Below the pieces are notes generated by a model. The model was not told the origin of the DNA and did no database searches. It saw only the letters and a list, made by a program, of their open reading frames with translations. This document shows, piece after piece, positions 1-64,000 of a stretch of 64,000 nt of DNA (within the stretch, counting starts at the first letter, position 1; each line of letters opens with the position of its first letter). A program made the translations under genes and the position numbers. Source of the stretch: Thermodesulfobacteriota bacterium (lineage in GTDB: Bacteria; Desulfobacterota; Binatia; Bin18); the NCBI GenBank assembly GCA_964291405.2, contig OZ219926.1, positions 2,688,001-2,752,000 of the forward strand. Reading direction: 5' to 3'.

Positions 1-2
1 CG

Positions 3-257
3 ACCACGCTGTTAGACTACCATATCCCATCCTCTCTCGATCTCCCGCATATCGAAACCATCGAACACAACGTTCCCTCCCCCCACACACCGTTAGGCTC
101 CAAGGGAAAAGGCGAGGGCACACCCGGTATGGTGCCGGCTGCGGTGGCGAATGCGATCGAGGACGCCTTGCAACCCCTGGGTGTCAAAATCACGGACCTG
201 CCCCTCACCCCAGAGCGAATTTGGAAGCTGATTCAGGCGGTGCAATCAAAAGAATAA
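3..257 (+). CDS. Xanthine dehydrogenase/CoxL-family molybdopterin-binding subunit, C-terminal fragment (runs off window start)
   Basis: Manual translation of frame 3: TTLLDYHIPSSLDLPHIE...PLGSKGKGEG...AAVANAIEDAL...DLPLTPERIW, a typical molybdo-hydroxylase large-subunit C-terminus; stop TAA 255-257. Confidence 0.85.
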   Translation, partial: TTLLDYHIPSSLDLPHIETIEHNVPSPHTPLGSKGKGEGTPGMVPAAVANAIEDALQPLGVKITDLPLTPERIWKLIQAVQSKE

Positions 258-341
258 GGCGCGGGAAGACCTCGTCGTTACTTCTCGGGAAAACAGAGAG
301 CCTCAGACACAGGTCGTCCAGAAGACGAAGGAGGGATAAGT

Positions 342-1106
342 ATGGCATCACTGACTGGGAGAGTCGCTATCGTGACCGGGGCGGCGCGGGGCATTGGCCA
401 GGAGTACTGCTGTGCCTTTGCGCGAGAGGGAGCCCGGGTGGTCGCAACCGACGTCCTGTCGTGCGAGGAGACCGTCGCCAGAGTCCATGACTCGGGGGGA
501 GAGGTGGTGGAGGTGACCACTGATGTCACGAGCGCCCAGAGCACCGAAGCCATGGCCGCCGAGGCGCTCGAACGTTTTGGCCGGATCGATATCCTGGTCA
601 ATAATGCCGCCCTGTATGGGGGGATGTGGGTCGGCCCGTTCGATCAGATCTCAGAGGCCGACTGGGATCGGATGATGGAGGTGAACGTCAAAGGCATCTG
701 GCTGTGTTGTAAGGCGGTCGTGCCGACGATGAAGGAACAGGGCAAGGGTAAGATCATTAATGTTTCGTCGAGTACGATCTGGGCCGGCGACCCGTTTGCT
801 CTGCATTACGTCGCCTCAAAGGGGGCGGTGTTTTCCCTCACGCGTGCGCTGGCGAGAGAACTCGCCGGAACGGGGATTAATGTCAACGCCATCACCCCCG
901 GCCACACGATGACCGAAGCGAGCAAGACGATTCTCGACCCCGAAACCTTTGAGCGGTTCCGGCGGCAATCGGTCAAGCGGCAGATTATCAAGCGCAACGA
1001 AGAGCCGGAGGACGTGGCGGGGACGGTTCTCTTTTTAGCGTCGGATGCGAGTGACTTTATGAGCGGACAAACGCTCAATATCGATGGCGGGCGGTGCCAT
1101 TACTAA
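342..1106 (+). CDS. Short-chain dehydrogenase/reductase (SDR)
   Basis: TGAARGIG, NNA and YVASK motifs. Confidence 0.93.
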   Translation: MASLTGRVAIVTGAARGIGQEYCCAFAREGARVVATDVLSCEETVARVHDSGGEVVEVTTDVTSAQSTEAMAAEALERFGRIDILVNNAALYGGMWVGPFDQISEADWDRMMEVNVKGIWLCCKAVVPTMKEQGKGKIINVSSSTIWAGDPFALHYVASKGAVFSLTRALARELAGTGINVNAITPGHTMTEASKTILDPETFERFRRQSVKRQIIKRNEEPEDVAGTVLFLASDASDFMSGQTLNIDGGRCHY

Positions 1107-1150
1107 CGACTGGGTAGAACCGGAGAAGAAATAGGCTTTTTTCTTCCGCC

Positions 1151-1711
1151 TTACATCTTGACCTGCACCGTCACTCCGGTCCGGGCGACTAGATTCTTTT
1201 TATCAAGGTCCGGTCCGTGCGCTTCCCCATCAACGACATTATCGGGCATGAGATTCTGCGTGGTCTCCCGGCGCAGGATAACGATTACATTTGACTGATC
1301 GACCAGGGCAAACGGAAACTCGTGCCAGGTTCCGACCTTCATCGTAAAGCCGGACGAGCCGTCGAACAGGAGCGCCCGGGCCTGTCCGAGGTCCGGCAGA
1401 TCGCCCTCGGTTGGTGGGGCAAGGACAACGACGAAGGGTTTCCCCTCAAGCGGAATGAAGGTCTGCGTATGCTTGAAATGGCGCTCCATCCACTGGACCT
1501 GCATCTCGCGGCGGTCAACGCTGGCCAGGGTGAGCATGGTCTCTTCATCAGACTCGAACGTTACCGGAGCGTAGACGCTGACCTTGCCGTCGTAAAAGGC
1601 GACCGGCAGCGGCTTGGCCTGCTCATGGATGCCGAGCAATTGTCCGAATGGCGCAACCGTTTCAGGGGTGGCCTGTTCTACGGGAATTTCATGGATGGTT
1701 GGGGCTGTCAT
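1151..1711 (-). CDS. Ureidoglycolate lyase (AllA)-like cupin protein
   Basis: MERHFKHTQTFIPL and GTWH motifs. Confidence 0.8.
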   Translation of the reverse strand: MTAPTIHEIPVEQATPETVAPFGQLLGIHEQAKPLPVAFYDGKVSVYAPVTFESDEETMLTLASVDRREMQVQWMERHFKHTQTFIPLEGKPFVVVLAPPTEGDLPDLGQARALLFDGSSGFTMKVGTWHEFPFALVDQSNVIVILRRETTQNLMPDNVVDGEAHGPDLDKKNLVARTGVTVQVKM

Positions 1712-1833
1712 ACGAGACCCTCCTTTGTGGGGATTGTGCCAAGCCCGAAGCCATTCGACAACCTGGCATATCCTAGTGCTCTCTTCAGGGAATAGATATG
1801 CTCTGTTCAGCCTAACGAGAAGAAGAGGATATC

Positions 1834-2505
1834 ATGGCCGCGACCGATCTGTTTGACATCATGTATTCCTGCCGCAGCATGCGCCGCCTCAGGACCGACC
1901 CGGTTCCATTAGAACTGATTTACAAGGTGATTGAAGCTGGTACTCAAGGGCCGAGTGGGGGCGGGGTCCAGGCCTGGCGCTTTGTGGTAGTCACAGAACG
2001 GCGGGTAAAAGAACAGATTGCCGAGATCTATCTACACGGCTGGCGCATGGCGGAAACCAATTATGCCAAAGCCGGACTCACGCCAGAGAACAGCAAAAAC
2101 GTTCGTGCTGCCGCTTATCTGGCCGAGCACCTGGCTGAGGCGCCGGTCCTGCTTATCCCCTGTCTCCGCTCACGCAAGAGTCATGAGGCCCGTCTCAACG
2201 GACCGAACAGAGAAACCTTTCTGCGGATTCTGGGCGGGAGTATCTATCCCGCGATTCAGAATATCCTGCTGGCGTGCCGGGCCCTTGGTCTCGGTGCCTC
2301 ACTCACGACGATTACGACGTTGTATGAGGATGAGATGCGGAAAATTCTCGACCTGCCCGAATTTATTACAACGTACGCGCTCATTCCAATTGGCTATCCC
2401 AAAGGCAAATTCGGGCCAGTGACCCGACGCCCGGTCGAAGAGGTGACCTGGCTGAATCGATATGGGGAGGCGTTCCCACAACTCCCCGCTGTGGAAAACG
2501 CATAG
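1834..2505 (+). CDS. Nitroreductase family protein
   Basis: RSMRR..DPVP, GPSGG..QAWRFVVV, QNILLACRALGLG, IPIGYP. Confidence 0.9.
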   Translation: MAATDLFDIMYSCRSMRRLRTDPVPLELIYKVIEAGTQGPSGGGVQAWRFVVVTERRVKEQIAEIYLHGWRMAETNYAKAGLTPENSKNVRAAAYLAEHLAEAPVLLIPCLRSRKSHEARLNGPNRETFLRILGGSIYPAIQNILLACRALGLGASLTTITTLYEDEMRKILDLPEFITTYALIPIGYPKGKFGPVTRRPVEEVTWLNRYGEAFPQLPAVENA

Positions 2506-2513
2506 GGGATTGG

Positions 2514-2538
2514 GTAGGGCAGCCCTGTACGGCTGTCC
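2514..2538 (+). repeat. GTAG-type REP-like hairpin between convergent genes
   Basis: GTA-GGGCAGCC-ctgtac-GGCTGTCC, GTAG overlapping the stem start. Confidence 0.4.
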
Positions 2539-2544
2539 CTCTGC

Positions 2545-3048
2545 CTAATCCTGCTTCAACTCGGGAAAAAGATCGCGCTTGGGGACATGCGCCTGTTTCC
2601 AGACCATCACGTTACGCGTGTACTGACACACCAAGGTGCCGTCTTGTTTGACCCCTCGGGTCTCAACTTTGATGATTCCCCACTGTGGCTTGGACTTGGA
2701 TTCGCGCTTCTCCAGGACTTCCGACTCGGAATACAGCGTATCACCGGCAAATACCGGATTCGGGAGGGTGACATTGTCCCAGCCCAGGTTAAAACCGTTC
2801 TCACTCACATCGGCGACACCGAGCCCAGCAACAATCGCCAGGGTGAGCCCGCTGTTAATCAGGCATTGGCCGAATTCGGTCTGTTTGCCGTATTCGTTAT
2901 TAAAATGAATTTGATTGGTGTTACAGGTCAGCAGGGTGAACCAGGTATTATCCGTCTCGGTCACCGTACGCCCCAAGCGACAGCGATAGACATCCCCGAT
3001 TTCAAAGTCTTCGTAGCATCGTCCTTCCCAGCCAGGTTTGACCGCCAT
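2545..3048 (-). CDS. MaoC-family (R)-hydratase/dehydratase
   Basis: GRCYEDFEIGD, GRTVTETDN, NPVFAGDTLY; start set at ATG 3048 behind a GGAGG RBS. Confidence 0.88.
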   Translation of the reverse strand: MAVKPGWEGRCYEDFEIGDVYRCRLGRTVTETDNTWFTLLTCNTNQIHFNNEYGKQTEFGQCLINSGLTLAIVAGLGVADVSENGFNLGWDNVTLPNPVFAGDTLYSESEVLEKRESKSKPQWGIIKVETRGVKQDGTLVCQYTRNVMVWKQAHVPKRDLFPELKQD

Positions 3049-3169
3049 AAGAACCTCCTTACATAGTCTGGTGTGGGTCGCAGTGTACCACAGGACCTCT
3101 GCCTGGAGGAGTATGGGACGGGAGGCCACCAATGGCCCAGGGCTATCCTTCTGAGTAAGGGAGCGCCTC

Positions 3170-3643
3170 TCACCAGTAGTGTGCCTTTGGCTTCGGAGTC
3201 TGCTCGGCGGGAGGCGTCTCCTCTTCTTCTTCAAGGACGGCTGAGACAAGAGTGAGCCGACCACTCATTTGGTAGAAAAATCCGGCAAGCAGGACGGGTT
3301 TCCGAATATGCTCTTCGGTCAGGAGCGGAGCTAAAACCTCTGCATTGAGGATACGCAGATTCGGTTTGTGCCGGCGCATATTTCGGAGTATGGAAAGCTC
3401 GCTTTGTGTCCGGCTCGTGGTGCGGAATTCATCGACCTGAAGATAGACCTCCTCTTCTTTGGAAATCCCGAAAGCCAGGAGGTCGTCATGTCTGCCAGGC
3501 TCACCGGTCGGCACGAAATAGAGCTTCCCGCTGAGGCGGACTGGCAGCGGAGGACCTTCGGCGCCAGACGCTGACGGGAGGACAAGTAAAAGGGCAAACA
3601 CCCAGACCAGGAGGCTGAGGTGTTTGAGGTATTGCCTGAACAT
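3170..3643 (-). CDS. Hypothetical exported protein
   Basis: Signal-peptide-like hydrophobic N-terminus; follows the two-component genes. Confidence 0.6.
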   Translation of the reverse strand: MFRQYLKHLSLLVWVFALLLVLPSASGAEGPPLPVRLSGKLYFVPTGEPGRHDDLLAFGISKEEEVYLQVDEFRTTSRTQSELSILRNMRRHKPNLRILNAEVLAPLLTEEHIRKPVLLAGFFYQMSGRLTLVSAVLEEEEETPPAEQTPKPKAHYW

Positions 3644-3695
3644 TGGACGCCTATCCTCTGATTGTCTGATACGCCTCCCCGTTGCCTCACTCTCT

Positions 3696-5180
3696 CTAGT
3701 CGTTTCCCGGCTTGGGCTCCTCCTGGCAGGGAGAGAGGACAGGCTGCTGCATCGAAATCAGCGGCAGTCGGACAGTGAAACAGCTTCCTTGCCCTCCGCG
3801 GCTCTCGACACTGATCTGCCCCCCATGCGCGAGCACAATTGAGCGGGCTAATGCCAGGCCGAGGCCGGTCCCTCCGCGGCTCTGGGCCGGGTCAGCGCGA
3901 TAAAAGCGATCAAAGATGTGAGGCCGCTCCTCGGCGGCAATACCGGCTCCGGTGTCTCTGACCGACAGATACGCCTCCGTCCCCTGTGGTTCCAGGGTCA
4001 GTGTCACAGTCCCGCCCTCCGGTGTGTATTTAATCGCATTCTCACCCAGGTTGAACAGAAGCCGGAACAGCATGGTTTTGCTGCCCCGCGTCCAGAGTTC
4101 GGTGGGCGCGTCATGCCTGAAGGTGATATGCGCCGTCTCGGCCAGCGCGTCCAACGCCACACAAACGTTGCGCAGGACTGCTGCCAGATCGACCGGCGTA
4201 CGCGCGATGCTCATATTGCCGCTGTCAGAGCGGGCCAGAAAGAGCAGGTCCGTGACGAGCGTGCTAAGGCGGTCAACTTCTTCAAGACAGCTGACCAGGA
4301 CGGAGCGATATTCCTCCGGTGTCGGGGGAGAACGGAGCGCAACCTCAAGCTCACCTTTTAAGATCGTGAGCGGGGTGCGCAGTTCATGAGCGGCATCTGC
4401 GCTAAAGTGCTTGACGGCAGCAAACGCACGTTCCAGTCGCTCCAGCATGGCGTTTAAGACGGCGGCCAGACGGCCGAGCTCATCCGTGCTATCCGCGGCC
4501 TCGATCCGGCGCGAGAGGTCTTCCGCCTCTATTGCCCGGGCCGTATCGACCATCGCATCCACGGGGGCTAGGGCACGTCGTGCCAGAAACCAGCCGCCCA
4601 CCCCAGATCCCCCGAGCGCCAGCGGGATCAGACCCAAGAGAATCAAGAGAAACCGGGAACGGGCCGCGTCCGCACTCTCAAGGGGCATGGCGACCTGAAC
4701 GAGATGAATCATCCGGCCACGTTCGATAACGGGCAGCGTCAGCAGCCGGACCGGTATTCCCTCCCTATCCCCCCCCTGAGGAGGGAGTAAGGTGATGGTC
4801 TGATAGGTTTCCCGGCCGTGCCGGGCGTTCAACTGCGCTTCCGGGCTGAGTGGGAATTGCATGCGCGGACGCGGCACAACGCGGGGGTCCGGACGACCGA
4901 ACGGATCGAGTAGACGAAAGAACCGAGAGGCCGGTCCAGGACCGAACGGACCGAGCAGCGCGTCCAAAGCCGCCCCGAAATCACGTCCCGGTGACGGGGG
5001 ACGCCGAACTGAATCGGCAATGGACACGGCGACCGATTTCAGCGAGGCGTCAATGTTGTCGCGCAACCCCCGGTCGAGGAGGATGAGGGACGCCGTCCCA
5101 AGGAGGACTAACATCCCGGTCAGCAGAGCCGTATACCACAGCGTCAGGCGGGCTCGCAGACTGGAAAAGAGTAAGCGCAT
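3696..5180 (-). CDS. Sensor histidine kinase (CusS/heavy-metal-sensor-like, HAMP-HisKA-HATPase)
   Basis: Two TM segments, AAHELRTPL H-box, NAIKY, DTGAGI, GTGLGL. Confidence 0.93.
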   Translation of the reverse strand: MRLLFSSLRARLTLWYTALLTGMLVLLGTASLILLDRGLRDNIDASLKSVAVSIADSVRRPPSPGRDFGAALDALLGPFGPGPASRFFRLLDPFGRPDPRVVPRPRMQFPLSPEAQLNARHGRETYQTITLLPPQGGDREGIPVRLLTLPVIERGRMIHLVQVAMPLESADAARSRFLLILLGLIPLALGGSGVGGWFLARRALAPVDAMVDTARAIEAEDLSRRIEAADSTDELGRLAAVLNAMLERLERAFAAVKHFSADAAHELRTPLTILKGELEVALRSPPTPEEYRSVLVSCLEEVDRLSTLVTDLLFLARSDSGNMSIARTPVDLAAVLRNVCVALDALAETAHITFRHDAPTELWTRGSKTMLFRLLFNLGENAIKYTPEGGTVTLTLEPQGTEAYLSVRDTGAGIAAEERPHIFDRFYRADPAQSRGGTGLGLALARSIVLAHGGQISVESRGGQGSCFTVRLPLISMQQPVLSPCQEEPKPGND

Positions 5181-5857
5181 TATCCCTCAGGTTCCTTTAT
5201 GGCATAGCCCACCCCGCGCACGGTATGGATCAGTTTGGTGGGGAACCCTACATCAATCTTTTTTCTGAGATAATTGACATACACGTCAATCACATTGGTA
5301 AAGGTGTCGAAATCCACGCCCCACACATGCTGTGCGATAAGGGCGCGGCTGAGCACGCGCCCAGGGTGGCGTAAAAAGAATTCGAGCAGGGAGAATTCTT
5401 TTGCGGTCAGTTCAATCCGGGTTCCCGCGCGTGTGACCTCGCGCGAAACCAGGTCGAGCTCCAAGTCCGCTACGCTCAAGGTGGAGAGAGACAAGGAGCT
5501 GCCCCGGCGCAGTAAGACGCGAATCCGGGCGAGTAGTTCTTCAAAGGCAAACGGTTTTGTCAGATAGTCATCCGCGCCTCGATCCAACCCGGTGACTTTA
5601 TCCGCAACCGTATCACGCGCGGTGAGCATCAGAACCGGAACGTAGAGCTTGTGCCGCCGCATCTCCTGGAGGACGCTCAATCCATCCCGCTTGGGCAGCA
5701 TCACGTCCAGAATGACCAGATCGTACTCGTGGCCGAACGCTTGGGTCAGTCCAGCCTCGCCGTCCGGGGCGATATCAACGCTATAGCCTTCGGCCTCAAG
5801 ACCGCGGCGGATAAAACTGGCGACCTTTGCTTCGTCTTCAATGACAAGGATACGCAT
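5180..5857 (-). CDS. OmpR-family response regulator (CusR-like)
   Basis: MRILVIEDE, LDVMLP, GADDYLTKPF, IHTVRGVGY. Confidence 0.95.
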   Translation of the reverse strand: MRILVIEDEAKVASFIRRGLEAEGYSVDIAPDGEAGLTQAFGHEYDLVILDVMLPKRDGLSVLQEMRRHKLYVPVLMLTARDTVADKVTGLDRGADDYLTKPFAFEELLARIRVLLRRGSSLSLSTLSVADLELDLVSREVTRAGTRIELTAKEFSLLEFFLRHPGRVLSRALIAQHVWGVDFDTFTNVIDVYVNYLRKKIDVGFPTKLIHTVRGVGYAIKEPEG

Positions 5858-5976
5858 GTCTCTCGGCTGCCTCAGGTTCACGAACAGCGTGAATGGGCGT
5901 ATTGTAGCAGACACCGAGGGAATCACAGACCCATGTCGAGCTGCTTGCTCAGCTCTCTTTGACTGACTATGTGTGA

Positions 5977-6294
5977 GTGTATATGCCTATAGGACGCCCG
6001 AGCCTGTCCCCTCTTCACATTCTGAAACTCGTCCGGCGGCTGCCCCAGTTTGCAAAGCTGTTCTGGCGGCTGTTTCGAGACCGGCGGGTGCCGCTCCGGG
6101 CCAAGGTTGTGCTGATCGGAGCACTGGTCTATATGCTGCTGCCTATGGACTTACTGCCAGATATTCTGCCTTTTGTCGGCATTGCCGACGATATTACCGT
6201 CCTGTTACTTGCCGGTCGCTGGTTCCTTTCCCTGTGTCCACCTGACGTGGTACAGGAGCAGGTGAGAGCATTGAGTGAGGAAGCCGCTGGTTAA
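5977..6294 (+). CDS. DUF1232/YkvA family membrane protein
   Basis: DRRVPLRAK...YMLLPMDLLPD.LPFVGIADD. Confidence 0.85.
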   Translation: MYMPIGRPSLSPLHILKLVRRLPQFAKLFWRLFRDRRVPLRAKVVLIGALVYMLLPMDLLPDILPFVGIADDITVLLLAGRWFLSLCPPDVVQEQVRALSEEAAG

Positions 6295-6313
6295 TGACTG
6301 TTTGTCTTGTCAA

Positions 6314-6365
6314 CAGAAGTATCGAGAATGACCTCTGATTGGATTGAAGATTCTCGATACTTCTG
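6314..6365. repeat. Perfect 16-bp inverted repeat with 20-nt loop upstream of the gamma-glutamyltransferase RBS
   Basis: CAGAAGTATCGAGAAT-N20-ATTCTCGATACTTCTG. Confidence 0.85.
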
Positions 6366-6377
6366 AAGGAGTGATCT

Positions 6378-8129
6378 ATGGCCTATCGCCCGACTCTGAT
6401 GAGTACGCGAGGGATGATTTCGACCGAACACTATCTATCCGCCGAAGCCGGCATGCACATTCTCCGTTCTGGGGGTAACGCGTTTGATGCGGCCGTTGCC
6501 GCGGCGTTGGCCGAAGGCGTACTCAACCCCCATATGCATACGTTTGGGGGCGAACTGTCCGCGCTCGCCTATAGTGCGACGGACAAGAAAGTCTTCTCGA
6601 TTAACGGCAATACCGTTGCGCCCAAAGCGGCAACGCTTGAATGGTTTCAGCAGCAGGGTATGACCCTCATTCCAGGCAGCGGCGCCCTGGCTGCCGGGCC
6701 GTGTGCGGCCCCGGACGCTTTCATTTCTGCGCTACAGCGCTTTGGGACGTGCAGCTTTGCCCAAGTGGTCGCACCCGCGCTGGAACTGGCTGAGAACGGT
6801 TTTCCCATGCACTGGGCCCTCCGTGGCCCGGCGCCGGCCTATCTGAATATGGACTTTTCGATTGCCGGGAACGCCGAGCATTTCAGGAAACACTGGCCGT
6901 CTTCAGCCAAGGTCTATCTGCCGGACGGACACCTGCCCGATGTCGGTCAAATCATGACGAACCCAGATTTGGCCCGGACATTTCGATGTCTGATGGCGGC
7001 AGAAGAACGGGCCGGTGGTGACCGCCTCGACGGTCTCGCAGCCGCCCGGGCCGAGTTTTATGAAGGGTCTGTCGCTCAGACCATAGCGGTCCATGCGAAA
7101 GCACAGGGTGGGCTTCTGAGCGCGGAAGACCTGGCCGACTTTCATATTCAGATCGAAGAGCCGACAACCCTCAACTACCGTGGTTATGATGTCTACAAAT
7201 GTGGCCCCTGGAGCCAAGGCCCGGTGTTTCTGCAGCAACTGGCCTTGCTTGAAGGGTTTGATCTCAGGGCGATGGGCCTGAATAGTGCGGATTATATTCA
7301 TACGGTCACAGAAGCGGCCAAGCTTGCCTTTGCCGACCGTGAACAATACTACGGAGATCCGAATTTTACCGATGTTCCACTAGAGAGGCTCCTCTCCAAA
7401 GACTATGCGTCCGGCCGGCGTGAGCTGATCGACAACGGACAGGCGTCGCTTGACCAGCGACCAGGGAATCCGCGGACAGGCGCCGCGTTACTCGAAGGGG
7501 AAGATATCTTTGCGGCCCGGAATTGGGGTCCAGGCACCGTCTATGTGGCGGTGATCGATAAAGAGCGGAATATGGCTTCTTTTACCCCGAGCGGGGCCTG
7601 GATTCCGTCCTCTCCGGTAATAGACGGCCTCGGCTTCCCCTTGGGGACCCGAGTGCAGACCTTCTTCCTGGATGCAAAGCATCCGAACGCCTTGGTACCG
7701 GGGAAACGTCCGCGTACTACCCTGACGCCGACCCTGGTCATGCGAGACGGAAACCCCTGTATGGTTTTTGGTACGCCGGGCGGAGACCAGCAGGATCAGT
7801 GGACGCTCCAGTTCTTTCTGGCTGTGGCTGATCTTGAAATGGAAGTACAGGATGCCATAGAAGCTCCCCGATTTTCGACCTCCCACTTCCCGAGCAGTTT
7901 CTATCCGCATAATTGTGTTCCCGGTCTGCTCCGAGTTGAAGAGCGAATTCCTGAAGAGGTCCAACGTGAACTCAAAGCTCGCGGGCATAGGCTCCAGGTC
8001 AACCCGGCATGGAGCGAGGGAGACGTGCTGGGCATCCGCATTGATGCCAAGTCTGGCACGCTGTACGGCGGAGCGGATATACGTGGGGAACAGAGCAAAC
8101 GTATGCCGTCACATATCATTGGCTGGTAA
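6378..8129 (+). CDS. ggt: Gamma-glutamyltransferase family (Ntn hydrolase)
   Basis: GGNAFDAAVA, KLAFADRE.YYGDP, PGKRPRTTLTP, FGTPGGDQQDQW. Confidence 0.92.
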   Translation: MAYRPTLMSTRGMISTEHYLSAEAGMHILRSGGNAFDAAVAAALAEGVLNPHMHTFGGELSALAYSATDKKVFSINGNTVAPKAATLEWFQQQGMTLIPGSGALAAGPCAAPDAFISALQRFGTCSFAQVVAPALELAENGFPMHWALRGPAPAYLNMDFSIAGNAEHFRKHWPSSAKVYLPDGHLPDVGQIMTNPDLARTFRCLMAAEERAGGDRLDGLAAARAEFYEGSVAQTIAVHAKAQGGLLSAEDLADFHIQIEEPTTLNYRGYDVYKCGPWSQGPVFLQQLALLEGFDLRAMGLNSADYIHTVTEAAKLAFADREQYYGDPNFTDVPLERLLSKDYASGRRELIDNGQASLDQRPGNPRTGAALLEGEDIFAARNWGPGTVYVAVIDKERNMASFTPSGAWIPSSPVIDGLGFPLGTRVQTFFLDAKHPNALVPGKRPRTTLTPTLVMRDGNPCMVFGTPGGDQQDQWTLQFFLAVADLEMEVQDAIEAPRFSTSHFPSSFYPHNCVPGLLRVEERIPEEVQRELKARGHRLQVNPAWSEGDVLGIRIDAKSGTLYGGADIRGEQSKRMPSHIIGW

Positions 8130-8530
8130 GGTTTTCCGTGGGTGGTGGGATGTTTTCTTTACTTTCCTATCGTTTGCGTCCATCTCTATTAGAATAACTA
8201 AAATTAAATTTTAGACCTTGACTCTCAATGTGAGGGTGCTAGGTAGGAAAGAGTAGTGTGTGGAAGGCCGTGGCGAGGGTAACGTCGTCCACACACTGAT
8301 AGAGAGGAGGACAGCTGCTCTATATGCCAACTCGGGAGCAACATCTCAGCTCCGTTCCTCTCAGCCGAACGATTCGGTTTTTTCCATCCACACAATCCTC
8401 CCGTTTAGATACGATTTCCTCTATCAAAACTGCTGACGTATCTCCTCTTTTAGAGCCACGTCCGCCTCCAACCGGTAACACTCTGAGGTAGGCCTTTTTC
8501 GTGAACCCAAAGAGTTGGAGGAGTAGAAGT

Positions 8531-8881
8531 ATGCAACTTCCAGTGCAAATCGTCTCTCGCGACCTGCATCTTTCCAGACACCTAGAGACAACCATTCATG
8601 AGAAGGCCGGCAAGCTTGATACCTTTTATAGCCGCATTACTCGCTGCCAAGTCGTTATTGAATCCCAGACCCATCATCACTGGAAGAGTCAATCCTACAA
8701 GGTTCGGATCGACCTGAGCGTTCCTGGTGCTGAACTGGTCGTCAACCACCATGAAAACCAGGATTTAAAAGTCGCTATTCGAGATGCCTTTGATGCGGCC
8801 AAACGTCAGTTGCAAAACTATGCCCACCAACAACGCGGCGATGTGAAAGCGCATTCCGCAACGGTGGAGGCGTGGCATTAG
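8531..8881 (+). CDS. HPF/RaiA ribosome-associated protein
   Basis: MQLPVQI...KLDTFYSRITRCQV...VRIDLSVPG...AIRDAFDAAKRQL; GGAGG RBS. Confidence 0.88.
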   Translation: MQLPVQIVSRDLHLSRHLETTIHEKAGKLDTFYSRITRCQVVIESQTHHHWKSQSYKVRIDLSVPGAELVVNHHENQDLKVAIRDAFDAAKRQLQNYAHQQRGDVKAHSATVEAWH

Positions 8882-8926
8882 AACGAATGATAGGCCGTTC
8901 CTGTTTCCTGAAGGAAAGGACAAGCT

Positions 8927-9838
8927 ATGGCTGAGGGATTTCGCAAGATTGTGTGTCCTGTCTATTTGGATGAAACATCGCCCCAGACGCTCTCGTATGC
9001 GCGACACTTCGCCCAACTCGGAGATGGGACCATCTACCTCCTTCATGTCGTACCCACCGATGAGTTGCATCTCCTGCGCAAGGTCTATCAGCCGGACAAA
9101 AGCGGTGGGGCAGATATCAGTACGGCAGAACGCGTTGCCCGGGAACAGTTAGAGGAGATTGCTCAGGAACATTTCAGCGACACCAACCATGCCATTCTGA
9201 CTCAATTCAATAGCAATCCGGCTGCTGGAATTCTGGAAGCCCAAAAAGAAGTAGGCGCTGACCTTGTGGTGATGTCCTCGCACGGTCGAACCGGATTTGC
9301 CCATCTCGTTCTGGGTAGTGTTGCCGAAAGGGTCGTACGGGAGGCCGTCTGCCCAGTCTTGACCATTCGTCAAGGAGATGAAGAAGTCACCACCTCTGCA
9401 TTCCAGAATATCCTTGTTCCGGTTGACATTGCCGACCGGTCGGCGACTGCCCTCATCTGCGCCAGGCAAATTGCGGCACAGCATGGGGGAACCGTCTATC
9501 CACTCCACGTTGTTCCAACCGAAGACATCTACCTCCAGCGCGATGTCTACCGGCTTCAGGAAGGAGAGGGAACGAATCTTGTACTGGCAGAAAAGGTGGC
9601 CAAAGAGCGCTTAGCGGAAGTCTCACAGACCTATCTTGAGGGCGTCCGGTACGAACCGGTTGTCCATGTGAGTAGTGATCCGGCCCGCACTTTTCTTGAA
9701 ATGGAAAAGGAAGTTGGCGCGGATTTACTGGTGATGGCGACCCATGGGTTCACCGGTCTGTTTCACCTTTTGCTCGGTAGTCTGACCGAAAAAATGATGC
9801 GTGAAGCAGGCTGCCCGGTCTTAGCTCTTCACCAGTAG
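8927..9838 (+). CDS. Tandem-domain universal stress protein
   Basis: Two USP domains (ADLVVMSSHGRTG...LGSVAERVVR; ADLLVMATHG...LGSLTEKMMR). Confidence 0.92.
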   Translation: MAEGFRKIVCPVYLDETSPQTLSYARHFAQLGDGTIYLLHVVPTDELHLLRKVYQPDKSGGADISTAERVAREQLEEIAQEHFSDTNHAILTQFNSNPAAGILEAQKEVGADLVVMSSHGRTGFAHLVLGSVAERVVREAVCPVLTIRQGDEEVTTSAFQNILVPVDIADRSATALICARQIAAQHGGTVYPLHVVPTEDIYLQRDVYRLQEGEGTNLVLAEKVAKERLAEVSQTYLEGVRYEPVVHVSSDPARTFLEMEKEVGADLLVMATHGFTGLFHLLLGSLTEKMMREAGCPVLALHQ

Positions 9839-9892
9839 CAGAAAGAAGGAGCGACGGAGTCTGATCCACAACACAAGAGAAGGGGCACTCTG

Positions 9893-10402
9893 ATGAAGGA
9901 TACAGCCTACAGGATTGTGAGTGAATCTCTGAAAGACGAGTTGCGGGCTATTGATTTTTACTTGCTTGCCGCAGATGCAGCGCCCACTCCAGCCGCTCGA
10001 CTTGCAGCTCGGCAGTTCGCCAGAGAAGAAGAACAACATCTTGACGACCTCATAGAGTGGATTGAGTGGGAAGACGATCCAGAACTCCACATGGTCCTAC
10101 AAAATATCCATCTCCTCCAGTACGATACGTCGCCCCAAACCGATGCCGTGCGGCACTGGGTAGAGCTATGTCACCAGCGGGAGGTCTCCGACCCTGTGCG
10201 GATGCTGTTTGAAATAGCGCTGGCAAAAGAGCAGGAGTCGCTCGGGCACTACCATGCCCTGGAGCGCCGAGTCACAGAGCCGCTGGCCCGTCGCGTGCTG
10301 CACGCAATCTGCCAGGCGGAAGAACAGCACCAGCGGTTCCTGGAAGAGCAGTATCATCGGCTGGTGGCTGAGCGCGAGGAGTCCACGCAGTCCTGGCACT
10401 AA
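9893..10402 (+). CDS. Ferritin-like/rubrerythrin-family diiron protein
   Basis: Duplicated E...FY...EExxH pattern (REEEQH, AEEQH). Confidence 0.75.
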   Translation: MKDTAYRIVSESLKDELRAIDFYLLAADAAPTPAARLAARQFAREEEQHLDDLIEWIEWEDDPELHMVLQNIHLLQYDTSPQTDAVRHWVELCHQREVSDPVRMLFEIALAKEQESLGHYHALERRVTEPLARRVLHAICQAEEQHQRFLEEQYHRLVAEREESTQSWH

Positions 10403-10500
10403 GGAGAACAGGGTCGCGTTTCCCTTCTCCGCATACGCGGATATCTGTGGCAAGATGCTGACTGAGAAGACGGGGCTGGTTGAAGCCTGCTGAGCAGCAT

Positions 10501-11529
10501 TCAGCGCGTCCGGAATTCTCTGAGCCGAGTCTGTGTGACAAGCTGCCCCAACGTTTGGAGCGTGAAGACTTTCCCCCGAGTCGCTAAGAGTAATTTCTTC
10601 ATATCTTCTCGCCTGACCCCAAAACCCCGTCCGGCGATACATGCGATAATCTCAAACCTGGGTTGTCCGTCCGGGCTTCTCTGTCTGCTGATAGTATCGA
10701 GGTGTTGTACCCGAGTGACTTTATCCCGAGCGGTTCCATCGTCTTCCGTCACTTTGGCTTCAATAACGACTTGCGGATTGTACTCGTCGGGAACAATGAA
10801 GTCTGGTGTTTGATCAAAGCCAGCTATCCTCTCCGCTCGTTTCGGTTGTCTAGAGTCTATCCCATACTGGTCCAAGACTTTTGCGATTGCGGATTCGAGA
10901 AGGTTGCCGACCAACTCAGAAACCGAGTCGCGATGTCCAGCAAACGGGCGGCCTAGAAAACGTTCGTACAGTAACATCGCATATGGAACCCCCAACCGGG
11001 ATAAACTCCGGATGGTTATTAAACCCTCTTGGGAATCAGCCTTCCGCAAGCGGTGAATCTTCTCCTCTTCCGTTTGGGGGGCGGGAATGCTGAGGAGTTC
11101 ACACGCAACGGTCACAAGGGCTTCAATACGAGGCGCAGTGGTCTTTGTCAGGCGGAGCGGTGAGAAGGGATTAGCGCGGATTTTTCGGTCAATACTCCTC
11201 GCAAAGTTCTGGGAAATCTCGACCCCCGTTCGCCGGGCTGCCACCTATGCCCACTCCGGCGGCGTAAAGCCGAGCATAGTCCGTAAAACGATGAGTGTTA
11301 AAGGGCTCTGATAGATGGTTGCCAAAACAGTTTCGCTTTGGAGATGGTCAAAACCATCGGTTGCTCTTTTGAGCATTTCGTACGCTCGCTCAAACTGTGG
11401 ATAGTCGAGGAAATCGTCCCCTTTGGGGAGAACGAGAAACTCCGACTCCAGGCTTGAAAAAACGGCATCGATATAGGGCTCTGGATTTGCTTCAATCTCA
11501 TCAAGAGAAGCCTCAAAAGGATACTTCAT
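10501..11529 (-). pseudogene. PD-(D/E)XK restriction-endonuclease-like gene interrupted by an in-frame TAG
   Basis: ORFs 11245-11529 and 10501-11244 share one frame and are separated only by TAG (11245-11247); PDFIVP...IEAK motif; start overlaps the methylase stop. Confidence 0.75.
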
Positions 11530-13783
11530 ATGGAGGACTCTCAGCTTCCTTCACGCGTACTGTTCGTTTCCCTGAAATAGGAGAGAGATTATCCGGGAGA
11601 TAGTGTTCAACCTGCTCTATCCCCCCGAGGTCTTGTACTGCCTGAGAGATGCGCTGTAGCTTCTCTTCGGTCTTTTTCTCTTTTTGCCATGTCTTGCGGA
11701 TATGCCAGATAGCGAGGCGAATCAGATGCCCATAGGCAATGCACCGAGCATCGCCACGAGTTGGCTTGTGGCCACCATTTGTGAGTTGTTCCAGGTCATC
11801 TTCGACTAAACCGGCAATCTCCTGAGGGGTTGAAACAAGAGTGCGCCGAGAGATACGTCCGGTTGAGCGACAGACAAAGACAGTATCAACGATTGAGGAC
11901 CCCGTTCCGCTGATATGAATCGAAGCGCCCATTTCAGCCGGGCAGGCTAAAGAGGCAGAACACACAAGGCCAGCGTCGAGCATCGCCACCGAAATCGGGT
12001 AGTACGCTTCAAGCGTATTGTGGTGGTAGGTAAACGCCAGTGGTGCCCCTGGTTTCAGGGCCGTAGCCATGCGAGACCAGACTGAAGAGAGTCCTTCGGT
12101 GAAATGGTCCAAGTCTCGTTCCATGGTGGCGTTCCCCGTCAATTCGTTCCTGTGTCGTGTTGTCTGACTATCAAAAATCTCACCGGCCACGAGACGGCGG
12201 AGCCAGACATAACAGAAGTCCATCAGCTCGGCGTATTGAACGTTGGCAAAATACGGGGGGTCCGTAAAAACCGCATCAAGGGATCGAGGAGGGAGGTCTA
12301 TCTGCGTTGAACTCGCACAGTGTAAAGCGACAGTCCGGCTCCTCTTACCTTCCCGTTCTCTTCCAATCCACTCGTCAGTAATAGGAATCTGTCTCTTTCG
12401 ACCGCTTTGACGAACAACCTCGAAAGGGTGCTCACAGTACTGCTTGGCCTTGAAAAATTTTTCAACAATATTGGACCAACCGCCACTGCCAATGTTGACT
12501 CTTGCTTTCTCTTTCATAAGACCGAGAAAATTGGATTCGCAAGAAATCAGTCCCACGGGAAAACCGTGAACCGAAAAGATATCAAGGGATTTGAGAGCAT
12601 AGGTATCGTAGCGACAGAGCATATTTTGATAGCGGAGTAAGTCTGAAAGGTTTGTCGATAATGCCTCTCTGAGGCGTTGATCCTTCTGCTGGGCAATCGC
12701 GCGGCAGGCGAGTTCAAGACTGAGTAGCTGCCTGTTATTAAACATTTCCCTGTAACGCGAGTATCCCCACCTATGGAGACGATCTGTTTCATCTCCCGCC
12801 GGTATGTGATTATCCGGGATATATTCTGTTTTACCGTTCAGTAGGACTGTTTCCGCCTCTCGATATCTAGCGAGGTCGGTGGCATCCGCTTTCTTAAAAA
12901 AGCGTCCCTGATGGCGGGGTCTACACTGCGAGCAGTGATACTCAATGGCGAACATGCGGTGCTGAGGCGGACCGTGAGGTTTGTGAGGATAGGTATTCAC
13001 AGTCCCACAGTCAGGGCAGGCACAGCGATTACGAGCGGCCGGTCCTTTCAGGCTCAACGGAGTCTGACACCAGGAGCAGATTCCCGGATCATTTCTCTCT
13101 TCCGTCTCGTTTAATTCGCCACACGAAGGACAGAGCAGGACATTTTTCGGATGCCTGCGATCCTCTGCTAAGAGGTAGCCGGGAAAGAGATCAAACTCGC
13201 GTTTACAGTTCTCGCACTGATGCGTCTTCACCCAGAGGAAATATTTAACGGCTGCGTCTCGCTTCCCACAAAAAGTGCACTCCGTTTTGTAAAAATCTCC
13301 TAGTTCATTCTCCAGCCGCTGTCCTATCTCAGAAGTAGCTTCTCGGTATTTGCACAGGTCTAGTTCCTCTATTTCCTGTTTGACAACCCAGTAGGCCATC
13401 GGGTTGATGTCGTAACCGAAGACGCTACACCCCAGCCGATTCGCCTCAAGAAGGGGGGTGCCTCCTCCCATAAAGGGGTCGGCGATCTGTCTCCCTGCAA
13501 GGTTGTGAGACTCATAAAAGGTCTCTTTGAGAGGGCCTTCTACAAATTCGGATAATAAAAGTGCGCGAAAGAGGGTGCCGGGCCGCCGTGCAAACCACTT
13601 ATGGACGGCGATAATCGGCCGGTAGTTTTGTTGGATCTGTTTCTCCCTCAACGCGAGGCCAGAAACGAAGGCGACATCAAACTGGCGCTCTATTCCTCGG
13701 CCGAGTGAATGAGCTTTCTGTGAGGGTCCTTCGGAGAATAAGTCCGCCTGTCCTTGAACTGCCACGGCTCGTTCCGTTTCCAA
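11513..13783 (-). CDS. Amino-DNA methyltransferase with zinc-ribbon insert (DUF1156-like)
   Basis: HKWFARR, ADPFMGGG (SAM motif I), TDPPY (motif IV), several CxxC pairs. Confidence 0.88.
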   Translation of the reverse strand: METERAVAVQGQADLFSEGPSQKAHSLGRGIERQFDVAFVSGLALREKQIQQNYRPIIAVHKWFARRPGTLFRALLLSEFVEGPLKETFYESHNLAGRQIADPFMGGGTPLLEANRLGCSVFGYDINPMAYWVVKQEIEELDLCKYREATSEIGQRLENELGDFYKTECTFCGKRDAAVKYFLWVKTHQCENCKREFDLFPGYLLAEDRRHPKNVLLCPSCGELNETEERNDPGICSWCQTPLSLKGPAARNRCACPDCGTVNTYPHKPHGPPQHRMFAIEYHCSQCRPRHQGRFFKKADATDLARYREAETVLLNGKTEYIPDNHIPAGDETDRLHRWGYSRYREMFNNRQLLSLELACRAIAQQKDQRLREALSTNLSDLLRYQNMLCRYDTYALKSLDIFSVHGFPVGLISCESNFLGLMKEKARVNIGSGGWSNIVEKFFKAKQYCEHPFEVVRQSGRKRQIPITDEWIGREREGKRSRTVALHCASSTQIDLPPRSLDAVFTDPPYFANVQYAELMDFCYVWLRRLVAGEIFDSQTTRHRNELTGNATMERDLDHFTEGLSSVWSRMATALKPGAPLAFTYHHNTLEAYYPISVAMLDAGLVCSASLACPAEMGASIHISGTGSSIVDTVFVCRSTGRISRRTLVSTPQEIAGLVEDDLEQLTNGGHKPTRGDARCIAYGHLIRLAIWHIRKTWQKEKKTEEKLQRISQAVQDLGGIEQVEHYLPDNLSPISGKRTVRVKEAESPPYEVSF

Positions 13784-13861
13784 TATGGGTTATCGTTCAA
13801 TAGAGACTATCATGATCGATACAGAATGGCGCTCCCACTCACCCCCACACTGTCCTCCAGG

Positions 13862-15268
13862 TTAAAACTCCATCTCTTTGACATCTTCTGCAATATGGAG
13901 GGGCGCGGCAGTCGCTGTTCGTACTGCGTCGGGGGTGACGCCTGGCACAAGTTCTTTTAGGACAAAGCCCCGAGAGGTCACTTGAATCAAGGCCAGGTTT
14001 GTCAACACCCACGAGACGCACTCACGGGCGGTGAGCGGATAGGTACACTTGGGGAGAAGCTTTGGCTCACCCGCCTTTGTGGTGTGATGCATTACAACAA
14101 TCAACCGGCGTGTTCCAGCAGCAAGGTCCATGGCCCCGCCAATTGAACCGGCCTTCATATGTGGGGCTTTCCAGTTTGCCAGGTCGCCGTTTGCTGCGAC
14201 CTGAAAGCCGCCGAGTATGACCGTGTTGATATGTCCCCCGCGGGCCATGGCAAACGCATCTGTACTATCAAAGAAACTGGCCCCCGGTTGCGGTGTCACC
14301 AACTGGGAACTGGCATTATACAGATCGATATCCTCTTCCCCGGCTGCGGCAAGCGGACCATAGCCCAGCACGCCGTTCTCGGCGTGGAGCGTCACGTCGT
14401 CGGCAATAAAATCCGAGACCAGGGTTGGCAGACCAATCCCGAGGTTCACATACTGACCAGGCTCTAAGAGGCGCGCGGCGCGCAGCGCCATGAGCTCTGG
14501 CGTCAGGCCGCTTGGAGACTCAGTGGTCTGCTCTGCCGTTTTGATCGTCCGGCCTTGGGTCCGCATGAGCTCCAAGACCTGAGCACGGTCGAGCGGTTTT
14601 TTACGTAGAACAAGCCGGTCGACAAATATGCCTGGGGTGACAATCGCCTCTGGATCAAGCTGCCCTGACTCGACAATTTCATCGACCTCGGCGATGGTGA
14701 CTGTCGCCGCAGAGGCGAACGGGGGGTTAAAATTGCGCGCCGTACCGCGGTAGAGCAGATTACCGGCCGTATCGGCTTTATACGCTCGAATGAGGGCAAA
14801 GTCGGCGTGGAGGGCGGTTTCCATGAGATACTCCCGGCCGTCAAAGGCCCGTTTCTCTTTCCCCTGCTCGACAACCGTGCCAACCCCGGTTGGAGTGAAA
14901 AACGCGGGAATCCCTGCTCCAGCAGCACGAATGCGCTCGACCAAGGTTCCCTGGGGCACGATTTCAAAGGCGACTTCGCCCCGTCCAATCTGCTCGGACA
15001 GCGGCGTTGTGCGGTAAGCATAGCCCCCAAAAGAGGAGATCAGTTTCGAGACTTGGCCGTTTTCGGCGAGAATTTGAGGAGACAGCGACCCAAATCCGGG
15101 AGAATTGCAGATAATGGTCAGGTCGCTCACACCACTGTCTCGGAGGGCAAAGAGCAATTCATGGGGCCACCCCTGGAGTACGCCAAATCCGCCTATCAGA
15201 ATACCCGCCCCGTCCTGAATATCGGCAATCGCTTCGACTGCGGAGTAACGAGCCTTTTGTACACTCAT
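13862..15268 (-). CDS. Fused 3-oxoacid CoA-transferase (A+B subunits)
   Basis: PQGTLVERIRAAGAGIP, VNLGIGLPT, AENG, GGAMDL. Confidence 0.92.
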   Translation of the reverse strand: MSVQKARYSAVEAIADIQDGAGILIGGFGVLQGWPHELLFALRDSGVSDLTIICNSPGFGSLSPQILAENGQVSKLISSFGGYAYRTTPLSEQIGRGEVAFEIVPQGTLVERIRAAGAGIPAFFTPTGVGTVVEQGKEKRAFDGREYLMETALHADFALIRAYKADTAGNLLYRGTARNFNPPFASAATVTIAEVDEIVESGQLDPEAIVTPGIFVDRLVLRKKPLDRAQVLELMRTQGRTIKTAEQTTESPSGLTPELMALRAARLLEPGQYVNLGIGLPTLVSDFIADDVTLHAENGVLGYGPLAAAGEEDIDLYNASSQLVTPQPGASFFDSTDAFAMARGGHINTVILGGFQVAANGDLANWKAPHMKAGSIGGAMDLAAGTRRLIVVMHHTTKAGEPKLLPKCTYPLTARECVSWVLTNLALIQVTSRGFVLKELVPGVTPDAVRTATAAPLHIAEDVKEMEF

Positions 15269-15409
15269 ATAACCCTCATACACGATGAAAAAGATTTGGG
15301 CTGACCGCTCGGTCAGGTTGATCTTCGTTCTCCTGACCCGTAATATGGCCCATCGGGCCGATACGCGCCGTCGGAGTGAGCGAATATAAGCGTGCAGGAA
15401 GGATAACCA

Positions 15410-15970
15410 GTGGCTGACCATCCAGTATGGCTCTCACAAGGCGCCCCTCAGGGGGAAACACAGCCGCTCGTGATATTTCACTATCCACTCGCTTTTACCC
15501 TTACCGGCCGAGAAGCTGGAGCCCCGTTGACGGTGACGGTAGAAACCCCGCTTGATGATATTCGTGCAGAAGACCTAGCCTACATGGAGAAGGTCCTGCA
15601 TTTTGTGACAGCGCAGCAACAGAACGGTAAAGTCCGACCGCGTGACTCTCAACCCTCCCCAGTAGGAACAATGCCAACCGGTCGGATATGCGACCTGTGT
15701 GAGATGGCCCACTATACGCAGTGGTATGCCGAGTTCTACGCTCCCCTCCGTTTCACCATCCTCGACTGCGATTCCTGTGAGGTGCCCATCGCGGTCCTTG
15801 GCGAGCACCGCGTCGATGTGCGTCCGGAAGAGGTTGCGTTTATGGAAAATGCCCTCAATATCGTGGCCGAACAAAAGTATATCGGGAAATTCCCGAAGTG
15901 GATGTTCGACCACAATATGCGGCAGATTCCGGATCATTATCATTTTCACGTCCGCCCCTTGCTATGGTGA
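15410..15970 (+). CDS. HIT-like putative zinc-binding protein with a degenerate N-terminal duplication
   Basis: CDLC, CDSC and C-terminal HYHFH motif. Confidence 0.6.
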   Translation: MADHPVWLSQGAPQGETQPLVIFHYPLAFTLTGREAGAPLTVTVETPLDDIRAEDLAYMEKVLHFVTAQQQNGKVRPRDSQPSPVGTMPTGRICDLCEMAHYTQWYAEFYAPLRFTILDCDSCEVPIAVLGEHRVDVRPEEVAFMENALNIVAEQKYIGKFPKWMFDHNMRQIPDHYHFHVRPLLW

Positions 15971-16024
15971 AAAGAGGAAACGTGCCCTCCAATCATTCAC
16001 AAAAGCTGGACATGTTTCCTCTTT
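15971..16024 (+). repeat. 54-bp palindromic element copy A (intergenic, abuts upstream stop codon)
   Basis: AAAGAGGAAACGTGCCC-TCCAATCATTCACAAAAGCT-GGACATGTTTCCTCTTT. Confidence 0.95.
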
Positions 16025-16050
16025 GCGGCGAGGAAAAGAAAGTGACGACT

Positions 16051-17076
16051 ATGCAGGCGATGTTATTGCTTGGCCCAGGGAAGATTGCCTGTCAGGAATT
16101 GCCCGTACCGGAACCGGGCCCCGAAGATGTCGTGCTGAAGGTTGAGTCTGCCTTGACCTGCGGAACGGACCTCAAGGCCTTTTTGCGTGGCCATCCCAAG
16201 ATGCCCCCGCCGATCCGTTTTGGCCATGAATACTCCGGAACGATTACCGCGTGCGGGTCGCAGGTCACAAATTTCCGTGAGGGCGACGACATCATGCTTG
16301 CGCCAACCGGCCCGTGCGGTCGCTGTTTTTATTGCCGGCGTGACCAGGAAAACCTGTGTACGTCACTTATGACGACCATGGCATTTGGCGGTTATGCGGA
16401 ATATGTCAGCCTTCCCGGTCGGATTGTCAGATCCAATATGTTCTCCAAACCAAAAAGCCTGCCTTTTGTCGAAGCCGCGCTGTTGGAGCCGGTGTCGTGT
16501 GTAGTCTTTGGATTACAGCAGGTGACGTTCACGCCCGACGACACGGTGGTGATTATTGGCGCGGGTGGCTTTGGACTGTTGCACCTCATCCTCTTAAAGA
16601 TGTTTGGTCTGGAGCGAGTCTATATGGTAGCGCGGAACCCGGACCGGGCCAGAGTTGCGGGCGAACTTGGTGCCTACCGCGTGATTGCCCGTCCGGCTGA
16701 GGAGGCCCGGGAGGAAGTCTTGGAGGCCACAGGGGGCCGGGGGGCAGACCTGGTCATTGAGTGTACGGCCCAGCCGAGCGTTTGGGAGGAATCTCTGTTC
16801 TTTGCCCGTCCCGGCGGCCAGGTCGTTCTCTTTGGCGGCTGCCCGCAGGGAACCAAGGTTTCTTTGGACGCGACTCGGCTGCACTACGATCAGATTCGTC
16901 TGTCGAGCCCCTTTCACTTTAACCCGGCCGCTGTGCGGAAAGCGTCCGAATTGCTCATATCCGGGCAGATTCCAACCGAGTACCTGATTAGTGGTCGCTA
17001 CCCCCTGATTGACCTCTGCCAGGCGTTTGATCGTATGCAGCGTGGCGAGGGGATCAAATACGAAGTCGTACCCTGA
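16051..17076 (+). CDS. Zinc-dependent alcohol dehydrogenase (MDR family)
   Basis: CGTD, GHE, CGRCFYC...C, GAGGFG; start at ATG 16051 or GTG 16042. Confidence 0.92.
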   Translation: MQAMLLLGPGKIACQELPVPEPGPEDVVLKVESALTCGTDLKAFLRGHPKMPPPIRFGHEYSGTITACGSQVTNFREGDDIMLAPTGPCGRCFYCRRDQENLCTSLMTTMAFGGYAEYVSLPGRIVRSNMFSKPKSLPFVEAALLEPVSCVVFGLQQVTFTPDDTVVIIGAGGFGLLHLILLKMFGLERVYMVARNPDRARVAGELGAYRVIARPAEEAREEVLEATGGRGADLVIECTAQPSVWEESLFFARPGGQVVLFGGCPQGTKVSLDATRLHYDQIRLSSPFHFNPAAVRKASELLISGQIPTEYLISGRYPLIDLCQAFDRMQRGEGIKYEVVP

Positions 17077-17091
17077 GGGTGAAAGGCTGCC

Positions 17092-18336
17092 ATGAAGATT
17101 GTTACCCCGAACGAAGCCGTACGAGCTATCCCCGACGGCAGCATTGCGATCTTCCCCCACAGCTGTGTCGAACCGACGACCTTCTATACGGCTTTCCAGC
17201 ACGAGGTCGAGCGCTTCAGCAACCTGACCGTGTATTCCGGGCTGGCGTTTGGAAAATATCCCTTTCTGGAAAAGGGATTGGGGACGAATTTTCGCTATGT
17301 GACCTGGCAGGCTGCGCCCCAGCTCCGGCGTTTGTTCAAAGAAAACGACCCGCGCAAGGTCGGCTTTGCCCCCATGCGGTTTAGCGAGATCACTCGTATC
17401 GTGAACAAGAACGGGATCATCAAGCCGGATGTCGTTGTGGCCCAAGTTTCGCCGCCCGACCAGGACGGAACGGTCAGTTTGGGGATTTCGGTCAGTATCT
17501 ATCAAGACTTTATCGATAGCGCGAAAATGGTGATCGCTGAGATGAATACCAATATGCCGGCAACGCACGGCCAGAGCCGGGTGCCGGTTGAGAAAATCGA
17601 TTTTGCCATAGAGTCTGCCGAACCCCTTGGAACCTATCGCTCGCCCCACCAAAGCGAGCGCGACGCCAAAATCGTTGACTATGTTCTCGACCTGGTTCCT
17701 GACCTGGCCTGGGTGCAACTCGGGATAGGTTCCGTCCCCGACGCGGTTCTGGGTCGATTGGCAGACAAACGAGGGGTAAACCTCTACTCGGGCATGTTGT
17801 CACAGGGGTTGATCCAGTTTCTTGATCAGGTGAAACACACCCCCAAGATTATCACCGGCGAGCTTGCCGGTGACCAGGAGTTCTTTGACTTTTGCGGTCG
17901 TAACTCGCTCGTAGAAATGGCGACCGTCGATGTCACCCACAATATTCTGGAGTTGGCAAAGCTGCCGCGTTTCGTCTCCATCAATTCCGCCGTAGAGATT
18001 GACCTGCACGGCCAGAGCAATGGCGAGACCATTGGGCCGGTGCAGATTAGCGGTGTCGGCGGCAGCCTCGACTATGTGGAAGCCGCGGCGCTGGCCGAGG
18101 ACGGTGTGTCCATCATTGCATTGCCGTCAACGACTGAAGACGGCAAGCGCTCCAAGATCGTCGCCGGCCTGGCCACCGGCGCCGTTGTCACCACGCCCCG
18201 CTTCTGTACCGACTATATCGTGACCGAATACGGCATTGCCCGCATGAAGGGCAAAGACCTCCGCGGGAGGGCCGAAGCCCTCATCCAAATCGCCCACCCG
18301 GATTTTCGGCCTGAATTGGAGAAGCGTTTGGACTAG
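17092..18336 (+). CDS. Acetyl-CoA hydrolase/4-hydroxybutyrate CoA-transferase family
   Basis: QLGIGSVP, SINSAVEIDLHGQ, SGVGG, VTEYGIA, IAHPDFR. Confidence 0.9.
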   Translation: MKIVTPNEAVRAIPDGSIAIFPHSCVEPTTFYTAFQHEVERFSNLTVYSGLAFGKYPFLEKGLGTNFRYVTWQAAPQLRRLFKENDPRKVGFAPMRFSEITRIVNKNGIIKPDVVVAQVSPPDQDGTVSLGISVSIYQDFIDSAKMVIAEMNTNMPATHGQSRVPVEKIDFAIESAEPLGTYRSPHQSERDAKIVDYVLDLVPDLAWVQLGIGSVPDAVLGRLADKRGVNLYSGMLSQGLIQFLDQVKHTPKIITGELAGDQEFFDFCGRNSLVEMATVDVTHNILELAKLPRFVSINSAVEIDLHGQSNGETIGPVQISGVGGSLDYVEAAALAEDGVSIIALPSTTEDGKRSKIVAGLATGAVVTTPRFCTDYIVTEYGIARMKGKDLRGRAEALIQIAHPDFRPELEKRLD

Positions 18337-18436
18337 GAAATGTTCTGTTTACCGGCGTGAGTTATGTGAATTGTAGGAGCGCACTATCAGCCCTCTAGGG
18401 AGAGGATGTCAGTCTGAATTGAGCACTCTGAACTTG

Positions 18437-18892
18437 CTATGAGAACTGACTTCGTGAGTCAGACTCAGATGTTTCCTTCTCTCGCAAAAGAAACATGCTT
18501 ACTATTGCGGCAAGTCCGGACACACCAAACAGTCCACTCAGCCATGGATATCCTTTCACAATTGCCAGACACGCAACTCCCATAATGACGAGAATCGAAG
18601 TGAGCGCGAACCATTGACCCCGCTTATACAGTTCCACTGTGCGGGTATCCATCTCATGTTCGTGTTCCAAGTCTTGTTGTTCGAGGCTCTGATCATGGGC
18701 GGTCTGGCGTTCCCAGAGACTTAACATCCGCTCAAATGATCCAGGAAGAACTGCCTCGTACTGAGCGATGTGCTCTGGGATTGGTAAGGGGCTGCTCCAG
18801 GTCTCAGCGTACGCTTCGTCATCCGGGGCAGGGGCAGGCTCTAGCTCACCAGCGACCGGCTGTGCCTCCATAGGAGGCTTTTCGTCAGCCAT
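18437..18892 (-). CDS. DUF2335-like membrane protein
   Basis: SPLP.PE....YE.VLPGSFER...E....H followed by two C-terminal TM helices. Confidence 0.75.
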   Translation of the reverse strand: MADEKPPMEAQPVAGELEPAPAPDDEAYAETWSSPLPIPEHIAQYEAVLPGSFERMLSLWERQTAHDQSLEQQDLEHEHEMDTRTVELYKRGQWFALTSILVIMGVACLAIVKGYPWLSGLFGVSGLAAIVSMFLLREKETSESDSRSQFS

Positions 18893-19331
18893 GTGACACG
18901 ACGGGGACGCTCCTGTTCGCTAATTGACGTAGCTTTCGGACGCGGACACGGAGCTTTTGGCGGAGTTCTGTGGTCCCGTTTTCTTAACGTACGCGATCCG
19001 GGGAGTGATCTGAAAGGTTTTTACTATAGTATCTACCGTAGAACGTGGGCGAGAGAGGCTTGTCATGGCATGTGGGCGGCAACGTTTCGCCACGGGTGCC
19101 ATAACGACGCCTTGTTCCTAACCCTGTCATGATCCTGCTGAGATTGGCCAGTTGGCAACGTGCGGATAGCCACACCCCTCCTATAATGCCACGGGCACAG
19201 AGGGTCAAGACAGGTCAAGAAAAGAAATTCAAAACGAGCCTTCCCCTCGCGCCTTTTTTCTCTCCGACCTGTTTGATACGCTCGGTCCTTCGCTGGCGCT
19301 ATATGCATCTTTTCTGCGTGAGGGGGCGATT

Positions 19332-20615
19332 ATGATCGAACGAGCCGCTATTCTGAGCACGGGGGATGAAATCACGACCGGCAAAGTCGTTGATACAAAC
19401 TCCAACTATATTGCGGATAAGCTGATCGAAGCCGGGCTAGAGGTTGCCTCGATTGTCACGGTTGGCGATGTGGCGGAACGGATCGTGTGGGCCTGGGAGC
19501 AGGCTATGGTTCACGCCGACGTGATTATTTCCACTGGTGGTATTGGGCCCACGGCGGATGACCTCACGACTGAACTGGTCGCCAAGGTCGCCGGAGTCGA
19601 GCTGACTTTTTCTGAAGAAGTCGCTGAGAATATTCGACGAATTTTTGCCTCGCTGAACCGCACCATGCCGGAGAATAATCTCAAGCAAGCCCAGTTTCCC
19701 GCCGGAGCGACCATTATTCCCAATCATCTCGGGACGGCGCCGGGCTACCGCTTGGCGCTGGAGACACCGCACGGTCACAAGCATCTGATCGTCCTGCCGG
19801 GTGTCCCGCGTGAGATGAAGCCCATGATGGAAGAAAGCGTCATCCCCTGGATTGGTGAAATGCGGGGTGGGGGTGATGTTTTTCTGACCCGGACGTTTCA
19901 GACCTTCGGCATTAGTGAGTCCGGACTGGACGAACTGGTATCCGGGGTGATTGCCGAAGACGAGGGGAAGCTGGCCTTTCGGGCCAACTTTCCACAAATT
20001 TCCATGCGAGTGACTGTCCGGGGAAAGGCAGGCGAGGTTGAGCGCCGAGTCGAAGGGCTGGCACGACGGCTACGGGAGAAAATCGGCCCGTACGTCTACG
20101 GCGAGGGCAATGTCAGCATGGAAGGCGTGGTGGGACAGTTCCTCAAAGAGCAGGGGAAAACGGTCGGTTTTGCCGAGGCATGCCCGGGTGGCCTGACCAG
20201 CCATCGCCTGACGAATGTACCGGGCAGTTCGGACTATTTCCTGGGTAGCATTATTGCCTATTCGGACAAGGCAAAAATCCAGCTGCTCAATGTCAACCCC
20301 AACACCCTGAGTCAGCACGGCGCGGTCAGCGAGGAGACAGTCAAGGAAATGGCTAGCGGCGTCCGTACCCGTCTGGGCACCGATATTGGTGTCGCGGTAA
20401 CGGGCATTGCCGGACCGGACGGCGGCACCCCGGACAAGCCGGTTGGGACTGCCTGCCTAGCGCTTGCTATGGATGGCACGCTGGTGTCGCGGCAGTATAA
20501 GCTCTGGGGCAACCGGGAGTGGATAAAAACCTTGACCTCTCAGTTGTGTCTCGACTGGGTACGGCGTGCCCTTCTTGAAATTCCTATTGCAGAATCAGGA
20601 TTTATACGTCGCTAG
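19332..20615 (+). CDS. cinA: Competence/damage-inducible protein CinA
   Basis: GDEI..G.VVDTN, GGIGPTADDLT, LPGVPREM, GAVSEE, TGIAGPDGG. Confidence 0.93.
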   Translation: MIERAAILSTGDEITTGKVVDTNSNYIADKLIEAGLEVASIVTVGDVAERIVWAWEQAMVHADVIISTGGIGPTADDLTTELVAKVAGVELTFSEEVAENIRRIFASLNRTMPENNLKQAQFPAGATIIPNHLGTAPGYRLALETPHGHKHLIVLPGVPREMKPMMEESVIPWIGEMRGGGDVFLTRTFQTFGISESGLDELVSGVIAEDEGKLAFRANFPQISMRVTVRGKAGEVERRVEGLARRLREKIGPYVYGEGNVSMEGVVGQFLKEQGKTVGFAEACPGGLTSHRLTNVPGSSDYFLGSIIAYSDKAKIQLLNVNPNTLSQHGAVSEETVKEMASGVRTRLGTDIGVAVTGIAGPDGGTPDKPVGTACLALAMDGTLVSRQYKLWGNREWIKTLTSQLCLDWVRRALLEIPIAESGFIRR

Positions 20616-20631
20616 GGAAAGAGCAGGCCCC

Positions 20632-21204
20632 GTGTTGATTCGCGCCTTCATCGCGGCTAATCTAGCTCTGTCAGTAAGCGAAGAAATGGCAAAAGTCCAG
20701 TCTGCTCTCCAAAAGGCCAAAGGCGATATCCGTTGGGTCAAACCGCAGGGATTTCATCTGACGTTTCGGTTTCTTGGAAATATCGAGCCGATTCGCGTTG
20801 CGCCCATCCTGACCGCATTGCGAGCAGCCGTGAGGCTTCACCCTCAGTTCCAAGTCCGAACGCAGGGACTCGGGGCGTTTCCTTCATTCACCCGACCACG
20901 GGTGTTATGGACACGTCTGAACGGTGATGGACTACAGGAACTGTATACAAAAATTGAGTCGGCTCTCAGCTCCTGTGGCTTTCCGCCCGAGGGCCGCGCG
21001 TTTCGCCCGCATATCACTCTGGGCCGGGTCCGCTCTCCACGTGGTTGGAACCCAGTCCTGGAAGGAATCAAGGCGTATCTACAGTACGACTTTGGGGAGA
21101 GCCCGATTGACAAAGTGACCCTGTATCAGAGTGACCTGGGGCCAGGCGGAGCAGTCTATACGCCACTTGGGGTTGCCCATCTGAATCCCACTGAAGGTGT
21201 ATGA
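20632..21204 (+). CDS. thpR: RNA 2',3'-cyclic phosphodiesterase (2H family)
   Basis: HLTFRFLG and FRPHITLGR motifs; lies between cinA and recA. Confidence 0.9.
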
Positions 21205-21236
21205 GCCCACCGCCCACAACAGTAAGGAGTGTATAT

Positions 21237-22286
21237 ATGGCAGAGGACAGAGATCGTGAACGAGCGTTAGACTTAGCGGTCAGTCAGATCGAAAAGCAGT
21301 TTGGCAAGGGCTCGATCATGAAGCTCGGCGAGGGCGCTCTGGTGCACAACATCGCCTCGATTTCGACCGGCTCGCTGGGTTTGGACCTCGCCCTCGGTAT
21401 CGGTGGCCTCCCACGCGGCCGCGTGGTCGAGATCTACGGACCTGAATCATCGGGGAAAACCACGCTCGCTCTGCACGTCGTTGCCCAGGCCCAAAAAGCC
21501 GGAGGCTCCTGTTCCTATATCGATGCGGAACACGCCCTGGACGTGAGCTATGCCGGCAAACTTGGGGTGAAAGTTGACGAGGTGTTGATCTCGCAGCCCG
21601 ACAACGGTGAACAGGCACTCGAAATCACGGACACCTTAGTCAGAAGCGGTGCGCTGGATGTGATTGTGGTCGATTCTGTGGCTGCCCTGGTGCCCCGCTC
21701 CGAGCTCGAAGGCGATATGGGTGAGCCGCAGATGGGCCTGCAGGCCAGACTCATGTCGCAAGCGCTGCGGAAACTCGTCAGTACGATATCACGTTCGCGT
21801 ACCCTGGTCATCTTCATCAATCAAATCCGGATGAAGATCGGTGTCATGTTCGGCAATCCCGAGACCACAACCGGCGGTAACGCCCTCAAATTTTATTCCT
21901 CCGTTCGCATGGATATCCGCCGTACGGGCGCAATCAAGCAGGGCGCTCAAGTGGTTGGGAATCACACTCGAGTCAAAGTGGTCAAAAATAAGGTCGCTCC
22001 ACCGTTCAAGGAAGCGGAATTTGATATTTTGTACGGGAGCGGGATATCCAAAGAGGGTGAGCTGATCGACATTGGCGTGGACAACAATATCGTTGAAAAG
22101 GCCGGCGCCTGGTACTCTTTTGCTGGAGAGCGGATCGGCCAAGGCCGAGAGAACGCCAGGGAATATCTGCGAGACAACCCCGAAGTGTCCGCCACGATAG
22201 AGCATCAGGTCCGGGAGAAGTTTGGTCTTAGCGCTCCTCAAGCCGAAGCTACAGCGAGAGAAGAAGAGGTGACTGAGAATGCCTAG
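21237..22286 (+). CDS. recA: Recombinase RecA
   Basis: [35 protein letters not shown]. Confidence 0.99.
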
Positions 22287-22304
22287 CGTTGCATTCCTTT
22301 ACTT

Positions 22305-22778
22305 ATGAGTCATCCGCGTTCTTCTTCTGAGCAGACCCCGTTGCACTATGCCTATAGTCTCCTGGCACGGGGCGACTACAGCGCGGCTCGTTTACACGAG
22401 AAATTACGGCTCAAGGGGTTCACGACGCAGGCGGTGACCGCGACGGTTGATACACTGAGGGAGCGCGGCCATCTGAACGACACCCGTTTGGCGCGCGGTC
22501 TGGCCGAGCGGTTTCAGAAGCAGGGCTTTGGTCGGTGTGGGGTGCGGGCCAAGCTCCAGCAACGGGGACTCACGGACGACGTGATTGCAACCGCGCTGAG
22601 CGAGTGGGAAGAGGACACGGATATCAGGATCGCCGAGCAGCTTATCCAGCGTCGTTTCCCTTCTACCGCACTCGAAGAGCCCAAGACGCGCGCCCGCGCA
22701 TATCGATTCCTGTTACGACGAGGATACTCTGCCAGTGTTGCGGCAAGCGTGCTAGGAAGAGAAGCGTATAACGACTAG
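22305..22778 (+). CDS. recX: Regulatory protein RecX
   Basis: Follows recA; LARGDYS...L..KL, LNDTR, KL.QRG, FLLRRGY. Confidence 0.85.
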   Translation: MSHPRSSSEQTPLHYAYSLLARGDYSAARLHEKLRLKGFTTQAVTATVDTLRERGHLNDTRLARGLAERFQKQGFGRCGVRAKLQQRGLTDDVIATALSEWEEDTDIRIAEQLIQRRFPSTALEEPKTRARAYRFLLRRGYSASVAASVLGREAYND

Positions 22779-22799
22779 CGAATGGAAAGAGTAACCGCC

Positions 22800-25520
22800 A
22801 TGACAGGGAACGAGATACGCGACAGCTTCCTGCAATTCTTTGCCGACCGGGGTCATCAGATTGTCCCGAGTGCGTCTTTGATTCCAGCCAATGATCCGAC
22901 GCTGCTGTTCACCAATGCCGGGATGGTGCCGTTCAAGAATATTTTTCTCGGGGTCGAACGGCCGACCCACCGGCGTGTGGTCGATTCCCAAAAATGTTTG
23001 CGCGTCTCCGGGAAGCATAACGATCTGGAAGAAGTGGGTCGCGATACCTACCACCACACCTTCTTTGAGATGCTGGGGAACTGGTCGTTTGGCGATTACT
23101 ACAAAAAGGAAGCTATCCGCTGGGCTTGGGAATTGCTGACCGAGGTCTGGAAACTTCCCAAGCCGAAACTCTGGGCAACGGTGTATACGACAGACGACGA
23201 GGCGGACGAGTGGTGGCGGACCCAAACCGATATCAATCCGCAACAGATTTTGCGTTTTGCTGAAAAGGACAATTTCTGGGAAATGGGCGAGACCGGCCCC
23301 TGCGGACCGTGCTCGGAAATCCATATTGACCGCGGTCCGCAGGCTTGCGAGTTAGCTAATACACCGGGCCATAGCTGCGCGGTCAACGGTGGCTGTCCAC
23401 GCTATATTGAGTTATGGAATCTGGTGTTCATACAGTACAACCGCAATGCGGATCGATCCCTGGACGATCTGCCCGAGACGCATGTTGATACGGGTATGGG
23501 CTTGGAGCGCATTGTCTCCGTTCTCCAGGACGTGCCGGGCAATTACGACTCCGACCTGCTGCGCGACATCATTACCTTTACCGAGGAGTTAGGCGAAAAG
23601 CAGAAACGTGTCCTCCAATCATCCGCAAAAGCTGGACACGTTTCTGCTTTCAAGCGCTACGGCGAGACGAGTGAACAGGATGTGTCGTTTCGGGTGATTG
23701 CCGACCATGCACGTACGGCGGCCTTTGCCATTGCCGATGGCGTGGTCCCGACCAACGAGGGGCGAGGCTATGTGTTACGGCGGATTATGCGCCGCGCCTT
23801 GCGCCACGGGCGACTCCTTGGCTTTGAGGGGCCATTTTTCTCCCAGGTCGCCGGAAGCGTGACACAACTCCTGGGCTCGGCCTACTCCGAGCTGGTTGAG
23901 CGACGAGACTATCTGACCGAGGTCATACACAACGAGGAGACCCGTTTCTCGGAAACCCTGGACAAGGGCCTGGCCCTGCTCGAGCAAGAAATCCACGATT
24001 TGCGTCAGCGCAACGCTACAACCCTGTCCGGCGAAACCGCCTTTCGGTTGTATGATACCTACGGCTTCCCGCTGGATATGACCGAGGATTTTCTGTCGTC
24101 CGAAGGTTTCAGCGTTGACCACGATGAATTTCAGGCAGCCCTGGAAGAACAGCGTGCCCGTGCGCGTGGGGGGCAAAAGTTTGCTTCCGTCTCCGTTTCT
24201 GACACCATTGGCCCGCCCACTGACACTATAAGTGCTGAAACTGTAAGGACCGATTTTGTTGGTGATCGCCAGACTGAACACGAATCCGAGGTACGCATGC
24301 TGCTGGTGGACGGACAGCCCCGAACAGACGTGGTACGCGAAGGGGAAGAAGTCGATCTAATCGTTGCCGAGACGCCTTTTTATGGCGAGTCCGGGGGACA
24401 GGTCGGGGATACGGGGACGATACGAACGAGCCGTGGCGATCTCATCGAGGTGTTGGATACGCTTAAACCGCAGCCTTCGCTTATTGTGCATAAGGGCCGG
24501 GTGGTGCAGGGCGCGATGCAGACCGGGGATGCTGTGCATCTCAGTATTGACACTCCACGGCGCGAAGCCATTCGTTTGAACCATTCCGCAACACATATCA
24601 TGCATTCCGCGCTACGCGAGATTTTAGGCTCCCACGTGCGGCAGGCCGGTTCCCTGGTCACCCCGGATCGACTCCGTTTCGACTTTACACATACCAGTCC
24701 GGTCAAGGACGATGTCCTGGACGAAATCGAAAACCTGGTGAACCACCATATTCGGGAAAATGCCGCGGTGACGAGTGAGGAGATGTCCTTTACCGACGCG
24801 ATACAAAAAGGGGCCTTGGCCTTCTTTGGCGAGAAATACGGCGAGATCGTTCGGGTGTTACGGATGGGAGATTTCTCAACCGAGCTGTGCGGCGGAACCC
24901 ACGTGAGTCGGACCGGGGACGTGGGGTTGTTCAAATTCAGAGCGGAGACGGGCGTGGCGTCCGGTATCCGGCGGGTTGAGGCGGTCACAGGCGAGGGTGC
25001 TCTCAACTGGGTGCGTCAACGCGAGCACGTGCTCAAGGACATGGGCAGTATCCTGAAAGGCTCTGAGGAGGATGCGCTTGAGCGCTTGGAAAAATTGCTG
25101 AGTCGGCAACACGAGCTTGAAAAACAACTTGACCAGCTTCAGAGCCAAATCGCCGGCTCACAAAGCGACGATCTTGCTTCCCACATCCGTCAGACCAATG
25201 GGGTCAATGTGATCGCCAGTCGGGTCGAGGGCGTGGATCAGAAAGCCCTCCGGGAGATGGCGGATACGCTACGCGACAAACACCATCCCGCGGTCGTCGT
25301 TCTCGGAGCAACGAATGGGGCGAAAGTGTCGCTTCTCGCCGCGGTGAGTAAGGATTTGGTGCCGCAATATCACGCCGGAAAGATTATCAAAGAGATCGCC
25401 CCGCTGGTTGGCGGCGGTGGAGGCGGGCGGCCCGATTTCGCCCAGGCCGGAGGAAAAGATCCCAAACGCCTGGATGAAGCCCTCCAAAAGGTGTATGAGC
25501 TGATTGAAAAAGGCGCATAA
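22800..25520 (+). CDS. alaS: Alanine--tRNA ligase (contains in-frame 54-bp element)
   Basis: DPTLLFTNAGM, HHTFFEMLGNWSFGDY, NHSATH, ELCGGTH, GGGGGGRPDFAQAGG. Confidence 0.99.
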   Translation: MTGNEIRDSFLQFFADRGHQIVPSASLIPANDPTLLFTNAGMVPFKNIFLGVERPTHRRVVDSQKCLRVSGKHNDLEEVGRDTYHHTFFEMLGNWSFGDYYKKEAIRWAWELLTEVWKLPKPKLWATVYTTDDEADEWWRTQTDINPQQILRFAEKDNFWEMGETGPCGPCSEIHIDRGPQACELANTPGHSCAVNGGCPRYIELWNLVFIQYNRNADRSLDDLPETHVDTGMGLERIVSVLQDVPGNYDSDLLRDIITFTEELGEKQKRVLQSSAKAGHVSAFKRYGETSEQDVSFRVIADHARTAAFAIADGVVPTNEGRGYVLRRIMRRALRHGRLLGFEGPFFSQVAGSVTQLLGSAYSELVERRDYLTEVIHNEETRFSETLDKGLALLEQEIHDLRQRNATTLSGETAFRLYDTYGFPLDMTEDFLSSEGFSVDHDEFQAALEEQRARARGGQKFASVSVSDTIGPPTDTISAETVRTDFVGDRQTEHESEVRMLLVDGQPRTDVVREGEEVDLIVAETPFYGESGGQVGDTGTIRTSRGDLIEVLDTLKPQPSLIVHKGRVVQGAMQTGDAVHLSIDTPRREAIRLNHSATHIMHSALREILGSHVRQAGSLVTPDRLRFDFTHTSPVKDDVLDEIENLVNHHIRENAAVTSEEMSFTDAIQKGALAFFGEKYGEIVRVLRMGDFSTELCGGTHVSRTGDVGLFKFRAETGVASGIRRVEAVTGEGALNWVRQREHVLKDMGSILKGSEEDALERLEKLLSRQHELEKQLDQLQSQIAGSQSDDLASHIRQTNGVNVIASRVEGVDQKALREMADTLRDKHHPAVVVLGATNGAKVSLLAAVSKDLVPQYHAGKIIKEIAPLVGGGGGGRPDFAQAGGKDPKRLDEALQKVYELIEKGA
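23597..23650 (+). repeat. 54-bp palindromic element copy B, in-frame in alaS
   Basis: AAAGCAGAAACGTGTCC-TCCAATCATCCGCAAAAGCT-GGACACGTTTCTGCTTT; perfect 17-bp arms; reads KQKRVLQSSAKAGHVSAF. Confidence 0.97.
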
Positions 25521-25572
25521 AGCGTAATTGCTTTACGTTTTTGACGGAGGCTGCTTGGCTGAAGTAGAACAG

Positions 25573-26727
25573 GTGACAGCAGAAACATCTCATATCGAGT
25601 TTGGCAATCATCGCTTCTTACGCGATCTCCTCGGCCAGCACGACGCGCATCTGCACGGCCTGGAGAACGCGCTCGGCGTGAAAATATCCGCCTCAGGTAA
25701 CGCCCTTATCATTGCCGGAGACGAGCCCCAGCGCGACTTGGCGGGTCGGGTGGCGACCCAACTGTACGACCTCATCCAACGTGGCTATCCCGTCTATCCG
25801 AGTGATGTGGATTACGCGGTCCGCATCCTCAGCCGTGATCATACGGCGAACCTTCAGGATATTTTTCTCGACACGGTCTATGTGTCATCCAACCGCCGAA
25901 CCATTACCCCCAAGAGTCTTGTTCAGAAAGCCTACATCGATGCCATTCGCAAATACGATATTGTGTTTGGTATCGGGCCGGCTGGCACGGGCAAAACGTA
26001 TCTGGCCATGGCCGTCGCGGTTGCCGAACTCATGAAACGTAAAGTGAGCAGAGTCGTCCTCACGCGGCCTGCGGTCGAGGCTGGGGAGAAGCTGGGTTTT
26101 CTGCCGGGCGATCTAGCCGAAAAAATTAATCCCTATCTGCGGCCTTTGTATGACGCTCTGCACGACATGGTTGACTTTGATCGTGCGCAAAAAATGATTG
26201 AGCGCGGCGTGATTGAAGTGGCTCCACTGGCCTTTATGCGTGGCCGGACGCTTAATGATTCCTTTGTCATCCTGGACGAAGCGCAGAATACGACCCGCGA
26301 GCAAATGAAGATGTTCCTCACCCGATTGGGCTACGGGTCGAAAGCCGTGATTACCGGTGATATCACCCAGATCGATCTCCCCGCCGGGACGCGCTCCGGC
26401 TTAAAAGAGGCCCGACATATTCTGCGCGATGTCGATGGGATCCAATTTACGCTCTTTACCGAAAAAGACGTGGTCCGTCACCGTCTTGTCCAAGATGTGA
26501 TTACCGCCTATGAACGCGCCCAAGAAGCCCAGGAGCGCCGCGCCCAGGAAAGTCGCGCCCTCCGTCGTAACCGCCTCCAGGCCCGGTCTGAGCGTAGACA
26601 TCAACGGCACAGTACCGGGTCTGAGCCGGCCCCAGATCCGACGCTGGAGTCGAACGATCCTGCGTCACCTGAAAGTGAAACAGGCCGAGCTGAGCCTGGC
26701 CTTCGTGACGGATCAGACCATCCATGA
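25573..26727 (+). CDS. phoH: PhoH-like ATPase with long C-terminal extension
   Basis: GPAGTGKT, RPAVEAGEKLGFLPG, AFMRGRT, DEAQN; start approximate. Confidence 0.93.
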   Translation: MTAETSHIEFGNHRFLRDLLGQHDAHLHGLENALGVKISASGNALIIAGDEPQRDLAGRVATQLYDLIQRGYPVYPSDVDYAVRILSRDHTANLQDIFLDTVYVSSNRRTITPKSLVQKAYIDAIRKYDIVFGIGPAGTGKTYLAMAVAVAELMKRKVSRVVLTRPAVEAGEKLGFLPGDLAEKINPYLRPLYDALHDMVDFDRAQKMIERGVIEVAPLAFMRGRTLNDSFVILDEAQNTTREQMKMFLTRLGYGSKAVITGDITQIDLPAGTRSGLKEARHILRDVDGIQFTLFTEKDVVRHRLVQDVITAYERAQEAQERRAQESRALRRNRLQARSERRHQRHSTGSEPAPDPTLESNDPASPESETGRAEPGLRDGSDHP

Positions 26728-27022
26728 ACTGAATCGGCAGTACCGGCACAAAGACCGGCCAACGGACGTGTTGTCGTTTCCGCTGGCCGATGAACATTGT
26801 CCGACTCTGCTGGGCGATGTGGTCATCTCGGTTGACACCGCCCGTCGGCAGGCCCGGCAGAGTAAACGCGCCTTTGCCGACGAACTGCGCGCCCTGCTCA
26901 TCCACGGCATTCTGCACCTGCTGGGCTATGACCATGAAGTGTCGGAAAGCGAAGCCGTCCGCATGCGCCGAAAAGAGCGCGAACTGAAGGCCCTGTTGCG
27001 GCAATCTGGCAATGTAGATTGA
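26588..27022 (+). CDS. ybeY: rRNA maturation endoribonuclease YbeY (start uncertain)
   Basis: LNRQYR.KDRPTDVLSF, HGILHLLGYDH. Confidence 0.9.
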   Translation: MSVDINGTVPGLSRPQIRRWSRTILRHLKVKQAELSLAFVTDQTIHELNRQYRHKDRPTDVLSFPLADEHCPTLLGDVVISVDTARRQARQSKRAFADELRALLIHGILHLLGYDHEVSESEAVRMRRKERELKALLRQSGNVD

Positions 27023-27027
27023 ATCCC

Positions 27028-27273
27028 GGTAGTGTCTCAGTTTGGAATTTTTCTCCTCGCCGCCCCCTTCCTTGCTCCTCCCGGCGTCGCCGGCCATATT
27101 TTTTCACCAATCGCATCATTTTTTTGCCAAACCCCCCAATCTTGGGGGCGACAGGAGCGGCCGAATTGGGTTATGAGAATCTCTATTTCGGGGGGACTGA
27201 GACACTGAGGGAGGCGAAGTCAAAGCCCCTCATATAAGAGCGAAAGCCACAGGATTCAAACTGAGACACTACC
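27028..27273. mobile_element. MITE-like element, 246 bp, perfect 17-bp terminal inverted repeats
   Basis: GGTAGTGTCTCAGTTTG (27028-27044) ... CAAACTGAGACACTACC (27257-27273); no transposase inside. Confidence 0.8.
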
Positions 27274-27441
27274 TGAATATAGGTAGATGCTCTCTCGCAA
27301 TGGCAACTGGAGGCGTTTTTGTATGGGTATCCTGGTAGACATTTTTGACGAAGAGAGGCGACCCCTCTCTGAGAGGGGAATAATATACTTGGCTAACTCC
27401 ATCATTTTCCGAATACTTTCTGCTCAATAGAGAGGAAGAGC

Positions 27442-27948
27442 ATGAATCATGATGGACCGATACCAGAGAGGGGTAATTTCGGATGTCTCTCTCTGGCCCT
27501 CTTTTTTTTCGGTGCGTGTGGTGTTGCTATATTCTCAGCTAAGTATAGCACGTCGTACAAAGACCTCATTTTTCTCTGGGGCTTGGTTCTTGTTGCAGGG
27601 TCTATACCGTGGGGGGTCTGGCTATTCAAATGGTGGACAGACCCGAGGAATGCCCCGTCTGGATTTAAACGGTGGGCATTTGAAGCGAGGAAGGAAGAAG
27701 TGTTCTTAGACTGGTGCCAGACGCAGCAATGGTATGGCTCCGATGGCAAGAGCGATGCAGACCTCCGGAATTGGTATCGTGCCAATGTAGAGGAGCAGGT
27801 GCGGCGCCTCGGTCCGGAAGAGTTACTACAGTGGTGCCGCACCAATTTGGAAAAGAAAGGATTTTGGGAGAAGGCAGGAGCCTTTCTGGAGGGCGCCGCC
27901 GAAATCGCCTTGTTAGCAATTGGGTTCGGAGATGGAGATGACGAATAA
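27442..27948 (+). CDS. Hypothetical membrane protein
   Basis: 168-aa ORF with GAGG RBS and two N-terminal hydrophobic helices. Confidence 0.6.
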   Translation: MNHDGPIPERGNFGCLSLALFFFGACGVAIFSAKYSTSYKDLIFLWGLVLVAGSIPWGVWLFKWWTDPRNAPSGFKRWAFEARKEEVFLDWCQTQQWYGSDGKSDADLRNWYRANVEEQVRRLGPEELLQWCRTNLEKKGFWEKAGAFLEGAAEIALLAIGFGDGDDE

Positions 27949-27997
27949 GTGCCGAAAGAAACTGCCGGTGCTTCCCTGTTCTCTGGAGTATCAGGGC

Positions 27998-28156
27998 ATG
28001 GATGACATCCGCCCACGCCCACGAGAGTACGAATACACAGAAGGCAAAGACGCGGCAAGACGGTTTGAAGGGTTGGTCAAGACAGTGATGACCGCGCCGC
28101 CTGCTCAGGTTCAGAAGAGAGAGAAGGCGGGGCGGAAGAAGAATAGGAAGAGGTAA
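27998..28156 (+). CDS. Small hypothetical protein (52 aa)
   Basis: GGAG RBS; MDDIRPRPREYEYTEGKDAARRFEGLVKTVMTAPP...basic tail. Confidence 0.5.
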   Translation: MDDIRPRPREYEYTEGKDAARRFEGLVKTVMTAPPAQVQKREKAGRKKNRKR

Positions 28157-28190
28157 TTGCCGACACCCACCCAGGGTCATAGCTCATTCC

Positions 28191-28301
28191 TTAGCAGGAT
28201 TTGCTGGGTTTGGAACGCCGGTGAGGCTTAACAGTCACCGTCTTGGATCCAGGCTTAGGTGTCGTTCGCACACGCTGGACCGTACAAGGTTTCTTCGCCA
28301 T
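28191..28301 (-). CDS. Small basic protein (36 aa), not in ORF track
   Basis: AGAAAGGAG RBS 7 nt before ATG; MAKKPCTVQRVRTTPKPGSKTVTVKPHRRSKPSKSC. Confidence 0.55.
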   Translation of the reverse strand: MAKKPCTVQRVRTTPKPGSKTVTVKPHRRSKPSKSC

Positions 28302-28366
28302 AGGCATACTCCTTTCTAGCTGCATGATTTACCTGGTCGCTCAGACAGACAGCATTAAGGGTTAAT

Positions 28367-28459
28367 AGAAACTACCTCATAAATGTCTGACGGGTGCTGC
28401 TCTATAGGCCGCTGATCCTAGGCAAAAGTGGCGGCTCTCCTATTTATGAGATAGCTTCT
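28367..28459. mobile_element. Second MITE-like element, 93 bp, 18-bp imperfect terminal inverted repeats
   Basis: AGAAACTACCTCATAAAT ... ATTTATGAGATAGCTTCT (16/18 complementary). Confidence 0.65.
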
Positions 28460-28504
28460 GGCCATTCCCCAAGGCTCTCCTTTCCTTATCTCGACCAGTC
28501 CGAC

Positions 28505-28588
28505 GAAAGATACCGGATTCCGGCTTATGCTGGAATAATGAGAAAGCCGGTGCGGCCCTTCCAGGCTGGGAGAGTCCGGCTGGGCTGC
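28505..28588 (+). repeat. Direct repeat copy 1 flanking the toxin-antitoxin module
   Basis: GAAAGATACCGGATTCCGGCTTATGCTGGAAT...GTGCGGCCCTTCCAGGCTGGGAGAGTCCGGCTGGGCTGC, similar to 29406-29486. Confidence 0.85.
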
Positions 28589-28689
28589 TGTTTCCACTCT
28601 TGTCGAGCAGTCAGAGTTTCGCTGACTCCCAAGGCTCGAACTGACCGCGAGTCGTGGCAGAGCAGGGGGCTTCCATCTATTCCCGGAAC

Positions 28690-28726
28690 TTGACAATGCG
28701 AAATCCAACCAGATAATAAACTGGTT
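28690..28726 (+). promoter_or_regulatory. Sigma70-like promoter with palindromic operator for the TA operon
   Basis: TTGACA-N16-GATAAT; AACCAG-N8-CTGGTT spans the -10 box. Confidence 0.65.
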
Positions 28727-28745
28727 CTTTTCAAGGGGATATAGG

Positions 28746-28988
28746 ATGCGGAAGGTCGGCGCATTCGAGGCAAAAACGAATCTCTCGGCTCTTCTCGATG
28801 CGGTTGCGCAAGGTGAGACCATCACCATCACTAAACGCGGGCGTCCCGTGGCTCGGTTAGTGCCGCCCGAGGCGCCGGACCATTGCCGGGCCGCTGAGGC
28901 TGCCAAGAACATCCGAAAGCTGCGCGAACAGTTCGGAGGGGCCTCGATTGATGAAATACTCCAGATGCGTGACGAGGGCAGACCTTGA
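28746..28988 (+). CDS. Phd/YefM-family antitoxin
   Basis: MRKVGAFEAKTNLSALLDAV..GETITITKRGRPVARLVP. Confidence 0.92.
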   Translation: MRKVGAFEAKTNLSALLDAVAQGETITITKRGRPVARLVPPEAPDHCRAAEAAKNIRKLREQFGGASIDEILQMRDEGRP

Positions 28989-29386
28989 GCGCCTTGGTGC
29001 TGGATTGCCCGGTTGCTGTGGCTTGGTTGCTCGGGGATGAGGACTCGCCGGAAGCCGACGCCGTTCTTGACAGGGTTGTTGCTTCAGGGGCGGTGGCGCC
29101 GGCTCTCTGGTGGGCAGAGGTGCGCAATGTGCTCGTGATGAGCGAACGCCGGGGCCGCCTGACGGTGGCGGGAACAGCCACGGCCCTGGCGGAAATCAGC
29201 GCGTTGGATGTTCGCCTGGATTACTCTCCGGAAAGCGCCCTGGTACTGCGATTGGCCCGGGAGCACCGTCTCACCGTGTACGACTCGCTCTATCTTGAAC
29301 TTGCGGTCCGCGAACGGCGGCCCCTTGCGACGCTGGACCGGAAGCTTCGACTGGCTGCTGAAGCGGAAGGGGTGCAACGCGGCTGA
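28985..29386 (+). CDS. vapC: VapC-family PIN-domain toxin
   Basis: LVLD..VAVAW, EVRN, LTVYDSLYLELA, LATLD; overlaps the antitoxin stop. Confidence 0.9.
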   Translation: MSALVLDCPVAVAWLLGDEDSPEADAVLDRVVASGAVAPALWWAEVRNVLVMSERRGRLTVAGTATALAEISALDVRLDYSPESALVLRLAREHRLTVYDSLYLELAVRERRPLATLDRKLRLAAEAEGVQRG

Positions 29387-29405
29387 TCCTTGTATGTCGG
29401 CCGCT

Positions 29406-29486
29406 GAAAGATACAGGATTCCGACTTCTGCTGGAATGGAGGGATCAGTGCGGCCTTTCCAGGCTGGGAGAGTCAGGCTAGGCTGC
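29406..29486 (+). repeat. Direct repeat copy 2 flanking the toxin-antitoxin module
   Basis: GAAAGATACAGGATTCCGACTTCTGCTGGAAT...GTGCGGCCTTTCCAGGCTGGGAGAGTCAGGCTAGGCTGC. Confidence 0.85.
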
Positions 29487-29493
29487 GGTCTGT

Positions 29494-31125
29494 ATGCAGC
29501 GTTTGTGGCCTGTTCTACTCGCCGGCGTAAGTGGTGTTGTGCTTGCCCTGGCCTTTCCGAAAGTCGATTGGAATATTCTGGCCTGGGTGGCTTTTATCCC
29601 GCTGCTCTGGATGACACAGGGGCAGACGTTACGCCGTGCTTTCAGCCTTGGCTGGATTGCCGGGATGGGGTTTTATCTCTGTACGCTGTATTGGGTCGTC
29701 GATACGATTGGCCTGTACAGCAATATCCCGCATATTATTGCCGTTGGTCCGCTGCTCCTGATGTGTGCCATTCTATCGGCATACACCGGTGTCTTTGCTG
29801 CCGGCCTGTGTGTCTGTCACAAGAGTCGGCCGCGCAACAGCGGTTGGTTGCTTCTCGTGTTTGGTCCCATGCTCTGGGTCGCCCTGGAGTGGGTCCGCTC
29901 GTTCTTTTTTATCGGGTTTCCCTGGGTCAGCCTAGGCTATTCCCAATACCACTTTGTAAACCTGATTCAGTTTGTCGAATACACTGGTGTCTACGGACTG
30001 TCGGCGCTGGTGATCTTTGGCAATGTCGCTCTCTTTATCGCCTTTTCCCGTCAGAACCGTGGGCGCCTGGTGCTGGTTCTGCTCCTGGTTATCACGGGAC
30101 TTTGGGGCTGGGGAAACTGGCGTCGTAGCCAGTTGGCGGCTCTGCCCCCGGTCCACACGCTGCACGTTGGGATCGCCCAGGGGAATATCGCCCAGGATCA
30201 AAAATGGGATCCTGATTACCAAGAGGTCACTCTCGCCCGCTATGAGCAACTCACGCGCCAGATAACAGAACAAGCAGTTGACCTGGTTATTTGGCCAGAG
30301 GCGGCAGTGCCATTTTTCTTTCAGTCTGATGTGACCTATCGTGGCCGGCTGCTGGACTTGGCCCAAGACACCAACACGCCCATCCTGTTTGGCAGTCCGG
30401 CCTTCCGAGTCGATGAGACGGAACTCACGCTATTCAACCGGGCCTATCTCCTGTCTCCGGACACGACGATTCTGGGGCATTATGACAAGATGATCCTTAC
30501 CCCCTTTGGCGAATATATCCCCTTCCAAGACAGTGTACTCTTCTTTCTGGATAAATTGGTGGAAGGGATAGGCGACTTTGCGCCAGGGACGACGCCGACC
30601 GTTTTTTCTCTTCCTCTAAAGAGTCAACCTGCCCTCCACCCCGATGATAAAGCTAGGGGCGTTGAGGCTTTTAAGACTTTTGGTGTGCTCGTCTGCTATG
30701 AGGGTGTGTTCCCTGACCTCGCGCGCCGCTTCGTTCATAATGGCGCGCAACTGCTGATCAACGTGACCAATGATGCCTGGTTCGGAGAGACTTCGGCTCC
30801 CTATCAACATCTGGCCATGGAGGCCATGCGGGCCGTCGAGAATCGAGTGCCCATGGTGCGGTCCGCGAATACCGGGATTTCAGCTATTGTGAATATCGAT
30901 GGCCAGATTCAGACCCAAACAGCACTCCTGGAGACCACCTTTATTGCCGACCAGATTACCTGGCCCCACGTGACTTCTTTCTATACCCGGTACGGCGACT
31001 GGTTTGTGACGTTGTGCGTCGTCGGGACGCTCGTTATGTTAGGTTATACAGGGATAATTGTAGTATTCGTCAAGCGAACTGGAGGAGGCGGAGATGCTGG
31101 CAGAAATCAGAGAAAAATTACATGA
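29494..31125 (+). CDS. lnt: Apolipoprotein N-acyltransferase (contains degenerate in-frame 54-bp element)
   Basis: Multiple TMs, GFPW..LGYSQ, QGNI, WPE, YDK..L.PFGEYIP, CYE, NDAWFG, RSANTGIS. Confidence 0.96.
   Translation: MQRLWPVLLAGVSGVVLALAFPKVDWNILAWVAFIPLLWMTQGQTLRRAFSLGWIAGMGFYLCTLYWVVDTIGLYSNIPHIIAVGPLLLMCAILSAYTGVFAAGLCVCHKSRPRNSGWLLLVFGPMLWVALEWVRSFFFIGFPWVSLGYSQYHFVNLIQFVEYTGVYGLSALVIFGNVALFIAFSRQNRGRLVLVLLLVITGLWGWGNWRRSQLAALPPVHTLHVGIAQGNIAQDQKWDPDYQEVTLARYEQLTRQITEQAVDLVIWPEAAVPFFFQSDVTYRGRLLDLAQDTNTPILFGSPAFRVDETELTLFNRAYLLSPDTTILGHYDKMILTPFGEYIPFQDSVLFFLDKLVEGIGDFAPGTTPTVFSLPLKSQPALHPDDKARGVEAFKTFGVLVCYEGVFPDLARRFVHNGAQLLINVTNDAWFGETSAPYQHLAMEAMRAVENRVPMVRSANTGISAIVNIDGQIQTQTALLETTFIADQITWPHVTSFYTRYGDWFVTLCVVGTLVMLGYTGIIVVFVKRTGGGGDAGRNQRKIT
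30618..30671 (+). repeat. 54-bp palindromic element copy C (diverged), in-frame in lnt
   Basis: AAAGAGTCAACCTGCCC-TCCACCCCGATGATAAAGCT-AGGGGCGTTGAGGCTTT; reads KSQPALHPDDKARGVEAF. Confidence 0.8.
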
Positions 31126-32198
31126 GCTGAGCGCGCGCATTGAGAGTCTTGGGAGGCATCTTTGACATCCCGGATAAGGAAGCTCGTGCCGCGGCACTGG
31201 AAGAACAGACGCTGGCCGACGGATTCTGGCAAGATCAGGAAAAGGCGCAAGCCATCCTCAAGGAGCGAGCAAGCCTGCTCGACACGGTAACGGAGTGGAA
31301 AAAGCAGACCCAGGCCGCATCTGACGCGCTGATTTTTCTGGAACTGGCCGAAGCCGGAGACGCCGAGGCGGTTGAAGAAGTCGAGCGGGCGGTGCCCGAG
31401 CTTGAGGCGACCGTGAGTCGGGCAGAGTTGCAGCGTATGCTGGGCGGAGAACACGATGCGCAGAGTGCCATCGTCAGTCTCCACCCCGGTGCGGGTGGTC
31501 TTGAGGCCCAGGACTGGGCCGATATGCTCCTCCGACTGTATCTGCGCTGGGCGGAACGCCGCAGCTATACCGTAGAGATGGCCGAACACCTGCCTGGTGA
31601 AGGCGGTGGGGTAAAAAGTGTAACCTTTACCGTTGAGGGGGCCTACGCCTACGGCTATTTGCGGGCAGAGGCGGGCATTCATCGGCTCGTTCGGATTTCG
31701 CCGTTTGATGCCAATGCCCGGCGGCATACCTCCTTTGCCTCTGTCTTTGTCTATCCGGATATTGATGAGGCTGTCGAAGTCGATATCCGTCCTGAAGATT
31801 TGCGCGTTGATACCTACCGGGCCAGTGGAGCCGGGGGACAGCATGTCAACAAAACCGACTCAGCGATTCGCCTGACCCACCTCCCGAGCGGGATTGTCGT
31901 GGCGTGTCAAAACGAACGGTCCCAACATCGGAACCGAACCATGGCGATGAAAATTCTTCGCGCCCGTTTATACGAGCTGGAGATGGAGAAACAAAAGGAG
32001 AAGATGGAGGGCCTGCATAAAAGCAAAAAGGATATCGCCTGGGGAAGTCAGATTCGCTCCTATGTCCTCCATCCCTACCGGATGGTCAAAGACCATCGCA
32101 CCGGCGTGGAGGTCGGGAACACCGACGCGGTTCTGGATGGTGATATCGATCAGTTTATTGAAGCTTATCTGCTCCAACAATCGACGGTAGCCGAGTAA
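31094..32198 (+). CDS. prfB: Peptide chain release factor 2 (programmed +1 frameshift)
   Basis: Leader MLAEIREKLHELSARIESLGRHL then CTT-TGA-C; SPF and GGQ motifs in the +1 frame. Confidence 0.97.
31151..31166 (+). promoter_or_regulatory. prfB autoregulatory frameshift site
   Basis: Internal SD GGGAGG, 3-nt spacer, CTTTGAC. Confidence 0.95.
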
Positions 32199-32288
32199 CG
32201 GTTTCGGCCGTTCTCGACCCGTGAACCGGGTCACGAGAACAGCACAATCTCTTGGCAATCATCCGGGAAGCAGGTACACTCCTGCGAC

Positions 32289-32342
32289 AAAGAGGAAACG
32301 TGTCCACCAATCAGGCACAGAGGCTGGATACGTTTCCTCTTT
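32289..32342 (+). repeat. 54-bp palindromic element copy D (between prfB and PAC2 gene)
   Basis: AAAGAGGAAACGTGTCC-ACCAATCAGGCACAGAGGCT-GGATACGTTTCCTCTTT. Confidence 0.95.
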
Positions 32343-32388
32343 CTGTCCTTGCCTGAGACCAAGGGGTAAGCGCCTCTGGGGGGAAACC

Positions 32389-33306
32389 ATGAACGCATTG
32401 ACAATTGAACGAATTCCGGAACTGAACGACCCCGTCCTGATTGTCGCCTTTGCCGGCTGGAACGATGCCGGCAGTGCGGCGACGCATGCCACGCAATTTC
32501 TTATCAAACGACTCCAGGCCCAGCGTTTCGCGACGATCGACCCTGAAGAATTTTATAATTTCAGTGAGGTCCGGCCCCACGTGCGCCTGCGAGATGGCCT
32601 CTACCGCGAGATTCGCTGGCCGGCCAATGAATTCTTTGCGACTAGCGCAGAGCAGCTCAAGCGCAGCATGGTCCTGGGTCAGGGCATTGAACCGCATCTC
32701 CGCTGGAAGGCGTATTCAGCGGCCTGTCTGGATGTTGCCAAGCAGTGTGGGGTGCGCCTCGTGATTACCCTGGGTGCGCTCTTGGCCGATGTGGCCTACT
32801 CCAGGCCGGTACGCGTGGTCGGATTTAGCAGCGACCCCGATATTGCGACCCAACTCCAACTCACCCCGTCCCGCTACGAGGGGCCAACCGGCATCGTCGG
32901 GGTGTTGAACGATGCCTGCCGACAGGCTGGATTGACGTCCATCAGTTTCTGGGCCAACGTGCCGCACTATATTTCCGCTTCTCCAAACCCAAAGGCCGCC
33001 CTGGCTCTCGTCAGCCGTCTTGAGTCCTTTCTCCACTTCGCCCTGGATACCACCGAGTTGGTGACGGGCGCGGCGGAGTTTGACGCACAGGTTGCAAAGG
33101 CGATTGCCGAGAATCCCAACTTGGCCGCCTATGTCAAACGCCTGGAAGAACAGGAGCAGGAAGAGGGGCTGGAAACGGAGACCGCTGCGCAGGACAAAGC
33201 CGGCAACGGACACGGCAACGGCAACGGGCATGCCAACGGCAAGGATATGGCTGAAGAACTCCAGCGTTTCTTGCAGCAGCGTAAGGATCGTAAAGATGAC
33301 GAGTGA
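32389..33306 (+). CDS. PAC2 (proteasome assembly chaperone-like) family protein
   Basis: AFAGWNDAG.AAT, IDPEEFYNF...RP, EPHLRW, LGALLADV..SRP, YEGPTGIVGVL, WANVPHY. Confidence 0.85.
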   Translation: MNALTIERIPELNDPVLIVAFAGWNDAGSAATHATQFLIKRLQAQRFATIDPEEFYNFSEVRPHVRLRDGLYREIRWPANEFFATSAEQLKRSMVLGQGIEPHLRWKAYSAACLDVAKQCGVRLVITLGALLADVAYSRPVRVVGFSSDPDIATQLQLTPSRYEGPTGIVGVLNDACRQAGLTSISFWANVPHYISASPNPKAALALVSRLESFLHFALDTTELVTGAAEFDAQVAKAIAENPNLAAYVKRLEEQEQEEGLETETAAQDKAGNGHGNGNGHANGKDMAEELQRFLQQRKDRKDDE

Positions 33307-34810
33307 GGCCCGGCCCGACCCGGATAAGTCCGTGTATATGGTGAATCTGGGTTGCCCTAAAAATCTCGTGGATGGCGAGGTCATGCTCGGCCTGCTGGCG
33401 GATGCAGGCTATACGCTGAGCCTCGACCCGGAACAGGCCGGGGTCCTGATGGTCAATACGTGCAGCTTTATCGACGAGGCCAAGGAAGAGTCGATTGAGA
33501 CGATCTTGGACTTGGCGACCTATAAGACGACGAAGACAAAGAGGAAACGCGCCCTCCAATCAGACAAAAAAGCCGGACACGTTTCCTCTTTCGAGAAACA
33601 GCTCATTGTGACCGGCTGTTTAGCCCAGCGCTACGGTCAGGAGCTGCGCGAACTTCTCCCTGAAGTTGACGTTTTTGTGGGAACGGGAGAGTTTCTTCGG
33701 ATCACCGAGATATTGGAACAAAGGCGGCGCGCGCTTGAAAAGAGGGAACGTGTCCTCCAATCATCCAAAAAAGCTGGACACGTTCCCTCTTTTGGTCCTA
33801 CCATGTATCTGGGGGCCTCTCACGTCCTGCCGGATCATACCGTTCCGCGTATCCCGACTACCCATTTTTACTCCGCCTATCTCAAGGTCGCCGAAGGTTG
33901 CAACCACAAATGCGCCTTTTGTATTATTCCGAAAATTCGCGGCTTACAGGAAAGTCGGCCGATTGCTTCTCTCGTGGCCGAAGCTACCGGACTGGTCGCA
34001 CAAGGGGTGAGAGAAATTAATCTCATTGCGCAAGACCTGACCGCTTACGGGCGAGAGCGCCGTGATGGGACGACCCTGCTGGCCCTGCTCAAATCCCTCG
34101 TGCGCGTTAAGGGTCTGGACTGGATTCGGCTGCTGTACTGCTATCCGAATTATCTCGACGAAGCCCTGTTAGGTTTCATTGCCGCAGAAGAAAAAGTATG
34201 CCCGTATATTGATATGCCGCTCCAGCATATCAGCGACCGGATGTTGAGGCGGATGAAGCGGGAGAAAAGCGGGGACGGCATTCGCCGCGTGTTGGACCGG
34301 ATTCGGGCCGCTATTCCCAATGTGATTATACGCTCGTCTTTTATTGTTGGCTTTCCCGGTGAGCGAGAGGACGATTTTCAGCAGCTGTGCGATTTCGTAA
34401 CCGAGGCGGAGCTCGATCACGTAGGGGTGTTTCGCTATTCCCAGGAGGAAGGGACAGCTGCTGGTACAATGGCCGACCAGATCAGCGAAGAGATCAAAGA
34501 AGACCGCTGGCACAAATTGATGGCCTGCCAGGCCGAAGTCGTGCGTAAAAAAAATAGCGCGCTGGTGGGTGAGGAACGATCGATACTCGTCTGTGGTCAG
34601 GACGATCACGGCCGCTGGTGGGGGCGGACGCAGGGCCAGGCTCCGGATATCGATGGCATCGTCTTCCTGGAACAGTGTCCGGCTGACAGCGGCGACATGG
34701 TCCGTGCCCGGATTACCGGGGCGTCCGGTTATGACCTGCAAGCGCGCTGTCTTCCCGAGCAGCCGTTTCAAACATCCACAGCTCTTGACTTGGCAGCCGC
34801 TTCTCCCTAA
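33296..34810 (+). CDS. rimO: Ribosomal protein S12 methylthiotransferase (contains two in-frame 54-bp elements)
   Basis: LGCPKNLVD, NTCSFI, GCLAQRY, CNHKCAFC radical SAM motif, QAPDIDG TRAM region. Confidence 0.96.
   Translation: MTSEARPDPDKSVYMVNLGCPKNLVDGEVMLGLLADAGYTLSLDPEQAGVLMVNTCSFIDEAKEESIETILDLATYKTTKTKRKRALQSDKKAGHVSSFEKQLIVTGCLAQRYGQELRELLPEVDVFVGTGEFLRITEILEQRRRALEKRERVLQSSKKAGHVPSFGPTMYLGASHVLPDHTVPRIPTTHFYSAYLKVAEGCNHKCAFCIIPKIRGLQESRPIASLVAEATGLVAQGVREINLIAQDLTAYGRERRDGTTLLALLKSLVRVKGLDWIRLLYCYPNYLDEALLGFIAAEEKVCPYIDMPLQHISDRMLRRMKREKSGDGIRRVLDRIRAAIPNVIIRSSFIVGFPGEREDDFQQLCDFVTEAELDHVGVFRYSQEEGTAAGTMADQISEEIKEDRWHKLMACQAEVVRKKNSALVGEERSILVCGQDDHGRWWGRTQGQAPDIDGIVFLEQCPADSGDMVRARITGASGYDLQARCLPEQPFQTSTALDLAAASP
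33538..33591 (+). repeat. 54-bp palindromic element copy E, in-frame in rimO
   Basis: AAAGAGGAAACGCGCCC-TCCAATCAGACAAAAAAGCC-GGACACGTTTCCTCTTT; reads KRKRALQSDKKAGHVSSF. Confidence 0.97.
33739..33792 (+). repeat. 54-bp palindromic element copy F, in-frame in rimO
   Basis: AAAGAGGGAACGTGTCC-TCCAATCATCCAAAAAAGCT-GGACACGTTCCCTCTTT; perfect arms; reads KRERVLQSSKKAGHVPSF. Confidence 0.97.
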
Positions 34811-34843
34811 GGTGTCTCTCCTTTTTATCTCGACCGTGGTGAA

Positions 34844-34897
34844 AAAGAGTCAAGATGTCCTCCACGCATCCAAATAAAGCTGGACACGTTTACCCTT
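34844..34897 (+). repeat. 54-bp palindromic element copy G (degenerate; upstream of dksA RBS)
   Basis: AAAGAGTCAAGATGTCC-TCCACGCATCCAAATAAAGCT-GGACACGTTACCCTTT. Confidence 0.88.
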
Positions 34898-34910
34898 TGG
34901 AGAAGGCGTC

Positions 34911-35330
34911 ATGAGAAAAACGTTCCTCAAAAAAATGCGGACGACGCTCGCCGGCCAAAAACAGCAAATCCTGATGCAGCTTGACGAAGAGATCCGAGAG
35001 GGAAAAGAGAGTGAGCTGGACGCAGGAATGGATACCTACGATCTCGCCAGCGAGGAACGCGAACGGGAAATCCATCTGATCCTGAGTGACCGTGATCGAG
35101 ATAAACTGCAAGCCATAGAAAACGCGCTGGAGCGGATCGAAGAGGGCGAATACGGCATCTGCGAAGACTGCGAAGAAGAGATCGCCCAAGCTCGCCTCGA
35201 GGCGTTACCGTTCACCAGACTGTGTGTTGCGTGCCAAGAGGAACGCGAAAAGGAGGCGCGCTTTCAGCGCCGTATTGATGATGGGGGTGGATTCGGTCGG
35301 TCCAACTTGGTTGATCTGGACGACGGGTAA
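34911..35330 (+). CDS. dksA: DksA/TraR-family C4 zinc-finger protein
   Basis: DTYDLAS tip motif, ALERIEEGEYGICEDC...RLEALP...CVAC. Confidence 0.85.
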   Translation: MRKTFLKKMRTTLAGQKQQILMQLDEEIREGKESELDAGMDTYDLASEEREREIHLILSDRDRDKLQAIENALERIEEGEYGICEDCEEEIAQARLEALPFTRLCVACQEEREKEARFQRRIDDGGGFGRSNLVDLDDG

Positions 35331-35407
35331 AATCAGCTTCGTCTTTTTCCTCGGTCCATTCTGGTTGCCTGCGCAAGGCGTCTCCTCTGTCGTCCCGCAG
35401 TGATGAG

Positions 35408-36787
35408 ATGCGACCCGACGACCGATACATTCTGCTCACTACGCTCTTTCGGACGGCCATTGAGGCGGTCCACCCGCGCCATCTGATCCCACAGACTGTT
35501 ACGATTGAAAAGGAGCAGCTGATCGTTCGGCCACGGGACGAGACCGTTGGCGCGTTGACGCTCGCTCTGACGGGTCGTCTCTTCCTGATTGGGGCAGGGA
35601 AGGGGGCAGGCAGTATGGCCCAGGCACTGATGTCCGTGCTTGGCCAGAGGGGCATTGGCGGATGTGTTATCATTCCGAGCGAGCAAGCGGTGTCCGACCT
35701 GTCTCTGCCTGGAGTACGGGTGGTGCAAGGGGAGCATCCCTTGCCTGGACCGGGCAGTGAGTACGCGGCCCAAGCGCTCATAGAGAGCCTCTCCCAGGTT
35801 CAACCTCACGACCTCGTCATGTTGTGTCTGACCGGTGGGGCCTCCAGCCTGCTCGTGCGTCCCGCAGTTGGGCTGACACTTTCGGACAAGACCATCACCA
35901 ATGCCGTCTTGTTGGAATGCGGAGCGGACATCCTGGCGCTGAACACCGTACGCAAACATATATCCGGGGTAAAAGGCGGCTGGCTCGCGCACCACGCTCA
36001 GCCGGCGACTGTGGTCAGTCTGATTCTGTCGGACGTGATTGGTGATGATATGAGTGTGATCGGCTCGGGTCCGACCGTAGCCGATCCAACGACGTTTATG
36101 GATGCCTGGCGGGTGGTGGAGCAGTACGGTATCGCCCCGCGGCTCCCCCAGTCTGTGTGCGCGCATCTGCGGCAAGGAGTCCGTGGGGCCAGACCGGAGA
36201 CGCCAAAACCCGGAGACCCGCTATTCTCTCGCGTCTATAATATACTGATTGGGTCAAATCACTTGGCCTTGCAGGCGGCCCGCGAGGCTGCCGCGCACCA
36301 AGGGCTGCGCTCTCACCTGATTTCTCAGCCCCTCGCTGGTGATACCCTCGTGGCCGGACGCGCCTTTGCCCAAGCCCTGAGAGCCGTTCGTCAACACTGC
36401 TCTGGCCCAACGTGTATTCTGGCCGGTGGCGAGACAACGGTACAGGTCAGAGGCCCTGGGAAGGGGGGGCGCAACCAGGAATTTGCGCTGGCTGTCGCCC
36501 AAGAGCTTGCCGGGGAAGCCGGGTGGAGCCTGCTGAGTGTGGGAACGGACGGCATAGATGGTCCGACCGATGCTGCCGGAGCCTTTGTGAACGGCCAGAC
36601 GCTGGACCGAGCGCGTCGAAAAAATCTCGACCCCGCTCAATTTCTGCGCAATAATGATACCTATACTTTCTTTTCTGCTCTGGGTGACTTGTTTCGCCCA
36701 GGCTCAACAGGAACAAACGTGATGGATATTAAAATTGCGCTTGTGGATCCTCCCCGCGCTGAAGAGCGCTACGGCAAAAAAGAATAG
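35408..36787 (+). CDS. Glycerate 2-kinase (MOFRL/TtuD family)
   Basis: GAGK, HPLP, GGASSL, KGG.L, SDVIGDD, GGETTV, GGRNQE, GTDGIDG, TGTNVMD. Confidence 0.92.
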   Translation: MRPDDRYILLTTLFRTAIEAVHPRHLIPQTVTIEKEQLIVRPRDETVGALTLALTGRLFLIGAGKGAGSMAQALMSVLGQRGIGGCVIIPSEQAVSDLSLPGVRVVQGEHPLPGPGSEYAAQALIESLSQVQPHDLVMLCLTGGASSLLVRPAVGLTLSDKTITNAVLLECGADILALNTVRKHISGVKGGWLAHHAQPATVVSLILSDVIGDDMSVIGSGPTVADPTTFMDAWRVVEQYGIAPRLPQSVCAHLRQGVRGARPETPKPGDPLFSRVYNILIGSNHLALQAAREAAAHQGLRSHLISQPLAGDTLVAGRAFAQALRAVRQHCSGPTCILAGGETTVQVRGPGKGGRNQEFALAVAQELAGEAGWSLLSVGTDGIDGPTDAAGAFVNGQTLDRARRKNLDPAQFLRNNDTYTFFSALGDLFRPGSTGTNVMDIKIALVDPPRAEERYGKKE

Positions 36788-36790
36788 GAC

Positions 36791-37141
36791 ATGCCTCGTC
36801 GCCTGTTGTTACGCGGAGTGGCGGCTTTTAACGCGGGCCGTTTCCTTGACGCGCATGAAATCTGGGAGGCGCTCTGGAATGAGACGGTTGGCGAAGAGAA
36901 ACGTTTCGTCCAGGGGCTTGTGCAGTTGGCCGCCGGTTATCTCAAGCTCTCCAGTGCGCAGTATTCGGGCGCTCTCAAGCTTCTCACGCGGGCTTGCCAG
37001 ACCCTGCGGACTTATCCACCAATATATGCCGGACTCCAGATCAGCCTGCTGTCTGACGCCAGCCTCACCGTTATCCGTAAACTGGAAACGGGGAGGACAG
37101 ATACCGACATTCAGCCTCCGCAAATCCAAACCGAGCCATAA
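36791..37141 (+). CDS. DUF309 family protein
   Basis: FNAGRF.DAHE.WE.LW...QGLVQLAA. Confidence 0.85.
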   Translation: MPRRLLLRGVAAFNAGRFLDAHEIWEALWNETVGEEKRFVQGLVQLAAGYLKLSSAQYSGALKLLTRACQTLRTYPPIYAGLQISLLSDASLTVIRKLETGRTDTDIQPPQIQTEP

Positions 37142-37188
37142 GAAATCCCCGCTTTTCCTATTCTGAATGGACATTCAGTCAGTTTTTC

Positions 37189-37215
37189 TTGACAAAACCC
37201 AGGTGTCAATAGTAT
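37189..37215 (+). promoter_or_regulatory. Putative promoter/operator with TTGACA-N9-TGTCAA palindrome
   Basis: TTGACA 37189-37194, TGTCAA 37204-37209, TAGTAT 37210-37215. Confidence 0.4.
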
Positions 37216-37282
37216 GACTGTATATCCGGACAGTACGAGGATGGAGTGGAAAAGATTGAGGTCCATGTCCGAAGAAGTCTGC

Positions 37283-38320
37283 ATGGCTGTCTACACTGTC
37301 CTTGACCGCAAAGCCGTTAATCGTCTCGTCAAAGACTATGGATTAGGGCGTTTGTCAACCGCTCAGGGTATCTCTGCCGGATCGGTGAACACTCATTATT
37401 GCCTTGAGGCTGCGAAGGGAAAATTCGTTCTGCGAATTGATGAGGTCAAAGACACGAGCGACGCGCAGCGTGAAATCGACTTTCTGCTCTTCTTGCGTAA
37501 ACGTGGCTTTCCGTGCCCACGGCCGGTGGCCGACAAAAACGGTTCCTATCTCCAGGAATACGAAAAGAAGGCGGTCTCTATCTATCGTCATCTGGCCGGC
37601 AAAGACTTCTCGGCCGCAACGCTCACCAATGACCACATAGAAAAGATTGGACAGACCCTGGCCCGGCTCCATCTCATTGGCCAGGAATATGATACCCCGA
37701 TCAGAAACCGGTTTGCTTTTGACCGTGTACGCAGTATTTATCAAAACCTGCGCGGCCGTATTGCGGTCCATCTGAAGCATATCGGCCACGTCCTGGATGA
37801 TGAAATCGCCCATCAGGAAGAATATCGGGAAGAAAAGCTGCCAAAAGGCATGATCCACGGCGACCTCTTTCCTGATAACGTCCTGTTTCGTGGTGGGAGA
37901 GTCGTTGGTGTGCTCGACTTTGAAGCGGCCTGTTTTGGCAAATTCATTGCCGACCTGGCAACTGCCGTAAACGCCATGTGCTATTACGAGGAGCGCTACC
38001 ATATTGGTCGATTCAACGCCCTCCTTGACGGTTATCAGTCCGAGCGTACGCTTTCGCTAGCCGAGTGGGACGCCTTTCCGAATGAGCTCCGTTTTTCCGC
38101 CTTCCGCTTTACTCTGACTCGTCTGCGTGATTTTTTCTTTCGCCACATGGATGAAAAACGACGGGTGAATAAGGATTATCGGGAATTCTTTCACCGTCTC
38201 AGAATCCTCCGCCGGGAGCGGAGCGGTGGGATGGACCAAATGCTCCTCACGATGGCAACGGGCTATGATTACCGCAAGTATCAAAAGATCCACGCTGAGG
38301 AAAAAGGCGTGAACGCCTAA
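37283..38320 (+). CDS. thrB: Homoserine kinase type II (APH-fold)
   Basis: MAVYT.L, G..NT.Y, LARLH, IHGDLFPDNVLF, LDF. Confidence 0.85.
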   Translation: MAVYTVLDRKAVNRLVKDYGLGRLSTAQGISAGSVNTHYCLEAAKGKFVLRIDEVKDTSDAQREIDFLLFLRKRGFPCPRPVADKNGSYLQEYEKKAVSIYRHLAGKDFSAATLTNDHIEKIGQTLARLHLIGQEYDTPIRNRFAFDRVRSIYQNLRGRIAVHLKHIGHVLDDEIAHQEEYREEKLPKGMIHGDLFPDNVLFRGGRVVGVLDFEAACFGKFIADLATAVNAMCYYEERYHIGRFNALLDGYQSERTLSLAEWDAFPNELRFSAFRFTLTRLRDFFFRHMDEKRRVNKDYREFFHRLRILRRERSGGMDQMLLTMATGYDYRKYQKIHAEEKGVNA

Positions 38321-38370
38321 GTCCGGTACCCCCTGCGCCCTGACAACATTGCGGAGACATCCAGACCACT

Positions 38371-39867
38371 GTGTTTTCAAAGATACTCATTGCAAACCGA
38401 GGTGAGATCGCCACTCGTATCGCTCGGACCTGTCGTGAAATGGGTATCGCAACAGTGGCCGTGTACTCAGAGGCTGACCGTTCTTCACCCCATCTGTATG
38501 TGGCGGACGAGGCCGTGTGTGTGGGGCCGGCTCAGGCCAGCGAGAGTTATCTCAACGTGGAGTCCATGCTGGCCGCGGCCCGCCAGACCAGGGTGAACGC
38601 GATCCATCCTGGATATGGATTTTTATCGGAGAATGCGACATTTGCTCGGGCCGTAGCTGATGCCGGCCTGACCTTTATCGGCCCTGCTCCGGATGCCCTG
38701 TCTGCGGTTGGAAACAAGATTGTTGCGCGCCGGACAGTGGCTCAACTCGGTGTTCCGGTGATTCCTGCGCTTGAAGACCCGGCGACCGACCCCAAGACGG
38801 TGCGTGAGCAAGTCGCAGCACTCGGCTACCCCCTCTTGATTAAAGCGGCTGCGGGTGGTGGCGGTAAAGGAATGCGCATTGTGCGCGAGGAAGCCGAGTT
38901 GGTTGAGGCCTTGTCTGCGGCGCAGCGCGAAGCCGAAGCGGCCTTTGCCGAAGGGACGGTCTATGTTGAGCGTTTTCTCGAACGTCCCCACCATGTGGAA
39001 GTCCAGATTCTTGGTGACACTGCCGGGAATATCGTCCATCTTGGCGAACGGGAATGCTCCATTCAGCGCCGCTATCAGAAAATAGTCGAAGAGACTCCCT
39101 CACCCGCCGTATCCGAGTCCCTGCGGCAGGAGATGACCAAGGCCGCGCTTACCGTGGCCAGAGCCGCCGGCTATGACAATGCCGGAACCGTCGAATTCAT
39201 CCTCGACAACGACGGGAAATTCTATTTTCTTGAAGTCAACGCTCGCCTCCAGGTTGAGCATCCGATTACCGAGTGGATTACCGGTCTGGATCTGGTGCAA
39301 GAACAAATCCGGATTGCCGCCGGGGAAGCGCTGGGTTTCCAGCAAGATGACATCCGCCGGAACGGCCACGCCCTTGAGTGCCGTTTATATGCCGAAGATG
39401 CCGCCCACGGGTTCCTGCCGTCGCCCGGACATGTCTTGGCCTGGCATGCGCCCCAGGGACCGGGGGTACGGGTTGATTCCGGAGTCGAGTCGCAGACCGA
39501 AGTCCCGATATACTATGATCCCATGATTGCCAAGATTTCGACTTGGGGAGCGGACCGTGAACAAGCCCGCAGACGCATGGCCGGGGCGCTTCGTCAAACG
39601 GCGGTTCTGGGCCTCACGACCAACCTGCCTTTTTTAATTGAGCTCATGGACCATCCTGCCTTTGCCGCTGGCGATACCCACACCGGCTTTCTGTCCGAGT
39701 ATTTTCCGAACTGGCAACCCGGCGATCAGCCGCATACGCTTGCGGCTGCTCTGGCCGCCAGTCTGCACCGTGGTCCATATCGAAACGGTGATGGATCGAC
39801 CTCTTTACCCTCGCAGGACTCCTCGACTCCATGGCGACAGCTTGGCGGCTGGCGCCTCGGCTCCTGA
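38371..39867 (+). CDS. Acyl-CoA carboxylase, biotin carboxylase subunit
   Basis: KILIANRGEIA, HPGYGFLSEN, GGGGKGMR, ERECSIQRR, RLQVEHP, YYDPMIAK. Confidence 0.95.
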   Translation: MFSKILIANRGEIATRIARTCREMGIATVAVYSEADRSSPHLYVADEAVCVGPAQASESYLNVESMLAAARQTRVNAIHPGYGFLSENATFARAVADAGLTFIGPAPDALSAVGNKIVARRTVAQLGVPVIPALEDPATDPKTVREQVAALGYPLLIKAAAGGGGKGMRIVREEAELVEALSAAQREAEAAFAEGTVYVERFLERPHHVEVQILGDTAGNIVHLGERECSIQRRYQKIVEETPSPAVSESLRQEMTKAALTVARAAGYDNAGTVEFILDNDGKFYFLEVNARLQVEHPITEWITGLDLVQEQIRIAAGEALGFQQDDIRRNGHALECRLYAEDAAHGFLPSPGHVLAWHAPQGPGVRVDSGVESQTEVPIYYDPMIAKISTWGADREQARRRMAGALRQTAVLGLTTNLPFLIELMDHPAFAAGDTHTGFLSEYFPNWQPGDQPHTLAAALAASLHRGPYRNGDGSTSLPSQDSSTPWRQLGGWRLGS

Positions 39868-39885
39868 TACCCGAATTATTCCGAA

Positions 39886-40407
39886 ATGAAGACCTTACTC
39901 TATGTCGCGGGTGAAGAACTGGCGCTGGAATATAACCAACACGGCGAGAGCGACGACCTGTACGAGCTTGTCTGGAACGGCCAGACTCAGCAACCGGCAC
40001 ATGTGGTCACTATTCGGGATGGTACGATCACCTTCCTCGTTGACGGTCATCCTCTTCATGCCCATGTGGTCCGGGATGGTGACCGCAGCCTGATATCCAT
40101 CGAGGGGCGGACCTACGAATTCAATCACACTCCCCCTAAGGACGCCCGAGCCCGCCAGCGGGGGACGAGGGGGAGCTTTGAACCTGAGATCCGCTCCCCC
40201 ATGCCAGGGAAAATTCTCGCCGTCAAAGTCGTCGAAGGCGAGGTTGTCGAAGACGGCCAAACCCTCGTGCTTCTCGAAGCGATGAAAATGGAGAATGCGC
40301 TGACTGCCGAGGGGAATGCCCGTGTAGCTACCATCCATGTGGCCGACGGAGACCTCGTCGAACTTGGTCAGGTTCTGGTCGAGCTTGAGCCAATCGAAGC
40401 AGAGTAG
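39886..40407 (+). CDS. Biotin carboxyl carrier (biotin/lipoyl domain) protein
   Basis: SPMPGKI...LEAMKMEN. Confidence 0.92.
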   Translation: MKTLLYVAGEELALEYNQHGESDDLYELVWNGQTQQPAHVVTIRDGTITFLVDGHPLHAHVVRDGDRSLISIEGRTYEFNHTPPKDARARQRGTRGSFEPEIRSPMPGKILAVKVVEGEVVEDGQTLVLLEAMKMENALTAEGNARVATIHVADGDLVELGQVLVELEPIEAE

Positions 40408-40427
40408 ACAGCCCAGTGGAGGTGCCC

Positions 40428-41342
40428 TCAGCCGAGCTGGGAACCCACCTGAAGCCCAATATGCCCAGCGAGCTCGTCAGCGGCGATTTTGCCCCGCTCA
40501 CCGCGGAGCTTTTTGGCGACGACGGTGCCACCGTTCAGGGCAATGCTGACAGTCCCATCCCCAAGGGCGAGCACTTGTCCCGGTGTTGCTGATCCGCTAG
40601 ACGGCTCCAGGCGACAGTCATACAGGCGGATTTTCTGTCCGCGCCATAGTGTCGATGCGCCGGGCTGTGGGTCGCACCCGCGGATATGGTCAAAGACGGC
40701 TTGCGCTGGCTGAGACCAGTCAATGCCAGAATGTTCATCCCGACACAACGGATCGTAATTGGCCTGGGATTCGTCTTGGACAATGCGCGGCGGACTACCG
40801 GCTTGAATCAGATCGATCGCCTCACCAGCGGCCTCAATACCGAGCGGGAAGAGTTTGTTGAAGTACAGGGTTCCGGTTGTCTCTTCTGGGCCAATTTCGA
40901 CTTCTTTTTGCACCAGTATCGGACCGGTATCAATACCCTCGTCTACCCAGAACCAGGAGATACCGGTCTTTTTCTCACCATTGATCAGGGTCCAGTTAAT
41001 CGCACTCCCACCACGATACTTGGGTAAGAGTGACGGGTGAAAACAGATGCTACCGAGTTTGGGCGCGTTGAACACTGGAGGCGGAACGATTTGGGTCACG
41101 AAGGCCAATACGGCGAGATCCGCGTCGAGCTCTTGAAATTTCCCCAAGACCTCAGGACTCTTCATGGAGCGGTGTTGATAAACGGGAATATCGAGTTCCC
41201 CTGCCCGCTTCTTGACAGGATCAAACTTTCCTTCGACTCTGTCCGGGGGGCAAAACACCGCCAGGATATCCTGGCCCTTATCCCGGAGCTTATCGAGCGT
41301 TTTTTCCGCAAACGCGGCTTGACCAATGAGAATGATACGCAT
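40428..41342 (-). CDS. Methionyl-tRNA formyltransferase-like formyltransferase
   Basis: HPSLLPKYRGGSAINW, DEGIDTG, IRGCDPQPGA. Confidence 0.85.
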   Translation of the reverse strand: MRIILIGQAAFAEKTLDKLRDKGQDILAVFCPPDRVEGKFDPVKKRAGELDIPVYQHRSMKSPEVLGKFQELDADLAVLAFVTQIVPPPVFNAPKLGSICFHPSLLPKYRGGSAINWTLINGEKKTGISWFWVDEGIDTGPILVQKEVEIGPEETTGTLYFNKLFPLGIEAAGEAIDLIQAGSPPRIVQDESQANYDPLCRDEHSGIDWSQPAQAVFDHIRGCDPQPGASTLWRGQKIRLYDCRLEPSSGSATPGQVLALGDGTVSIALNGGTVVAKKLRGERGKIAADELAGHIGLQVGSQLG

Positions 41343-41384
41343 ATGGGTTCTCCTTTCCGTACGTCCGTTCGACAGTCTGTTGGC

Positions 41385-41440
41385 AAAGAGTAAACGTGTC
41401 CAGCTTTTTTTTGTCTGGCTGGAGGATACGTTTACTCTTT
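41385..41440 (-). repeat. Palindromic element copy H (56 bp, minus strand, intergenic)
   Basis: Minus strand AAAGAGTAAACGTATCC-TCCAGCCAGACAAAAAAAAGCT-GGACACGTTTACTCTTT. Confidence 0.95.
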
Positions 41441-41449
41441 GGGGTGTTT

Positions 41450-42184
41450 TCAGCGGGGCAGCAATACGTCCTTCAGCACGTGGCTGAGCTTTTGACCCAC
41501 TGCAACGATACTCGTCCTGTCCAGCAATAAGCCATTATTGATTTCGATTTCGAGATAGACGAGATTATGACGCTCGCCATGACTCCGGGCGCTAAAGATA
41601 AGCCCATCATAACCGGAGTAGGGCTCGTTATAGCGCACCCGGTAGCCGGTATGGCTCAGCCGTTGCTCGAACTCCTGGGCAAGGTCTTCGTAGCGGTCGA
41701 ATAAGATGCCTAAATCAAACGATCTTTTCTTCTCACCGAGGATCGGGGTGAAGCTGTGAACGCTGAGCAGAAAAACAGGCGGTGGCATTTTTTGCGTCAG
41801 CACACGGTCAATAGCTGCATGATAGGGCTGGTAGAACTGCATAATGCGTTGCTGTTGCTCGGCCTCGGTCAGATGCATATTAGCCGGAACGCGCGTGCCG
41901 TCGCTCTCAGGAATAATGAGGTCATCGTCTGACAGGGCACGGTTGCAGTCAATCAAGAGGCGCGAGTATTGAGATAGAATAGCTGTGGAATCAACATGTT
42001 GGATGATCTCTTGAACAACCGCCCGAGCACCAATATCCCAGCCGATATGGCGCCGTAACTCGTCAGGAGGAATCCCGAGCGTCCCGTATTCAGGCGGGAG
42101 CGCGGATGACGCGTGTTCACAGGTGAGCACCATTGGAAAGGTGCCGTTCGGGTTGAGAATCGTAAAGGAAGACGCTGCGCTCAC
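41450..42184 (-). CDS. N-formylglutamate amidohydrolase family
   Basis: CEHAS, HIGWDIGA, SRLLIDCNR, SVHSFTP, NEPY. Confidence 0.9.
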   Translation of the reverse strand: MSAASSFTILNPNGTFPMVLTCEHASSALPPEYGTLGIPPDELRRHIGWDIGARAVVQEIIQHVDSTAILSQYSRLLIDCNRALSDDDLIIPESDGTRVPANMHLTEAEQQQRIMQFYQPYHAAIDRVLTQKMPPPVFLLSVHSFTPILGEKKRSFDLGILFDRYEDLAQEFEQRLSHTGYRVRYNEPYSGYDGLIFSARSHGERHNLVYLEIEINNGLLLDRTSIVAVGQKLSHVLKDVLLPR

Positions 42185-42219
42185 GTCGAAAATTCCTACA
42201 AAACAATTTTATAACTCTG

Positions 42220-42274
42220 TTGACAATTGAATGGGGTTTAAATTAGAACAGTTTTTCCATTAGAAGACTGTTCT
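42220..42274. promoter_or_regulatory. Divergent promoter region with candidate IclR operator
   Basis: TTGACA 42220-42225; AGAACAGT-N14-ACTGTTCT at 42245-42274 in an AT-rich spacer. Confidence 0.5.
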
Positions 42275-42296
42275 TGTTTCTGGCTAAGGAGATACC

Positions 42297-43076
42297 GTGG
42301 TGCGACGAGAAAAAAGCAATTATATTATCCAAGCGGTCGCCCATGCCCTCGACGTTCTTGAGCAATTCCATACTGATGCGGAACTCGGTGTGACCGAACT
42401 GAGTAAACGACTCACCCTTCACAAAAATAACGTCTTCCGAATCCTAGCAACATTGGAATCACGCGGCTATATCGAACAAAATCGTTCGACTGAGAACTAT
42501 CGTCTGGGCACAAAGTGTCTGCAACTCGGGCAGACCTATATCCAACACATGGGGCTGTTGCAACAAGCCAAGCCGGTCCTGGGTGAGGTCGTCCAAGCCT
42601 GTCGTGAGACGGCCTATGTGACCGTGATGCGGCAGGGAAAAGTTGTGCCTGTCGACATGGTTGAACCCGATCAGGCCGTTCGCATCGTCTCGCATATTGG
42701 GGAGAGCCTGCCGTTGCACTGCACGGCTGCGGGGAAAGTCCATTTAGCCTTTGAGACCAGAGAAGAGGTCCAACGTTCCCTGCTCGATTCGCTCCAGACG
42801 CATACCGAGCAAACCATTACCGACCGGACGCTGTTAGAAGCCCAACTCAAAGAGGTGTCCCAGAAAGGCTATGCGCTTGAAAACGGAGAGCACCTGACCG
42901 ATGTACGGACGGTGGCCGTGCCGATCCGAGATTACACCCGTACGGTCGTCGGGAGCTTGGCGGTCAGCGGCCCTGCCTATCGGATTGGACTCGAACGGCT
43001 TGAGCAAGAGTTAGCCCCTTTGACCATCCAGGCGGGGAAAGATCTCTCCAGCCGTCTTGGTCATCCGCTTTCTTGA
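42297..43076 (+). CDS. IclR-family transcriptional regulator
   Basis: N-terminal HTH (LGVTELS...KNNVFRILATL), PLHCTAAGK, AVPIRD. Confidence 0.93.
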   Translation: MVRREKSNYIIQAVAHALDVLEQFHTDAELGVTELSKRLTLHKNNVFRILATLESRGYIEQNRSTENYRLGTKCLQLGQTYIQHMGLLQQAKPVLGEVVQACRETAYVTVMRQGKVVPVDMVEPDQAVRIVSHIGESLPLHCTAAGKVHLAFETREEVQRSLLDSLQTHTEQTITDRTLLEAQLKEVSQKGYALENGEHLTDVRTVAVPIRDYTRTVVGSLAVSGPAYRIGLERLEQELAPLTIQAGKDLSSRLGHPLS

Positions 43077-43216
43077 GTTGGACGGGTCGGAGGGTGCATA
43101 GCTCCTCCTGACGGTCTGATCGTGCACGCTTGACAGCCAGGGTGCGAAGCGTTGAACTAGGGGTCGCGCCTGAAGCGAGCCATATTTTCGTAATTCATGA
43201 CAGGAGGAAAACACTG

Positions 43217-43972
43217 GTGAAAGTACTTGTGACGGTCAAACGGGTCCCTGACCCGGAGACAACGATCCGTGTGAAATCTGATGGATCGGGCATTGAGACG
43301 GATAATATCAAATATGTCATCAACCCGTTTGATGAGATCGCTCTTGAGGAAGCCCTCCGCATCAAGGAAAAGCTGGGCTCCGGTGAGGTGGTGTTAGTCA
43401 GTATTGGCGCCAGCGTGGTGACCGAGCAACTCAGGACCGGGTTGGCGATGGGTGCTGATCGGGCCATCTTGGTTGGCTGTGATCAAGACTTGGACTCCTT
43501 GGCTATCGCCCGGATCCTGGCTAAAATTGTTGAAGAAGAAAGTCCTCAGCTCGTCCTCATGGGCAAGCAGGCGATTGACGACGATGCCAATCAGGCCGGC
43601 CAGATGCTGGCGGCGCTGTTGGGTTGGTCCCAAGCGACCTTTGCCTCTGAAGTCGTGCTGTCCGATGACCAGCAATCCGTCAAGGTCACACGCGAAGTGG
43701 ACGGTGGACTGGAAACAATCGGCTTTGCCCTGCCCGGTGTCATTACCTCTGATTTACGGCTCAACGAACCCCGCTACGCCTCCCTGCCCGGTATTATGAA
43801 GGCGCGCAAAAAAGAGATCAAAGAAATTGCCGCGGCAGACCTCGGCGTTGATATTACCCCTCGCTTGATGATCAATAGCCTTGAACCGCCAACCCAGAAA
43901 GAGGCGGGCAAAAAAGTCGAGACCGTGGAAGAGTTGATTGGTCTGCTGCACGACGAGGCGAAAGTGATCTAA
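43217..43972 (+). CDS. etfB: Electron transfer flavoprotein beta subunit
   Basis: VKRVPD, INPFDEIALEEA, GKQAIDDD, REVDGG, LNEPRYASLPGIMKA. Confidence 0.96.
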   Translation: MKVLVTVKRVPDPETTIRVKSDGSGIETDNIKYVINPFDEIALEEALRIKEKLGSGEVVLVSIGASVVTEQLRTGLAMGADRAILVGCDQDLDSLAIARILAKIVEEESPQLVLMGKQAIDDDANQAGQMLAALLGWSQATFASEVVLSDDQQSVKVTREVDGGLETIGFALPGVITSDLRLNEPRYASLPGIMKARKKEIKEIAAADLGVDITPRLMINSLEPPTQKEAGKKVETVEELIGLLHDEAKVI

Positions 43973-44011
43973 CGCCGCTGCGCTATGCGATGATATCTGG
44001 AGACGAGAATA

Positions 44012-44980
44012 ATGGGAAATATACTTGTTTTTGCAGAAACTCAAAAAGGGCGTGTCCCCAAGAGTTCGCTGATTGCCATTCAAGCCGGTAAGGACGCGGC
44101 GAGTAAACTCGGTGGTGACGTGCTCGTGGCAGTCTTGGGCTCGGACACCGCTGCCGCCGCCCAGGAGGCAGCAGGATATGGGGCGGCAAAGGTCTTAGCC
44201 GTCGATGATGCGGCGCTCGAAGACTATCTCGCGGACGCTTATGCTGCCACGCTCGAACAGCTCGTGCAGGCAAACGATGTCACGTTGGTGGTGACGACGG
44301 CTACGGCGGTGGGCAAAGACCTGTTGCCGCGGGTGGCGGCCCGACTGGGGGTGGGCATGGCCAGCGATGTGGTCAGCTTCAATGACGATGGCACATTGCA
44401 GCGGCCCATGTATGCCGGCAACACCATGGCAACCGTGACGCTTGCGGACGCGATCAAGGTCGTGTCTGTCCGCAGCACTGCATTTGACGCCGCTCAGCCA
44501 GGAGAGCAGTCTGCGGTGGAACAGGTCCCTGTCAGCCTCGACGCAGACGCGACCAAAATGCAGTTTGTTGAATTTAATGAAACCAAGTCCGACCGGCCCA
44601 ACCTGACGGAGGCCAGCATTGTGGTGTCTGGCGGGCGCGGGTTGAAGTCGGGCGAGAATTTCACAACCTATCTGGAGCCTTTGGTGAACGAGTTGAATGC
44701 GGCCATGGGTGCCAGTCGGGCGGCAGTTGATGCTGGCTTTGTCCCCAACGATCTGCAAGTTGGGCAAACTGGGAAAGTCGTGGCGCCGGAGTTGTATATT
44801 GCGGTGGGGATTTCCGGTGCGATTCAGCACTTAGCCGGCATGAAGGACTCGAAAGTCATTGTGGCGGTGAATAAAGATCCTGACGCACCGATTTTCAATG
44901 TGGCTGACTACGGCCTGGTCGCTGACCTGTTCAAGGCCGTGCCCGAGTTGACCGATGCGGTAAAAAAAGCCAAGGAGTAG
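44012..44980 (+). CDS. etfA: Electron transfer flavoprotein alpha subunit
   Basis: [36 protein letters not shown]. Confidence 0.97.
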
Positions 44981-45022
44981 GAAACTACGTCCGGCGAGAT
45001 TCGCGTAACATAGGCCCACCAT

Positions 45023-45046
45023 GTAGGCCGCGGAATTCTCCGCGGC
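45023..45046 (+). repeat. GTAG-type REP-like hairpin downstream of etfA
   Basis: GTAG-GCCGCGGA-attc-TCCGCGGC. Confidence 0.45.
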
Positions 45047-45145
45047 TCCATCAATACATTACATTTTGGGTAAGTTCGTTCAGTGTTCCTCGTCGTATGA
45101 AAGAATCATAGTAACATCATATGATCGAATTATGGTCTTGTACCA

Positions 45146-48100
45146 ATTGCCATCCGTATCGCCCGTGCGGCTGCCGAACTCGGCATACGGACCGTTGCCA
45201 TTTTCTCCGAAGACGATGCGCAGTCGCTCCATACCCAAAAGACGGACGAAGCGCTACCGCTCCAAGGCCGGGGTGCCGCAGCCTATCTCGATATCGAGCA
45301 GATCATTGCGCTGGCCGCACAGGCGGGCTGCGACGCGATTCATCCCGGCTATGGATTTCTGAGCGAAAACGCGACGTTCGCCCAGCGCTGTGCCGAGGCC
45401 GCGCTGACTTTTGTTGGGCCCCAGGTCGAAACGCTGTCGCTGTTTGGCGACAAAGGACAGGCACGAGCGTTGGCTGAAAAATACGATGTGCCGGTTCTGC
45501 CTGGGACGTCCGGTCCGACGAGTGTAGACGAGGCCAAAGAATTCTTGACATCTCTGGGTACCGGCGGAGCCGTGATGATTAAAGCCCTGGCTGGTGGCGG
45601 CGGCCGTGGTATGCGGGCGGCACAGACGGTCGATGACCTTGAAGCGGCCTACGCGCGGTGCCGGTCCGAAGCAACTGCGGCGTTTGGCAACGGCGATGTG
45701 TATGTTGAGCAACTCATTCCCCGCGCGCGGCATATTGAGGTCCAGGTCGTTGGTGACGGGTCTGGTGCGGTCAGTCATCTTGGCGAGCGTGAGTGCAGCA
45801 TCCAGCGCCGCAACCAGAAGCTGGTAGAAATCGCTCCGTCGCCCGGGCTGTCGCCTGCGCTCAGAGAGCGCTTGAGTTCCGCTGCGGTTCGACTCGCCCA
45901 GGAGGTGCAGTACGCCAGCCTGGGTACGTTCGAGTTTCTGGTTGATGCAGAACATGGCAGCGACAACGCGACATTTGCCTTTATTGAAGCCAATGCACGG
46001 CTGCAAGTCGAGCATACCGTCACCGAAGAAGTGACGGGTGTGGACCTTGTTAAGACACAACTCCGTTTGGCTGCCGGCAGTTCACTTGCCGACCTGAGAC
46101 TCACTCAGGAATGTATTTCCGAGCCACGCGGCTTTGCCATGCAGGTCCGCATCAACATGGAGACCATAGCGTCCGACGGCATGCCGCGCCCGTCAGGTGG
46201 GACCTTATCTGCGTTTGAAGTGCCGTCGGGTCCCGGTCTGCGAACCGACACGTTCGGCTATGTTGGCTATACCACCAGTCCGAGCTTTGATTCCCTGCTG
46301 GCCAAATTGATCGGTTCTTCTCCCTCGTCGGATTTTTCCGATGTCGTGACCAGGACCTATCGGGCGCTGTGTGAATTCAAGATCGAAGGCGTGGCAACAA
46401 ACATCCCATTCCTACAGAGTCTCTTACAGCATCCGGCAGTTCTGAAGAACCAGATCTATACCCGCTTCGTCGAAGACCACAGTGCGGAGCTGGTTCAGGC
46501 GGATCATCATCAGCGTTTCTTTTTCCATGCCGACCGGGCTCAGTCAGAAACTCCAACGTTGGCTGGTGTGAAGGTGGATAGCGTTGATCCTTTGGCCGTG
46601 CTTGAGCACGGTAAGTCCGCGGGCTCGACAGCTGCTGTTGCCACGGCTCCGGTCGGACAGGCACCCGAGGTGAGCGGTCCTGATGGGACCGTCGCCGTCC
46701 CGGCTCCCCTCCAGGGCACTATTGTCAGTCTGGACGTCAGTGAAGGAGACGAGGTGCACGTCGGCCAGCAACTCCTCATCATGGAATCCATGAAGATGGA
46801 ACATGTGATTTCGGCGGAAACGAGCGGCATTATCCGCCAACTGACCGTCGGTCAGGGAGACGCCGTTTTTGAAGGCCACCCGCTTGCCTTTATCGAAGAG
46901 ACCGAGGTAGAGGTGACGGCAGTCGAACACGCGACCGATCTTGACCTCGACTATATCCGTCCGGACCTGGCTGAGATCGTTGAGCGGCACGAGCTGGGTA
47001 TGGACGCCGCCCGGCCCGAGGCGGTGGCGCGGCGGCGGAAGACCGGCCAACGCACGGCGCGTGAGAACATCTATGATATCTGCGACTCCGATACCTATGT
47101 CGAGTATGGGCCCATGGTTATTGCGGCCCAACGGCAGCGGCGTTCATTGGACGATTTAGTGCGCCGCACCCCGGCGGACGGCATGATCGCTGGGGTCGGC
47201 AGGGTCAATGGCGATCTGTTTGACGAAAAAGCCGCGCAGTGCATTGTCATTTCCTACGATTATACTGTGCTGGCCGGGACGCAGGGCTTTAAGAATCACT
47301 ACAAAAAAGATCGTATGTTTGAGTTGGCCGAGCGCTGGAAGCTGCCGGTTGTCTTCTTTGCCGAAGGTGGCGGTGGTCGTCCGGGCGACACCGACTGGTC
47401 GAGTCCATCCGGGTTGGATGTCCCGGCCTTTTATCTGTGGGGCAAGCTCAGCGGCATGGTGCCCCTGGTCGGCATTACCTCAGGCCGGTGTTTTGCCGGC
47501 AATGCGGTGATTCTGGGCTGCTGTGATGTGATTATTGCGACCGCAGGATCGAATATCGGCATGGGTGGCCCGGCCATGATTGAGGGGGGTGGACTGGGTG
47601 TCTTCCGGCCGGAAGAGGTGGGACCGATGGAAGAGCAGGTGCCGAACGGCGTGGTGGATATTCCGGTCAAAGACGAAGCCGAAGCGATCCAGGTGGCGAA
47701 GCAATATCTCTCCTATTTTCAAGGACCAATCGCCGAGTGGGAATGTGCCGACCAACGCCTGTTGCGTTATATCGTGCCGGAGAACCGCCTGCGCGTCTAT
47801 GAAATCCGCGATGTGATCGAGACCCTGGCCGACACCGGTTCTGTGCTGGAAATCCGCAAGCATTTTGGTATCGGCATGGTAACGTCCTTTGTGCGGATTG
47901 AGGGACGCCCGGTTGGTGTGATTGCCAACAACCCCAAACATCTGGGTGGAGCCATTGATTCTGACGCGGCGGACAAAGCCACACGGTTCATGCAGTTGTG
48001 TGATGCGTTTGACATTCCCATTCTTATGCTGTGCGATACACCGGGCAATATGGTTGGCCCCGAGTACGAAAAGGCCGCTCTGGTACGTCACTGTTGTCGC

Positions 48101-48511
48101 ATGTTTGTGACCGGCGCAAGCCTGACTGTGCCGTTCTTCACCATCGTGTTGCGAAAGTCGTACGGACTCGGCGCGCAAGGGATGGCCGGGGGGAGCTTCA
48201 AAGCTCCGGCTTTTGCGGTGTCCTGGCCAACGGGCGAGTTTGGTGGCATGGGGCTGGAGGGCGCGGTAAAGCTGGGCTACCGCAAAGAGTTGGAGGCGGA
48301 GACGGACCCGCATAAGCGCAAAGAACTCTACGAACAGCTCGTCGCCAAGATGTACGAAAGCGGCAAAGCGCTCAGCACCGCAACCTACTTCGAGATTGAT
48401 GACGTGATTGATCCCGCCGAGTCCCGGCGCTGGATTATGGCCGCCCTGCGCTCCTCGCCTCTGCCTGTTCCACGGACAGAAAAAAAACGACCGTGTATCG
48501 ATACGTGGTGA
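45146..48511 (+). pseudogene. Single-chain acyl-CoA carboxylase (BC-BCCP-CT fusion), apparently 5'-truncated
   Basis: Frame reads IAIRIARAAAELG...HPGYGFLSEN from 45146 but lacks the N-terminal LIANRGE and a canonical start (in-frame TGA at 45122); ESMKME biotin site and carboxyltransferase domain intact. Confidence 0.6.
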
Positions 48512-48641
48512 CGAGAACGGGTTACGACCCGCTCTGTTTAGATCGGCCGCTTATACGTCGCTCCCCGTGACCTATCCCGAAGGCGCGCTCCGCATCGCAG
48601 CTTGAAGCCGGCCACTACGCCCATTCTGCTCCGATCTGAGG

Positions 48642-49424
48642 CTACCGTCCCACAAAATTTCCGGGTCGCCGCTCAGCCACGGCTTTAATGCCCTCTTTGT
48701 GGTCTTCCGTTTGCTGGAGGCGGTGCTGCTCTCGAAATTCGTGATCCGTCGCCGCTTTGACCGCAGCCGCAATACCGTCTCGCATGGTTGCCCGCACGGA
48801 CTGCACGGCCAGGGGTGCACTCTCGGCGATTTCCTGGGCGAGGGCGAGCGCGGCCGAGCGGACGTTGTCCTTTGTGGTCAGGACCTCGCCCAGGCCCCAG
48901 CTATAGGCCTCCTCGCCACCTATCCTCCTGCCGGTTTGAAAAATCAGGTTTGCGCGTGGCTCACCGATCAGACGGGGGAGGGTATAGGTCAGGCCGAAGC
49001 CCGGATGAAAGCCGAGTTTGACAAAGTTTGCCGCAAATCGTGTTTCCGGGCAGAGCACGCGGAAATCGGGTACCAATGCGAGTCCAAAGCCGCCCCCAAT
49101 CGCTGCCCCCTGGACCGCGCCAACAACCGGCTTCCTGCAAGAAAACAGTCGCACGGCCTGGGCGTAGAGCGGATTGCCGGTTTCGACATCGCGCAGGTCA
49201 CGCTCCGCCTGGCCACTGTGAAAATTTGCCCCGGCACAAAAATGTTTGCCGTCTGCCGCAAGGACGATAGCTCGACAATCCGTTTCTTTATCCAGGTTTT
49301 CAAATGCATCAGCCAGGGACTGGATGAGGGCCGTATCAAAGAAATTGTTTGGCGGTCGTTGAATCTCAGCGGTTGCTACATAATCGGCCAAGCTTACTTC
49401 AACATCTCCGTAGCGTGTCTCCAT
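48642..49424 (-). CDS. Enoyl-CoA hydratase/isomerase family
   Basis: FCAGA, KPVVGAVQGAAIGGG, EG..A..ERRPGNF. Confidence 0.93.
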   Translation of the reverse strand: METRYGDVEVSLADYVATAEIQRPPNNFFDTALIQSLADAFENLDKETDCRAIVLAADGKHFCAGANFHSGQAERDLRDVETGNPLYAQAVRLFSCRKPVVGAVQGAAIGGGFGLALVPDFRVLCPETRFAANFVKLGFHPGFGLTYTLPRLIGEPRANLIFQTGRRIGGEEAYSWGLGEVLTTKDNVRSAALALAQEIAESAPLAVQSVRATMRDGIAAAVKAATDHEFREQHRLQQTEDHKEGIKAVAERRPGNFVGR

Positions 49425-49725
49425 CGGTGTGCTCCTTTTACTGTATCAGCTTTCCTCTCTCTGCAGGGCTGTCGTTGCCCATCGGATATAGCACTATCCT
49501 AAGGCTCCCGGTAGCGTTCCTAAATTTTGTTCTTCTCCAGACTCTCACGGTTGGGCGGGGTATGGAATTTGATGAGGTCCTGTCGACAGACTGGGCTGAC
49601 GCAACCCCTGTTGCTCGGGGCGAAAAGATGCAAACAAACCACATCTGCACTGTGGATTAGCGCGGTTTGACGCTATACTGTCACCCGGACACCGTCTCAA
49701 GTCTTCCCCTCAGAAAAGGAAGTTC

Positions 49726-50625
49726 ATGGCAGGACAACACATTCTCGGGCCGACCTCGCATTATTTCTACTCACAGCGTCTCAAGCTACACTATGTTGAC
49801 TGGGGCAACCCTGACAAACCCTTGCTCGTTCTGATCCATGGCGGGCGGGATCATTGTCGGAATTGGGACTGGGTCGCTCAGACGTTGCGCGGAGATTATC
49901 ATATCGTTGCCCCGGATTTACGCGGACATGGCGATTCGGAGTGGGCTCGCGGCAGTGAGTACTCGATGATTGACCATGTCGTCGATATTGCGCAGCTTTT
50001 GGCTCAGCTCGACTTGTTTCCAGTCACGTTAATTGGGCATTCTCTCGGCGGTGGTATCGTGCTCCAGTATGCCGGTGTATATCCTGAAAAAGTGGTCAAG
50101 GTCATGTCCATTGAGGGCTGGGGACCCCCTCCGCAGATGCTCAAAGAGCAGCCGAAAAGTGCGTTTGAGCGGATGCAACACTGGGTCGATGAAATGCGTG
50201 GGTTCGCCGGTCGCCTGCCAAAGCGCTACAAGACGCTGGAAGAGGCGGTCGAACGTATGCGTGAAGCCAACCCCCATCTCAGCCCGGAGCAGGCCCACCA
50301 TCTGACCGTGTATGGAACCCACCGCAACGAGGACGGAACCTATACCTGGAAGTTTGACAACTATGTTCGTGCCCGCTCACCGTATCGCTTCAATATGGCG
50401 GATGCCCAAGAAATCTGGGGACGTATTACCTGCCCGCTTCTCCTGTTGCGGGGCGGTGAATCCTGGGCGGTTGATCTGGAGAAAGATCATGAGCGCGCAA
50501 AGGCATTCCACAATCCCCGTCTGGTGACGATCCCCAAGGCTGGCCACTGGGTTCATCACGACCAGCTTGAGCATTTCTTGCAGGTAACTACGGAGTTCTT
50601 ACTCCCATCCAGATCAGCGGGGTAG
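49726..50625 (+). CDS. Alpha/beta hydrolase
   Basis: HGG, DLRGHGDS, GHSLGG, GHWVHHD. Confidence 0.93.
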   Translation: MAGQHILGPTSHYFYSQRLKLHYVDWGNPDKPLLVLIHGGRDHCRNWDWVAQTLRGDYHIVAPDLRGHGDSEWARGSEYSMIDHVVDIAQLLAQLDLFPVTLIGHSLGGGIVLQYAGVYPEKVVKVMSIEGWGPPPQMLKEQPKSAFERMQHWVDEMRGFAGRLPKRYKTLEEAVERMREANPHLSPEQAHHLTVYGTHRNEDGTYTWKFDNYVRARSPYRFNMADAQEIWGRITCPLLLLRGGESWAVDLEKDHERAKAFHNPRLVTIPKAGHWVHHDQLEHFLQVTTEFLLPSRSAG

Positions 50626-50644
50626 CTGCGCCGGTGGAGCGGAT

Positions 50645-51313
50645 TCAGGACGCCAAGGTAATCGGCGACACCACCTTTTCCTGGAGCCAGTTGGACAGGT
50701 CGGTCAGGCTGCGAGCATTGATTTCGTGACCCATATCATACTCCCGGTAGGTCACGGGCGCTTTGACATCACGCAGGATTTCGACGGACTGGCGGGCTCG
50801 GCCCACATCGACCAACTCGTCCTTACTGCCGTGTTGGACCAGCACGGGAAGTTGCTCGGTTGCCGGCACGTCCGGTAATGCGGTCAGCATATCTTTCGGC
50901 AGCCACGAACTCAGCGCCGTGAGTCCGGCAAAGCGCTCGGGCTCGCCCAGGGCCAGGCTATAACCCATGACCCCACCTTGGCTAAAACCCAGCACGCACA
51001 GTTTTTTGGAATCAACAGGATAGCGCTGGATTGCTTCGTCGAGGAAGGTGCGAATGGTCTCGCGCGCAGAGAGAACCGACTGGACATCGATCGGTCCGCC
51101 ACTCGTCAGCGGAAACCAGCCGTGACCAATCATGTTCGGACCGATGGGGACCTGAATCGGACCCTGTGGACAGAGTACAAGAAACTGGCCTCGACATAGA
51201 TGCGGAGATAAGCCCAGGAGGTCGAGCGCATTGGCTCCCCAGCCGTGCAGGGCAAGAATGGTTGGATGTGGGCCTGCACCTTCGGGCTCAAAAACCGTGT
51301 GGATAAGATTCAT
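50645..51313 (-). CDS. Phospholipase/carboxylesterase
   Basis: LHGWG, GFSQG, HGSKD, MGHEI. Confidence 0.92.
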   Translation of the reverse strand: MNLIHTVFEPEGAGPHPTILALHGWGANALDLLGLSPHLCRGQFLVLCPQGPIQVPIGPNMIGHGWFPLTSGGPIDVQSVLSARETIRTFLDEAIQRYPVDSKKLCVLGFSQGGVMGYSLALGEPERFAGLTALSSWLPKDMLTALPDVPATEQLPVLVQHGSKDELVDVGRARQSVEILRDVKAPVTYREYDMGHEINARSLTDLSNWLQEKVVSPITLAS

Positions 51314-51426
51314 CGTCCTCGATTCCTTTCAGCTCCCACCGCCTGAGCGTGTGGTTCTTACTGTTTCTCCATCTTACCATGCCTCTTGTTCCTGTGTGAG
51401 GGACAGAAAAAATGGACGGACCTCTC

Positions 51427-52446
51427 CTATTTTTTCGGAACCTGTTCCAGCAGTAGTTCGATGATCTGGTCGGCACTAATACCTTCCGCCTCAGCCTGAA
51501 AGTTCAGCAGACAGCGATGCCGCAGGGCCGACAGCGCAACGTCGGTGATATCCTCAAAACTGACGTGCACCCGCCCGTCGAGCAGGGCGTTGACCTTGGC
51601 CCCCAAGGTGAGTGCCTGAGCCCCACGCGGGCTGGGACCATAGCGGAGATAGTGCGTGACCTCAGGTACCGGAGAATTCGGATTGCTGGGCGTGGCTGCC
51701 TCAATAAGCCGGGCAATATACAAACTCAGCGGAGGAGCCAGCAAGACCTCACGCACCAGATTCTGCATCTCGGCGATGAGGGCCGGAGCCGTATCCGCCG
51801 AGAGGACCGGATTGATGCGGTACTGCGTCTCTTTTGTGGTGCGCTCAAGAATTTCAGCCACCTCATCCGCGCTGGGCGCTTCGATAACCAGCTTGAGCAG
51901 AAAACGGTCCAGTTGCGCTTCGGGGAGCGGGTAAGTCCCCTCGATCTCAACTGGGTTCTGGGTCGCCACAACAAGAAAAGGTGGCGTGAGGGTATGCGTC
52001 TCTCCAAAAACAGTGACCTGCTGCTCCTCCATCGCTTCGAGGACAGCTGACTGGGTCTTGGGCGTGGCCCGGTTAATCTCGTCTGCCAGAACGATATTGG
52101 CAAAGACCGGCCCGGGCTTGAATTCAAAATAGCGCTTGCCGTCAGCGCCTTCAGACAGGACTTGGGTCCCAACAATATCAGACGGCATGAGGTCCGGCGT
52201 AAACTGAATACGCTTGGCGCTCAACGCGAGGGCCTGGCTGAGTGACTTGGCCATCAGCGTCTTGCCCAGACCCGGCACGCTTTCAATAAGGACATGCCCA
52301 CCGGCAAAAAAGGCGGTTAAGATCTTCCGCAAGATATTCCGCTGGCCAACGATGAGCTGGCCGACTTCTTCTTCGATGGTCGCAAAGATGTGTCGAAAGT
52401 GTTCAACCCGTTGTTCTGAGGATAGGGGGGATGACGAAGCTGGCAT
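51427..52446 (-). CDS. MoxR-family AAA+ ATPase
   Basis: PGLGKT, RIQFTPDLMPSDI, DEINRA, EGTYPLPEAQLDRF. Confidence 0.95.
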   Translation of the reverse strand: MPASSSPLSSEQRVEHFRHIFATIEEEVGQLIVGQRNILRKILTAFFAGGHVLIESVPGLGKTLMAKSLSQALALSAKRIQFTPDLMPSDIVGTQVLSEGADGKRYFEFKPGPVFANIVLADEINRATPKTQSAVLEAMEEQQVTVFGETHTLTPPFLVVATQNPVEIEGTYPLPEAQLDRFLLKLVIEAPSADEVAEILERTTKETQYRINPVLSADTAPALIAEMQNLVREVLLAPPLSLYIARLIEAATPSNPNSPVPEVTHYLRYGPSPRGAQALTLGAKVNALLDGRVHVSFEDITDVALSALRHRCLLNFQAEAEGISADQIIELLLEQVPKK

Positions 52447-52453
52447 GCTGCTC

Positions 52454-53914
52454 CTACTGTAAGATCGCTCGGTATTCGAGTGGAATGCGCTGCTGGGGAG
52501 CATTTTTCTCTGGCGGACGCTCGGCGAGTGGGGCGTTGCTATAGGGCGTGGTTGGGACCGCCGGGCTGGTATTTTCGGTCAGTTCCTGGCTGTCTTGTTT
52601 CGCCTCGATACCGGTCGGAATACGAACTTTGACATAGCGGGCAGCCTGAGTCAGGAATCCGCCGGGCTGCTCGCCTGGCTTGTAAAAACGCTCGCCTTTT
52701 CCTCGCCCGCCAGATTGTCCGGGCTGATTGCCCGACTGCTCTGGGGACTGCTGAGGCTGTTTTCTCTCGTTGCTCTGCTGTGTGGCGTGACGGTGCTGTT
52801 CACGTCCTGCTTTGTGTGGGTCTACCCCGGAAGGTGGCTGCTGGGCGTCCGGTTGTTGGCCGGGTTGCGGTGCTTGTTGCTGTTGACCGGATGTATTCTG
52901 TTGGGCCTGTTGCTTACCTTTTTGTTCTTGAGGCTGGGGCCGGTCAAATTTGATGCCACCGCCGGATTCCTGGGGGGTATTTTGCTGCTGTGACTGTTGA
53001 TTGTCTGACTGATCCGTCTGATTTGTATTCTGCCCGCCCGGTTGCGTCTCGTTCCTCTGAGCAGACAGCGACTTCTTGAGTTGCTCCAGATTTTCATTCG
53101 TTTTCGCCAGTGGTGTGTGCTCCGGCTGTGGGCTATCGCCCTGGTTGCCTGGACTATCGTCTTGTTTGCTGTCGCTCCCAAAGATTTTGAGGTCAAGCGG
53201 AAGAATCTGCGGTATCGGCAGTGGCAGATTCATGCGTTTTTGCGCCTCGTCAATCAGGCGCATCTTCTCCTGAGGGGTCAGAGTTGGATTCTTGAGATCC
53301 TGAGAGAGGACGAGGAGTTGTGCTCCGACTTGCTGTTCTTCAGGGGAAGACTGTGAACGGACCAACTGCCGGGCCATATCTTCAATATTCTGGAGCAGGG
53401 TCTCAGTCGTCGGCGCAACAGGTGAGGGGCCACTTGGAGCCAGGGCAGCGCTGCCGGATGGTAAAAACAAGAAGAGCAGGCCACTCAGGACTGCGCCGAC
53501 ACACGCAAACGGAACCCGCCTGTCGAGATGGAAGGGCAGGTCGCGCTCGGGAACGAAGAAGGCGGCCTTCCGGGCGGCTTGGCTCCGAACCTGGGCCAAG
53601 AAGTCTGAGGAAGATGGCAGGGTTGCCAGAGTGAGGAAGCGCTCCTGGCCAGCCGTCTTCTCATCCAGCAGGCGGGCAATGCTCTCGTCCGGGTAGCTCT
53701 TTTTCCCCTGTCTGAGGGATTGTAGTAGAAAACCGAAGACGACGACGGGTGGAAGAAAAGCAAATTCGATGGGTAGCGCACATGCCAGGATCAGACTGTA
53801 TCCCAGGAAAAAAATCGCAGTCCCTAGGGGGAGAAAAAAACCGAGGGTATTGACGCTCCGCTGCCACAGCACACGACGAGCCGTCGTGGTGAAGAGTTGG
53901 GATAAGCTATCCAT
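52454..53914 (-). CDS. Hypothetical membrane protein with Gln/Gly-rich low-complexity C-terminal region
   Basis: Three hydrophobic segments, Q-rich tail, ends IPLEYR; start overlaps mltG stop and gene ends just before moxR. Confidence 0.7.
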   Translation of the reverse strand: MDSLSQLFTTTARRVLWQRSVNTLGFFLPLGTAIFFLGYSLILACALPIEFAFLPPVVVFGFLLQSLRQGKKSYPDESIARLLDEKTAGQERFLTLATLPSSSDFLAQVRSQAARKAAFFVPERDLPFHLDRRVPFACVGAVLSGLLFLFLPSGSAALAPSGPSPVAPTTETLLQNIEDMARQLVRSQSSPEEQQVGAQLLVLSQDLKNPTLTPQEKMRLIDEAQKRMNLPLPIPQILPLDLKIFGSDSKQDDSPGNQGDSPQPEHTPLAKTNENLEQLKKSLSAQRNETQPGGQNTNQTDQSDNQQSQQQNTPQESGGGIKFDRPQPQEQKGKQQAQQNTSGQQQQAPQPGQQPDAQQPPSGVDPHKAGREQHRHATQQSNERKQPQQSPEQSGNQPGQSGGRGKGERFYKPGEQPGGFLTQAARYVKVRIPTGIEAKQDSQELTENTSPAVPTTPYSNAPLAERPPEKNAPQQRIPLEYRAILQ

Positions 53915-54914
53915 TACGCGAGCCACGTTTCTGAAACCGGCGAACCGCGCGATTATGATCCGCGAGCCGGGAAGAGAACACGTGGGTGCCATCTCCCCTG
54001 GCAACAAAATAGAGGTAGTTCGTTTCGGCTGGGGAGAGGACGGCCTGAATAGCCGCGAGCCCCGGGTTGGCAATTGGGCCAGGCGGAAGACCGGTAAACA
54101 GATAGGTATTATACGGCGTGGGCGTACGTAGATGGCGGCGTGTCAGATTCCCGTCAAAGTTTGGAATGCCGTAGATGACGGTTGGATCACACTGGAGTGG
54201 AATATTTTGACGGAGCCGATTGTGAAAGACTCCGGCAATCAGCGGACGTTCCTCTGCGGCCCCGGTCTCTTTCTCAATGAGCGAGGCCAGGGTCAGAACC
54301 TCATGCTGGGAGAACCCCAACTCCTGGGCCTGCTGTTGCATGGCCGGGGTGAAGACTTCATACAGACGTGTGACCATACGTCCCAGGATATCCACAGCAG
54401 AGCTTTGCTTTGAAAAAAAATAGGTGTCCGGGTACAGGTAGCCTTCAAGTCCGTATTCCTGGAGGTCCCATTTGGCTAAGAACTGAGGAGAGATGCTCAG
54501 AGACAGGAATTGCTCTTGAGGACCAAACCCTTGGTCTTCCAGTCTTTTGGCAATGTGTTTGAGTGTCAGTCCTTCCGGAATGGTAACCATGTGATGGATG
54601 ACCTGTCCTTGGGTCAACGTTTCGAGCAACCTCCGCGGGGTCAGCGGGGTTTCTAGGATATACTCCCCACTTTGTATGGAGCGATCTTTACCTATGAATT
54701 GCGCCCAGAAACGAAATGGCTGAACGCTTACCAGTATGCCTTCGGCAACAAGCATCTGCGCTGTTTGTTGGAGGGTACTGCCCGGAGAGATAAAGATTCG
54801 AGCAGGGGCCGCTAAAGGCGGACCTGGGGTGTTGAGCCGGGCATAGACGTAACAGGCAGTGAGTCCGCTGACGCCAATAATAAAACACGCAATAAGAGGC
54901 AGGACTTTTTTCAC
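53907..54914 (-). CDS. mltG: Endolytic transglycosylase MltG
   Basis: TIPEG, LEGYLYPDTY, LASLIEKE, LQCDPTV.Y, GLPPGPIANPG, YLYFVA. Confidence 0.95.
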   Translation of the reverse strand: MKKVLPLIACFIIGVSGLTACYVYARLNTPGPPLAAPARIFISPGSTLQQTAQMLVAEGILVSVQPFRFWAQFIGKDRSIQSGEYILETPLTPRRLLETLTQGQVIHHMVTIPEGLTLKHIAKRLEDQGFGPQEQFLSLSISPQFLAKWDLQEYGLEGYLYPDTYFFSKQSSAVDILGRMVTRLYEVFTPAMQQQAQELGFSQHEVLTLASLIEKETGAAEERPLIAGVFHNRLRQNIPLQCDPTVIYGIPNFDGNLTRRHLRTPTPYNTYLFTGLPPGPIANPGLAAIQAVLSPAETNYLYFVARGDGTHVFSSRLADHNRAVRRFQKRGSRNG

Positions 54915-55005
54915 CGCCGCCCAACCTACCACCGGTATGGCGGCGAAACAATGTCGGGCGATATCTCCTTGACTTTTCTGCGCTCTGCTGGCAACTTTTG
55001 TGACC

Positions 55006-56517
55006 ATGCAAAGCCGATGGCTGGAGTATTGCAAGGAAATACTCTCTATCTTCCCCGGACGCCAGAACGGCCACGTTCAGGCGCTGCTTATCGCCCCTAT
55101 CCTGGCAGTCGGCTTCCTTGGGTTTATTGTTCGGGCGGCAAACCCGGCCGTTGACCCTTCTTTTGCCAAAAACGAGGTGACCGCTCAGGTCCAACAACGT
55201 TTGAACGAGATTCAGCAAAGAAGCGATGTTCCGGGTCATGTAGAGCCGGCTTCGACCGGAGCGCAACCGACTCCGGAAGAGAAAGAAGACACGGCCCCGT
55301 CCGTTCTCGTTACCCTTCCCCCGTTGCCTGAGCTAGTAACGCCGATAGGCATGCCGCACCACATCGTGCATGCCATTAAGCCGCACGAGACGTTTGGGGG
55401 GATTCTGAAAGAAGAAGGGCTCTCGCCTCAACAGACCGCCGCATGGATCAGTGCGGCGCAACAAAGGGCTGAGGTGCGGAGGTTGCAAGTTGGACGCACC
55501 ATAACGTTTTCCTATGAGCCCGATCACAATGGGACGCCAACGCTGCGAACCGTTTCCTGTAGTATTAATCAGGACACTTCACTCGTGTTTGAGCAGGATG
55601 AGAGCGGGCACATTCAGTCACGAATCGAGACCACTCCCACGACCCTTGTCTGGCGTGCCGTTGGTGGCCGCATTACCCATAGTTTGGGTTGGGCAGCCAG
55701 AAAAATAGGTGTCCCGGCCGGTATCATCGATGCGGTGGCAGATATGGGCTGGGATCTGAACCTTTCATACGACCTTCAGCCGGGTGACCCATTCAAAATC
55801 ATTTTTGAGGAAATTCAGCATAACGGGCAAGCAGTGAAGCATGGTAAAGTGCTTGCCGCAGAAATCGTGAACAAGGGGAAAAGACACCTCGTCTTTCCTT
55901 TCGACGTGGAAGAAGGGATTGGGGTTGGGCGGCAGTTTCTGCGCTACCCTGTCCGATTCACCCGTATCTCGTCGGTTTTTAGCGATGCCCGGATGCATCC
56001 CATTTACAAACGGAAACGTCCCCACCGTGGCGTGGATTTCGCCGCCCCAACGGGAACACCGGTACGCGCGGTGGCAGATGGCAAGGTTACTTACGCCGGC
56101 TGGAAAGGCAACTATGGCCGTTTTCTCAAGATTGACCATGCTGGACCCTATAGTTCGGCATACGCCCACCTGCGACGCATCAAAAAAGGAGTGAGAGCCG
56201 GAACCTTTGTAAAAAGGGGACAGGTCATCGGCTATGTCGGGTCTTCAGGGGCCGCAACCGGCCCGCACCTGCACTTTGAGATGCATAAAAACGGTCGGTA
56301 TATCAATCCATTGAAAAAAGTGCCGACACAGAATATCTTTGCCGGGCAAAAAAGACCGCCTGCAGCGCGGCCTGACCCACAGCTCGCGGCAATACGAAAG
56401 AAGCTGGAAGAGTATCTCGCTAGGCTGAGTGTACAGAACGGACCTGAGAGCCGGATCTATACGGCCATCCCACGGATTCAAACCGCTGCCAGCGCGGCCG
56501 TTGAGCCACAGGCGTAA
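55006..56517 (+). CDS. M23-family peptidoglycan endopeptidase
   Basis: HRGVDFAAP.GTPV.A..DG, YAHL, GAATGPHLHFE; N-terminal TM. Confidence 0.92.
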   Translation: MQSRWLEYCKEILSIFPGRQNGHVQALLIAPILAVGFLGFIVRAANPAVDPSFAKNEVTAQVQQRLNEIQQRSDVPGHVEPASTGAQPTPEEKEDTAPSVLVTLPPLPELVTPIGMPHHIVHAIKPHETFGGILKEEGLSPQQTAAWISAAQQRAEVRRLQVGRTITFSYEPDHNGTPTLRTVSCSINQDTSLVFEQDESGHIQSRIETTPTTLVWRAVGGRITHSLGWAARKIGVPAGIIDAVADMGWDLNLSYDLQPGDPFKIIFEEIQHNGQAVKHGKVLAAEIVNKGKRHLVFPFDVEEGIGVGRQFLRYPVRFTRISSVFSDARMHPIYKRKRPHRGVDFAAPTGTPVRAVADGKVTYAGWKGNYGRFLKIDHAGPYSSAYAHLRRIKKGVRAGTFVKRGQVIGYVGSSGAATGPHLHFEMHKNGRYINPLKKVPTQNIFAGQKRPPAARPDPQLAAIRKKLEEYLARLSVQNGPESRIYTAIPRIQTAASAAVEPQA

Positions 56518-56596
56518 TTGCCTGTCTTGGGCCTCCCTATTTTGTTCCTATCCTTTGGGAATACGCGACTTCCCGTTCAAAAGCCCCTATAAAACC

Positions 56597-56989
56597 ATGC
56601 TCTCCCATACGGAAAAACTTCGAGTGCGGTGGGTCGATACCGATGCGTCGGGCCGTATTCATTACACGGCAGCGTTTCGGTATTTTGAGATAGCCGAGTG
56701 GGAATTGATGCGACAAGCCGGATTCCCGCTGTCCGACCATCGCAAGATATCAGGGCTACCGCGGGTAAATGTTTCGGCAACATTTTATGCTCCCCTCTTT
56801 GTTGATGAGCCAATTGAGGTAAAAGTCTGGGTTGAGCGGATTGGAACTACCTCCATTACCTTTGCCGGGGAGATCCACCGAGCTGGAGAGCGCTGCGTCA
56901 GTGGGTTGATCACCGCAGTTTTTGTGAATCCACAGGACCAGCCTCAGCCCATTCCCGAGGCCATTCGCCACGCTCTGAGCGCTGCGTGA
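56597..56989 (+). CDS. Acyl-CoA thioesterase (hotdog, 4HBT/YbgC-like)
   Basis: RVRWVDTDASGRIHY. Confidence 0.85.
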   Translation: MLSHTEKLRVRWVDTDASGRIHYTAAFRYFEIAEWELMRQAGFPLSDHRKISGLPRVNVSATFYAPLFVDEPIEVKVWVERIGTTSITFAGEIHRAGERCVSGLITAVFVNPQDQPQPIPEAIRHALSAA

Positions 56990-57039
56990 CGAAGGCCTGG
57001 GAGTTGACAGAAAAAACACGCTCGCATAGGTAACGGGAG

Positions 57040-57360
57040 ATGTCATACGCAGTAATTCGTACGGGTGGAAAACAATATCGAGTGACGCAGGGCGAGCTCC
57101 TGCGGGTGGAGTCTCTCCCGGGAGAAGTCGGGAGTGATATTACGTTCCCTGATGTGTTGCTCACCTCGGCTGAGGGCGCGGTCCAAATTGGTACCCCGCT
57201 TGTGTCTGGCGCTTCCGTGACGGCTCGCGTTGTTGAGCATGGAAAAGAGAAAAAGATTATTGTTTTTAAGAAGAAGCGGCGCAAGGGGTATCGTCGCAAA
57301 CATGGCCACCGGCAGCACTTTACGGCCGTGCAGGTCAAATCGATCAACCTGGGAGGATAA
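57040..57360 (+). CDS. rplU: 50S ribosomal protein L21
   Basis: [13 protein letters not shown]...[16 protein letters not shown]. Confidence 0.98.
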
Positions 57361-57362
57361 AC

Positions 57363-57617
57363 GTGGCACATAAAAAAGGACAAGGCTCCAGTCGGAATGG
57401 CCGAGACAGCCCAGGACAGCGCCGCGGCGTCAAGCTTTATGCCGGACAATTTGCAAAGGCAGGGAATATTATTGTTCGTCAGCTCGGAACGCGTATCTAC
57501 CCAGGAACTAATGTTGGCATGGGACGAGATTATACGCTGTTTGCCAAGACTGACGGAGTGATCCAGTTTGAACGTATGGGCAAAGCGCGCAAGCGGGTCT
57601 GCGTCTACCCGCAGTAA
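57363..57617 (+). CDS. rpmA: 50S ribosomal protein L27
   Basis: [15 protein letters not shown]. Confidence 0.98.
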
Positions 57618-57653
57618 TCCGTTCGGCCGCACGCGCGAACACAAGGTTACAGG

Positions 57654-57679
57654 AAAAGCCCCACTTCGGGGCTTTTTTT
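57654..57679 (+). terminator. Rho-independent terminator after rpmA
   Basis: AAAAGCCCC-acttc-GGGGCTTTTTTT. Confidence 0.85.
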
Positions 57680-57720
57680 ATTGGCCTGCTTCGGTCCCCT
57701 ATTCCTGATATACATGGGCT

Positions 57721-58764
57721 ATGAACTTCGTTGACGAAGTGACCATGACAGTAAAGGCCGGTGATGGCGGGCGCGGCTGTGTCAGCTTTCTGCGCGAGAA
57801 GTTTCGGCCCTGGGGGGGACCAAACGGCGGCAATGGCGGCAATGGCGGAGACGTCATCCTGTGCGTCGATCCGCAACGCAACACCCTGCTTGAGCTCGCC
57901 CATCGGCATCACGTCAAAGCGGCACGGGGCGATCATGGACGGGGTAAGGATCAACACGGGAAAAACGCAAAGGCCCTCATTCTTCCCGTCCCGGCCGGAA
58001 CTATTGCGCGCGATATGGAGAGTGGAGAAATACTCGCCGACCTGCGAACTGCCGGGCAACAGGTCGTGGTCGCTCACGGCGGAAAAGGCGGAAGAGGGAA
58101 CGCCTCTTTCGCCACCTCCACCAATCGGGCCCCCCGGTTCGCCCAGCCGGGGCTGCCCGGAGAGACGCGGCAGATCCAGCTGGAACTCCGCTTATTGGCG
58201 GATGTTGGCCTGGTAGGGTTTCCCAACGTCGGGAAGTCGACGCTGATCTCCGCTGTGTCTGCCGCACGTCCGCGGGTTGCCGATTTTCCCTTTACAACCC
58301 TCGTTCCGCACCTTGGCGTTGTCCGCTATGGCGATGAGGGCTCATTTGTCATGGCTGACGTGCCGGGGCTCATTGAGGGGGCGCATGCCGGACATGGGTT
58401 GGGCGTGCGCTTTCTGCGCCATCTCTCGCGGACTTCTATTCTGGTTCATCTTCTTGATATATCTGATCCAGCACGTGATCCGTATGCCGACCACCGCGTC
58501 ATCAATAGTGAACTCGCCGCTTTTGATACTGTCCTGGCTCGACGTCCGCAGATCGTGGCCGTCACAAAAGCTGACCTGCCGACCACCCGCGACCGGTTTC
58601 CTGAGGTGCAGGAGGTTTTTGCTCGGCATGAGAAAACATTACATCTCATCTCTGCGGCAACGGGGGAGGGGAAACAGGAATTGGTGAGAGCAATTACCCA
58701 TCTGCTCGAACAGAGACAACACCGGACGGGCGACGAAGGGGAGACTGAGGATTCCCCACCATGA
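57721..58764 (+). CDS. obgE: GTPase ObgE/CgtA
   Basis: FVDEV...AGDGGRG, Gly-rich Obg fold, GFPNVGKST, FPFTTL, DVPG. Confidence 0.97.
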   Translation: MNFVDEVTMTVKAGDGGRGCVSFLREKFRPWGGPNGGNGGNGGDVILCVDPQRNTLLELAHRHHVKAARGDHGRGKDQHGKNAKALILPVPAGTIARDMESGEILADLRTAGQQVVVAHGGKGGRGNASFATSTNRAPRFAQPGLPGETRQIQLELRLLADVGLVGFPNVGKSTLISAVSAARPRVADFPFTTLVPHLGVVRYGDEGSFVMADVPGLIEGAHAGHGLGVRFLRHLSRTSILVHLLDISDPARDPYADHRVINSELAAFDTVLARRPQIVAVTKADLPTTRDRFPEVQEVFARHEKTLHLISAATGEGKQELVRAITHLLEQRQHRTGDEGETEDSPP

Positions 58765-59906
58765 GTGATTGTAATATCCAGCTCACACATAAAGCGCGTA
58801 TTCTTACGAAGACGAGGCGTATTGTGGTGAAAGTCGGGAGCAGTGTGCTGTCCGATGGAGACGGTGTCTACGCTCCACGGGTTCGCCAACTCGCGACGAT
58901 CCTTTCCACCCTGCAACAGGTGGAGGTGGTCTTAGTCACTTCGGGAGCCGTTGCTGCGGGAATGGGTGCACTCAATATGAAACAGCGCCCGAGGACGATA
59001 CCGGCGAAACAAGCGGCCGCAGCCATTGGACAGATTACGCTCATGGCGTTGTACGAAGAATGCTTTTCGCAGCATGCCATCCGGGTGGCGCAGATTCTTC
59101 TCACCCATGACGATCTGGCCAACCGACGACGCTATCTGAACGCCAAGCATACCCTTTTGACTCTGATCGAATCCGGGGTCGTGCCCATTGTCAATGAGAA
59201 TGACACGGTGGCGGTTGAAGAAATCCAGTTTGGCGATAACGATAATCTCTCCGCCCAAGTCGCCGTTCTTGTCGAGGCGGATCTGCTGATCATCTTGAGC
59301 GATGTTGCGGGTTTATACGAAACAGACCCCCGTCTGGACCAGCACGCAAAACGTATTGCTCTGGTCGAGCGGTTCGACGAACAATTGATGCAGCGGTGCG
59401 GGCAAGCTGGCCCGCTGGGCCGCGGCGGGATGACTTCTAAAATCGAAGCCGCGCAAAAGGCGGCCCTGTCAGGTATTCCCTCTCTTCTTATAGATGGTAG
59501 GAACAATGAAGAGCTCTATGCGGTTTTTGACCCGCAACGGGAAGCCGGCACGCTGTTTCTGCCAGTTTCGGATAGGATTGCGAGTCGGAAACACTGGATC
59601 GCCTACACGTTAAAGCCGGCTGGCTCACTCCGTCTTGATGCCGGGGCAGCGGCAGCGATTCGGCAGGATGGGAGGAGTCTGCTACCTGCCGGGGTGCGTG
59701 GAGTATCTGGAAGCTTTGAGGAAGGGGACTGTGTGACCTGTCTCGACGACCACGGAGATGAATTTGCTCGTGGCCTAGTGAACTATAGCGCTGTGGCTCT
59801 GAGGCAGATTCAAGGCGTGCACACGAGTCAAATTGAACAGGCCCTCGGCTATAAGGTGGGCGATGAAGTGATTCATCGTGACGACTTGGCCTTGCTACAA
59901 GACTAG
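58761..59906 (+). CDS. proB: Glutamate 5-kinase
   Basis: VVKVGSS, SGAV, NENDTV, FGDNDNLSA, GGMTSK, PUA domain. Confidence 0.97.
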   Translation: MSDCNIQLTHKARILTKTRRIVVKVGSSVLSDGDGVYAPRVRQLATILSTLQQVEVVLVTSGAVAAGMGALNMKQRPRTIPAKQAAAAIGQITLMALYEECFSQHAIRVAQILLTHDDLANRRRYLNAKHTLLTLIESGVVPIVNENDTVAVEEIQFGDNDNLSAQVAVLVEADLLIILSDVAGLYETDPRLDQHAKRIALVERFDEQLMQRCGQAGPLGRGGMTSKIEAAQKAALSGIPSLLIDGRNNEELYAVFDPQREAGTLFLPVSDRIASRKHWIAYTLKPAGSLRLDAGAAAAIRQDGRSLLPAGVRGVSGSFEEGDCVTCLDDHGDEFARGLVNYSAVALRQIQGVHTSQIEQALGYKVGDEVIHRDDLALLQD

Positions 59907-59930
59907 AGAAAAGACACAAAGGAAGAGGCG

Positions 59931-61187
59931 ATGAGTCTTGAAAATATGGTGGTCACATTAGCCCAAACCGCAAAAAAAGCCGCCCGAATATTGGCTACCG
60001 TATCAACACACACGAAGAATCAGGCGCTTCTCGCCGCTGCTCAGCAACTCCGGGAGCAGACGGAAGTCTTGCTGACTGCCAATGCCCAGGACGTTGCCCG
60101 AGGAAAAGACAAGGGCTTATCTGCCGCGTTGCTCGATCGGCTGACGCTGAACCAAACGCGCATACACGCCATGGCCACAGGGCTCGAAATTATGGTCGAT
60201 CTGCCGGACCCGGTCGAGGAAACAGTCGCCACCTGGAAGCGACCAAATGGCCTGGAAATCAGCCAAATCCGCGTCCCGCTCGGCGTTGTCGGGATTATTT
60301 ACGAGTCGCGGCCGAATGTCACGGCCGATGCCGCCGGCCTGTGCCTCAAGGCTGGCAATGCGGTTGTGCTGAAAGGGGGATCGGAGGCGTTTGCGACCAA
60401 CAGTGCCATTGTTGATGTGCTGACCCAGGCCTTTGCCGAAGCGGGCTTGCCGGACGGGGCGGTTCAACTGGTTCGCTCGACCGATCGACAGGCCGTCTCC
60501 TTTCTCCTCCAGCAAGATCGCTATATTGATGTCATTATTCCGCGCGGCGGAGAGGAGTTGATCCGCGCCGTCACGCGCGCCTCCGCCATCCCGGTGATTC
60601 AGCATTTCTCCGGCATATGTCACACCTATGTCGATGCCGCGGCTGATATTGAAAAGGCACACCAAGTTTGCCTGAATGCCAAGGCACAAAGGCCGTGGGT
60701 GTGCAATGCTATGGAGAACCTGCTGGTACATGAAGCCGTTGCCCACCGTTTCCTCCCAGACTTCGTTGCGCGACTCGAACAAGAGAGTGTCGAGGTTCGC
60801 GGCTGTGACCAGACGCGCCAGATCGTCCCTCAGGTGGGCGTCGCGACTGAGACGGATTGGCAAACCGAATATCTTGATAAAATTCTCTCAGTCAAAGTGG
60901 TGCGCTCGCTTGATGAGGCGCTGGATTTTATTCATACCAACGGGTCAGGACTAGCCGATTGCATCGTGAGCGAAGATTACTCACACGTCCGGCGGTTTCT
61001 GCGTGAGGTCGACTCTGCGACGGTCTATGCAAACGCTTCAACGCGCTTCACCGATGGCTTTGAGTTCGGATTCGGGGCTGAGGTCGGCATTTCGACGAAC
61101 CGACTCCACGCCAGGGGGCCCATGGGCCTGCGTGAGCTGACAACCTATAAATATGTGGTCTACGGAGATGGCCAGATACGAGCATAA
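59931..61187 (+). CDS. proA: Gamma-glutamyl phosphate reductase
   Basis: IYESRPNVT, IPRGG, CNAME, NASTRFTDG.EFGFGAE.GIST..LHARGPMG. Confidence 0.97.
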   Translation: MSLENMVVTLAQTAKKAARILATVSTHTKNQALLAAAQQLREQTEVLLTANAQDVARGKDKGLSAALLDRLTLNQTRIHAMATGLEIMVDLPDPVEETVATWKRPNGLEISQIRVPLGVVGIIYESRPNVTADAAGLCLKAGNAVVLKGGSEAFATNSAIVDVLTQAFAEAGLPDGAVQLVRSTDRQAVSFLLQQDRYIDVIIPRGGEELIRAVTRASAIPVIQHFSGICHTYVDAAADIEKAHQVCLNAKAQRPWVCNAMENLLVHEAVAHRFLPDFVARLEQESVEVRGCDQTRQIVPQVGVATETDWQTEYLDKILSVKVVRSLDEALDFIHTNGSGLADCIVSEDYSHVRRFLREVDSATVYANASTRFTDGFEFGFGAEVGISTNRLHARGPMGLRELTTYKYVVYGDGQIRA

Positions 61188-61262
61188 CAGACGAAAAAGA
61201 GTCACCGAGCCAACCGCTTTATATAAGTTAGAGGGCCCGTTGACTCTTCCAGATTCTCACGT

Positions 61263-61931
61263 ATGAAAGTCGGGCTGTTCGGCGGAACGTTTAACCCCAT
61301 CCATTTGGGTCATTTACGCAGTGCGGAAGAAGTCTGCGCAGCGTTTACGCTTGACCGCATATACTTCATTCCTTCTGCTTCTCCTCCGCACAAGCGCCCA
61401 ACGGATATCGCCCCTGCCCACCATCGCTACAATATGGTGGAGCGGGCAGTTGCTGCCAACCCGGCCTTCTTTGCCTCTCGTATCGAACTCGACCGCGCCG
61501 GCCCCTCGTTTTCGATTGATACGATACGCGCCTTTCGGACAAGGGAAACATCGGCCTCTCTCGCCTTTCTTATCGGGATGGATGCGTTCTGTGAGATAGA
61601 GACCTGGAAGGACTATCTGGAGATTCCCAGCTTATGCGATCTGATTGTCACCTCGCGTCCCGGGGTTCCCACTCCACCACTTGATCAACTCCTTCCCGTT
61701 GCTCTTCGGCCCGCCTTTTGGTATGATTCGATCCAGCAGAGATACCAGCACGAATCAGGGCATACATTGACGCTCTATACACTGAACGGTCTCCATATTT
61801 CGGCCTCCAGCATCCGTGACAACCTTCGCGTTGGTCGGCCCACACTCTGCCAGCTCCCGCCCGCCGTGGCGGACTATATCGCGACGCACGCCCTCTATGG
61901 CACCCAAGAGGCTCTTTCCTTTGAAAGCTGA
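61263..61931 (+). CDS. nadD: Nicotinate-nucleotide adenylyltransferase
   Basis: GGTFNPIHLGH, PPHK, GMDAF, ISASSIR. Confidence 0.95.
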   Translation: MKVGLFGGTFNPIHLGHLRSAEEVCAAFTLDRIYFIPSASPPHKRPTDIAPAHHRYNMVERAVAANPAFFASRIELDRAGPSFSIDTIRAFRTRETSASLAFLIGMDAFCEIETWKDYLEIPSLCDLIVTSRPGVPTPPLDQLLPVALRPAFWYDSIQQRYQHESGHTLTLYTLNGLHISASSIRDNLRVGRPTLCQLPPAVADYIATHALYGTQEALSFES

Positions 61932-62316
61932 CGACAGCTGGCAAAAAGCCCTGTGGTGCGCGCAATCTGCGCTGGACAAAAAGGCCTACGACCTCGTTGT
62001 CCTTGACGTCGAAGCCTTGACGTCTGTTGCCTCTTATTTTGTGATTTGCACCGGACGGTCGGATATTCAAGTGCAGACGATCAGCCAAGCCATTGAGGGG
62101 GCTCTCCGGCGGGAAGGCCATCGCCCCTTAGCCCTTGAAGGCGTTTCGCACGGACAATGGGTCCTCATGGATTTTGGGGATGTTATTGTCCATATTTTCT
62201 ACGAAACAGTCCGAGAATTTTACAATCTTGAAGGACTCTGGGCCAAGGCTCCACGCTGCCCGCTGCCCGAACCCTACTCGACGCAAGCCATGGACCTCCG
62301 ACTCGAAACCGGCTAG
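61921..62316 (+). CDS. rsfS: Ribosome silencing factor
   Basis: DKKAYD.VVLDV, FVICTG, WVLMDFGDVIVHIF...REFYNLEGLW; start uncertain (TTG 61921 or ATG 61897). Confidence 0.93.
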   Translation: MKADDSWQKALWCAQSALDKKAYDLVVLDVEALTSVASYFVICTGRSDIQVQTISQAIEGALRREGHRPLALEGVSHGQWVLMDFGDVIVHIFYETVREFYNLEGLWAKAPRCPLPEPYSTQAMDLRLETG

Positions 62317-62409
62317 CGGCCTTCTTCTGGCACCGAGAAAATTCCCCTTCTCTTTCTTTCCACACGCCTTTCCCCTTATACTAGTAGCCGGAACCAGCGA
62401 GAGAACCTC

Positions 62410-62823
62410 GTGGGGGATGCTATGGGGCGAACGGCTTCTGCGCAAGAGATTCTATATTACGGCAGTACCCCTAAACACCAGTATTGGGAGAACGAAAAAC
62501 AGACGCTGCGTCTCGTCCGCGACCGGTCTGCATCGGTCTGGCGAGCGTATCACAAGCAAAGCGGCCGGTATCGCCCTTTACTCGTGAAGTCTCGCTCCTC
62601 GGCAGGACTCCGAAGAGGAAAACGGAAATCGACACCGCTGACGGGCAGAAGCGCTGAAGAAGTCGTGGCTAATATCAAGCGTGACTATCAGCTGCGGCTG
62701 GTGCTTGAGCAACGACTGCGCCGCTGGATGGACAAGTCGTCAGGAAAGCGTGTGCTGGCCTTTCTCGACCCCAACCAGGGAGGTGCGCCGGCGATGACGG
62801 ATCCAGGCACGTATAATGCCTGA
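62410..62823 (+). CDS. Hypothetical basic protein
   Basis: Open frame filling the gap between rsfS and fabH; no recognised motif. Confidence 0.45.
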   Translation: MGDAMGRTASAQEILYYGSTPKHQYWENEKQTLRLVRDRSASVWRAYHKQSGRYRPLLVKSRSSAGLRRGKRKSTPLTGRSAEEVVANIKRDYQLRLVLEQRLRRWMDKSSGKRVLAFLDPNQGGAPAMTDPGTYNA

Positions 62824-62900
62824 TAAGATCAGTTCCCCTTCTCTCGCAACAGGAAAGTCTTGAAAAGTCGATTGCTTAATCAACCCGCGGCGGCGCGATC

Positions 62901-63875
62901 CTACCAGCGTGCAACCGACGCCCCCCAGGTGAGTCCGCCCCCACAGCCGTTGAGCACGACAATATCGTCCGCGTGGACTTTGCCTGCTCGAACAGCCTCA
63001 TCCAGAGCTATCGGAATGGAAGCCGCAGAGGTGTTTCCGAAACGATCCACATTGCAGTGCACCTTGTCCATGCTTGCTCCCAGGCGGTCGGCCACCGCTT
63101 GGATGATACGCAGATTCGCCTGATGGGGAACCATCAGCGTGATATCTTCTGGAGCCAGGCCAGCTTTTTCGAGGGCCTTTTTTGTCACGTCGGACAGGGC
63201 GCGAACGGCGACCTTGAACAGTTCGGGGCCTTTCATCTGAATCCCCCAGTCCGGCTCCTGTTCCCCGGCCTGATCAAACGTTTGCCGTAGACCGGACCGA
63301 ACGTGGAGCAGCTGCCACAGGGCTCCGCTGGACTCGACGACAGTGCTGAGCAGGCCTTGATCGTTTGACTGATTTTCCAACACGACCGCCCCGGCACCAT
63401 CCCCGAACAGCACGCAGGTCGTCCGGTCTCCCCAGTTAACCATGGAGCTCAGAGCATCTGCGCCAACCAGCAGGATACGATTATACTCGCCGCTTTTGAG
63501 GTAGCTATGGGCAACCGACATGCCGTACACAAACCCCGCACAGGCTGCCGCAACATCAAAGGCGGGGATATTATCCACGCCAAGGCGCGTTTGGAGTAAG
63601 CAGGCTGTGGAGGGAAAGGCATACTCCCCAGAGACCGTGGCGATCAGAACCACATCCAAGTCCTGCGCAGTCAGACCAGCCGCCTTGAGTGCTGTTTCGC
63701 TTGCCGCGTGAATGAGGTCGAGCAAAGCCTCATCCTTTCGGATGACACGTCTTTCCTGTATCCCGGTTCGGGTGACGATCCATTTATGATTGGTGTCAAC
63801 CCGCCCGGCCAGATCATCATTGGTGAGACAGGTTGAAGGGACGGCGGAACCCGTGCCGATAATACGTGCGCCCAT
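62901..63875 (-). CDS. fabH: Beta-ketoacyl-ACP synthase III
   Basis: WIVTRTGI.ERR, AACAGF, LFGDGAGA, PHQAN.RI, GNTSAASIP, GGGLTWG. Confidence 0.96.
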   Translation of the reverse strand: MGARIIGTGSAVPSTCLTNDDLAGRVDTNHKWIVTRTGIQERRVIRKDEALLDLIHAASETALKAAGLTAQDLDVVLIATVSGEYAFPSTACLLQTRLGVDNIPAFDVAAACAGFVYGMSVAHSYLKSGEYNRILLVGADALSSMVNWGDRTTCVLFGDGAGAVVLENQSNDQGLLSTVVESSGALWQLLHVRSGLRQTFDQAGEQEPDWGIQMKGPELFKVAVRALSDVTKKALEKAGLAPEDITLMVPHQANLRIIQAVADRLGASMDKVHCNVDRFGNTSAASIPIALDEAVRAGKVHADDIVVLNGCGGGLTWGASVARW

Positions 63876-64000
63876 GCGCTACCTCTTTAATCCTTCTTGC
63901 CCAGCGAGATCAGGCCAATCAATACGTCTCATACTGTTTCGCTCAAGGCAGGTTCTGATTGCTTCGGTCCCAGTGTTCTCGTTATACCGGCCGCCGTTCT

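Follow-up and report, generated by a model that had tools for sequence, protein, structure and literature searches.

A 54-bp palindrome recurs eight times in a 64-kb window (the whole stretch of DNA analyzed here) of a Candidatus Binatia genome, four times between genes and four times in frame inside conserved genes, which raises the question of whether it is a mobile element, a hairpin that is useful to its host or a part of the proteins themselves. We consider that it is probably a non-autonomous, selfish mobile hairpin, representing a new REP/RPE-like family found essentially in one genus of Candidatus Binatia.

Structure and copies of the hairpin

The unit of 54 bp consists of two perfect 17-bp arms with a 20-nt loop between them. 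One arm reads AAAGAG(T/G)AAACGTGTCC and the other is its complement, with AAAGAG...CTCTTT as the ends of the element (152 copies), and the element carries its own TAA at positions 7 to 9. The consensus drawn by an earlier reading of the sequence alone (the sequence-only reading) fits the copies of the window, although genome-wide the commoner arm is AAAGAGTAAACGTGTCC, with T at arm position 7 in 52 of 84 54-mers. All eight copies that it had listed could be read in place, two of them slightly longer than the unit (55 nt at 34844 and 56 nt at 41385). Its division of the copies also held, as Pfam confirmed the host ORFs of the four in-gene copies (AlaS, Lnt, and RimO twice) and the other four (15971, 32289, 34844, and 41385) were placed between genes. 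The copies are as follows.

15971..16024, plus strand: 54-bp hairpin copy directly after the TGA of ORF 15410-15970, with a zinc alcohol dehydrogenase gene downstream; profile score 51.4
23597..23650, plus strand: in-frame copy in alaS (22782-25520), class II catalytic domain; encodes EKQKRVLQSSAKAGHVSAF
30618..30671, plus strand: old, decayed in-frame copy in lnt (29494-31125); missed by the profile and no longer folding
32289..32342, plus strand: intergenic copy upstream of a PAC2-family gene with a likely start at 32389
33538..33591, plus strand: in-frame copy at RimO site 1, inside the UPF0004 domain; encodes TKRKRALQSDKKAGHVSSF
33739..33792, plus strand: in-frame copy at RimO site 2, in the UPF0004/radical SAM linker; encodes EKRERVLQSSKKAGHVPSF
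34844..34898, plus strand: 55-bp intergenic copy between rimO and dksA, left arm partly degraded; score 30.3
41385..41440, minus strand: 56-bp intergenic copy with reversed loop, between fmt and the formylglutamate amidohydrolase gene (both minus strand)

At up to 3 mismatches, the 17-nt arm has 13 matches in the window against 0.17 expected from shuffles, paired at 15971, 23597, 32289, 33538, 33739, and 41385 and single at 34882. Seven of the eight copies are clear hairpins of 54 to 56 bp, and the profile search likewise finds seven at an E value of <0.01, missing the lnt copy at 30618, whose fold is no better than that of shuffles (z of -0.85). The element hairpins fold with very high stability (RNA fold of -26 to -34 kcal/mol; z against shuffles, -5 to -8), and the 41385 copy gives -25.6 to -30.5 kcal/mol with a z of -5.7 to -8.2. 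Compensatory changes maintain the stem, with 94.6% of its cells paired across copies (slid controls, 36 to 57%) and 37 cells changed on both sides versus 11.4 in shuffles, a value that none of 500 shuffles attained. Beside the first copy, the ADH domains of ORF 15898-17076 start at residue 74 (Pfam).

The profile search places about 157 element loci in the genome. Many more copies had been predicted genome-wide, and they exist, but at about 157 and not at the ~600 expected from the density of the window, which is a zone of high copy density. Genes were predicted with a crude codon-usage caller, which left 128 of the 157 copies outside genes and placed 29 inside; counts near gene starts are uncertain with this caller, with 12 of these 29 lying within 45 nt of a predicted start. 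About 14 of the 157 can be regarded as securely in genes, against ~89% of the DNA being predicted as coding. Insertion into genes in frame, as first described for the window, is therefore a minority outcome, although a consistent one, with all 14 robust copies keeping the reading frame in hosts confirmed by Pfam, which include AlaS, RimO, MnmG, MnmE, Mfd, and UvrA-like and AddB-like proteins. The basic peptide ascribed to the element is encoded by 7 of the 14 and represents one of the four reading phases seen.

Of 27 other genomes in the genus, 20 carry the element, whereas two complete genomes of that genus (G012 and G016) have no copy. No copy was detected in 9 further genera of the family or among 24 genomes from other families, and a class-wide sample gave 11 of 14 genomes of the genus, 1 of 3 of a sister genus (2 matches), and 0 of 132 in 18 other families, so that the element is confined essentially to one genus of Candidatus Binatia. 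The public runs containing the window sequence are labeled as sponge or marine metagenomes. The element matched no Rfam family, with sub-threshold hairpin matches only, and a full-text literature search found no published description of it, in keeping with the earlier suggestion that it was possibly undescribed. What is new is the family and not the kind, which is already known from Rickettsia palindromic elements (RPEs), intragenic ERIC, and other MITEs as described in PMC10969869.

Filled, empty, and flipped alleles

Both RimO sites have exact 54-bp filled and empty alleles among orthologues without target-site duplication; the empty allele of site 2 reads CTTGA followed directly by TGGTCC in five relatives (L005, L009, L014, L016, and L035), and site 1 holds an AAATTT remnant in three (L006, L007, and L010). 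Exact alleles without duplication were also found at four intergenic sites. When 108 copies of relatives were checked in this genome, 71 were filled, 28 empty, 4 other, and 5 unplaced, and 13 distinct places with a copy in relatives have an exact empty site here, again with no duplication. At the protein level, the 18-residue AlaS insert, judged from match lengths, is present in 5 of 14 genomes of the genus (G000 included) and in 0 of 25 of other genera, while protein alignment shows the 18-residue Lnt insert in all 18 close relatives and its absence in six more distant ones (L017, L035, L021, L022, L024, and L034). The 32289 locus has one or two copies in relatives, and most relatives are filled at the place orthologous to 34844. 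Comparison with orthologues, proposed earlier as a check, thus yields empty sites not only for many intergenic copies but also for AlaS, Lnt, and the two RimO sites. The exact 54-bp presence and absence at the RimO and intergenic sites, with which the AlaS and Lnt inserts agree, shows that the element is mobile and that its copies were inserted rather than inherited as protein loops, and the notion of a selfish hairpin spreading through the genome agrees with the 157 loci and with the filled and empty alleles among orthologues.

The lack of target-site duplication reported for the window extends to the whole family, as filled/empty pairs are exact and direct repeats of 4 bp flank 1 of 152 copies, with none longer. 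Flank preference is weak and symmetric: among 152 copies, 88 have G at -5 and 76 have C at +5, and these counts give no fixed left target sequence. The aligned alleles show that the element enters as an exact block, without target-site duplication or a strict target sequence. Its loss, shown by the same kind of comparison, appears to be either precise or by symmetric internal deletion, and a 22-nt mini-palindrome remnant elsewhere indicates that such deletions occur at other depths too. RimO site 2 requires five changes on the locus tree (copies masked), most simply explained by a single gain and by exact losses in each of L005, L009, L014, and L016, four separate events, but homologous recombination among lineages could also account for these recurrent precise losses. 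Orthologous copies of G023 and G018, and of G027 and five others, have the loop in opposite orientations, which shows that it inverts in place. The divergence among copies indicates that they are not young, with a single identical pair (a local tandem) and differences at 2 to 13 of 54 positions between most nearest neighbors. It may be, therefore, that the family is largely fossil and that loss accounts for much of the polymorphism now seen.

Within genes, the RimO copies have deletions of 6, 12, and 21 nt, and the decayed copies in Lnt and in the RimO of L015 remain in frame. In the AlphaFold model of RimO the mean pLDDT is 84.8, with values of <50 confined to the two inserts and the termini. 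RNA-library contigs, which come from relatives at 88 to 97% identity and may contain DNA, span the RimO copies at site 1 (X16 record 11) and site 2 (X17 record 17), and one skips exactly the 54 nt of the 32289 copy. Most probably, the in-gene copies are transcribed and translated.

Movement of the element and alternative readings

For a selfish mobile hairpin, we propose that the hairpin itself would be what the mobilizing or excising machinery recognizes, this machinery being either a trans-acting enzyme or the host's own replication and repair processes working on the hairpin once it is extruded. Which insertions persist would then be decided by selection, leaving those in spacers, those in the last few codons of genes, where the TAA of the element would close the reading frame, and a few stop-free, 18-codon in-frame insertions in tolerant segments of the protein surface. 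Evidence for such a filter comes from the scarcity of copies in coding DNA and from the stop-codon positions described below. It is conceivable, if doubtful, that the mover is non-classical, either a host hairpin pathway at replication forks or a new enzyme family, with blunt integration preferring last codons plus stop, to which the element would contribute its TAA and a stable 3' hairpin. Insertion, exact excision, and flipping would in that case need no protein of its own, making the element a mobile "stop codon plus hairpin" cassette.

The position at gene ends also bears on a different and rather unlikely explanation, a host-useful 3'-end hairpin (mRNA stabilizer, terminator, or protein-binding site) whose benefit to the cell would maintain it and possibly spread it, the in-gene copies being accidental. 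Of the 128 intergenic copies, 42 overlap the upstream stop codon or lie directly next to it; 24 of them supply the TAA of the upstream ORF, and in the other 18 the stop lies at 0 to 2 nt of overlap. These insertions cluster in the last few codons, as the median distance from the element to the following in-frame stop is 3 codons versus 22 for random frames, and in one case the empty allele of G005 places the insertion 5 codons before the native stop. The conserved, highly stable stem would also suit a host function, as would the many old copies common to several species (the 71 of 108 above). However, there is no strand signal with respect to transcription (sense-strand mismatches, 68 G-U versus 74 A-C; 72 copies in the orientation of transcription and 42 in the opposite one), and the loop flips freely. 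Copies are neither enriched between convergent genes (10 versus ~20 expected from spacer length) nor depleted between divergent ones (28 versus ~34 expected), they are often lost without visible consequence, and complete genomes of the genus lack the element altogether.

A terminator scan flagged no element hairpin, because the 20-nt loop is above its limit and there is no real T-run; it lists 33557-33540 (minus strand), a small stem wholly within the left arm of one copy. An intrinsic or SPRITE-like mobile terminator, which would have a G+C-rich stem and a short loop before a T-run, was rejected on the loop, the missing T-run, and the lack of enrichment between convergent genes.

An unlikely alternative is a REP/REPIN family, in which a RAYT (HUH Y1) transposase moves the single-stranded hairpin, as in Pseudomonas and E. 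coli. The element is indeed palindromic, mostly extragenic, without target-site duplication, and precisely excised, G-T mismatches mildly exceed A-C on the loop-defined strand (121 versus 84), and the genome holds a RAYT-like Y1 gene. However, a search along this line, suggested by the sequence-only reading, turned out against it: that sole gene is broken into two ORFs, with a different palindrome (TGCGGGCTTCCAGCCCGCA) on its flanks, and Y1 presence does not follow the element across the 27 genomes of the genus, the PF01797 match being absent in 10 of the 20 with the element and present in four without it. The ends AAAG/CTTT are not the REP tags GTAG or CGTC, and with 54 bp and a 20-nt loop the element is larger than a REP of 20 to 40 bp, as REPs are defined in PMC3733652.

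Quite improbable is an ordinary MITE, that is, an internally deleted IS on whose terminal inverted repeats a DDE transposase acts, even though the element has the traits expected of one, being small, perfectly inverted at its ends, and present in many copies after a burst limited to one lineage. The AAATTT remnant at RimO site 1 resembles Tc1/IS630-type excision, which leaves footprints derived from the ends, but the 22-nt remnant tells of symmetric internal deletions at other depths as well. Target-site duplication is absent in ~20 filled/empty comparisons and in the 152 flanks, and 31 solo arm-like matches are scattered through the genome, where the arms bound no longer element and self-BLAST finds few repeats. 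The only IS of the genome is IS630-like, with unrelated ends and a CTAG target. No cognate transposase was found for the element, which counts against the mobile-hairpin reading itself: IS110 has no match, and from the single reverse transcriptase the nearest copy is 18 kb away. In other genomes, the search for a parent IS covered 10 gene-bracketing copy pairs, and the genes bracketed in this genome and its relatives (n = 19) are all housekeeping or without family.

Finally, ancestral lineage-specific loops with convergent DNA similarity, or an assembly artifact, can practically be discarded. The Lnt insert fixed in 18 of 18 close relatives would alone be compatible with such loops, but one and the same 54-bp sequence recurs in spacers and in proteins that are unrelated, orthologues within the genus have exact empty sites, and many independent assemblies, including single-contig genomes, as well as contigs of public runs contain the element.

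As a selfish mobile hairpin, the element would extend the RPE-type phenomenon, in which selfish palindromes write peptides into essential proteins, to an uncultured phylum-level lineage. Because individual copies differ among ~20 sequenced species of one genus, alleles that are filled, empty, partly deleted, or flipped can be compared as a natural series in AlaS, RimO, MnmG, MnmE, Mfd, and others. Such a series is of use for examining the tolerance of proteins to insertions and the gain and loss of perfect hairpins. For annotation, the copies explain odd 18-residue inserts, shortened C termini ending in KE, and misplaced start codons in these genomes.

Comparison with known repeats

IS200/IS605-derived palindrome-associated elements depend on DNA hairpins, are precisely excised, and make no target-site duplication, all of which is shared by the hairpin-based element described here. 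They insert 3' of a fixed tetra- or pentanucleotide and have two different subterminal hairpins, whereas the element is a single symmetric hairpin with no fixed left target and no co-occurrence with Y1.

REP/REPIN sequences are also extragenic palindromic hairpins with hundreds of copies, a conserved stem, and no target-site duplication. REPs near stop codons have reported effects, which the position of the element close behind stops recalls. A REP is an imperfect palindrome of 20 to 40 bp with a conserved GTAG or CGTC at one end, according to PMC3733652. The element has neither tag, lacks a cognate RAYT, and has a longer stem and loop, and its copies are mostly single hairpins rather than doublets, some of them tolerated in genes.

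In bacterial MITEs that fuse to ORFs, target-site duplications and a recognizable parent IS are the general rule, and neither was found for the element. Intragenic ERIC, BOX, QMITE1, and Anabaena MITEs and the terminator-like SPRITE, as described in PMC10969869, are likewise small, non-autonomous repeats and form in-frame fusions or occupy gene ends. The element differs from SPRITE in not being a canonical intrinsic terminator.

RPEs are a close parallel. PMC10969869 describes them as short, gene-less palindromic repeats that are dispersed within a single bacterial lineage and have entered unrelated housekeeping genes in frame time and again, so that these gain family-specific peptides where the fold tolerates them, and our analysis finds the same for the element. 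RPEs are ~150 bp long, in contrast to the single simple hairpin of 54 bp, and nearly half of the copies from three RPE families lie within genes (PMC10969869), compared with ~9% for the element. Their host is an obligate intracellular alphaproteobacterium and not a free-living or sponge-associated genus of Binatia, and the element is further set apart by the flipping of its loop and by the donation of stop codons at gene ends.

Copies of the element and their distribution

Reading the sequence bears out the eight copies of the 54-bp hairpin repeat (two 17-bp arms and a 20-nt loop) proposed for the window by the sequence-only reading, and the 17-nt arm given there has 13 window matches with at most three mismatches, compared with 0.17 expected from shuffles. 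The copies, by window position, are the following.

15971, 54 nt
23597, 54 nt, within alaS
30618, 54 nt, within lnt, degenerate
32289, 54 nt
33538-33591, 54 nt, within rimO (site 1)
33739-33792, 54 nt, within rimO (site 2)
34844, 55 nt
41385, 56 nt, loop reversed

Pfam matches show that the ORFs hosting copies encode AlaS, Lnt, and RimO; the genes nearby are named as PAC2, zinc ADH, DksA, Fmt, formylglutamate amidohydrolase, and RF-1. A profile made from the genome copies picks up seven of the eight and misses the one in lnt, whose fold has a z score of -0.85 against shuffles; for the good copies, folding energies run from -26 to -34 kcal/mol and z scores from -5 to -8.

Many more copies had been anticipated genome-wide if the window's density held, and there are many more. 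In the source genome (4.95 Mb, 57.8% G+C), nhmmer gave 301 strand-hits, or 157 loci after merging, every one on the main contig, C3, with the density peaking at 2.25 to 3.5 Mb. Both termini are present in 152 copies, 84 of which are exactly 54 nt long. The consensus arm is AAAGAGTAAACGTGTCC, and the G at arm position 7, the window form, is in the minority (30 versus 52 among the 84 54-mers). Among the loops, a major type, TCCAATAGACATGAGATGCT, and an A-rich type, TCCAATCAGACAAAAAAGCT, can be told apart, with numerous variants besides. The only identical copies are one local tandem pair, nearest neighbors are mostly 2 to 13 positions apart, and the copies are not very recent. Doublets with a spacing of about 100 nt, one pair of them identical, occur at C3:2091886/2091987 and C3:2837972/2838072 and in locus L002 at 2155/2243; upstream of the PAC2 gene, several relatives have a doublet and the window has a single copy.

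Among relatives, a covariance-model search, in which at most 94 candidates per genome were scored so that matches are not copy numbers, found the element in 20 of the 27 other genomes of the genus (two matches in G014). The remaining seven, including the complete genomes G012 and G016, gave none, and neither did nine further genera in the family or 24 genomes from different families. A class-wide sample gave 11/14 genomes within the genus, one of three genomes in one sister genus (two matches), and 0/132 genomes from 18 other families. A viral contig collection contained zero exact matches to the two-arm pattern. At the ends of the main contig, the opening 29.5 kb (C3:1-29551) repeats the final 35 kb (4860337-4895696) at 92 to 99.6% identity, probably because a circular overlap was left untrimmed in the assembly or because it contains strain variation, and C3:1-29551 carries no copy of the element.

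Insertion sites and reading frames

Empty sites, proposed as a check on the three protein hosts, were found for all of them. In protein and DNA alignments of 18 close relatives, both RimO sites are exact 54-bp presence/absence differences; at site 2, the empty allele CTTGA/TGGTCC corresponds to the filled allele CTTGA[54 bp]TGGTCC, with zero duplicated bases. The 18-residue insert of Lnt occurs throughout the 18 close relatives and is missing in six more distant ones, and by match lengths AlaS has its insert in 5 of 14 genus genomes, the source counted, and in none of the 25 matched genomes of other genera. Comparison of two 20-kb regions with five relatives yielded further exact filled/empty pairs, and for 108 copies of relatives, the state in the source genome is filled at 71, empty at 28, and otherwise different at 4, with 5 unplaced.

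The 13 distinct empty places in the source genome show neither a duplication nor a shared target sequence. Together with these exact alleles, the flank statistics, with zero direct repeats, rule out a target-site duplication, none of which had been apparent from the window. The flank preference is weak and symmetric (G at -5 in 88 and C at +5 in 76 of 152 copies), and A at -6 and T at +6 are almost absent. Both preferred bases occur together in 43 copies, compared with 44 expected, so they are independent, and a one-sided target motif is therefore rejected. Nine copies (C3 ~3669622, 4668937, 3498312, 3684699, 3343750, 967063, 51062, 38174, and 1001355) lie within another repeat, rich in G+C, with ...CCCCTCYTNGGAGGG on one side and GTGCCGCGNAGCGGCGGGGTGGGTT on the other; this repeat is also found without the hairpin and would be a preferred landing site or else a composite repeat.

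Genes were called with our own codon-usage caller (4,592 predicted, 89% of the contig), which is crude, above all for start codons, and places 128 of the 157 copies outside genes and 29 inside. Twelve of the latter are within 45 nt of a predicted start and three within 50 nt of a stop, which leaves 14 robust in-gene copies, all of which keep the reading frame. In-frame insertion into conserved proteins thus stands for these copies and does not describe the majority, which are outside genes. The robust hosts are AlaS, RimO (twice), MnmG, MnmE, Mfd, a double UvrA-like protein, an AddB-like nuclease, a histidine kinase, an APH-family kinase, a HEAT-repeat protein, an outer-membrane efflux protein, an FAD monooxygenase, and one weakly matched protein.

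The basic peptide that the element had been said to add to its hosts (K[R/S]KRVLQS.KKAGHVSSF) is the commonest outcome, in 7 of the 14; the other phases are RVNVSSN...DTF.L in four and the reverse orientation in three. As the basic-peptide phase is open in 71 of 152 copies, less than half, it seems to be favored in genes.

Of the intergenic copies, 42 of 128 overlap or abut the upstream stop: 24 supply it as TAA (element positions 7 to 9), 8 make up a TAA together with an adjacent T, 2 have a one-base overlap, and 8 start right after it. Where a copy overlaps the upstream stop (by 9, 2, or 1 nt) and has a length divisible by three, as 16 do, the next in-frame stop past the element comes at a median of 3 codons, compared with 22 for random frames, and an empty allele in the relative G005 places one such insertion 5 codons ahead of the native stop. 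Relative to spacer length, convergent-gene spacers are not enriched in copies and divergent ones are not depleted.

In its longest form, the rimO ORF shares 226 nt with the end of the PAC2 gene (window 33080-33306), and distant RimO orthologues align just from residue 82-83 of this long ORF; a start at 33296 is likely. Upstream of lnt are two 42-nt direct repeats (28550-28591 and 29448-29489), 90% identical and 898 nt apart.

Stem constraint, loss, and probable expression

The stem of the element is under constraint. Across 73 copies, 94.6% of the cells of the 17+1 bp helix are paired, compared with just 36 to 57% in control structures shifted by 1 to 3 columns, and both sides have changed in 37 cells, compared with 11.4 in shuffles (0/500 shuffles reach 37). 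The palindrome does not extend into the flanks, where positions pair below chance. The loop-defined strand has a mild mismatch asymmetry (121 G-T versus 84 A-C) that is absent relative to transcription (68 versus 74 on the sense strand); strand selection at the RNA level is rejected for lack of such a signal.

In a phylogeny of the 7.5-kb RimO locus, calculated with copies masked, site 2 requires five changes, for which the simplest reading is one old gain followed by four separate exact losses; the old single gain is supported by the shared G8/C47 variant and by the decayed copy in L015. Inter-lineage recombination could possibly have taken the place of the repeated losses. At site 1, three separate clades (L006, L007, and L010) retain 6 bp, AAATTT, as a remnant, and a 22-nt mini-palindrome, GAAGAGTAAACGTTTACTCTTT, at C3:2812971-2812992 is made up of the element's outer arms and lacks the inner stem and loop, so that symmetric collapse of the hairpin is recurrent. 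The loop is inverted between species at orthologous copies; its orientation is thus not stable, which accounts for its near-random orientation relative to gene direction. At one orthologous site (L099:16878, C3:2926115; G005 locus L171), the source genome and G005 share the rare outer-arm variant AATGAG/CTCATT and have inner stems and loops of different types, a mix that suggests conversion between copies or re-insertion at one site.

Partial deletions within the RimO copies measure 6, 12, and 21 nt, and decayed copies remain in frame, both of which argue for translation. RNA-library contigs from relatives, which may also contain DNA, cross site 2 (set X17, record 17) and site 1 (set X16, record 11); parts of the window that the RNA runs leave uncovered carry no information. 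Where contigs skip a copy, they match DNA alleles of relatives (L005-like and L011/L012-like), so nothing points to RNA excision, and these contigs are no evidence for splicing. An AlphaFold model of the 504-residue RimO (29-sequence alignment; mean pLDDT, 84.8; pTM, 0.85) is confident except at the termini and at residues 82-98 and 159-165, both of which lie within the two inserts. Public runs containing window 33300-34000 mostly carry sponge or marine metagenome labels, and RNA libraries account for six.

Candidate mobilizers and known repeat families

A search for a HUH/RAYT transposase flanked by the element, suggested by the sequence-only reading, found one Y1/RAYT-like gene, and it is flanked by a different palindrome. 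The two candidate systems in the source genome are the following.

L081 (C3:980603-983833), Y1/RAYT-like gene split into two ORFs (locus 1016-1423 and 1468-1800), flanking palindrome TGCGGGCTTCCAGCCCGCA
L163 (C3:1699288-1700711) and C3:4345077-4346100, IS630-family element (DDE_3), 1,024 bp, 100% identical, CTAG insertion

The Y1 gene and its palindrome look like a separate REP-RAYT system, and Y1 matches in 12 of the 27 other genus genomes do not correlate with the element. As mobilizer it is rejected, the gene being split, its palindrome foreign, and its presence not tracking the element. Self-BLAST of the source genome revealed very few repeats, and the only IS-like one seen, the IS630-like pair, is rejected as parent or mobilizer because its ends are unrelated to those of the element. 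No long element bounded by the arms was found in this genome, and the genes between copy pairs (9 here and 10 in six relatives) are all housekeeping or without family. A retron-like origin is rejected, as the sole reverse transcriptase is 18 kb from the nearest copy, and IS110 has no match in the genome. An integron attC site was set aside as unlikely, the copies being dispersed, inside essential genes, and apparently without core sites.

The copies do not have the features of a canonical terminator, and the element departs from REP/RAYT, DDE-type MITEs, IS200/IS605 derivatives, and terminator-like repeats in at least one defining feature tested for each. It fits a selfish, non-autonomous hairpin of the REP/RPE kind. 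As an exact 54-bp block that depends on its own stem, it goes into DNA with no duplication, flips, and is lost via hairpin-driven events; selection would then leave the copies that lie in spacers, at gene tails, or in one of a few protein segments that tolerate them.

Rfam gave zero matches for the whole window at gathering thresholds, and in E-value mode, window 33500-33830 returned nothing but sub-threshold plastid 3'-UTR hairpins and microRNA precursors. Literature searches on palindromes in Binatia and, more broadly, on such repeats gave an unrelated paper and general REP and MITE papers, with no description of the element among them, in agreement with the suggestion that the family may be undescribed. 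The type of phenomenon is already known; the element itself is without an Rfam family or a published description that we found. The closest behavioral match, as far as the review PMC10969869 describes them, is the Rickettsia palindromic elements, from which, by the same description, our element differs in its size, its host, and its share of in-gene copies.

Follow-up and report, generated by a model that had tools for sequence, protein, structure and literature searches.

A covarying 54-bp palindrome within and between genes of uncultured Binatia, probably a REPIN/RPE-like mobile DNA element

In REPs, the hairpin has a conserved GTAG/CTAC tetranucleotide at its foot. Compensatory changes are described as common in the hairpins of REPINs in the accessible part of PMC3116915, and the accessible part of PMC10969869 reports that the transcripts of bacterial MITEs are predicted to fold as stem-loops, with some copies located in operons or genes. 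At quasipalindromes of the thyA and lacZ reporters of E. coli, the nascent strand can switch templates and copy the other arm, which makes imperfect repeats more perfect (PMC7202029, in its accessible part). Compensatory changes in a repeated hairpin are not proof of a functional RNA because a selfish DNA palindrome gives the same signature, and this caution applies directly to the element described here. It is a 54-bp palindrome with 17-bp arms and a loop of ca. 20 nt that is present in eight copies within a 64-kb window, i.e., the whole stretch of DNA that was analysed. As far as our literature searches reach, no published description of this family of elements was found. The copies and the genes that host some of them are listed below, with gene contexts taken from a crude gene caller except for those genes on which Pfam was run:

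Copy A, 15971..16024, + strand: intergenic, directly 3' of the upstream gene's stop codon and 5' of the next gene's ribosome-binding site; arms AGGA/TCCT; orthologous copy in 14/19 genomes
alaS, host of copy B, 22782..25520, + strand: Pfam tRNA-synt_2c, tRNA_SAD, and DHHA1
Copy B, 23597..23650, + strand: in frame within alaS (residues 272-289, tRNA-synt_2c domain); perfect 17-bp stem; arm variant CAGA/TCTG, confined to the alaS site (5/28 genomes)
lnt, host of copy C, 29539..31125, + strand: Pfam LNT_N and CN_hydrolase
Copy C, 30618..30671, + strand: in frame within lnt (CN_hydrolase domain); old and decayed (11/17 pairs); TC/GA at arm positions 7-8; carried by 15/19 genomes, with a degenerate copy in G013
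Copy D, 32289..32342, + strand: intergenic, between a release-factor gene and a PAC2-family gene; arms AGGA/TCCT; 8/19 genomes, with an exactly empty site in G042
rimO, host of copies E and F, 33296..34810, + strand: Pfam UPF0004, Radical_SAM, and TRAM_2; start from the crude gene caller
Copy E, 33538..33591, + strand: in frame within rimO (UPF0004 domain); arms AGGA/TCCT; site filled in 6/19 genomes, with an AAATTT footprint in 3 and exactly empty in others
Copy F, 33739..33792, + strand: in frame within rimO, in the stretch that separates the UPF0004 domain from Radical_SAM; perfect stem; arm variant AGGG/CCCT
Copy G, 34844..34898, + strand: intergenic, between rimO and dksA; old, with a decayed stem in the window's genome (13/17 pairs)
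Copy H, 41385..41440, - strand: intergenic, between the minus-strand genes for formyltransferase and FGase; arms AGTA/TACT

The loop of the palindrome is polar, and a single 17-bp stem runs to the extreme ends of the element. In the arm consensus, AAAGAGTAAACGTGTCC, the sole self-complementary stretch is ACGT, and the predicted fold is one continuous stem. Folded as single strands, six of the eight window copies reach z scores of -3.5 to -8.3 that none of 200 shuffles equalled; copies C in lnt (z -0.18) and G (z -0.13) fold no better than shuffled sequence. Every arm variant that the first-pass annotation had listed for copies A, D, E, F, and H and for those in alaS and lnt is present as given above, and the range that it had assigned to them (23597-41440) takes in the other copies but misses copy A (15971-16024). 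Its description of the loop, with TCCA at the 5' end and AAAGCT at the 3' end, fits the window copies if close variants are admitted (GAGGCT in copy D, AAAGCC in copy E), whereas the commoner 3' end across the genome is GATGCT. About half of all 20-nt loops carry TAG at positions 6-8.

The compensatory changes between the arms are real. Among 151 distinct copies of genome G000, Watson-Crick pairs make up 89.6% of stem cells, and comparison between copies yields 97 double-change Watson-Crick cells in 12/17 pairs, against 25.1±4.1 in column shuffles (maximum 40, n=1000) and 21-30 in control registers slid by 1-3 columns. Within orthologous copies, with phylogeny kept, 28 double changes fall at true partner columns versus 17.0±3.4 expected (P=0.001), and complementary doubles number 17 versus 5.2±2.1, a count that none of 2000 permutations reaches. 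The covariation thus remains significant with many copies aligned and phylogeny accounted for. At least five compensated pairs have states found in none of the 152 G000 copies (positions 9, 10, and 13 of alaS in G013, position 9 at site 13, and position 10 at site 14), so other family members could not have been their donors. Since variants common in the family account for many of the derived pairs, conversion from other copies could contribute part of the in-situ excess. The claim that some compensations alter amino acids also stands: in alaS, AGG/TCT became CAG/GCT, and the alaS copy of G013 carries three additional compensated pairs. Overall, the in-situ excess is modest, with ca. 12 doubles over expectation among some 180 changes, and the 154 pair-breaking single changes in orthologous copies outnumber the 17-28 doubles. 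The lnt copy keeps 10-14 of its 17 pairs across 15 genomes and no longer folds, position 15 of copy A has remained a C·A mismatch in 14/14 orthologues, and the trend of stem integrity with age is weak (means of 13.9, 14.5, and 14.25 Watson-Crick pairs at sites shared by at least 10, 3-9, and 1-2 genomes, respectively). Pairing in resident copies is thus only weakly maintained or corrected, with a majority of changes that break pairs and with decay in old copies, and strong selective upkeep of the hairpin in coding copies is not supported.

Genome G000 contains 156 copies, 152 of which have both arms. The exact element pattern occurs in 16/41 relatives, all of one genus, and BLAST across 201 genomes of the class found 16 with the element (12/16 congeners, 3/5 genomes of a sister genus, and 0/176 in 19 other families). 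As far as searched, the element is limited to one family of uncultured Binatia. At least 17 copies lie inside unrelated coding sequences, with in-frame copies in alaS, lnt, rimO (two), mnmG, mnmE, mfd, an addB-like gene, a uvrA-like gene, and others, and 19/23 copies assigned to coding sequence measure exactly 54 nt. Among the 129 non-coding copies, 55 have the 3' end of a gene no more than 15 nt away, and 78/152 copies are located at most 500 kb from dnaA. All eight window copies are oriented along transcription, compared to 69 along versus 44 opposed overall and 51 versus 39 outside coding sequence. With respect to replication, 89 copies are on the leading and 63 on the lagging strand, a bias that is seen on one replichore only and is not decisive. 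Filled or empty status varies freely between close relatives at every site. The flanks show a symmetrical G/C signal at positions ±4-6 that involves no copy-by-copy pairing and is missing from coding copies. Rfam gave no matches at gathering score in the window, and a permissive Rfam scan of 33400-35000 returned only sub-threshold chance matches to plastid and miRNA hairpin look-alikes.

At alaS, the two rimO sites, and more than 10 intergenic sites, the palindrome is the precise difference between filled and empty alleles, with no target duplication and with entry and exit exactly at the base of the stem. Empty alleles of the copy A site in G011 and G019 end in ...ggtaa/gcgg (junction at the slash), and target junctions vary (GA/CA, AC/CG, GA/TG, CA/GC, and others) with no conserved tetranucleotide in the flanks. 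The alaS copy has a single origin, as its CAGA/TCTG variant is unique to that site (5/28 genomes plus the degenerate copy of G013), yet filled and empty alaS alleles are interleaved both in an 8-gene tree and in a local tree of ±350 nt. Exact loss of the element therefore appears to be recurrent across the tree, though some of it could be short-tract recombination with empty alleles. At the first rimO site, a symmetrical AAATTT footprint was left in G001, G010, and G022, and a core-deleted 22-nt palindrome is found at C3:2812972 of G000. An exact-match search of G000 for symmetrical core-deleted footprints gave no hits, so the footprint evidence is anecdotal. The loop is inverted in place at 3/16 multi-genome sites, e.g., at the copy G site in G005, G006, and G022, and one copy in G011 is the exact reverse complement of its G018 counterpart within identical flanks. 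At site 1, the loop was flipped and an arm mismatch stayed where it was, which a simple whole-arm template switch would not predict. The loop variants …ATCATCC… and …ATCAGAC… alternate between orthologues at both rimO sites. Divergence amounts to 0.106 in loops and 0.126 in arms compared to 0.197 at third codon positions, and real selection on structure or sequence, instead of homogenisation, could explain this lower divergence.

A mobilising enzyme did not emerge from the searches of Y1, Y2, and IS110 transposases and of bracketed genes. Y1_Tnp matches are present in 13/28 congeners, missing from 7/13 genomes with at least 10 exact element matches, and found in 5 genomes without the element; the Y1_Tnp gene of G000 is split in two frames and flanked by another repeat, with the nearest element copies ca. 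19 kb away or more. We rejected a link to a RAYT (Y1) on the grounds of this patchy distribution, the split gene, and the lack of flanking elements. An IS91-type Y2 transposase and an IS110 transposase were each detected in 1/28 genomes, and none of the three transposase types co-occurs with the element. A scan of G000 for solo arms revealed no gene enclosed by a pair of them and no parent element sharing the ends of the palindrome, and Pfam on nine of the ten listed genes bracketed by two copies returned ordinary enzymes and hypothetical proteins or no match, with no nuclease or transposase.

According to the first-pass annotation, RNA could not be told from DNA on the evidence of the window, and this choice can now be narrowed. 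The G·T and A·C mismatches that it had noted both occur (119 and 88, respectively, on the element's own strand; p=0.037), and the comparison by strand that it had suggested gives 63 G·U versus 81 A·C on the mRNA-sense strand, i.e., no G·U excess. The hairpin could be a functional RNA that, e.g., stabilises mRNA, directs its processing, or pauses translation and that the host keeps paired by selection on the transcript. Its frequent position just 3' of genes, like REP-type mRNA stabilisers, the orientation along transcription in the window and overall, and the significant in-situ compensation all speak for this idea. However, we regard it as quite improbable: besides the mismatch count on the transcribed strand, in-situ single changes split into 48 G·T and 53 A·C, the orientation bias outside coding sequence is 51 versus 39, loops invert in place, old copies lose the fold, copies sit in at least 17 unrelated coding sequences, and Rfam yields no matching family. 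An RNA contig of a ca. 7% divergent relative, from a sparse set of relatives' contigs only, leaves out exactly 54 nt at copy D, most simply because it comes from a strain with an empty site. Assembly breaks probably account for contig ends close to elements, and these contigs carry no information on transcripts. As the source of pairing, DNA is favoured over RNA by exact insertion without duplication, recurrent and exactly empty alleles, symmetrical AAATTT footprints, in-place inversion of loops that are conserved like arms, and the lack of a G·U excess on the mRNA strand. On balance, we therefore consider it probable that a REPIN/RPE-like mobile 54-bp palindrome accounts for these observations and that the covariation belongs to the DNA palindrome and not to a functional RNA. 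The element is selfish and moves about within the genomes of a single group of uncultured Binatia. New copies would come from source copies whose strand still folds, so that whole paired variants spread as subfamilies, and would persist where 18 added codons or a short spacer are tolerated, i.e., between genes, at gene 3' ends, or in frame in housekeeping genes. In resident copies, the arms may occasionally template each other during replication, by quasipalindrome template switching or inter-arm recombination, which would copy a change from arm to arm and could invert the loop. Arms would thus stay complementary because sources are hairpin-competent and because replication brings templated arm-to-arm correction, the alternative to selection that the first-pass annotation had offered and the one that fits best. 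Footprints and loop flips are observed directly; from these products we infer template switching and the enzymology behind it.

Other accounts of the same palindrome were also considered. Without any correction inside the element, in-situ doubles would be ectopic gene conversion, or excision followed by re-insertion of another variant, and the covariation would be subfamily structure. Most derived pairs are indeed common family variants (AGGA/TCCT, GCG/CGC, GTATCC/GGATAC, and GTGCCC/GGGCAC), both rimO sites switch between two common loop variants from orthologue to orthologue, and divergence below that of third codon positions is what concerted evolution predicts. Yet the compensated states absent from all G000 copies, an alaS variant seen nowhere else in 28 genomes, and mismatches as long-lived as the C·A of copy A make this unlikely. 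A strict REP/REPIN mode, in which a RAYT (Y1 HUH transposase) moves the element as single-stranded DNA and transposition competence alone selects the hairpin, would agree with exact gain and loss without target duplication, with the Y1_Tnp gene in G000, and with the G·T excess on the element's own strand, which suggests that one strand is the folded form; compensatory changes and excision are, moreover, both reported for REPINs in the accessible part of PMC3116915. We give this mode a slim chance since the G000 gene is split, flanked by a different repeat, and remote from the nearest copies, Y1_Tnp is missing from 7/13 element-rich genomes and present in 5 element-free ones, the arms are not palindromic REPs themselves, at least 17 copies are intragenic, and the flanks lack a conserved target tetranucleotide. 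Just as slim is the chance of a transposase-free course in which the replication and repair enzymes of the host would join the fold into a nick at another place, with arms that proofread each other and a loop that flips, i.e., a self-maintaining palindrome; if true, spread by host DNA metabolism only would explain both the crowding around the origin and the lack of Y1, Y2, and IS110 in most carriers. Least credible is a DNA site useful to the host, such as one bound by a dimeric protein or a nucleoid or replication signal, whose pairing would be selected as DNA symmetry. The near-origin enrichment would then reflect use, and loop and arms are both better conserved than third codon positions, but presence and absence are free to vary among close relatives at every site, copies decay, and some lie within coding sequence.

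The filled, empty, footprint, and loop-flipped alleles of ca. 20 related genomes form a natural series for measuring hairpin-driven template switching and exact excision. They also reveal that essential genes of an uncultured phylum (alaS, rimO, lnt, mnmE, mnmG, and mfd) tolerate insertions of 18 codons.

Bacterial MITEs such as Correia/CREE, ERIC, and Chunjie are, like the Binatia element, small and non-autonomous with inverted terminal repeats (PMC10969869, accessible part). They derive from insertion sequences and have flanking direct repeats from target duplication, whereas the Binatia element shows no duplication at any filled/empty pair, and no insertion sequence with matching terminal repeats that could be its parent was found in G000. 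Insertion of palindromes derived from IS200/IS605 takes place on the 3' side of a fixed tetra- or pentanucleotide and goes with a TnpA (Y1), in contrast to the variable junctions and patchy Y1 seen here. Quasipalindrome template switching is a mutational process of laboratory reporters and not a repeat family, and its action on the Binatia element is suggested by sequence comparison. The REP/REPIN repeats of Pseudomonas and enterobacteria, which are associated with RAYTs, share more with the element: short hairpin repeats in hundreds of copies mostly just 3' of genes, no target duplication, and observed excision. However, a REPIN is a doublet of REPs that are each a small palindrome of their own, while the Binatia element is one stem to its ends; every REPIN family is accompanied by a cognate RAYT gene with REPs on its flanks, while no Y1 co-occurs here; and REPs and REPINs are extragenic, while the Binatia element is often in frame inside genes. 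This last habit is shared with the Rickettsia palindromic elements (RPE), which are inserted both between genes and, in frame, within unrelated housekeeping genes and have no known transposase according to the accessible part of PMC10969869. By the size and description given there, rather than by sequence, RPE differ in being ca. 150 bp long and forming ten families in Rickettsia, compared to 54 bp in Binatia. The element is probably a further example of mobile palindromes of this known, REPIN/RPE-like sort.

The window carries eight copies of one palindromic element, found with a repeat finder and by direct reading. Its 17-nt arms follow the consensus AAAGAG[T/G][A/G]AACGTGTCC on one side and the complement on the other, and they enclose a loop of ~20 nt with TCCA at its 5' end and GCT at its 3' end. 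Pfam searches place in-frame copies within alaS, lnt, and rimO.

Element copies in the window (start, strand, placement)
15971, + strand: copy A
23597, + strand: copy B, in frame within alaS
30618, + strand: copy C, in frame within lnt
32289, + strand: copy D
33538, + strand: copy E, in frame within rimO
33739, + strand: copy F, in frame within rimO
34844, + strand: copy G
41385, - strand: copy H

Seven of the eight lie within 23597-41440, where the first-pass annotation had described changes at arm positions 5-8 that covary with their partners, and all arm variants that it listed are present in the sequence as described. Folded as single strands, six copies reach z values of -3.5 to -8.3, with none of 200 shuffles as good; the lnt copy (z -0.18) and copy G (z -0.13) fold no better than shuffled sequence. 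Among other repeats in the window, two 42-nt direct repeats (28550-28591 and 29448-29489; 90% identical, 898 nt apart) occupy a stretch of short ORFs only and are unrelated to the hairpin element, while three collinear direct-repeat blocks (38837-39106 and 45576-45845; 6739 nt apart, 70-74% identity) are probably two paralogous genes.

Iterated nhmmer searches (E<1e-3) of G000, the genome that holds the window, gave 156 non-overlapping matches, all of them chromosomal. Both arms are recognizable in 152, the four left out being two half copies, a truncated one, and the decayed lnt copy; 88 of the 152 are 54 nt long and the rest 51-57 nt. A search of 41 relatives for an exact 21-base pattern was positive in 16, each a member of the genus to which the window belongs (15 of 24 congeners versus 0 of 16 genomes of other genera). 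Of 201 genomes of the class searched by BLAST with one copy, 16 have the family (G000, 12 of 16 sampled congeners, and three of five genomes of a sister genus); none of 176 genomes from 19 other families does. Rfam holds no family matching the element, and a search of open-access literature turned up no description of this kind of repeat in Binatia. Another small palindrome, CCCCTCCTTGGGAGGG / CCCTCCCAAGAGGGG in form, sits immediately next to seven G000 copies (C3:3669622, 3684699, 4668937, 3498312, 3343750, 1001355, and 38174), of which three have a GTGCCGCGTAGCGGC-like right flank in common; such copies may belong to some larger, composite repeat. Two identical copies in the same orientation, 101 nt apart and upstream of a long ORF (C3:2091886-2091939 and 2091987-2092040), appear to result from local duplication of one copy and its flank.

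Outside the window, G000 has in-frame copies within mnmG, mnmE, mfd, addB-like, uvrA-like, histidine kinase, FAD monooxygenase, HEAT-repeat protein, APH-family kinase, outer-membrane efflux protein (two copies), yceD, ftsQ, and PMT-family glycosyltransferase genes (Pfam). The matched domain in several host genes exceeds its profile length by ~18 residues (GIDA, 407 residues versus 389 profile positions; UPF0004, 117 versus 97; CN_hydrolase, 261 versus 243). By a crude gene caller, 23 copies are coding, 48 overlap a gene end, and 81 are intergenic, with 55 of the 129 non-coding copies at most 15 nt from the 3' end of a gene. In 24 copies (e.g., C3:876577, 2160931, and 2424135), the same caller uses TAA at arm positions 7-9 as the stop codon of the upstream gene; on these calls, the element has taken the place of the final codons of the genes concerned. 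Copies crowd near the replication origin (dnaA at 2.46 Mb), with 49 of 152 within 250 kb and 78 within 500 kb, and rise slightly again in the bin most distant from it (15 copies); the cumulative GC skew of C3 is almost flat from 1.75 to 3.0 Mb. The flanks of the 152 copies carry a symmetrical signal (-6 to -4 and +4 to +6), with G at -5 in 86, C at +5 in 77, and a near-absence of A at -6 and of T at +6. This signal shows no base-pairing behavior copy by copy and is absent from coding copies.

Across a syntenic region of 29 kb, compared with 18 congeners, the flanks of the copies define 24 sites, eight of which are filled in one genome only, a pattern of presence that points to recent insertion. 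An empty allele is a filled one minus precisely the palindrome, and the target is not duplicated; exact junctions join GGCGA to CAAG in alaS, AAGAC to CGAG and CTTGA to TGGT in rimO, and were also found at more than 10 intergenic sites. Loss of the element is frequent. The CAGA/TCTG variant of the alaS copy is unique to this site among 28 genomes, and this copy therefore arose once. It is present in G000 and four congeners (G002, G023, G041, and G043), with a degenerate copy in a fifth (G013), and 13 exactly empty alleles are interleaved with the filled ones in both an eight-gene tree and a local tree of ±350 nt, so that a single gain requires about seven exact losses. Very short recombination tracts could produce the same interleaving without repeated exact loss, but the filled allele of G043 has the haplotype of its own clade to within ~25 nt of the junction. 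Partial footprints exist as well: at rimO site 1, three genomes from different clades still have AAATTT, to which each arm contributes its outermost three base pairs, and in G000 a single 22-nt palindrome consists of the outer 11 bp from the two arms, with no further symmetrical footprint of this type in an exact-match search of that genome. Separately, among sparse metatranscriptome contigs, one from a relative at ~7% divergence runs straight from one flank of copy D (32288-32343) to the other, omitting exactly 54 nt. In sponge-metagenome DNA runs, 31-50% of sampled words of window positions 32000-36000 are present.

Resident copies also change orientation internally. At three of 16 sites common to at least three genomes, both loop orientations occur within identical flanks. 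The site 4 copy of one congener (G011) is the exact reverse complement of the 50-nt copy of another (G018). The site 1 copy of G005 has a flipped loop but a G·T mismatch, at position 14 of the arms, that remains on unchanged sides, which places the exchange within or next to the arms.

Among 151 distinct G000 copies, 89.6% of stem cells are Watson-Crick, and 97 cells at 12 of 17 pairs are double changes, versus 25.1±4.1 in column shuffles (largest 40 in 1000) and 21-30 in slid registers. The principal covarying pairs are those at arm position 7 (majority T-A, 97; minority G-C, 39), position 15 (T-A, 126; C-G, 15), position 14 (G-C, 117; A-T, 6; C-G, 5), and position 3 (A-T, 137; T-A, 7; G-C, 3). 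This shuffle leaves relatedness in, and much of the between-copy signal is subfamily structure. We therefore also scored derived states within orthologous copies (119 copies at 15 sites, leaving out rows with fewer than nine paired positions and sites then left with fewer than three rows) at true partner columns against 2000 random column re-pairings that keep each column's phylogenetic pattern. Double changes numbered 28 versus 17.0±3.4 (P=0.001), and complementary double changes 17 versus 5.2±2.1, with no permutation reaching 17 (largest 15). A loss of significant covariation with many copies aligned and phylogeny accounted for, which the first-pass annotation had named as the outcome that would refute it, therefore does not occur. 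A simpler count gives 12 changes from one Watson-Crick pair to another versus 1-5 in slid registers. Some compensated pairs have states that none of the 152 G000 copies shows and hence cannot come from other copies, i.e., in the alaS copy of G013 those at positions 9, 10, and 13 (AAAC/GTTT to ACCC/GGGT), and further those at position 9 of site 13 and at position 10 of site 14. Between G000 and G013, the peptide encoded by the alaS copy is almost wholly changed, with 13 of 17 pairs and two G·T kept.

The first-pass annotation had attributed these changes to a hairpin kept by selection or by templating between arms. Its observation is correct and the covariation holds with phylogeny kept, but maintenance of pairing is weak: the 119 orthologous copies contain 154 single derived states that break a pair. 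On average, 12.0 of 17 positions are paired in the lnt copy (15 genomes) and 16.8 in the alaS copy, and a C·A mismatch at position 15 of copy A persists in all 14 orthologues. Mean pairing shows no clean trend with age (13.9 for copies shared by at least 10 genomes, 14.5 for 3-9, 14.25 for 1-2). Divergence from G000 is 0.126 in arms, 0.106 in loops, and 0.197 at third codon positions of six neighboring genes, so that the elements change somewhat more slowly than this rough neutral yardstick. Loops change no faster than arms, and this pattern is more in line with homogenization, or with constraint on the sequence, than with selection for pairing alone.

A selected RNA helix should tolerate G·U far better than A·C. 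The element's stems do not show this: where flanking genes agree in direction, the mRNA-sense strand has 63 G·U versus 81 A·C, and single changes in situ comprise 48 G·T versus 53 A·C. The comparison by strand that the first-pass annotation had proposed, having called RNA versus DNA undecidable from the window, revealed no G·U excess on the transcribed strand. On the element's own strand, set by loop polarity, there are 119 G·T versus 88 A·C (p=0.037; 99 versus 68 at positions 2-16), counts of copies rather than events and inflated in part by a position-8 G·T variant in 22 copies. The excess is a hint that the element folds and propagates as one particular DNA strand. Orientation is with transcription in 69 copies versus 44 against (51 versus 39 outside coding sequence), and relative to replication 89 are leading versus 63 lagging.

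No known enzyme class fits as the mover. A RAYT/IS200-type transposase (Y1_Tnp) is matched in 13 of 28 congeners, but its presence does not follow the element, being missing from seven of 13 genomes with at least 10 exact element matches and found in five element-free ones. The G000 gene, a RAYT-like sequence at C3:981618-982402 outside the window, is split into two open frames (135 and 110 residues) and flanked on both sides by a different, G+C-rich repeat with repeated peptide strings in adjacent spurious ORFs. Y2 (IS91) and IS110 transposases each occur in one of 28 genomes. G000 has no longer element with these ends, and nine of 10 genes with a copy on both sides, run on Pfam, are ordinary enzymes or without match.

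On the most economical reading, the element is a REPIN/RPE-like mobile DNA palindrome. Each new copy would inherit paired arms, with hairpin competence as the putative filter on new copies, and one arm of a resident copy would occasionally be re-templated from the other, as in the quasipalindrome template switching outlined in PMC7202029, which would account for compensation in situ; like these steps, any mechanism of movement is one that we infer. Two features of the element have counterparts in known systems: compensatory changes across the repeat hairpin, noted before for REPINs (PMC3116915), are shared with the Binatia element, as is in-frame colonization of genes, known from Rickettsia palindromic elements (reviewed in PMC10969869).

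What the first reader, a model, noticed from the sequence alone, without database searches (positions are those of the whole stretch)
23597..23650. Clean 18-codon insertion in alanyl-tRNA synthetase
Seen: deleting exactly 23597-23650 gives ...EELGDKRYG..., a compact sequence like the usual AlaRS segment preceding the FRVIADH motif. The arms are a perfect 17/17, which suggests a recent or well-maintained copy in an essential gene. Inference: the peptide sits in a tolerant surface loop, or is removed at the RNA level.
Basis: partly seen in the sequence, partly recalled or inferred. Interest (0 to 1): 0.7.

Follow-up and report, generated by a model that had tools for sequence, protein, structure and literature searches.

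The report
Mobile hairpin repeat translated inside alaS
A 54-base hairpin-forming mobile repeat has landed in frame inside the essential alanyl-tRNA synthetase gene of an uncultured Binatia bacterium and adds 18 amino acids to a loop; the same repeat family has done this to about ten other housekeeping genes, much as the palindromic elements of Rickettsia do.

Summary
Window 23597-23650 is a 54-nt perfect 17/17 hairpin with a 20-nt loop, in frame in the genome's only alaS. Deleting it restores ...EELGDKRYG....

- **Family.** It is one copy of a repeat family with 156 loci in this 4.95-Mb genome. The family was found only in this genus among the 41 genomes searched.
- **Insert.** Aquifex AlaRS (1RIQ) and 21 of 27 congeneric alaS genes lack exactly these 18 codons. 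Six species carry it at the same site with the same private arm variant, so it is one old insertion, not a recent one.
- **No target-site duplication** at 3 of 3 filled/empty sites.
- **Other genes.** Copies also sit in frame in mnmG, mnmE, rimO (twice) and yfiH/ylmD, and probably in mfd and uvrA-, addB-, FAD-monooxygenase- and APH-like genes.
- **Translation.** Later deletions inside the rimO copies are all multiples of three, and an RNA-library contig from a relative reads into the insert. Both point to translation, not RNA removal.
- **Open.** The mobilising enzyme is unknown. The alaS hairpin is unusually well kept (compensatory changes in G013); this is unexplained.

It is a new member of the Rickettsia-RPE kind. 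This scan met the same family earlier in other Binatia genomes (e1-2559581, e1-4937699, e1-4937704).

The parts
22782..25520 (+). alaS (alanyl-tRNA synthetase), 912 aa, the only full-length alaS in the genome
   Evidence: ORF; Pfam tRNA-synt_2c, tRNA_SAD and DHHA1; PDB matches at E down to 8.8e-140; one full-length match in G000
23597..23650 (+). 54-nt palindromic repeat element inserted in frame. It supplies 18 codons (AlaRS residues about 273-290, KQKRVLQSSAKAGHVSAF) and splits an ancestral Asp codon GA|C
23597..23613 (+). left arm, AAAGCAGAAACGTGTCC
   Evidence: pair I3; the GCAG variant occurs in 1 of 156 copies in this genome
23614..23633 (+). 20-nt loop of the '...CAAAAGCT' subfamily
   Evidence: 15 of 144 anchored copies; 5 of them within 26 kb, all inside this window
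23634..23650 (+). right arm, GGACACGTTTCTGCTTT, 17 of 17 complementary to the left arm
33080..34810 (+). rimO-like methylthiotransferase gene carrying two in-frame copies of the family. The true start is probably later: homology to RimO begins near residue 94 of the open frame
33538..33591 (+). family copy in frame in rimO (site a, ...KRKRALQSDKKAGHVSSF...)
33739..33792 (+). family copy in frame in rimO (site b, ...KRERVLQSSKKAGHVPSF...), perfect arms
   Evidence: (I1)
15971..16024 (+). family copy upstream of the domain start of a zinc alcohol-dehydrogenase gene; probably intergenic
   Evidence: (L047)
32289..32342 (+). family copy; coding status not determined
34844..34898 (+). family copy (55 nt) just after the rimO stop; intergenic
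41385..41440 (-). family copy (56 nt) between two minus-strand ORFs; intergenic
   Evidence: (I4)

Best explanation
The 54 nt are one copy of a small non-autonomous mobile repeat: 17-nt inverted ends, a 20-nt loop, and no target-site duplication. The family has spread through one genus of uncultured Binatia. In an ancestor of several species a copy landed inside an Asp codon of alaS, at the end of a helix between the catalytic core and the FRVIADH helix. Its length is 3n and that frame has no stop, so the gene stayed open. The element is transcribed and translated as 18 extra hydrophilic residues in a permissive helix-end/loop, and the enzyme still works. The insert is selfish or neutral baggage, not an adaptation of AlaRS. 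Shown: family membership, exact boundaries, absence in most relatives, one origin, the same behaviour in other housekeeping genes, and frame-preserving decay. Inferred: translation, surface exposure, retained enzyme activity, and mobility by an unidentified enzyme.
For: - **Family.** nhmmer finds 156 non-overlapping loci in the 4.95-Mb genome. Conservation begins and ends sharply at AAAGAG...CTCTTT. The perfect-core pattern occurs in 17 of 41 genomes searched, all in the window's genus, and in 0 of 16 other genera. In the public scan most rows are Candidatus Binatia MAGs.
- **Exact insertion.** There is an 18-residue gap against 1RIQ. Of 30 relatives' alaS loci, 26 lack exactly these codons. 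Across the genus, 6 of 27 genomes with alaS carry it.
- **One origin.** All 6 copies sit at the same nucleotide and share the GCAG/CTGC arm variant. That variant is unique among this genome's 156 copies.
- **No target-site duplication.** The empty sites GGCGA|CAAG (alaS), AAGAC|CGAG and CTTGA|TGGT (rimO) are filled by exactly 54 nt. The flanks of 144 copies show direct repeats no more often than chance.
- **Same behaviour elsewhere.** Exact 18-residue gaps against solved homologues occur in MnmG and YlmD/YfiH. RimO has two inserts and MnmE one. Pfam domains lie on both sides of copies in Mfd and in UvrA-, AddB-, FAD_binding_3- and APH-type proteins.
- **Translated.** alaS is single-copy. All six orthologous inserts are 54 nt and stop-free. 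In rimO the later deletions are -6, -12, -21 and -48 nt, all multiples of three. An RNA-library contig at 94% identity covers 23449-23646 without a gap.
- **Not needed for function.** Most species have AlaRS and RimO without the inserts.
Against: - No protein-level or enzymatic evidence exists.
- The RNA contig comes from a relative, has low depth (2.3), stops 4 nt before the end of the insert, and DNA carry-over in that library cannot be excluded.
- The structure model is poor: mean pLDDT 68, with residues 29-105 below 50. Surface exposure is therefore argued from the alignment, not shown.
- No transposase was found: no element with these ends around a gene, only five solo arms and all next to ordinary metabolic genes. 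The single RAYT-like gene is flanked by other repeats, and there is no DUF559.
- The alaS hairpin is kept better than neutral baggage predicts: about -26 kcal/mol in all six species. G013 keeps 15 of 17 pairs despite 11 arm substitutions, which happens in 0.2-0.3% of simulations.
- The patchy species distribution does not fit the alaS gene tree. It needs several losses or recombination, which were not resolved.
Confidence: 0.85

Rival explanations
1. The insert is translated, but its hairpin (as RNA or as DNA) has been taken over for a function in alaS. Examples would be a translational pause between the two domains, an mRNA processing or stability site, or a protein binding site. On this reading the arms are kept paired by selection.
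For: All six orthologous alaS copies fold at -26.1 to -26.9 kcal/mol. G013's copy has three double compensatory changes and two G-U changes; random substitution keeps 15 or more of 17 pairs in 0.2-0.3% of trials. rimO copies of the same family decay to 7-12 Watson-Crick pairs in some species. Among G000, G002, G041 and G023, substitutions fall only in the loop.
Against: 21 of 27 congeners do without the insert. The test was chosen after seeing the data and rests on one diverged copy. Templated mutation within quasi-palindromes (recalled from the literature, not tested) gives paired changes without selection. Paired changes at the same arm position also occur in rimO copies that otherwise decay: G006 site a and G022 site b. 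No Rfam family matches.
Confidence: 0.1
2. The 54 nt are removed from the transcript, or skipped by the ribosome, so the protein has the ordinary short loop.
For: Only the strong hairpin itself. No such processing is known for this kind of element.
Against: Length and frame are conserved and no stop occurs in 6 of 6 orthologues, including one that differs at 17 of 54 nt. All later deletions in the sister rimO inserts are in frame. An RNA-library contig continues into the insert. There are no intron or intein features: 54 nt, and no Rfam hit.
Confidence: 0.02
3. The six insert-bearing species gained the element independently at a hot spot in alaS, not through one ancestral insertion followed by losses or recombination.
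For: Insert-bearing alleles are scattered in the alaS codon tree; for example G023 (insert) is sister to G007 (no insert) with 99% bootstrap. Flanks show a weak symmetric GC preference.
Against: All six share the same nucleotide position, orientation, frame, loop subfamily and the GCAG/CTGC arm variant, which is found in 1 of 156 copies of this genome. G004's empty site reads GAA-AAG, which is what a deletion between the two AAG repeats flanking the insert would leave. rimO site a shows AAATTT footprints of loss in three species.
Confidence: 0.05

Closest known systems
Rickettsia palindromic elements (RPE; Ogata et al. 2000 and 2002, seen only as summarised in passages of the review PMC10969869)
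   Same: A dispersed palindromic repeat family that inserts in frame into unrelated, conserved protein genes. It adds a family-specific peptide while the genes stay open and apparently functional. It is restricted to one genus.
   Different: 54 nt (18 aa) against about 100-150 bp; a different phylum (Binatia, free-living-size 5-Mb genomes); no sequence relationship was tested. Here only about 11-14 of 156 copies are in genes, whereas the review reports nearly half for RPE.
[quoted passage not shown]
   Same: Small size, terminal inverted repeats of 17 nt, many dispersed copies, no coding capacity, local clustering of subfamilies.
   Different: No target-site duplication (3 of 3 empty-site comparisons; flanks of 144 copies). 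No parent insertion sequence with the same ends was found in this genome.
REP / REPIN elements mobilised by RAYT (IS200/IS605-like Y1 transposases)
   Same: Hairpin-forming repeats, insertion without duplication, mostly between genes.
   Different: The one RAYT-like gene in the genome is flanked by a different GC-rich repeat, not by this family. There is no conserved tetranucleotide next to insertions. Copies inside genes are frequent.

Membership tests
Alanyl-tRNA synthetase (class IIc) | Full-length catalytic/tRNA-recognition domain, editing domain and C-Ala domain | tested here: met
   Pfam tRNA-synt_2c positions 1-551 of 552 (E 7e-202), tRNA_SAD and DHHA1; PDB AlaRS matches
Alanyl-tRNA synthetase (class IIc) | Sole alaS of the genome, so it must be functional | tested here: met
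   In G000 one full-length match plus one weak editing-domain-only match (28.8 bits); genome 97.5% complete
RPE-like in-frame palindromic elements | Member of a dispersed palindromic repeat family | tested here: met
   156 loci; 11 arm matches in the window against 0.14 expected
RPE-like in-frame palindromic elements | In-frame insertions in several unrelated conserved genes, absent from homologues | tested here: met
   Exact gaps against solved homologues for AlaRS, MnmG and YlmD; inserts in RimO (two) and MnmE; presence/absence among congeners
RPE-like in-frame palindromic elements | Sequence or size relationship to RPE-1..10 of Rickettsia | tested here: not met
   Size is 54 nt against about 150 bp as given in PMC10969869. 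Sequence similarity was not tested because no RPE sequence was at hand. So it works like an RPE but is not a member of those families.
RPE-like in-frame palindromic elements | Insert lies on the protein surface and is compatible with the fold | tested here: inconclusive
   AlphaFold2: helix 259-280, then coil; residues 282-285 have pLDDT below 50. The model is weak overall.
MITE | Terminal inverted repeats | tested here: met
   17-nt arms
MITE | Target-site duplication | tested here: not met
MITE | Parent IS with the same ends | tested here: inconclusive
   None in G000: 5 solo arms, and the two longest open frames beside each carry no transposase family (7 ordinary enzymes, 3 without a Pfam match). 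Relatives were not searched.
REP/REPIN-RAYT | RAYT gene flanked by the repeat | tested here: not met
   The single Y1_Tnp match is flanked by other repeats
IS200/IS605-derived palindromic elements | Conserved target tetra- or pentanucleotide next to one end | tested here: not met
   The flank logo of 144 copies shows no conserved adjacent bases, only a weak GC preference at -13/-12 and +12/+13
Any Rfam RNA family | Match at the gathering score | tested here: not met
   0 matches in the 64-kb window

The most novel reading that the evidence does not exclude
The element is mobilised by a mechanism that both inserts and excises seamlessly, without duplication, probably acting on the folded hairpin. 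In-frame copies would then be reversible 18-residue modules in essential proteins. In alaS the hairpin itself would be under selection, as the compensatory changes suggest, for example as an intragenic pause or processing signal between the two AlaRS domains.
Probability: 0.1. Interest if true: 0.75.

Novelty: new member of a known kind. Interest (0 to 1): 0.5.

Why it matters
It shows that translated selfish DNA inside essential genes, of the kind known from Rickettsia, also occurs in a free-living-size genome of an uncultured phylum, with a much smaller element.

The genus supplies many natural with/without pairs: alaS in 6 of 27 species, rimO site a in 7 of 24 and site b in 14 of 24. It also supplies decay intermediates. 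That makes it a ready-made data set on which loops of essential enzymes tolerate 18 extra residues, and on how such inserts are lost.

The clean, duplication-free insertion with no recognisable transposase points to a mobilisation route still to be found.

For annotation, these inserts explain odd 18-residue extras in Binatia housekeeping proteins.

Tried and rejected
- **Rfam** at gathering score on the whole window: 0 hits.
- **Parent transposase.** There is one RAYT-like Y1_Tnp gene, but it is flanked by different repeats. DUF559 has 0 matches. The five solo arms lie beside ordinary genes: the two longest open frames beside each gave aminotransferase, dienelactone hydrolase, luciferase-like monooxygenase, acyl-CoA dehydrogenase, epoxide hydrolase, an M41 peptidase and an alpha/beta hydrolase, and three had no Pfam match.
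- **Target-site duplication** of 1-8 nt: not above chance in 144 copies.
- **Candidate in-gene copies that failed.** Of 27 copies spanned by an open frame of at least 60 codons on both sides, 22 (in 21 frames) were examined and 5 with shorter frames were not (C3 51063, 2441523, 2921742, 3669622, 4264387). The copies near the murC-, ADH- and His_Phos_1-type genes lie upstream of the first domain and are probably intergenic. Five frames had no Pfam match (L041, L043, L046, L049, L050). The histidine-kinase copy is 55 nt and probably upstream of the true start. The HEAT and PMT_2 copies are undecided.
- **Mfd.** The alignment to solved structures does not cover the insert region, so that insert rests on flanking Pfam domains only.
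- **AlaRS protein tree**: too poorly resolved. The codon tree lost its outgroup rows (L016, L022 and L023 were dropped by my motif filter), so it is effectively unrooted and omits G019, G012 and G016.
- **Structure model** from a 27-row alignment: only mean pLDDT 68. No fold search was run on it.
- **RNA run X1.** It has no cover over 23658-23939, so the right junction of the insert is not seen in RNA.
- **Literature.** 'Binatia' + 'palindromic' gave 2 papers, neither relevant. 'repetitive palindromic' / 'in-frame insertion' / 'aminoacyl-tRNA synthetase' gave nothing relevant. I therefore found no published description, within that library only.
- **Script bugs.** Two scripts stopped on bugs and were corrected (partial output, 46).
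Full report
**1. The observation**

Window 23597-23650 reads AAAGCAGAAACGTGTCC, a 20-nt loop, then GGACACGTTTCTGCTTT. The repeat finder reports 17-nt arms, 100% complementary, 20 nt apart (I3).

The 54 nt lie in frame in ORF 22782..25520 (+), 912 aa. This ORF is alanyl-tRNA synthetase:
- Pfam tRNA-synt_2c matches positions 1-551 of 552, with tRNA_SAD and DHHA1.
- The best solved relatives are Aquifex and E. coli AlaRS.

recA (21201..22286) and recX (22305..22778) lie upstream (the two names are my reading of the printed translations, no family search was run on them).

The arm matches 11 places in the window at up to 3 mismatches, against 0.14 expected. As RNA the region folds at -33.4 kcal/mol, z = -4.25.

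The insert is also present, with one differing letter, in contigs of two public runs from different studies (X2, X3). X2 may be the source sample.

**2. A repeat family**

Seven copies lie in the window, at 15971, 23597, 32289, 33538, 33739, 34844 and 41385. A profile built from pattern hits finds 156 non-overlapping loci in the 4.95-Mb, 57.8% G+C genome.

- Conservation starts and stops sharply at AAAGAG[T/G]AAACGTGTCC ... GGACACGTTT[A/C]CTCTTT.
- The modal length is 54 nt (83 of 144 anchored copies), and 95 of 144 are multiples of three.
- The flanks show only a weak symmetric GC preference at -13/-12 and +12/+13.
- Direct repeats in the flanks are no more frequent than chance.
- The perfect-core pattern occurs in 17 of 41 genomes searched. 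All 17 are in the window's genus (G000 plus 16 of 24 others), with 0 of 16 in other genera.
- In a capped scan of public genomes, most rows are MAGs titled Candidatus Binatia. The scattered single hits in other phyla have only the 9-nt cores in common.
- Rfam has no matching family.

**3. The alaS copy is a true insertion, old and of single origin**

The alignment with Aquifex AlaRS (1RIQ) has an exact 18-residue gap between S253 and G254.

Of 30 alaS loci from relatives, 26 lack exactly these 18 codons. They include all 6 from other genera, which lack the family.

Across the 28 genomes of the genus, 6 of the 27 with alaS carry the insert: G000, G002, G023, G041, G043 and G013. G009 is 65% complete and has no alaS match.

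The empty site is GGCGA|CAAGCGC. The element split an Asp codon (GAC) into GAA...TTC, with no duplication.

All six copies share position, frame, loop type and the arm variant GCAG/CTGC. That variant is unique among this genome's 156 copies, so one insertion event is the economical reading.

The carriers are not one clade in the alaS codon tree. For example G023 pairs with insert-less G007 at 99% bootstrap. That tree is effectively unrooted and three rows were dropped.

G004's empty site reads GAA-AAG. That is what a deletion between the two AAG triplets flanking the insert would leave. Losses, allele exchange between species, or both are needed; I could not separate them.

**4. The same family sits in frame in other housekeeping genes**

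Of 156 copies, 27 are spanned by an open frame of at least 60 codons on each side. I examined 22 of these copies, lying in 21 frames.

| Gene | Evidence |
|---|---|
| mnmG | exact 18-residue gap against E. coli MnmG |
| yfiH/ylmD | exact 18-residue gap just before the HAGWRG motif |
| rimO-like gene (in this window) | two inserts |
| mnmE | one insert |
| Mfd; UvrA-like, AddB-like, FAD_binding_3 and APH proteins | Pfam domains on both sides of the copy |

The Mfd insert lies in a linker that did not align to solved structures.

Three reading frames of the element are used:
- the 'K-x-KRVLQSSKKAGHVSSF' frame of alaS, rimO, mfd and addB;
- the 'RGNVSSNRHDMLDTFPL' frame of mnmG, mnmE and yfiH;
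- a third frame in uvrA.

Copies near the murC-, ADH- and His_Phos_1-type genes lie upstream of the first domain and are probably intergenic. Several other frames gave no family. So about 11 copies are in genes with good support, and the count is a lower bound for copies near gene ends.

**5. Translated, not removed**

- alaS is the only full-length copy in a 97.5%-complete genome.
- All six orthologous inserts are 54 nt and stop-free, although G013's differs at 17 of 54 nt.
- The rimO inserts vary among 24 species. Site a is present in 7 (one with a 6-nt deletion), and three species have an AAATTT footprint. Site b is full-length in 12, partly deleted in 2 (-21 and -12 nt) and absent in 10. 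Every one of these changes is a multiple of three.
- A contig from a marine metatranscriptome library, 94% identical, runs from 23449 to 23646 without a gap. That is 50 nt into the insert. It has low depth, comes from a relative, does not reach the right junction, and DNA carry-over cannot be excluded.
- Contigs that skip exactly the 54 nt in runs X2 and X4 are 91-93% identical, so they come from other species.

**6. Where it sits in the protein**

The AlphaFold2 model (27-row alignment) has helix 259-280, coil 281-296 and helix 297-318. The first insert residues extend the helix; residues 282-285 have pLDDT below 50, and block 281-290 averages 55.

The model is weak overall (mean pLDDT 68, residues 29-105 below 50). 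Surface exposure is likely but not shown.

**7. Mobilisation**

- There is no target-site duplication at 3 of 3 filled/empty sites.
- No gene bracketed by the arms exists in this genome.
- The five solo arms lie next to ordinary metabolic genes.
- The single RAYT-like gene is surrounded by other repeats.
- There is no DUF559.
- The alaS-type loop subfamily has 15 of 144 copies, and 5 of them lie within 26 kb in this window. This fits local spread.
- The enzyme is unknown.

**8. An unexplained point**

All six alaS copies keep a hairpin of about -26 kcal/mol. G013's copy has three double compensatory changes and two G-U changes, giving 13 Watson-Crick and 2 G-U pairs of 17.

With 5 + 6 random arm substitutions, 15 or more pairs survive in 0.2-0.3% of simulations. 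rimO copies decay to 7-12 Watson-Crick pairs in some species.

This may be selection on the hairpin or templated mutation in quasi-palindromes (recalled, not tested). The test was chosen after seeing the data, and most congeners lack the insert altogether.

**9. Comparison with what is known**

The behaviour is that of Rickettsia palindromic elements, as summarised in passages of the review PMC10969869. I did not read Ogata et al. 2000 or 2002 themselves. The element differs in size, host phylum and the lack of any tested sequence relation.

It has the inverted ends of a MITE but not the duplication. It shares with REP/REPIN the hairpin and the clean insertion, but not the RAYT association.

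My two literature searches found no description for Binatia, within that library only. Supplementary files were not consulted.

Earlier notes of this scan describe the same 54-nt family in other Binatia genomes (e1-2559581, e1-4937699, e1-4937704). They agree with this reading but are not independent evidence.

**10. Verdict**

The 'tolerant loop' reading is supported, and the 'RNA removal' and 'recent' readings are not. This is a new member of a known kind (RPE-like translated selfish repeats). Two open questions remain: the mobilising mechanism and the unusually well-kept alaS hairpin.

Noticed in passing
L051 (G000 C3:980603-983833), about 1016-1800: A RAYT-like Y1_Tnp gene split into two ORFs. 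It is flanked on both sides by a different GC-rich REP-like hairpin family (...GCGGGCTGCCAGCCCGC...) and by a perfect 28-nt inverted pair (1286-1313 / 2099-2126). A second, separate repeat system in the same genome.
   Followed up: partly
window 6314-6365: An unrelated perfect 16/16 inverted repeat with a 20-nt spacer, just upstream of ORF 6378..8129 (I5).
   Followed up: no
G000 C3 2.25-2.5 Mb; window 15971-41440: Copies are unevenly spread: 36 of 156 lie in one 250-kb bin. 5 of the 15 copies with the alaS-type loop lie within 26 kb in this window.
   Followed up: partly
L177, L179, L182 (rimO site a in G001, G022, G010); L005 (alaS in G004): Apparent loss footprints. AAATTT (the outer 3 nt of each arm) is left at rimO site a in three species, and a GAA codon stands in place of GAC/GAT at the empty alaS site of G004.
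   Followed up: partly
G000 C3:2489466-2492853 (L037, L038): The adjacent genes mnmG and mnmE each carry one in-frame copy. With alaS and rimO, four of the in-gene copies are in tRNA- or ribosome-modifying or tRNA-charging enzymes. This may simply reflect local clustering.
   Followed up: no
G000 C3:2372165-2372219 (L036): A 55-nt copy inside the open frame ahead of a PAS histidine-kinase gene. It would shift the frame if translated, so the true start probably lies downstream.
   Followed up: no
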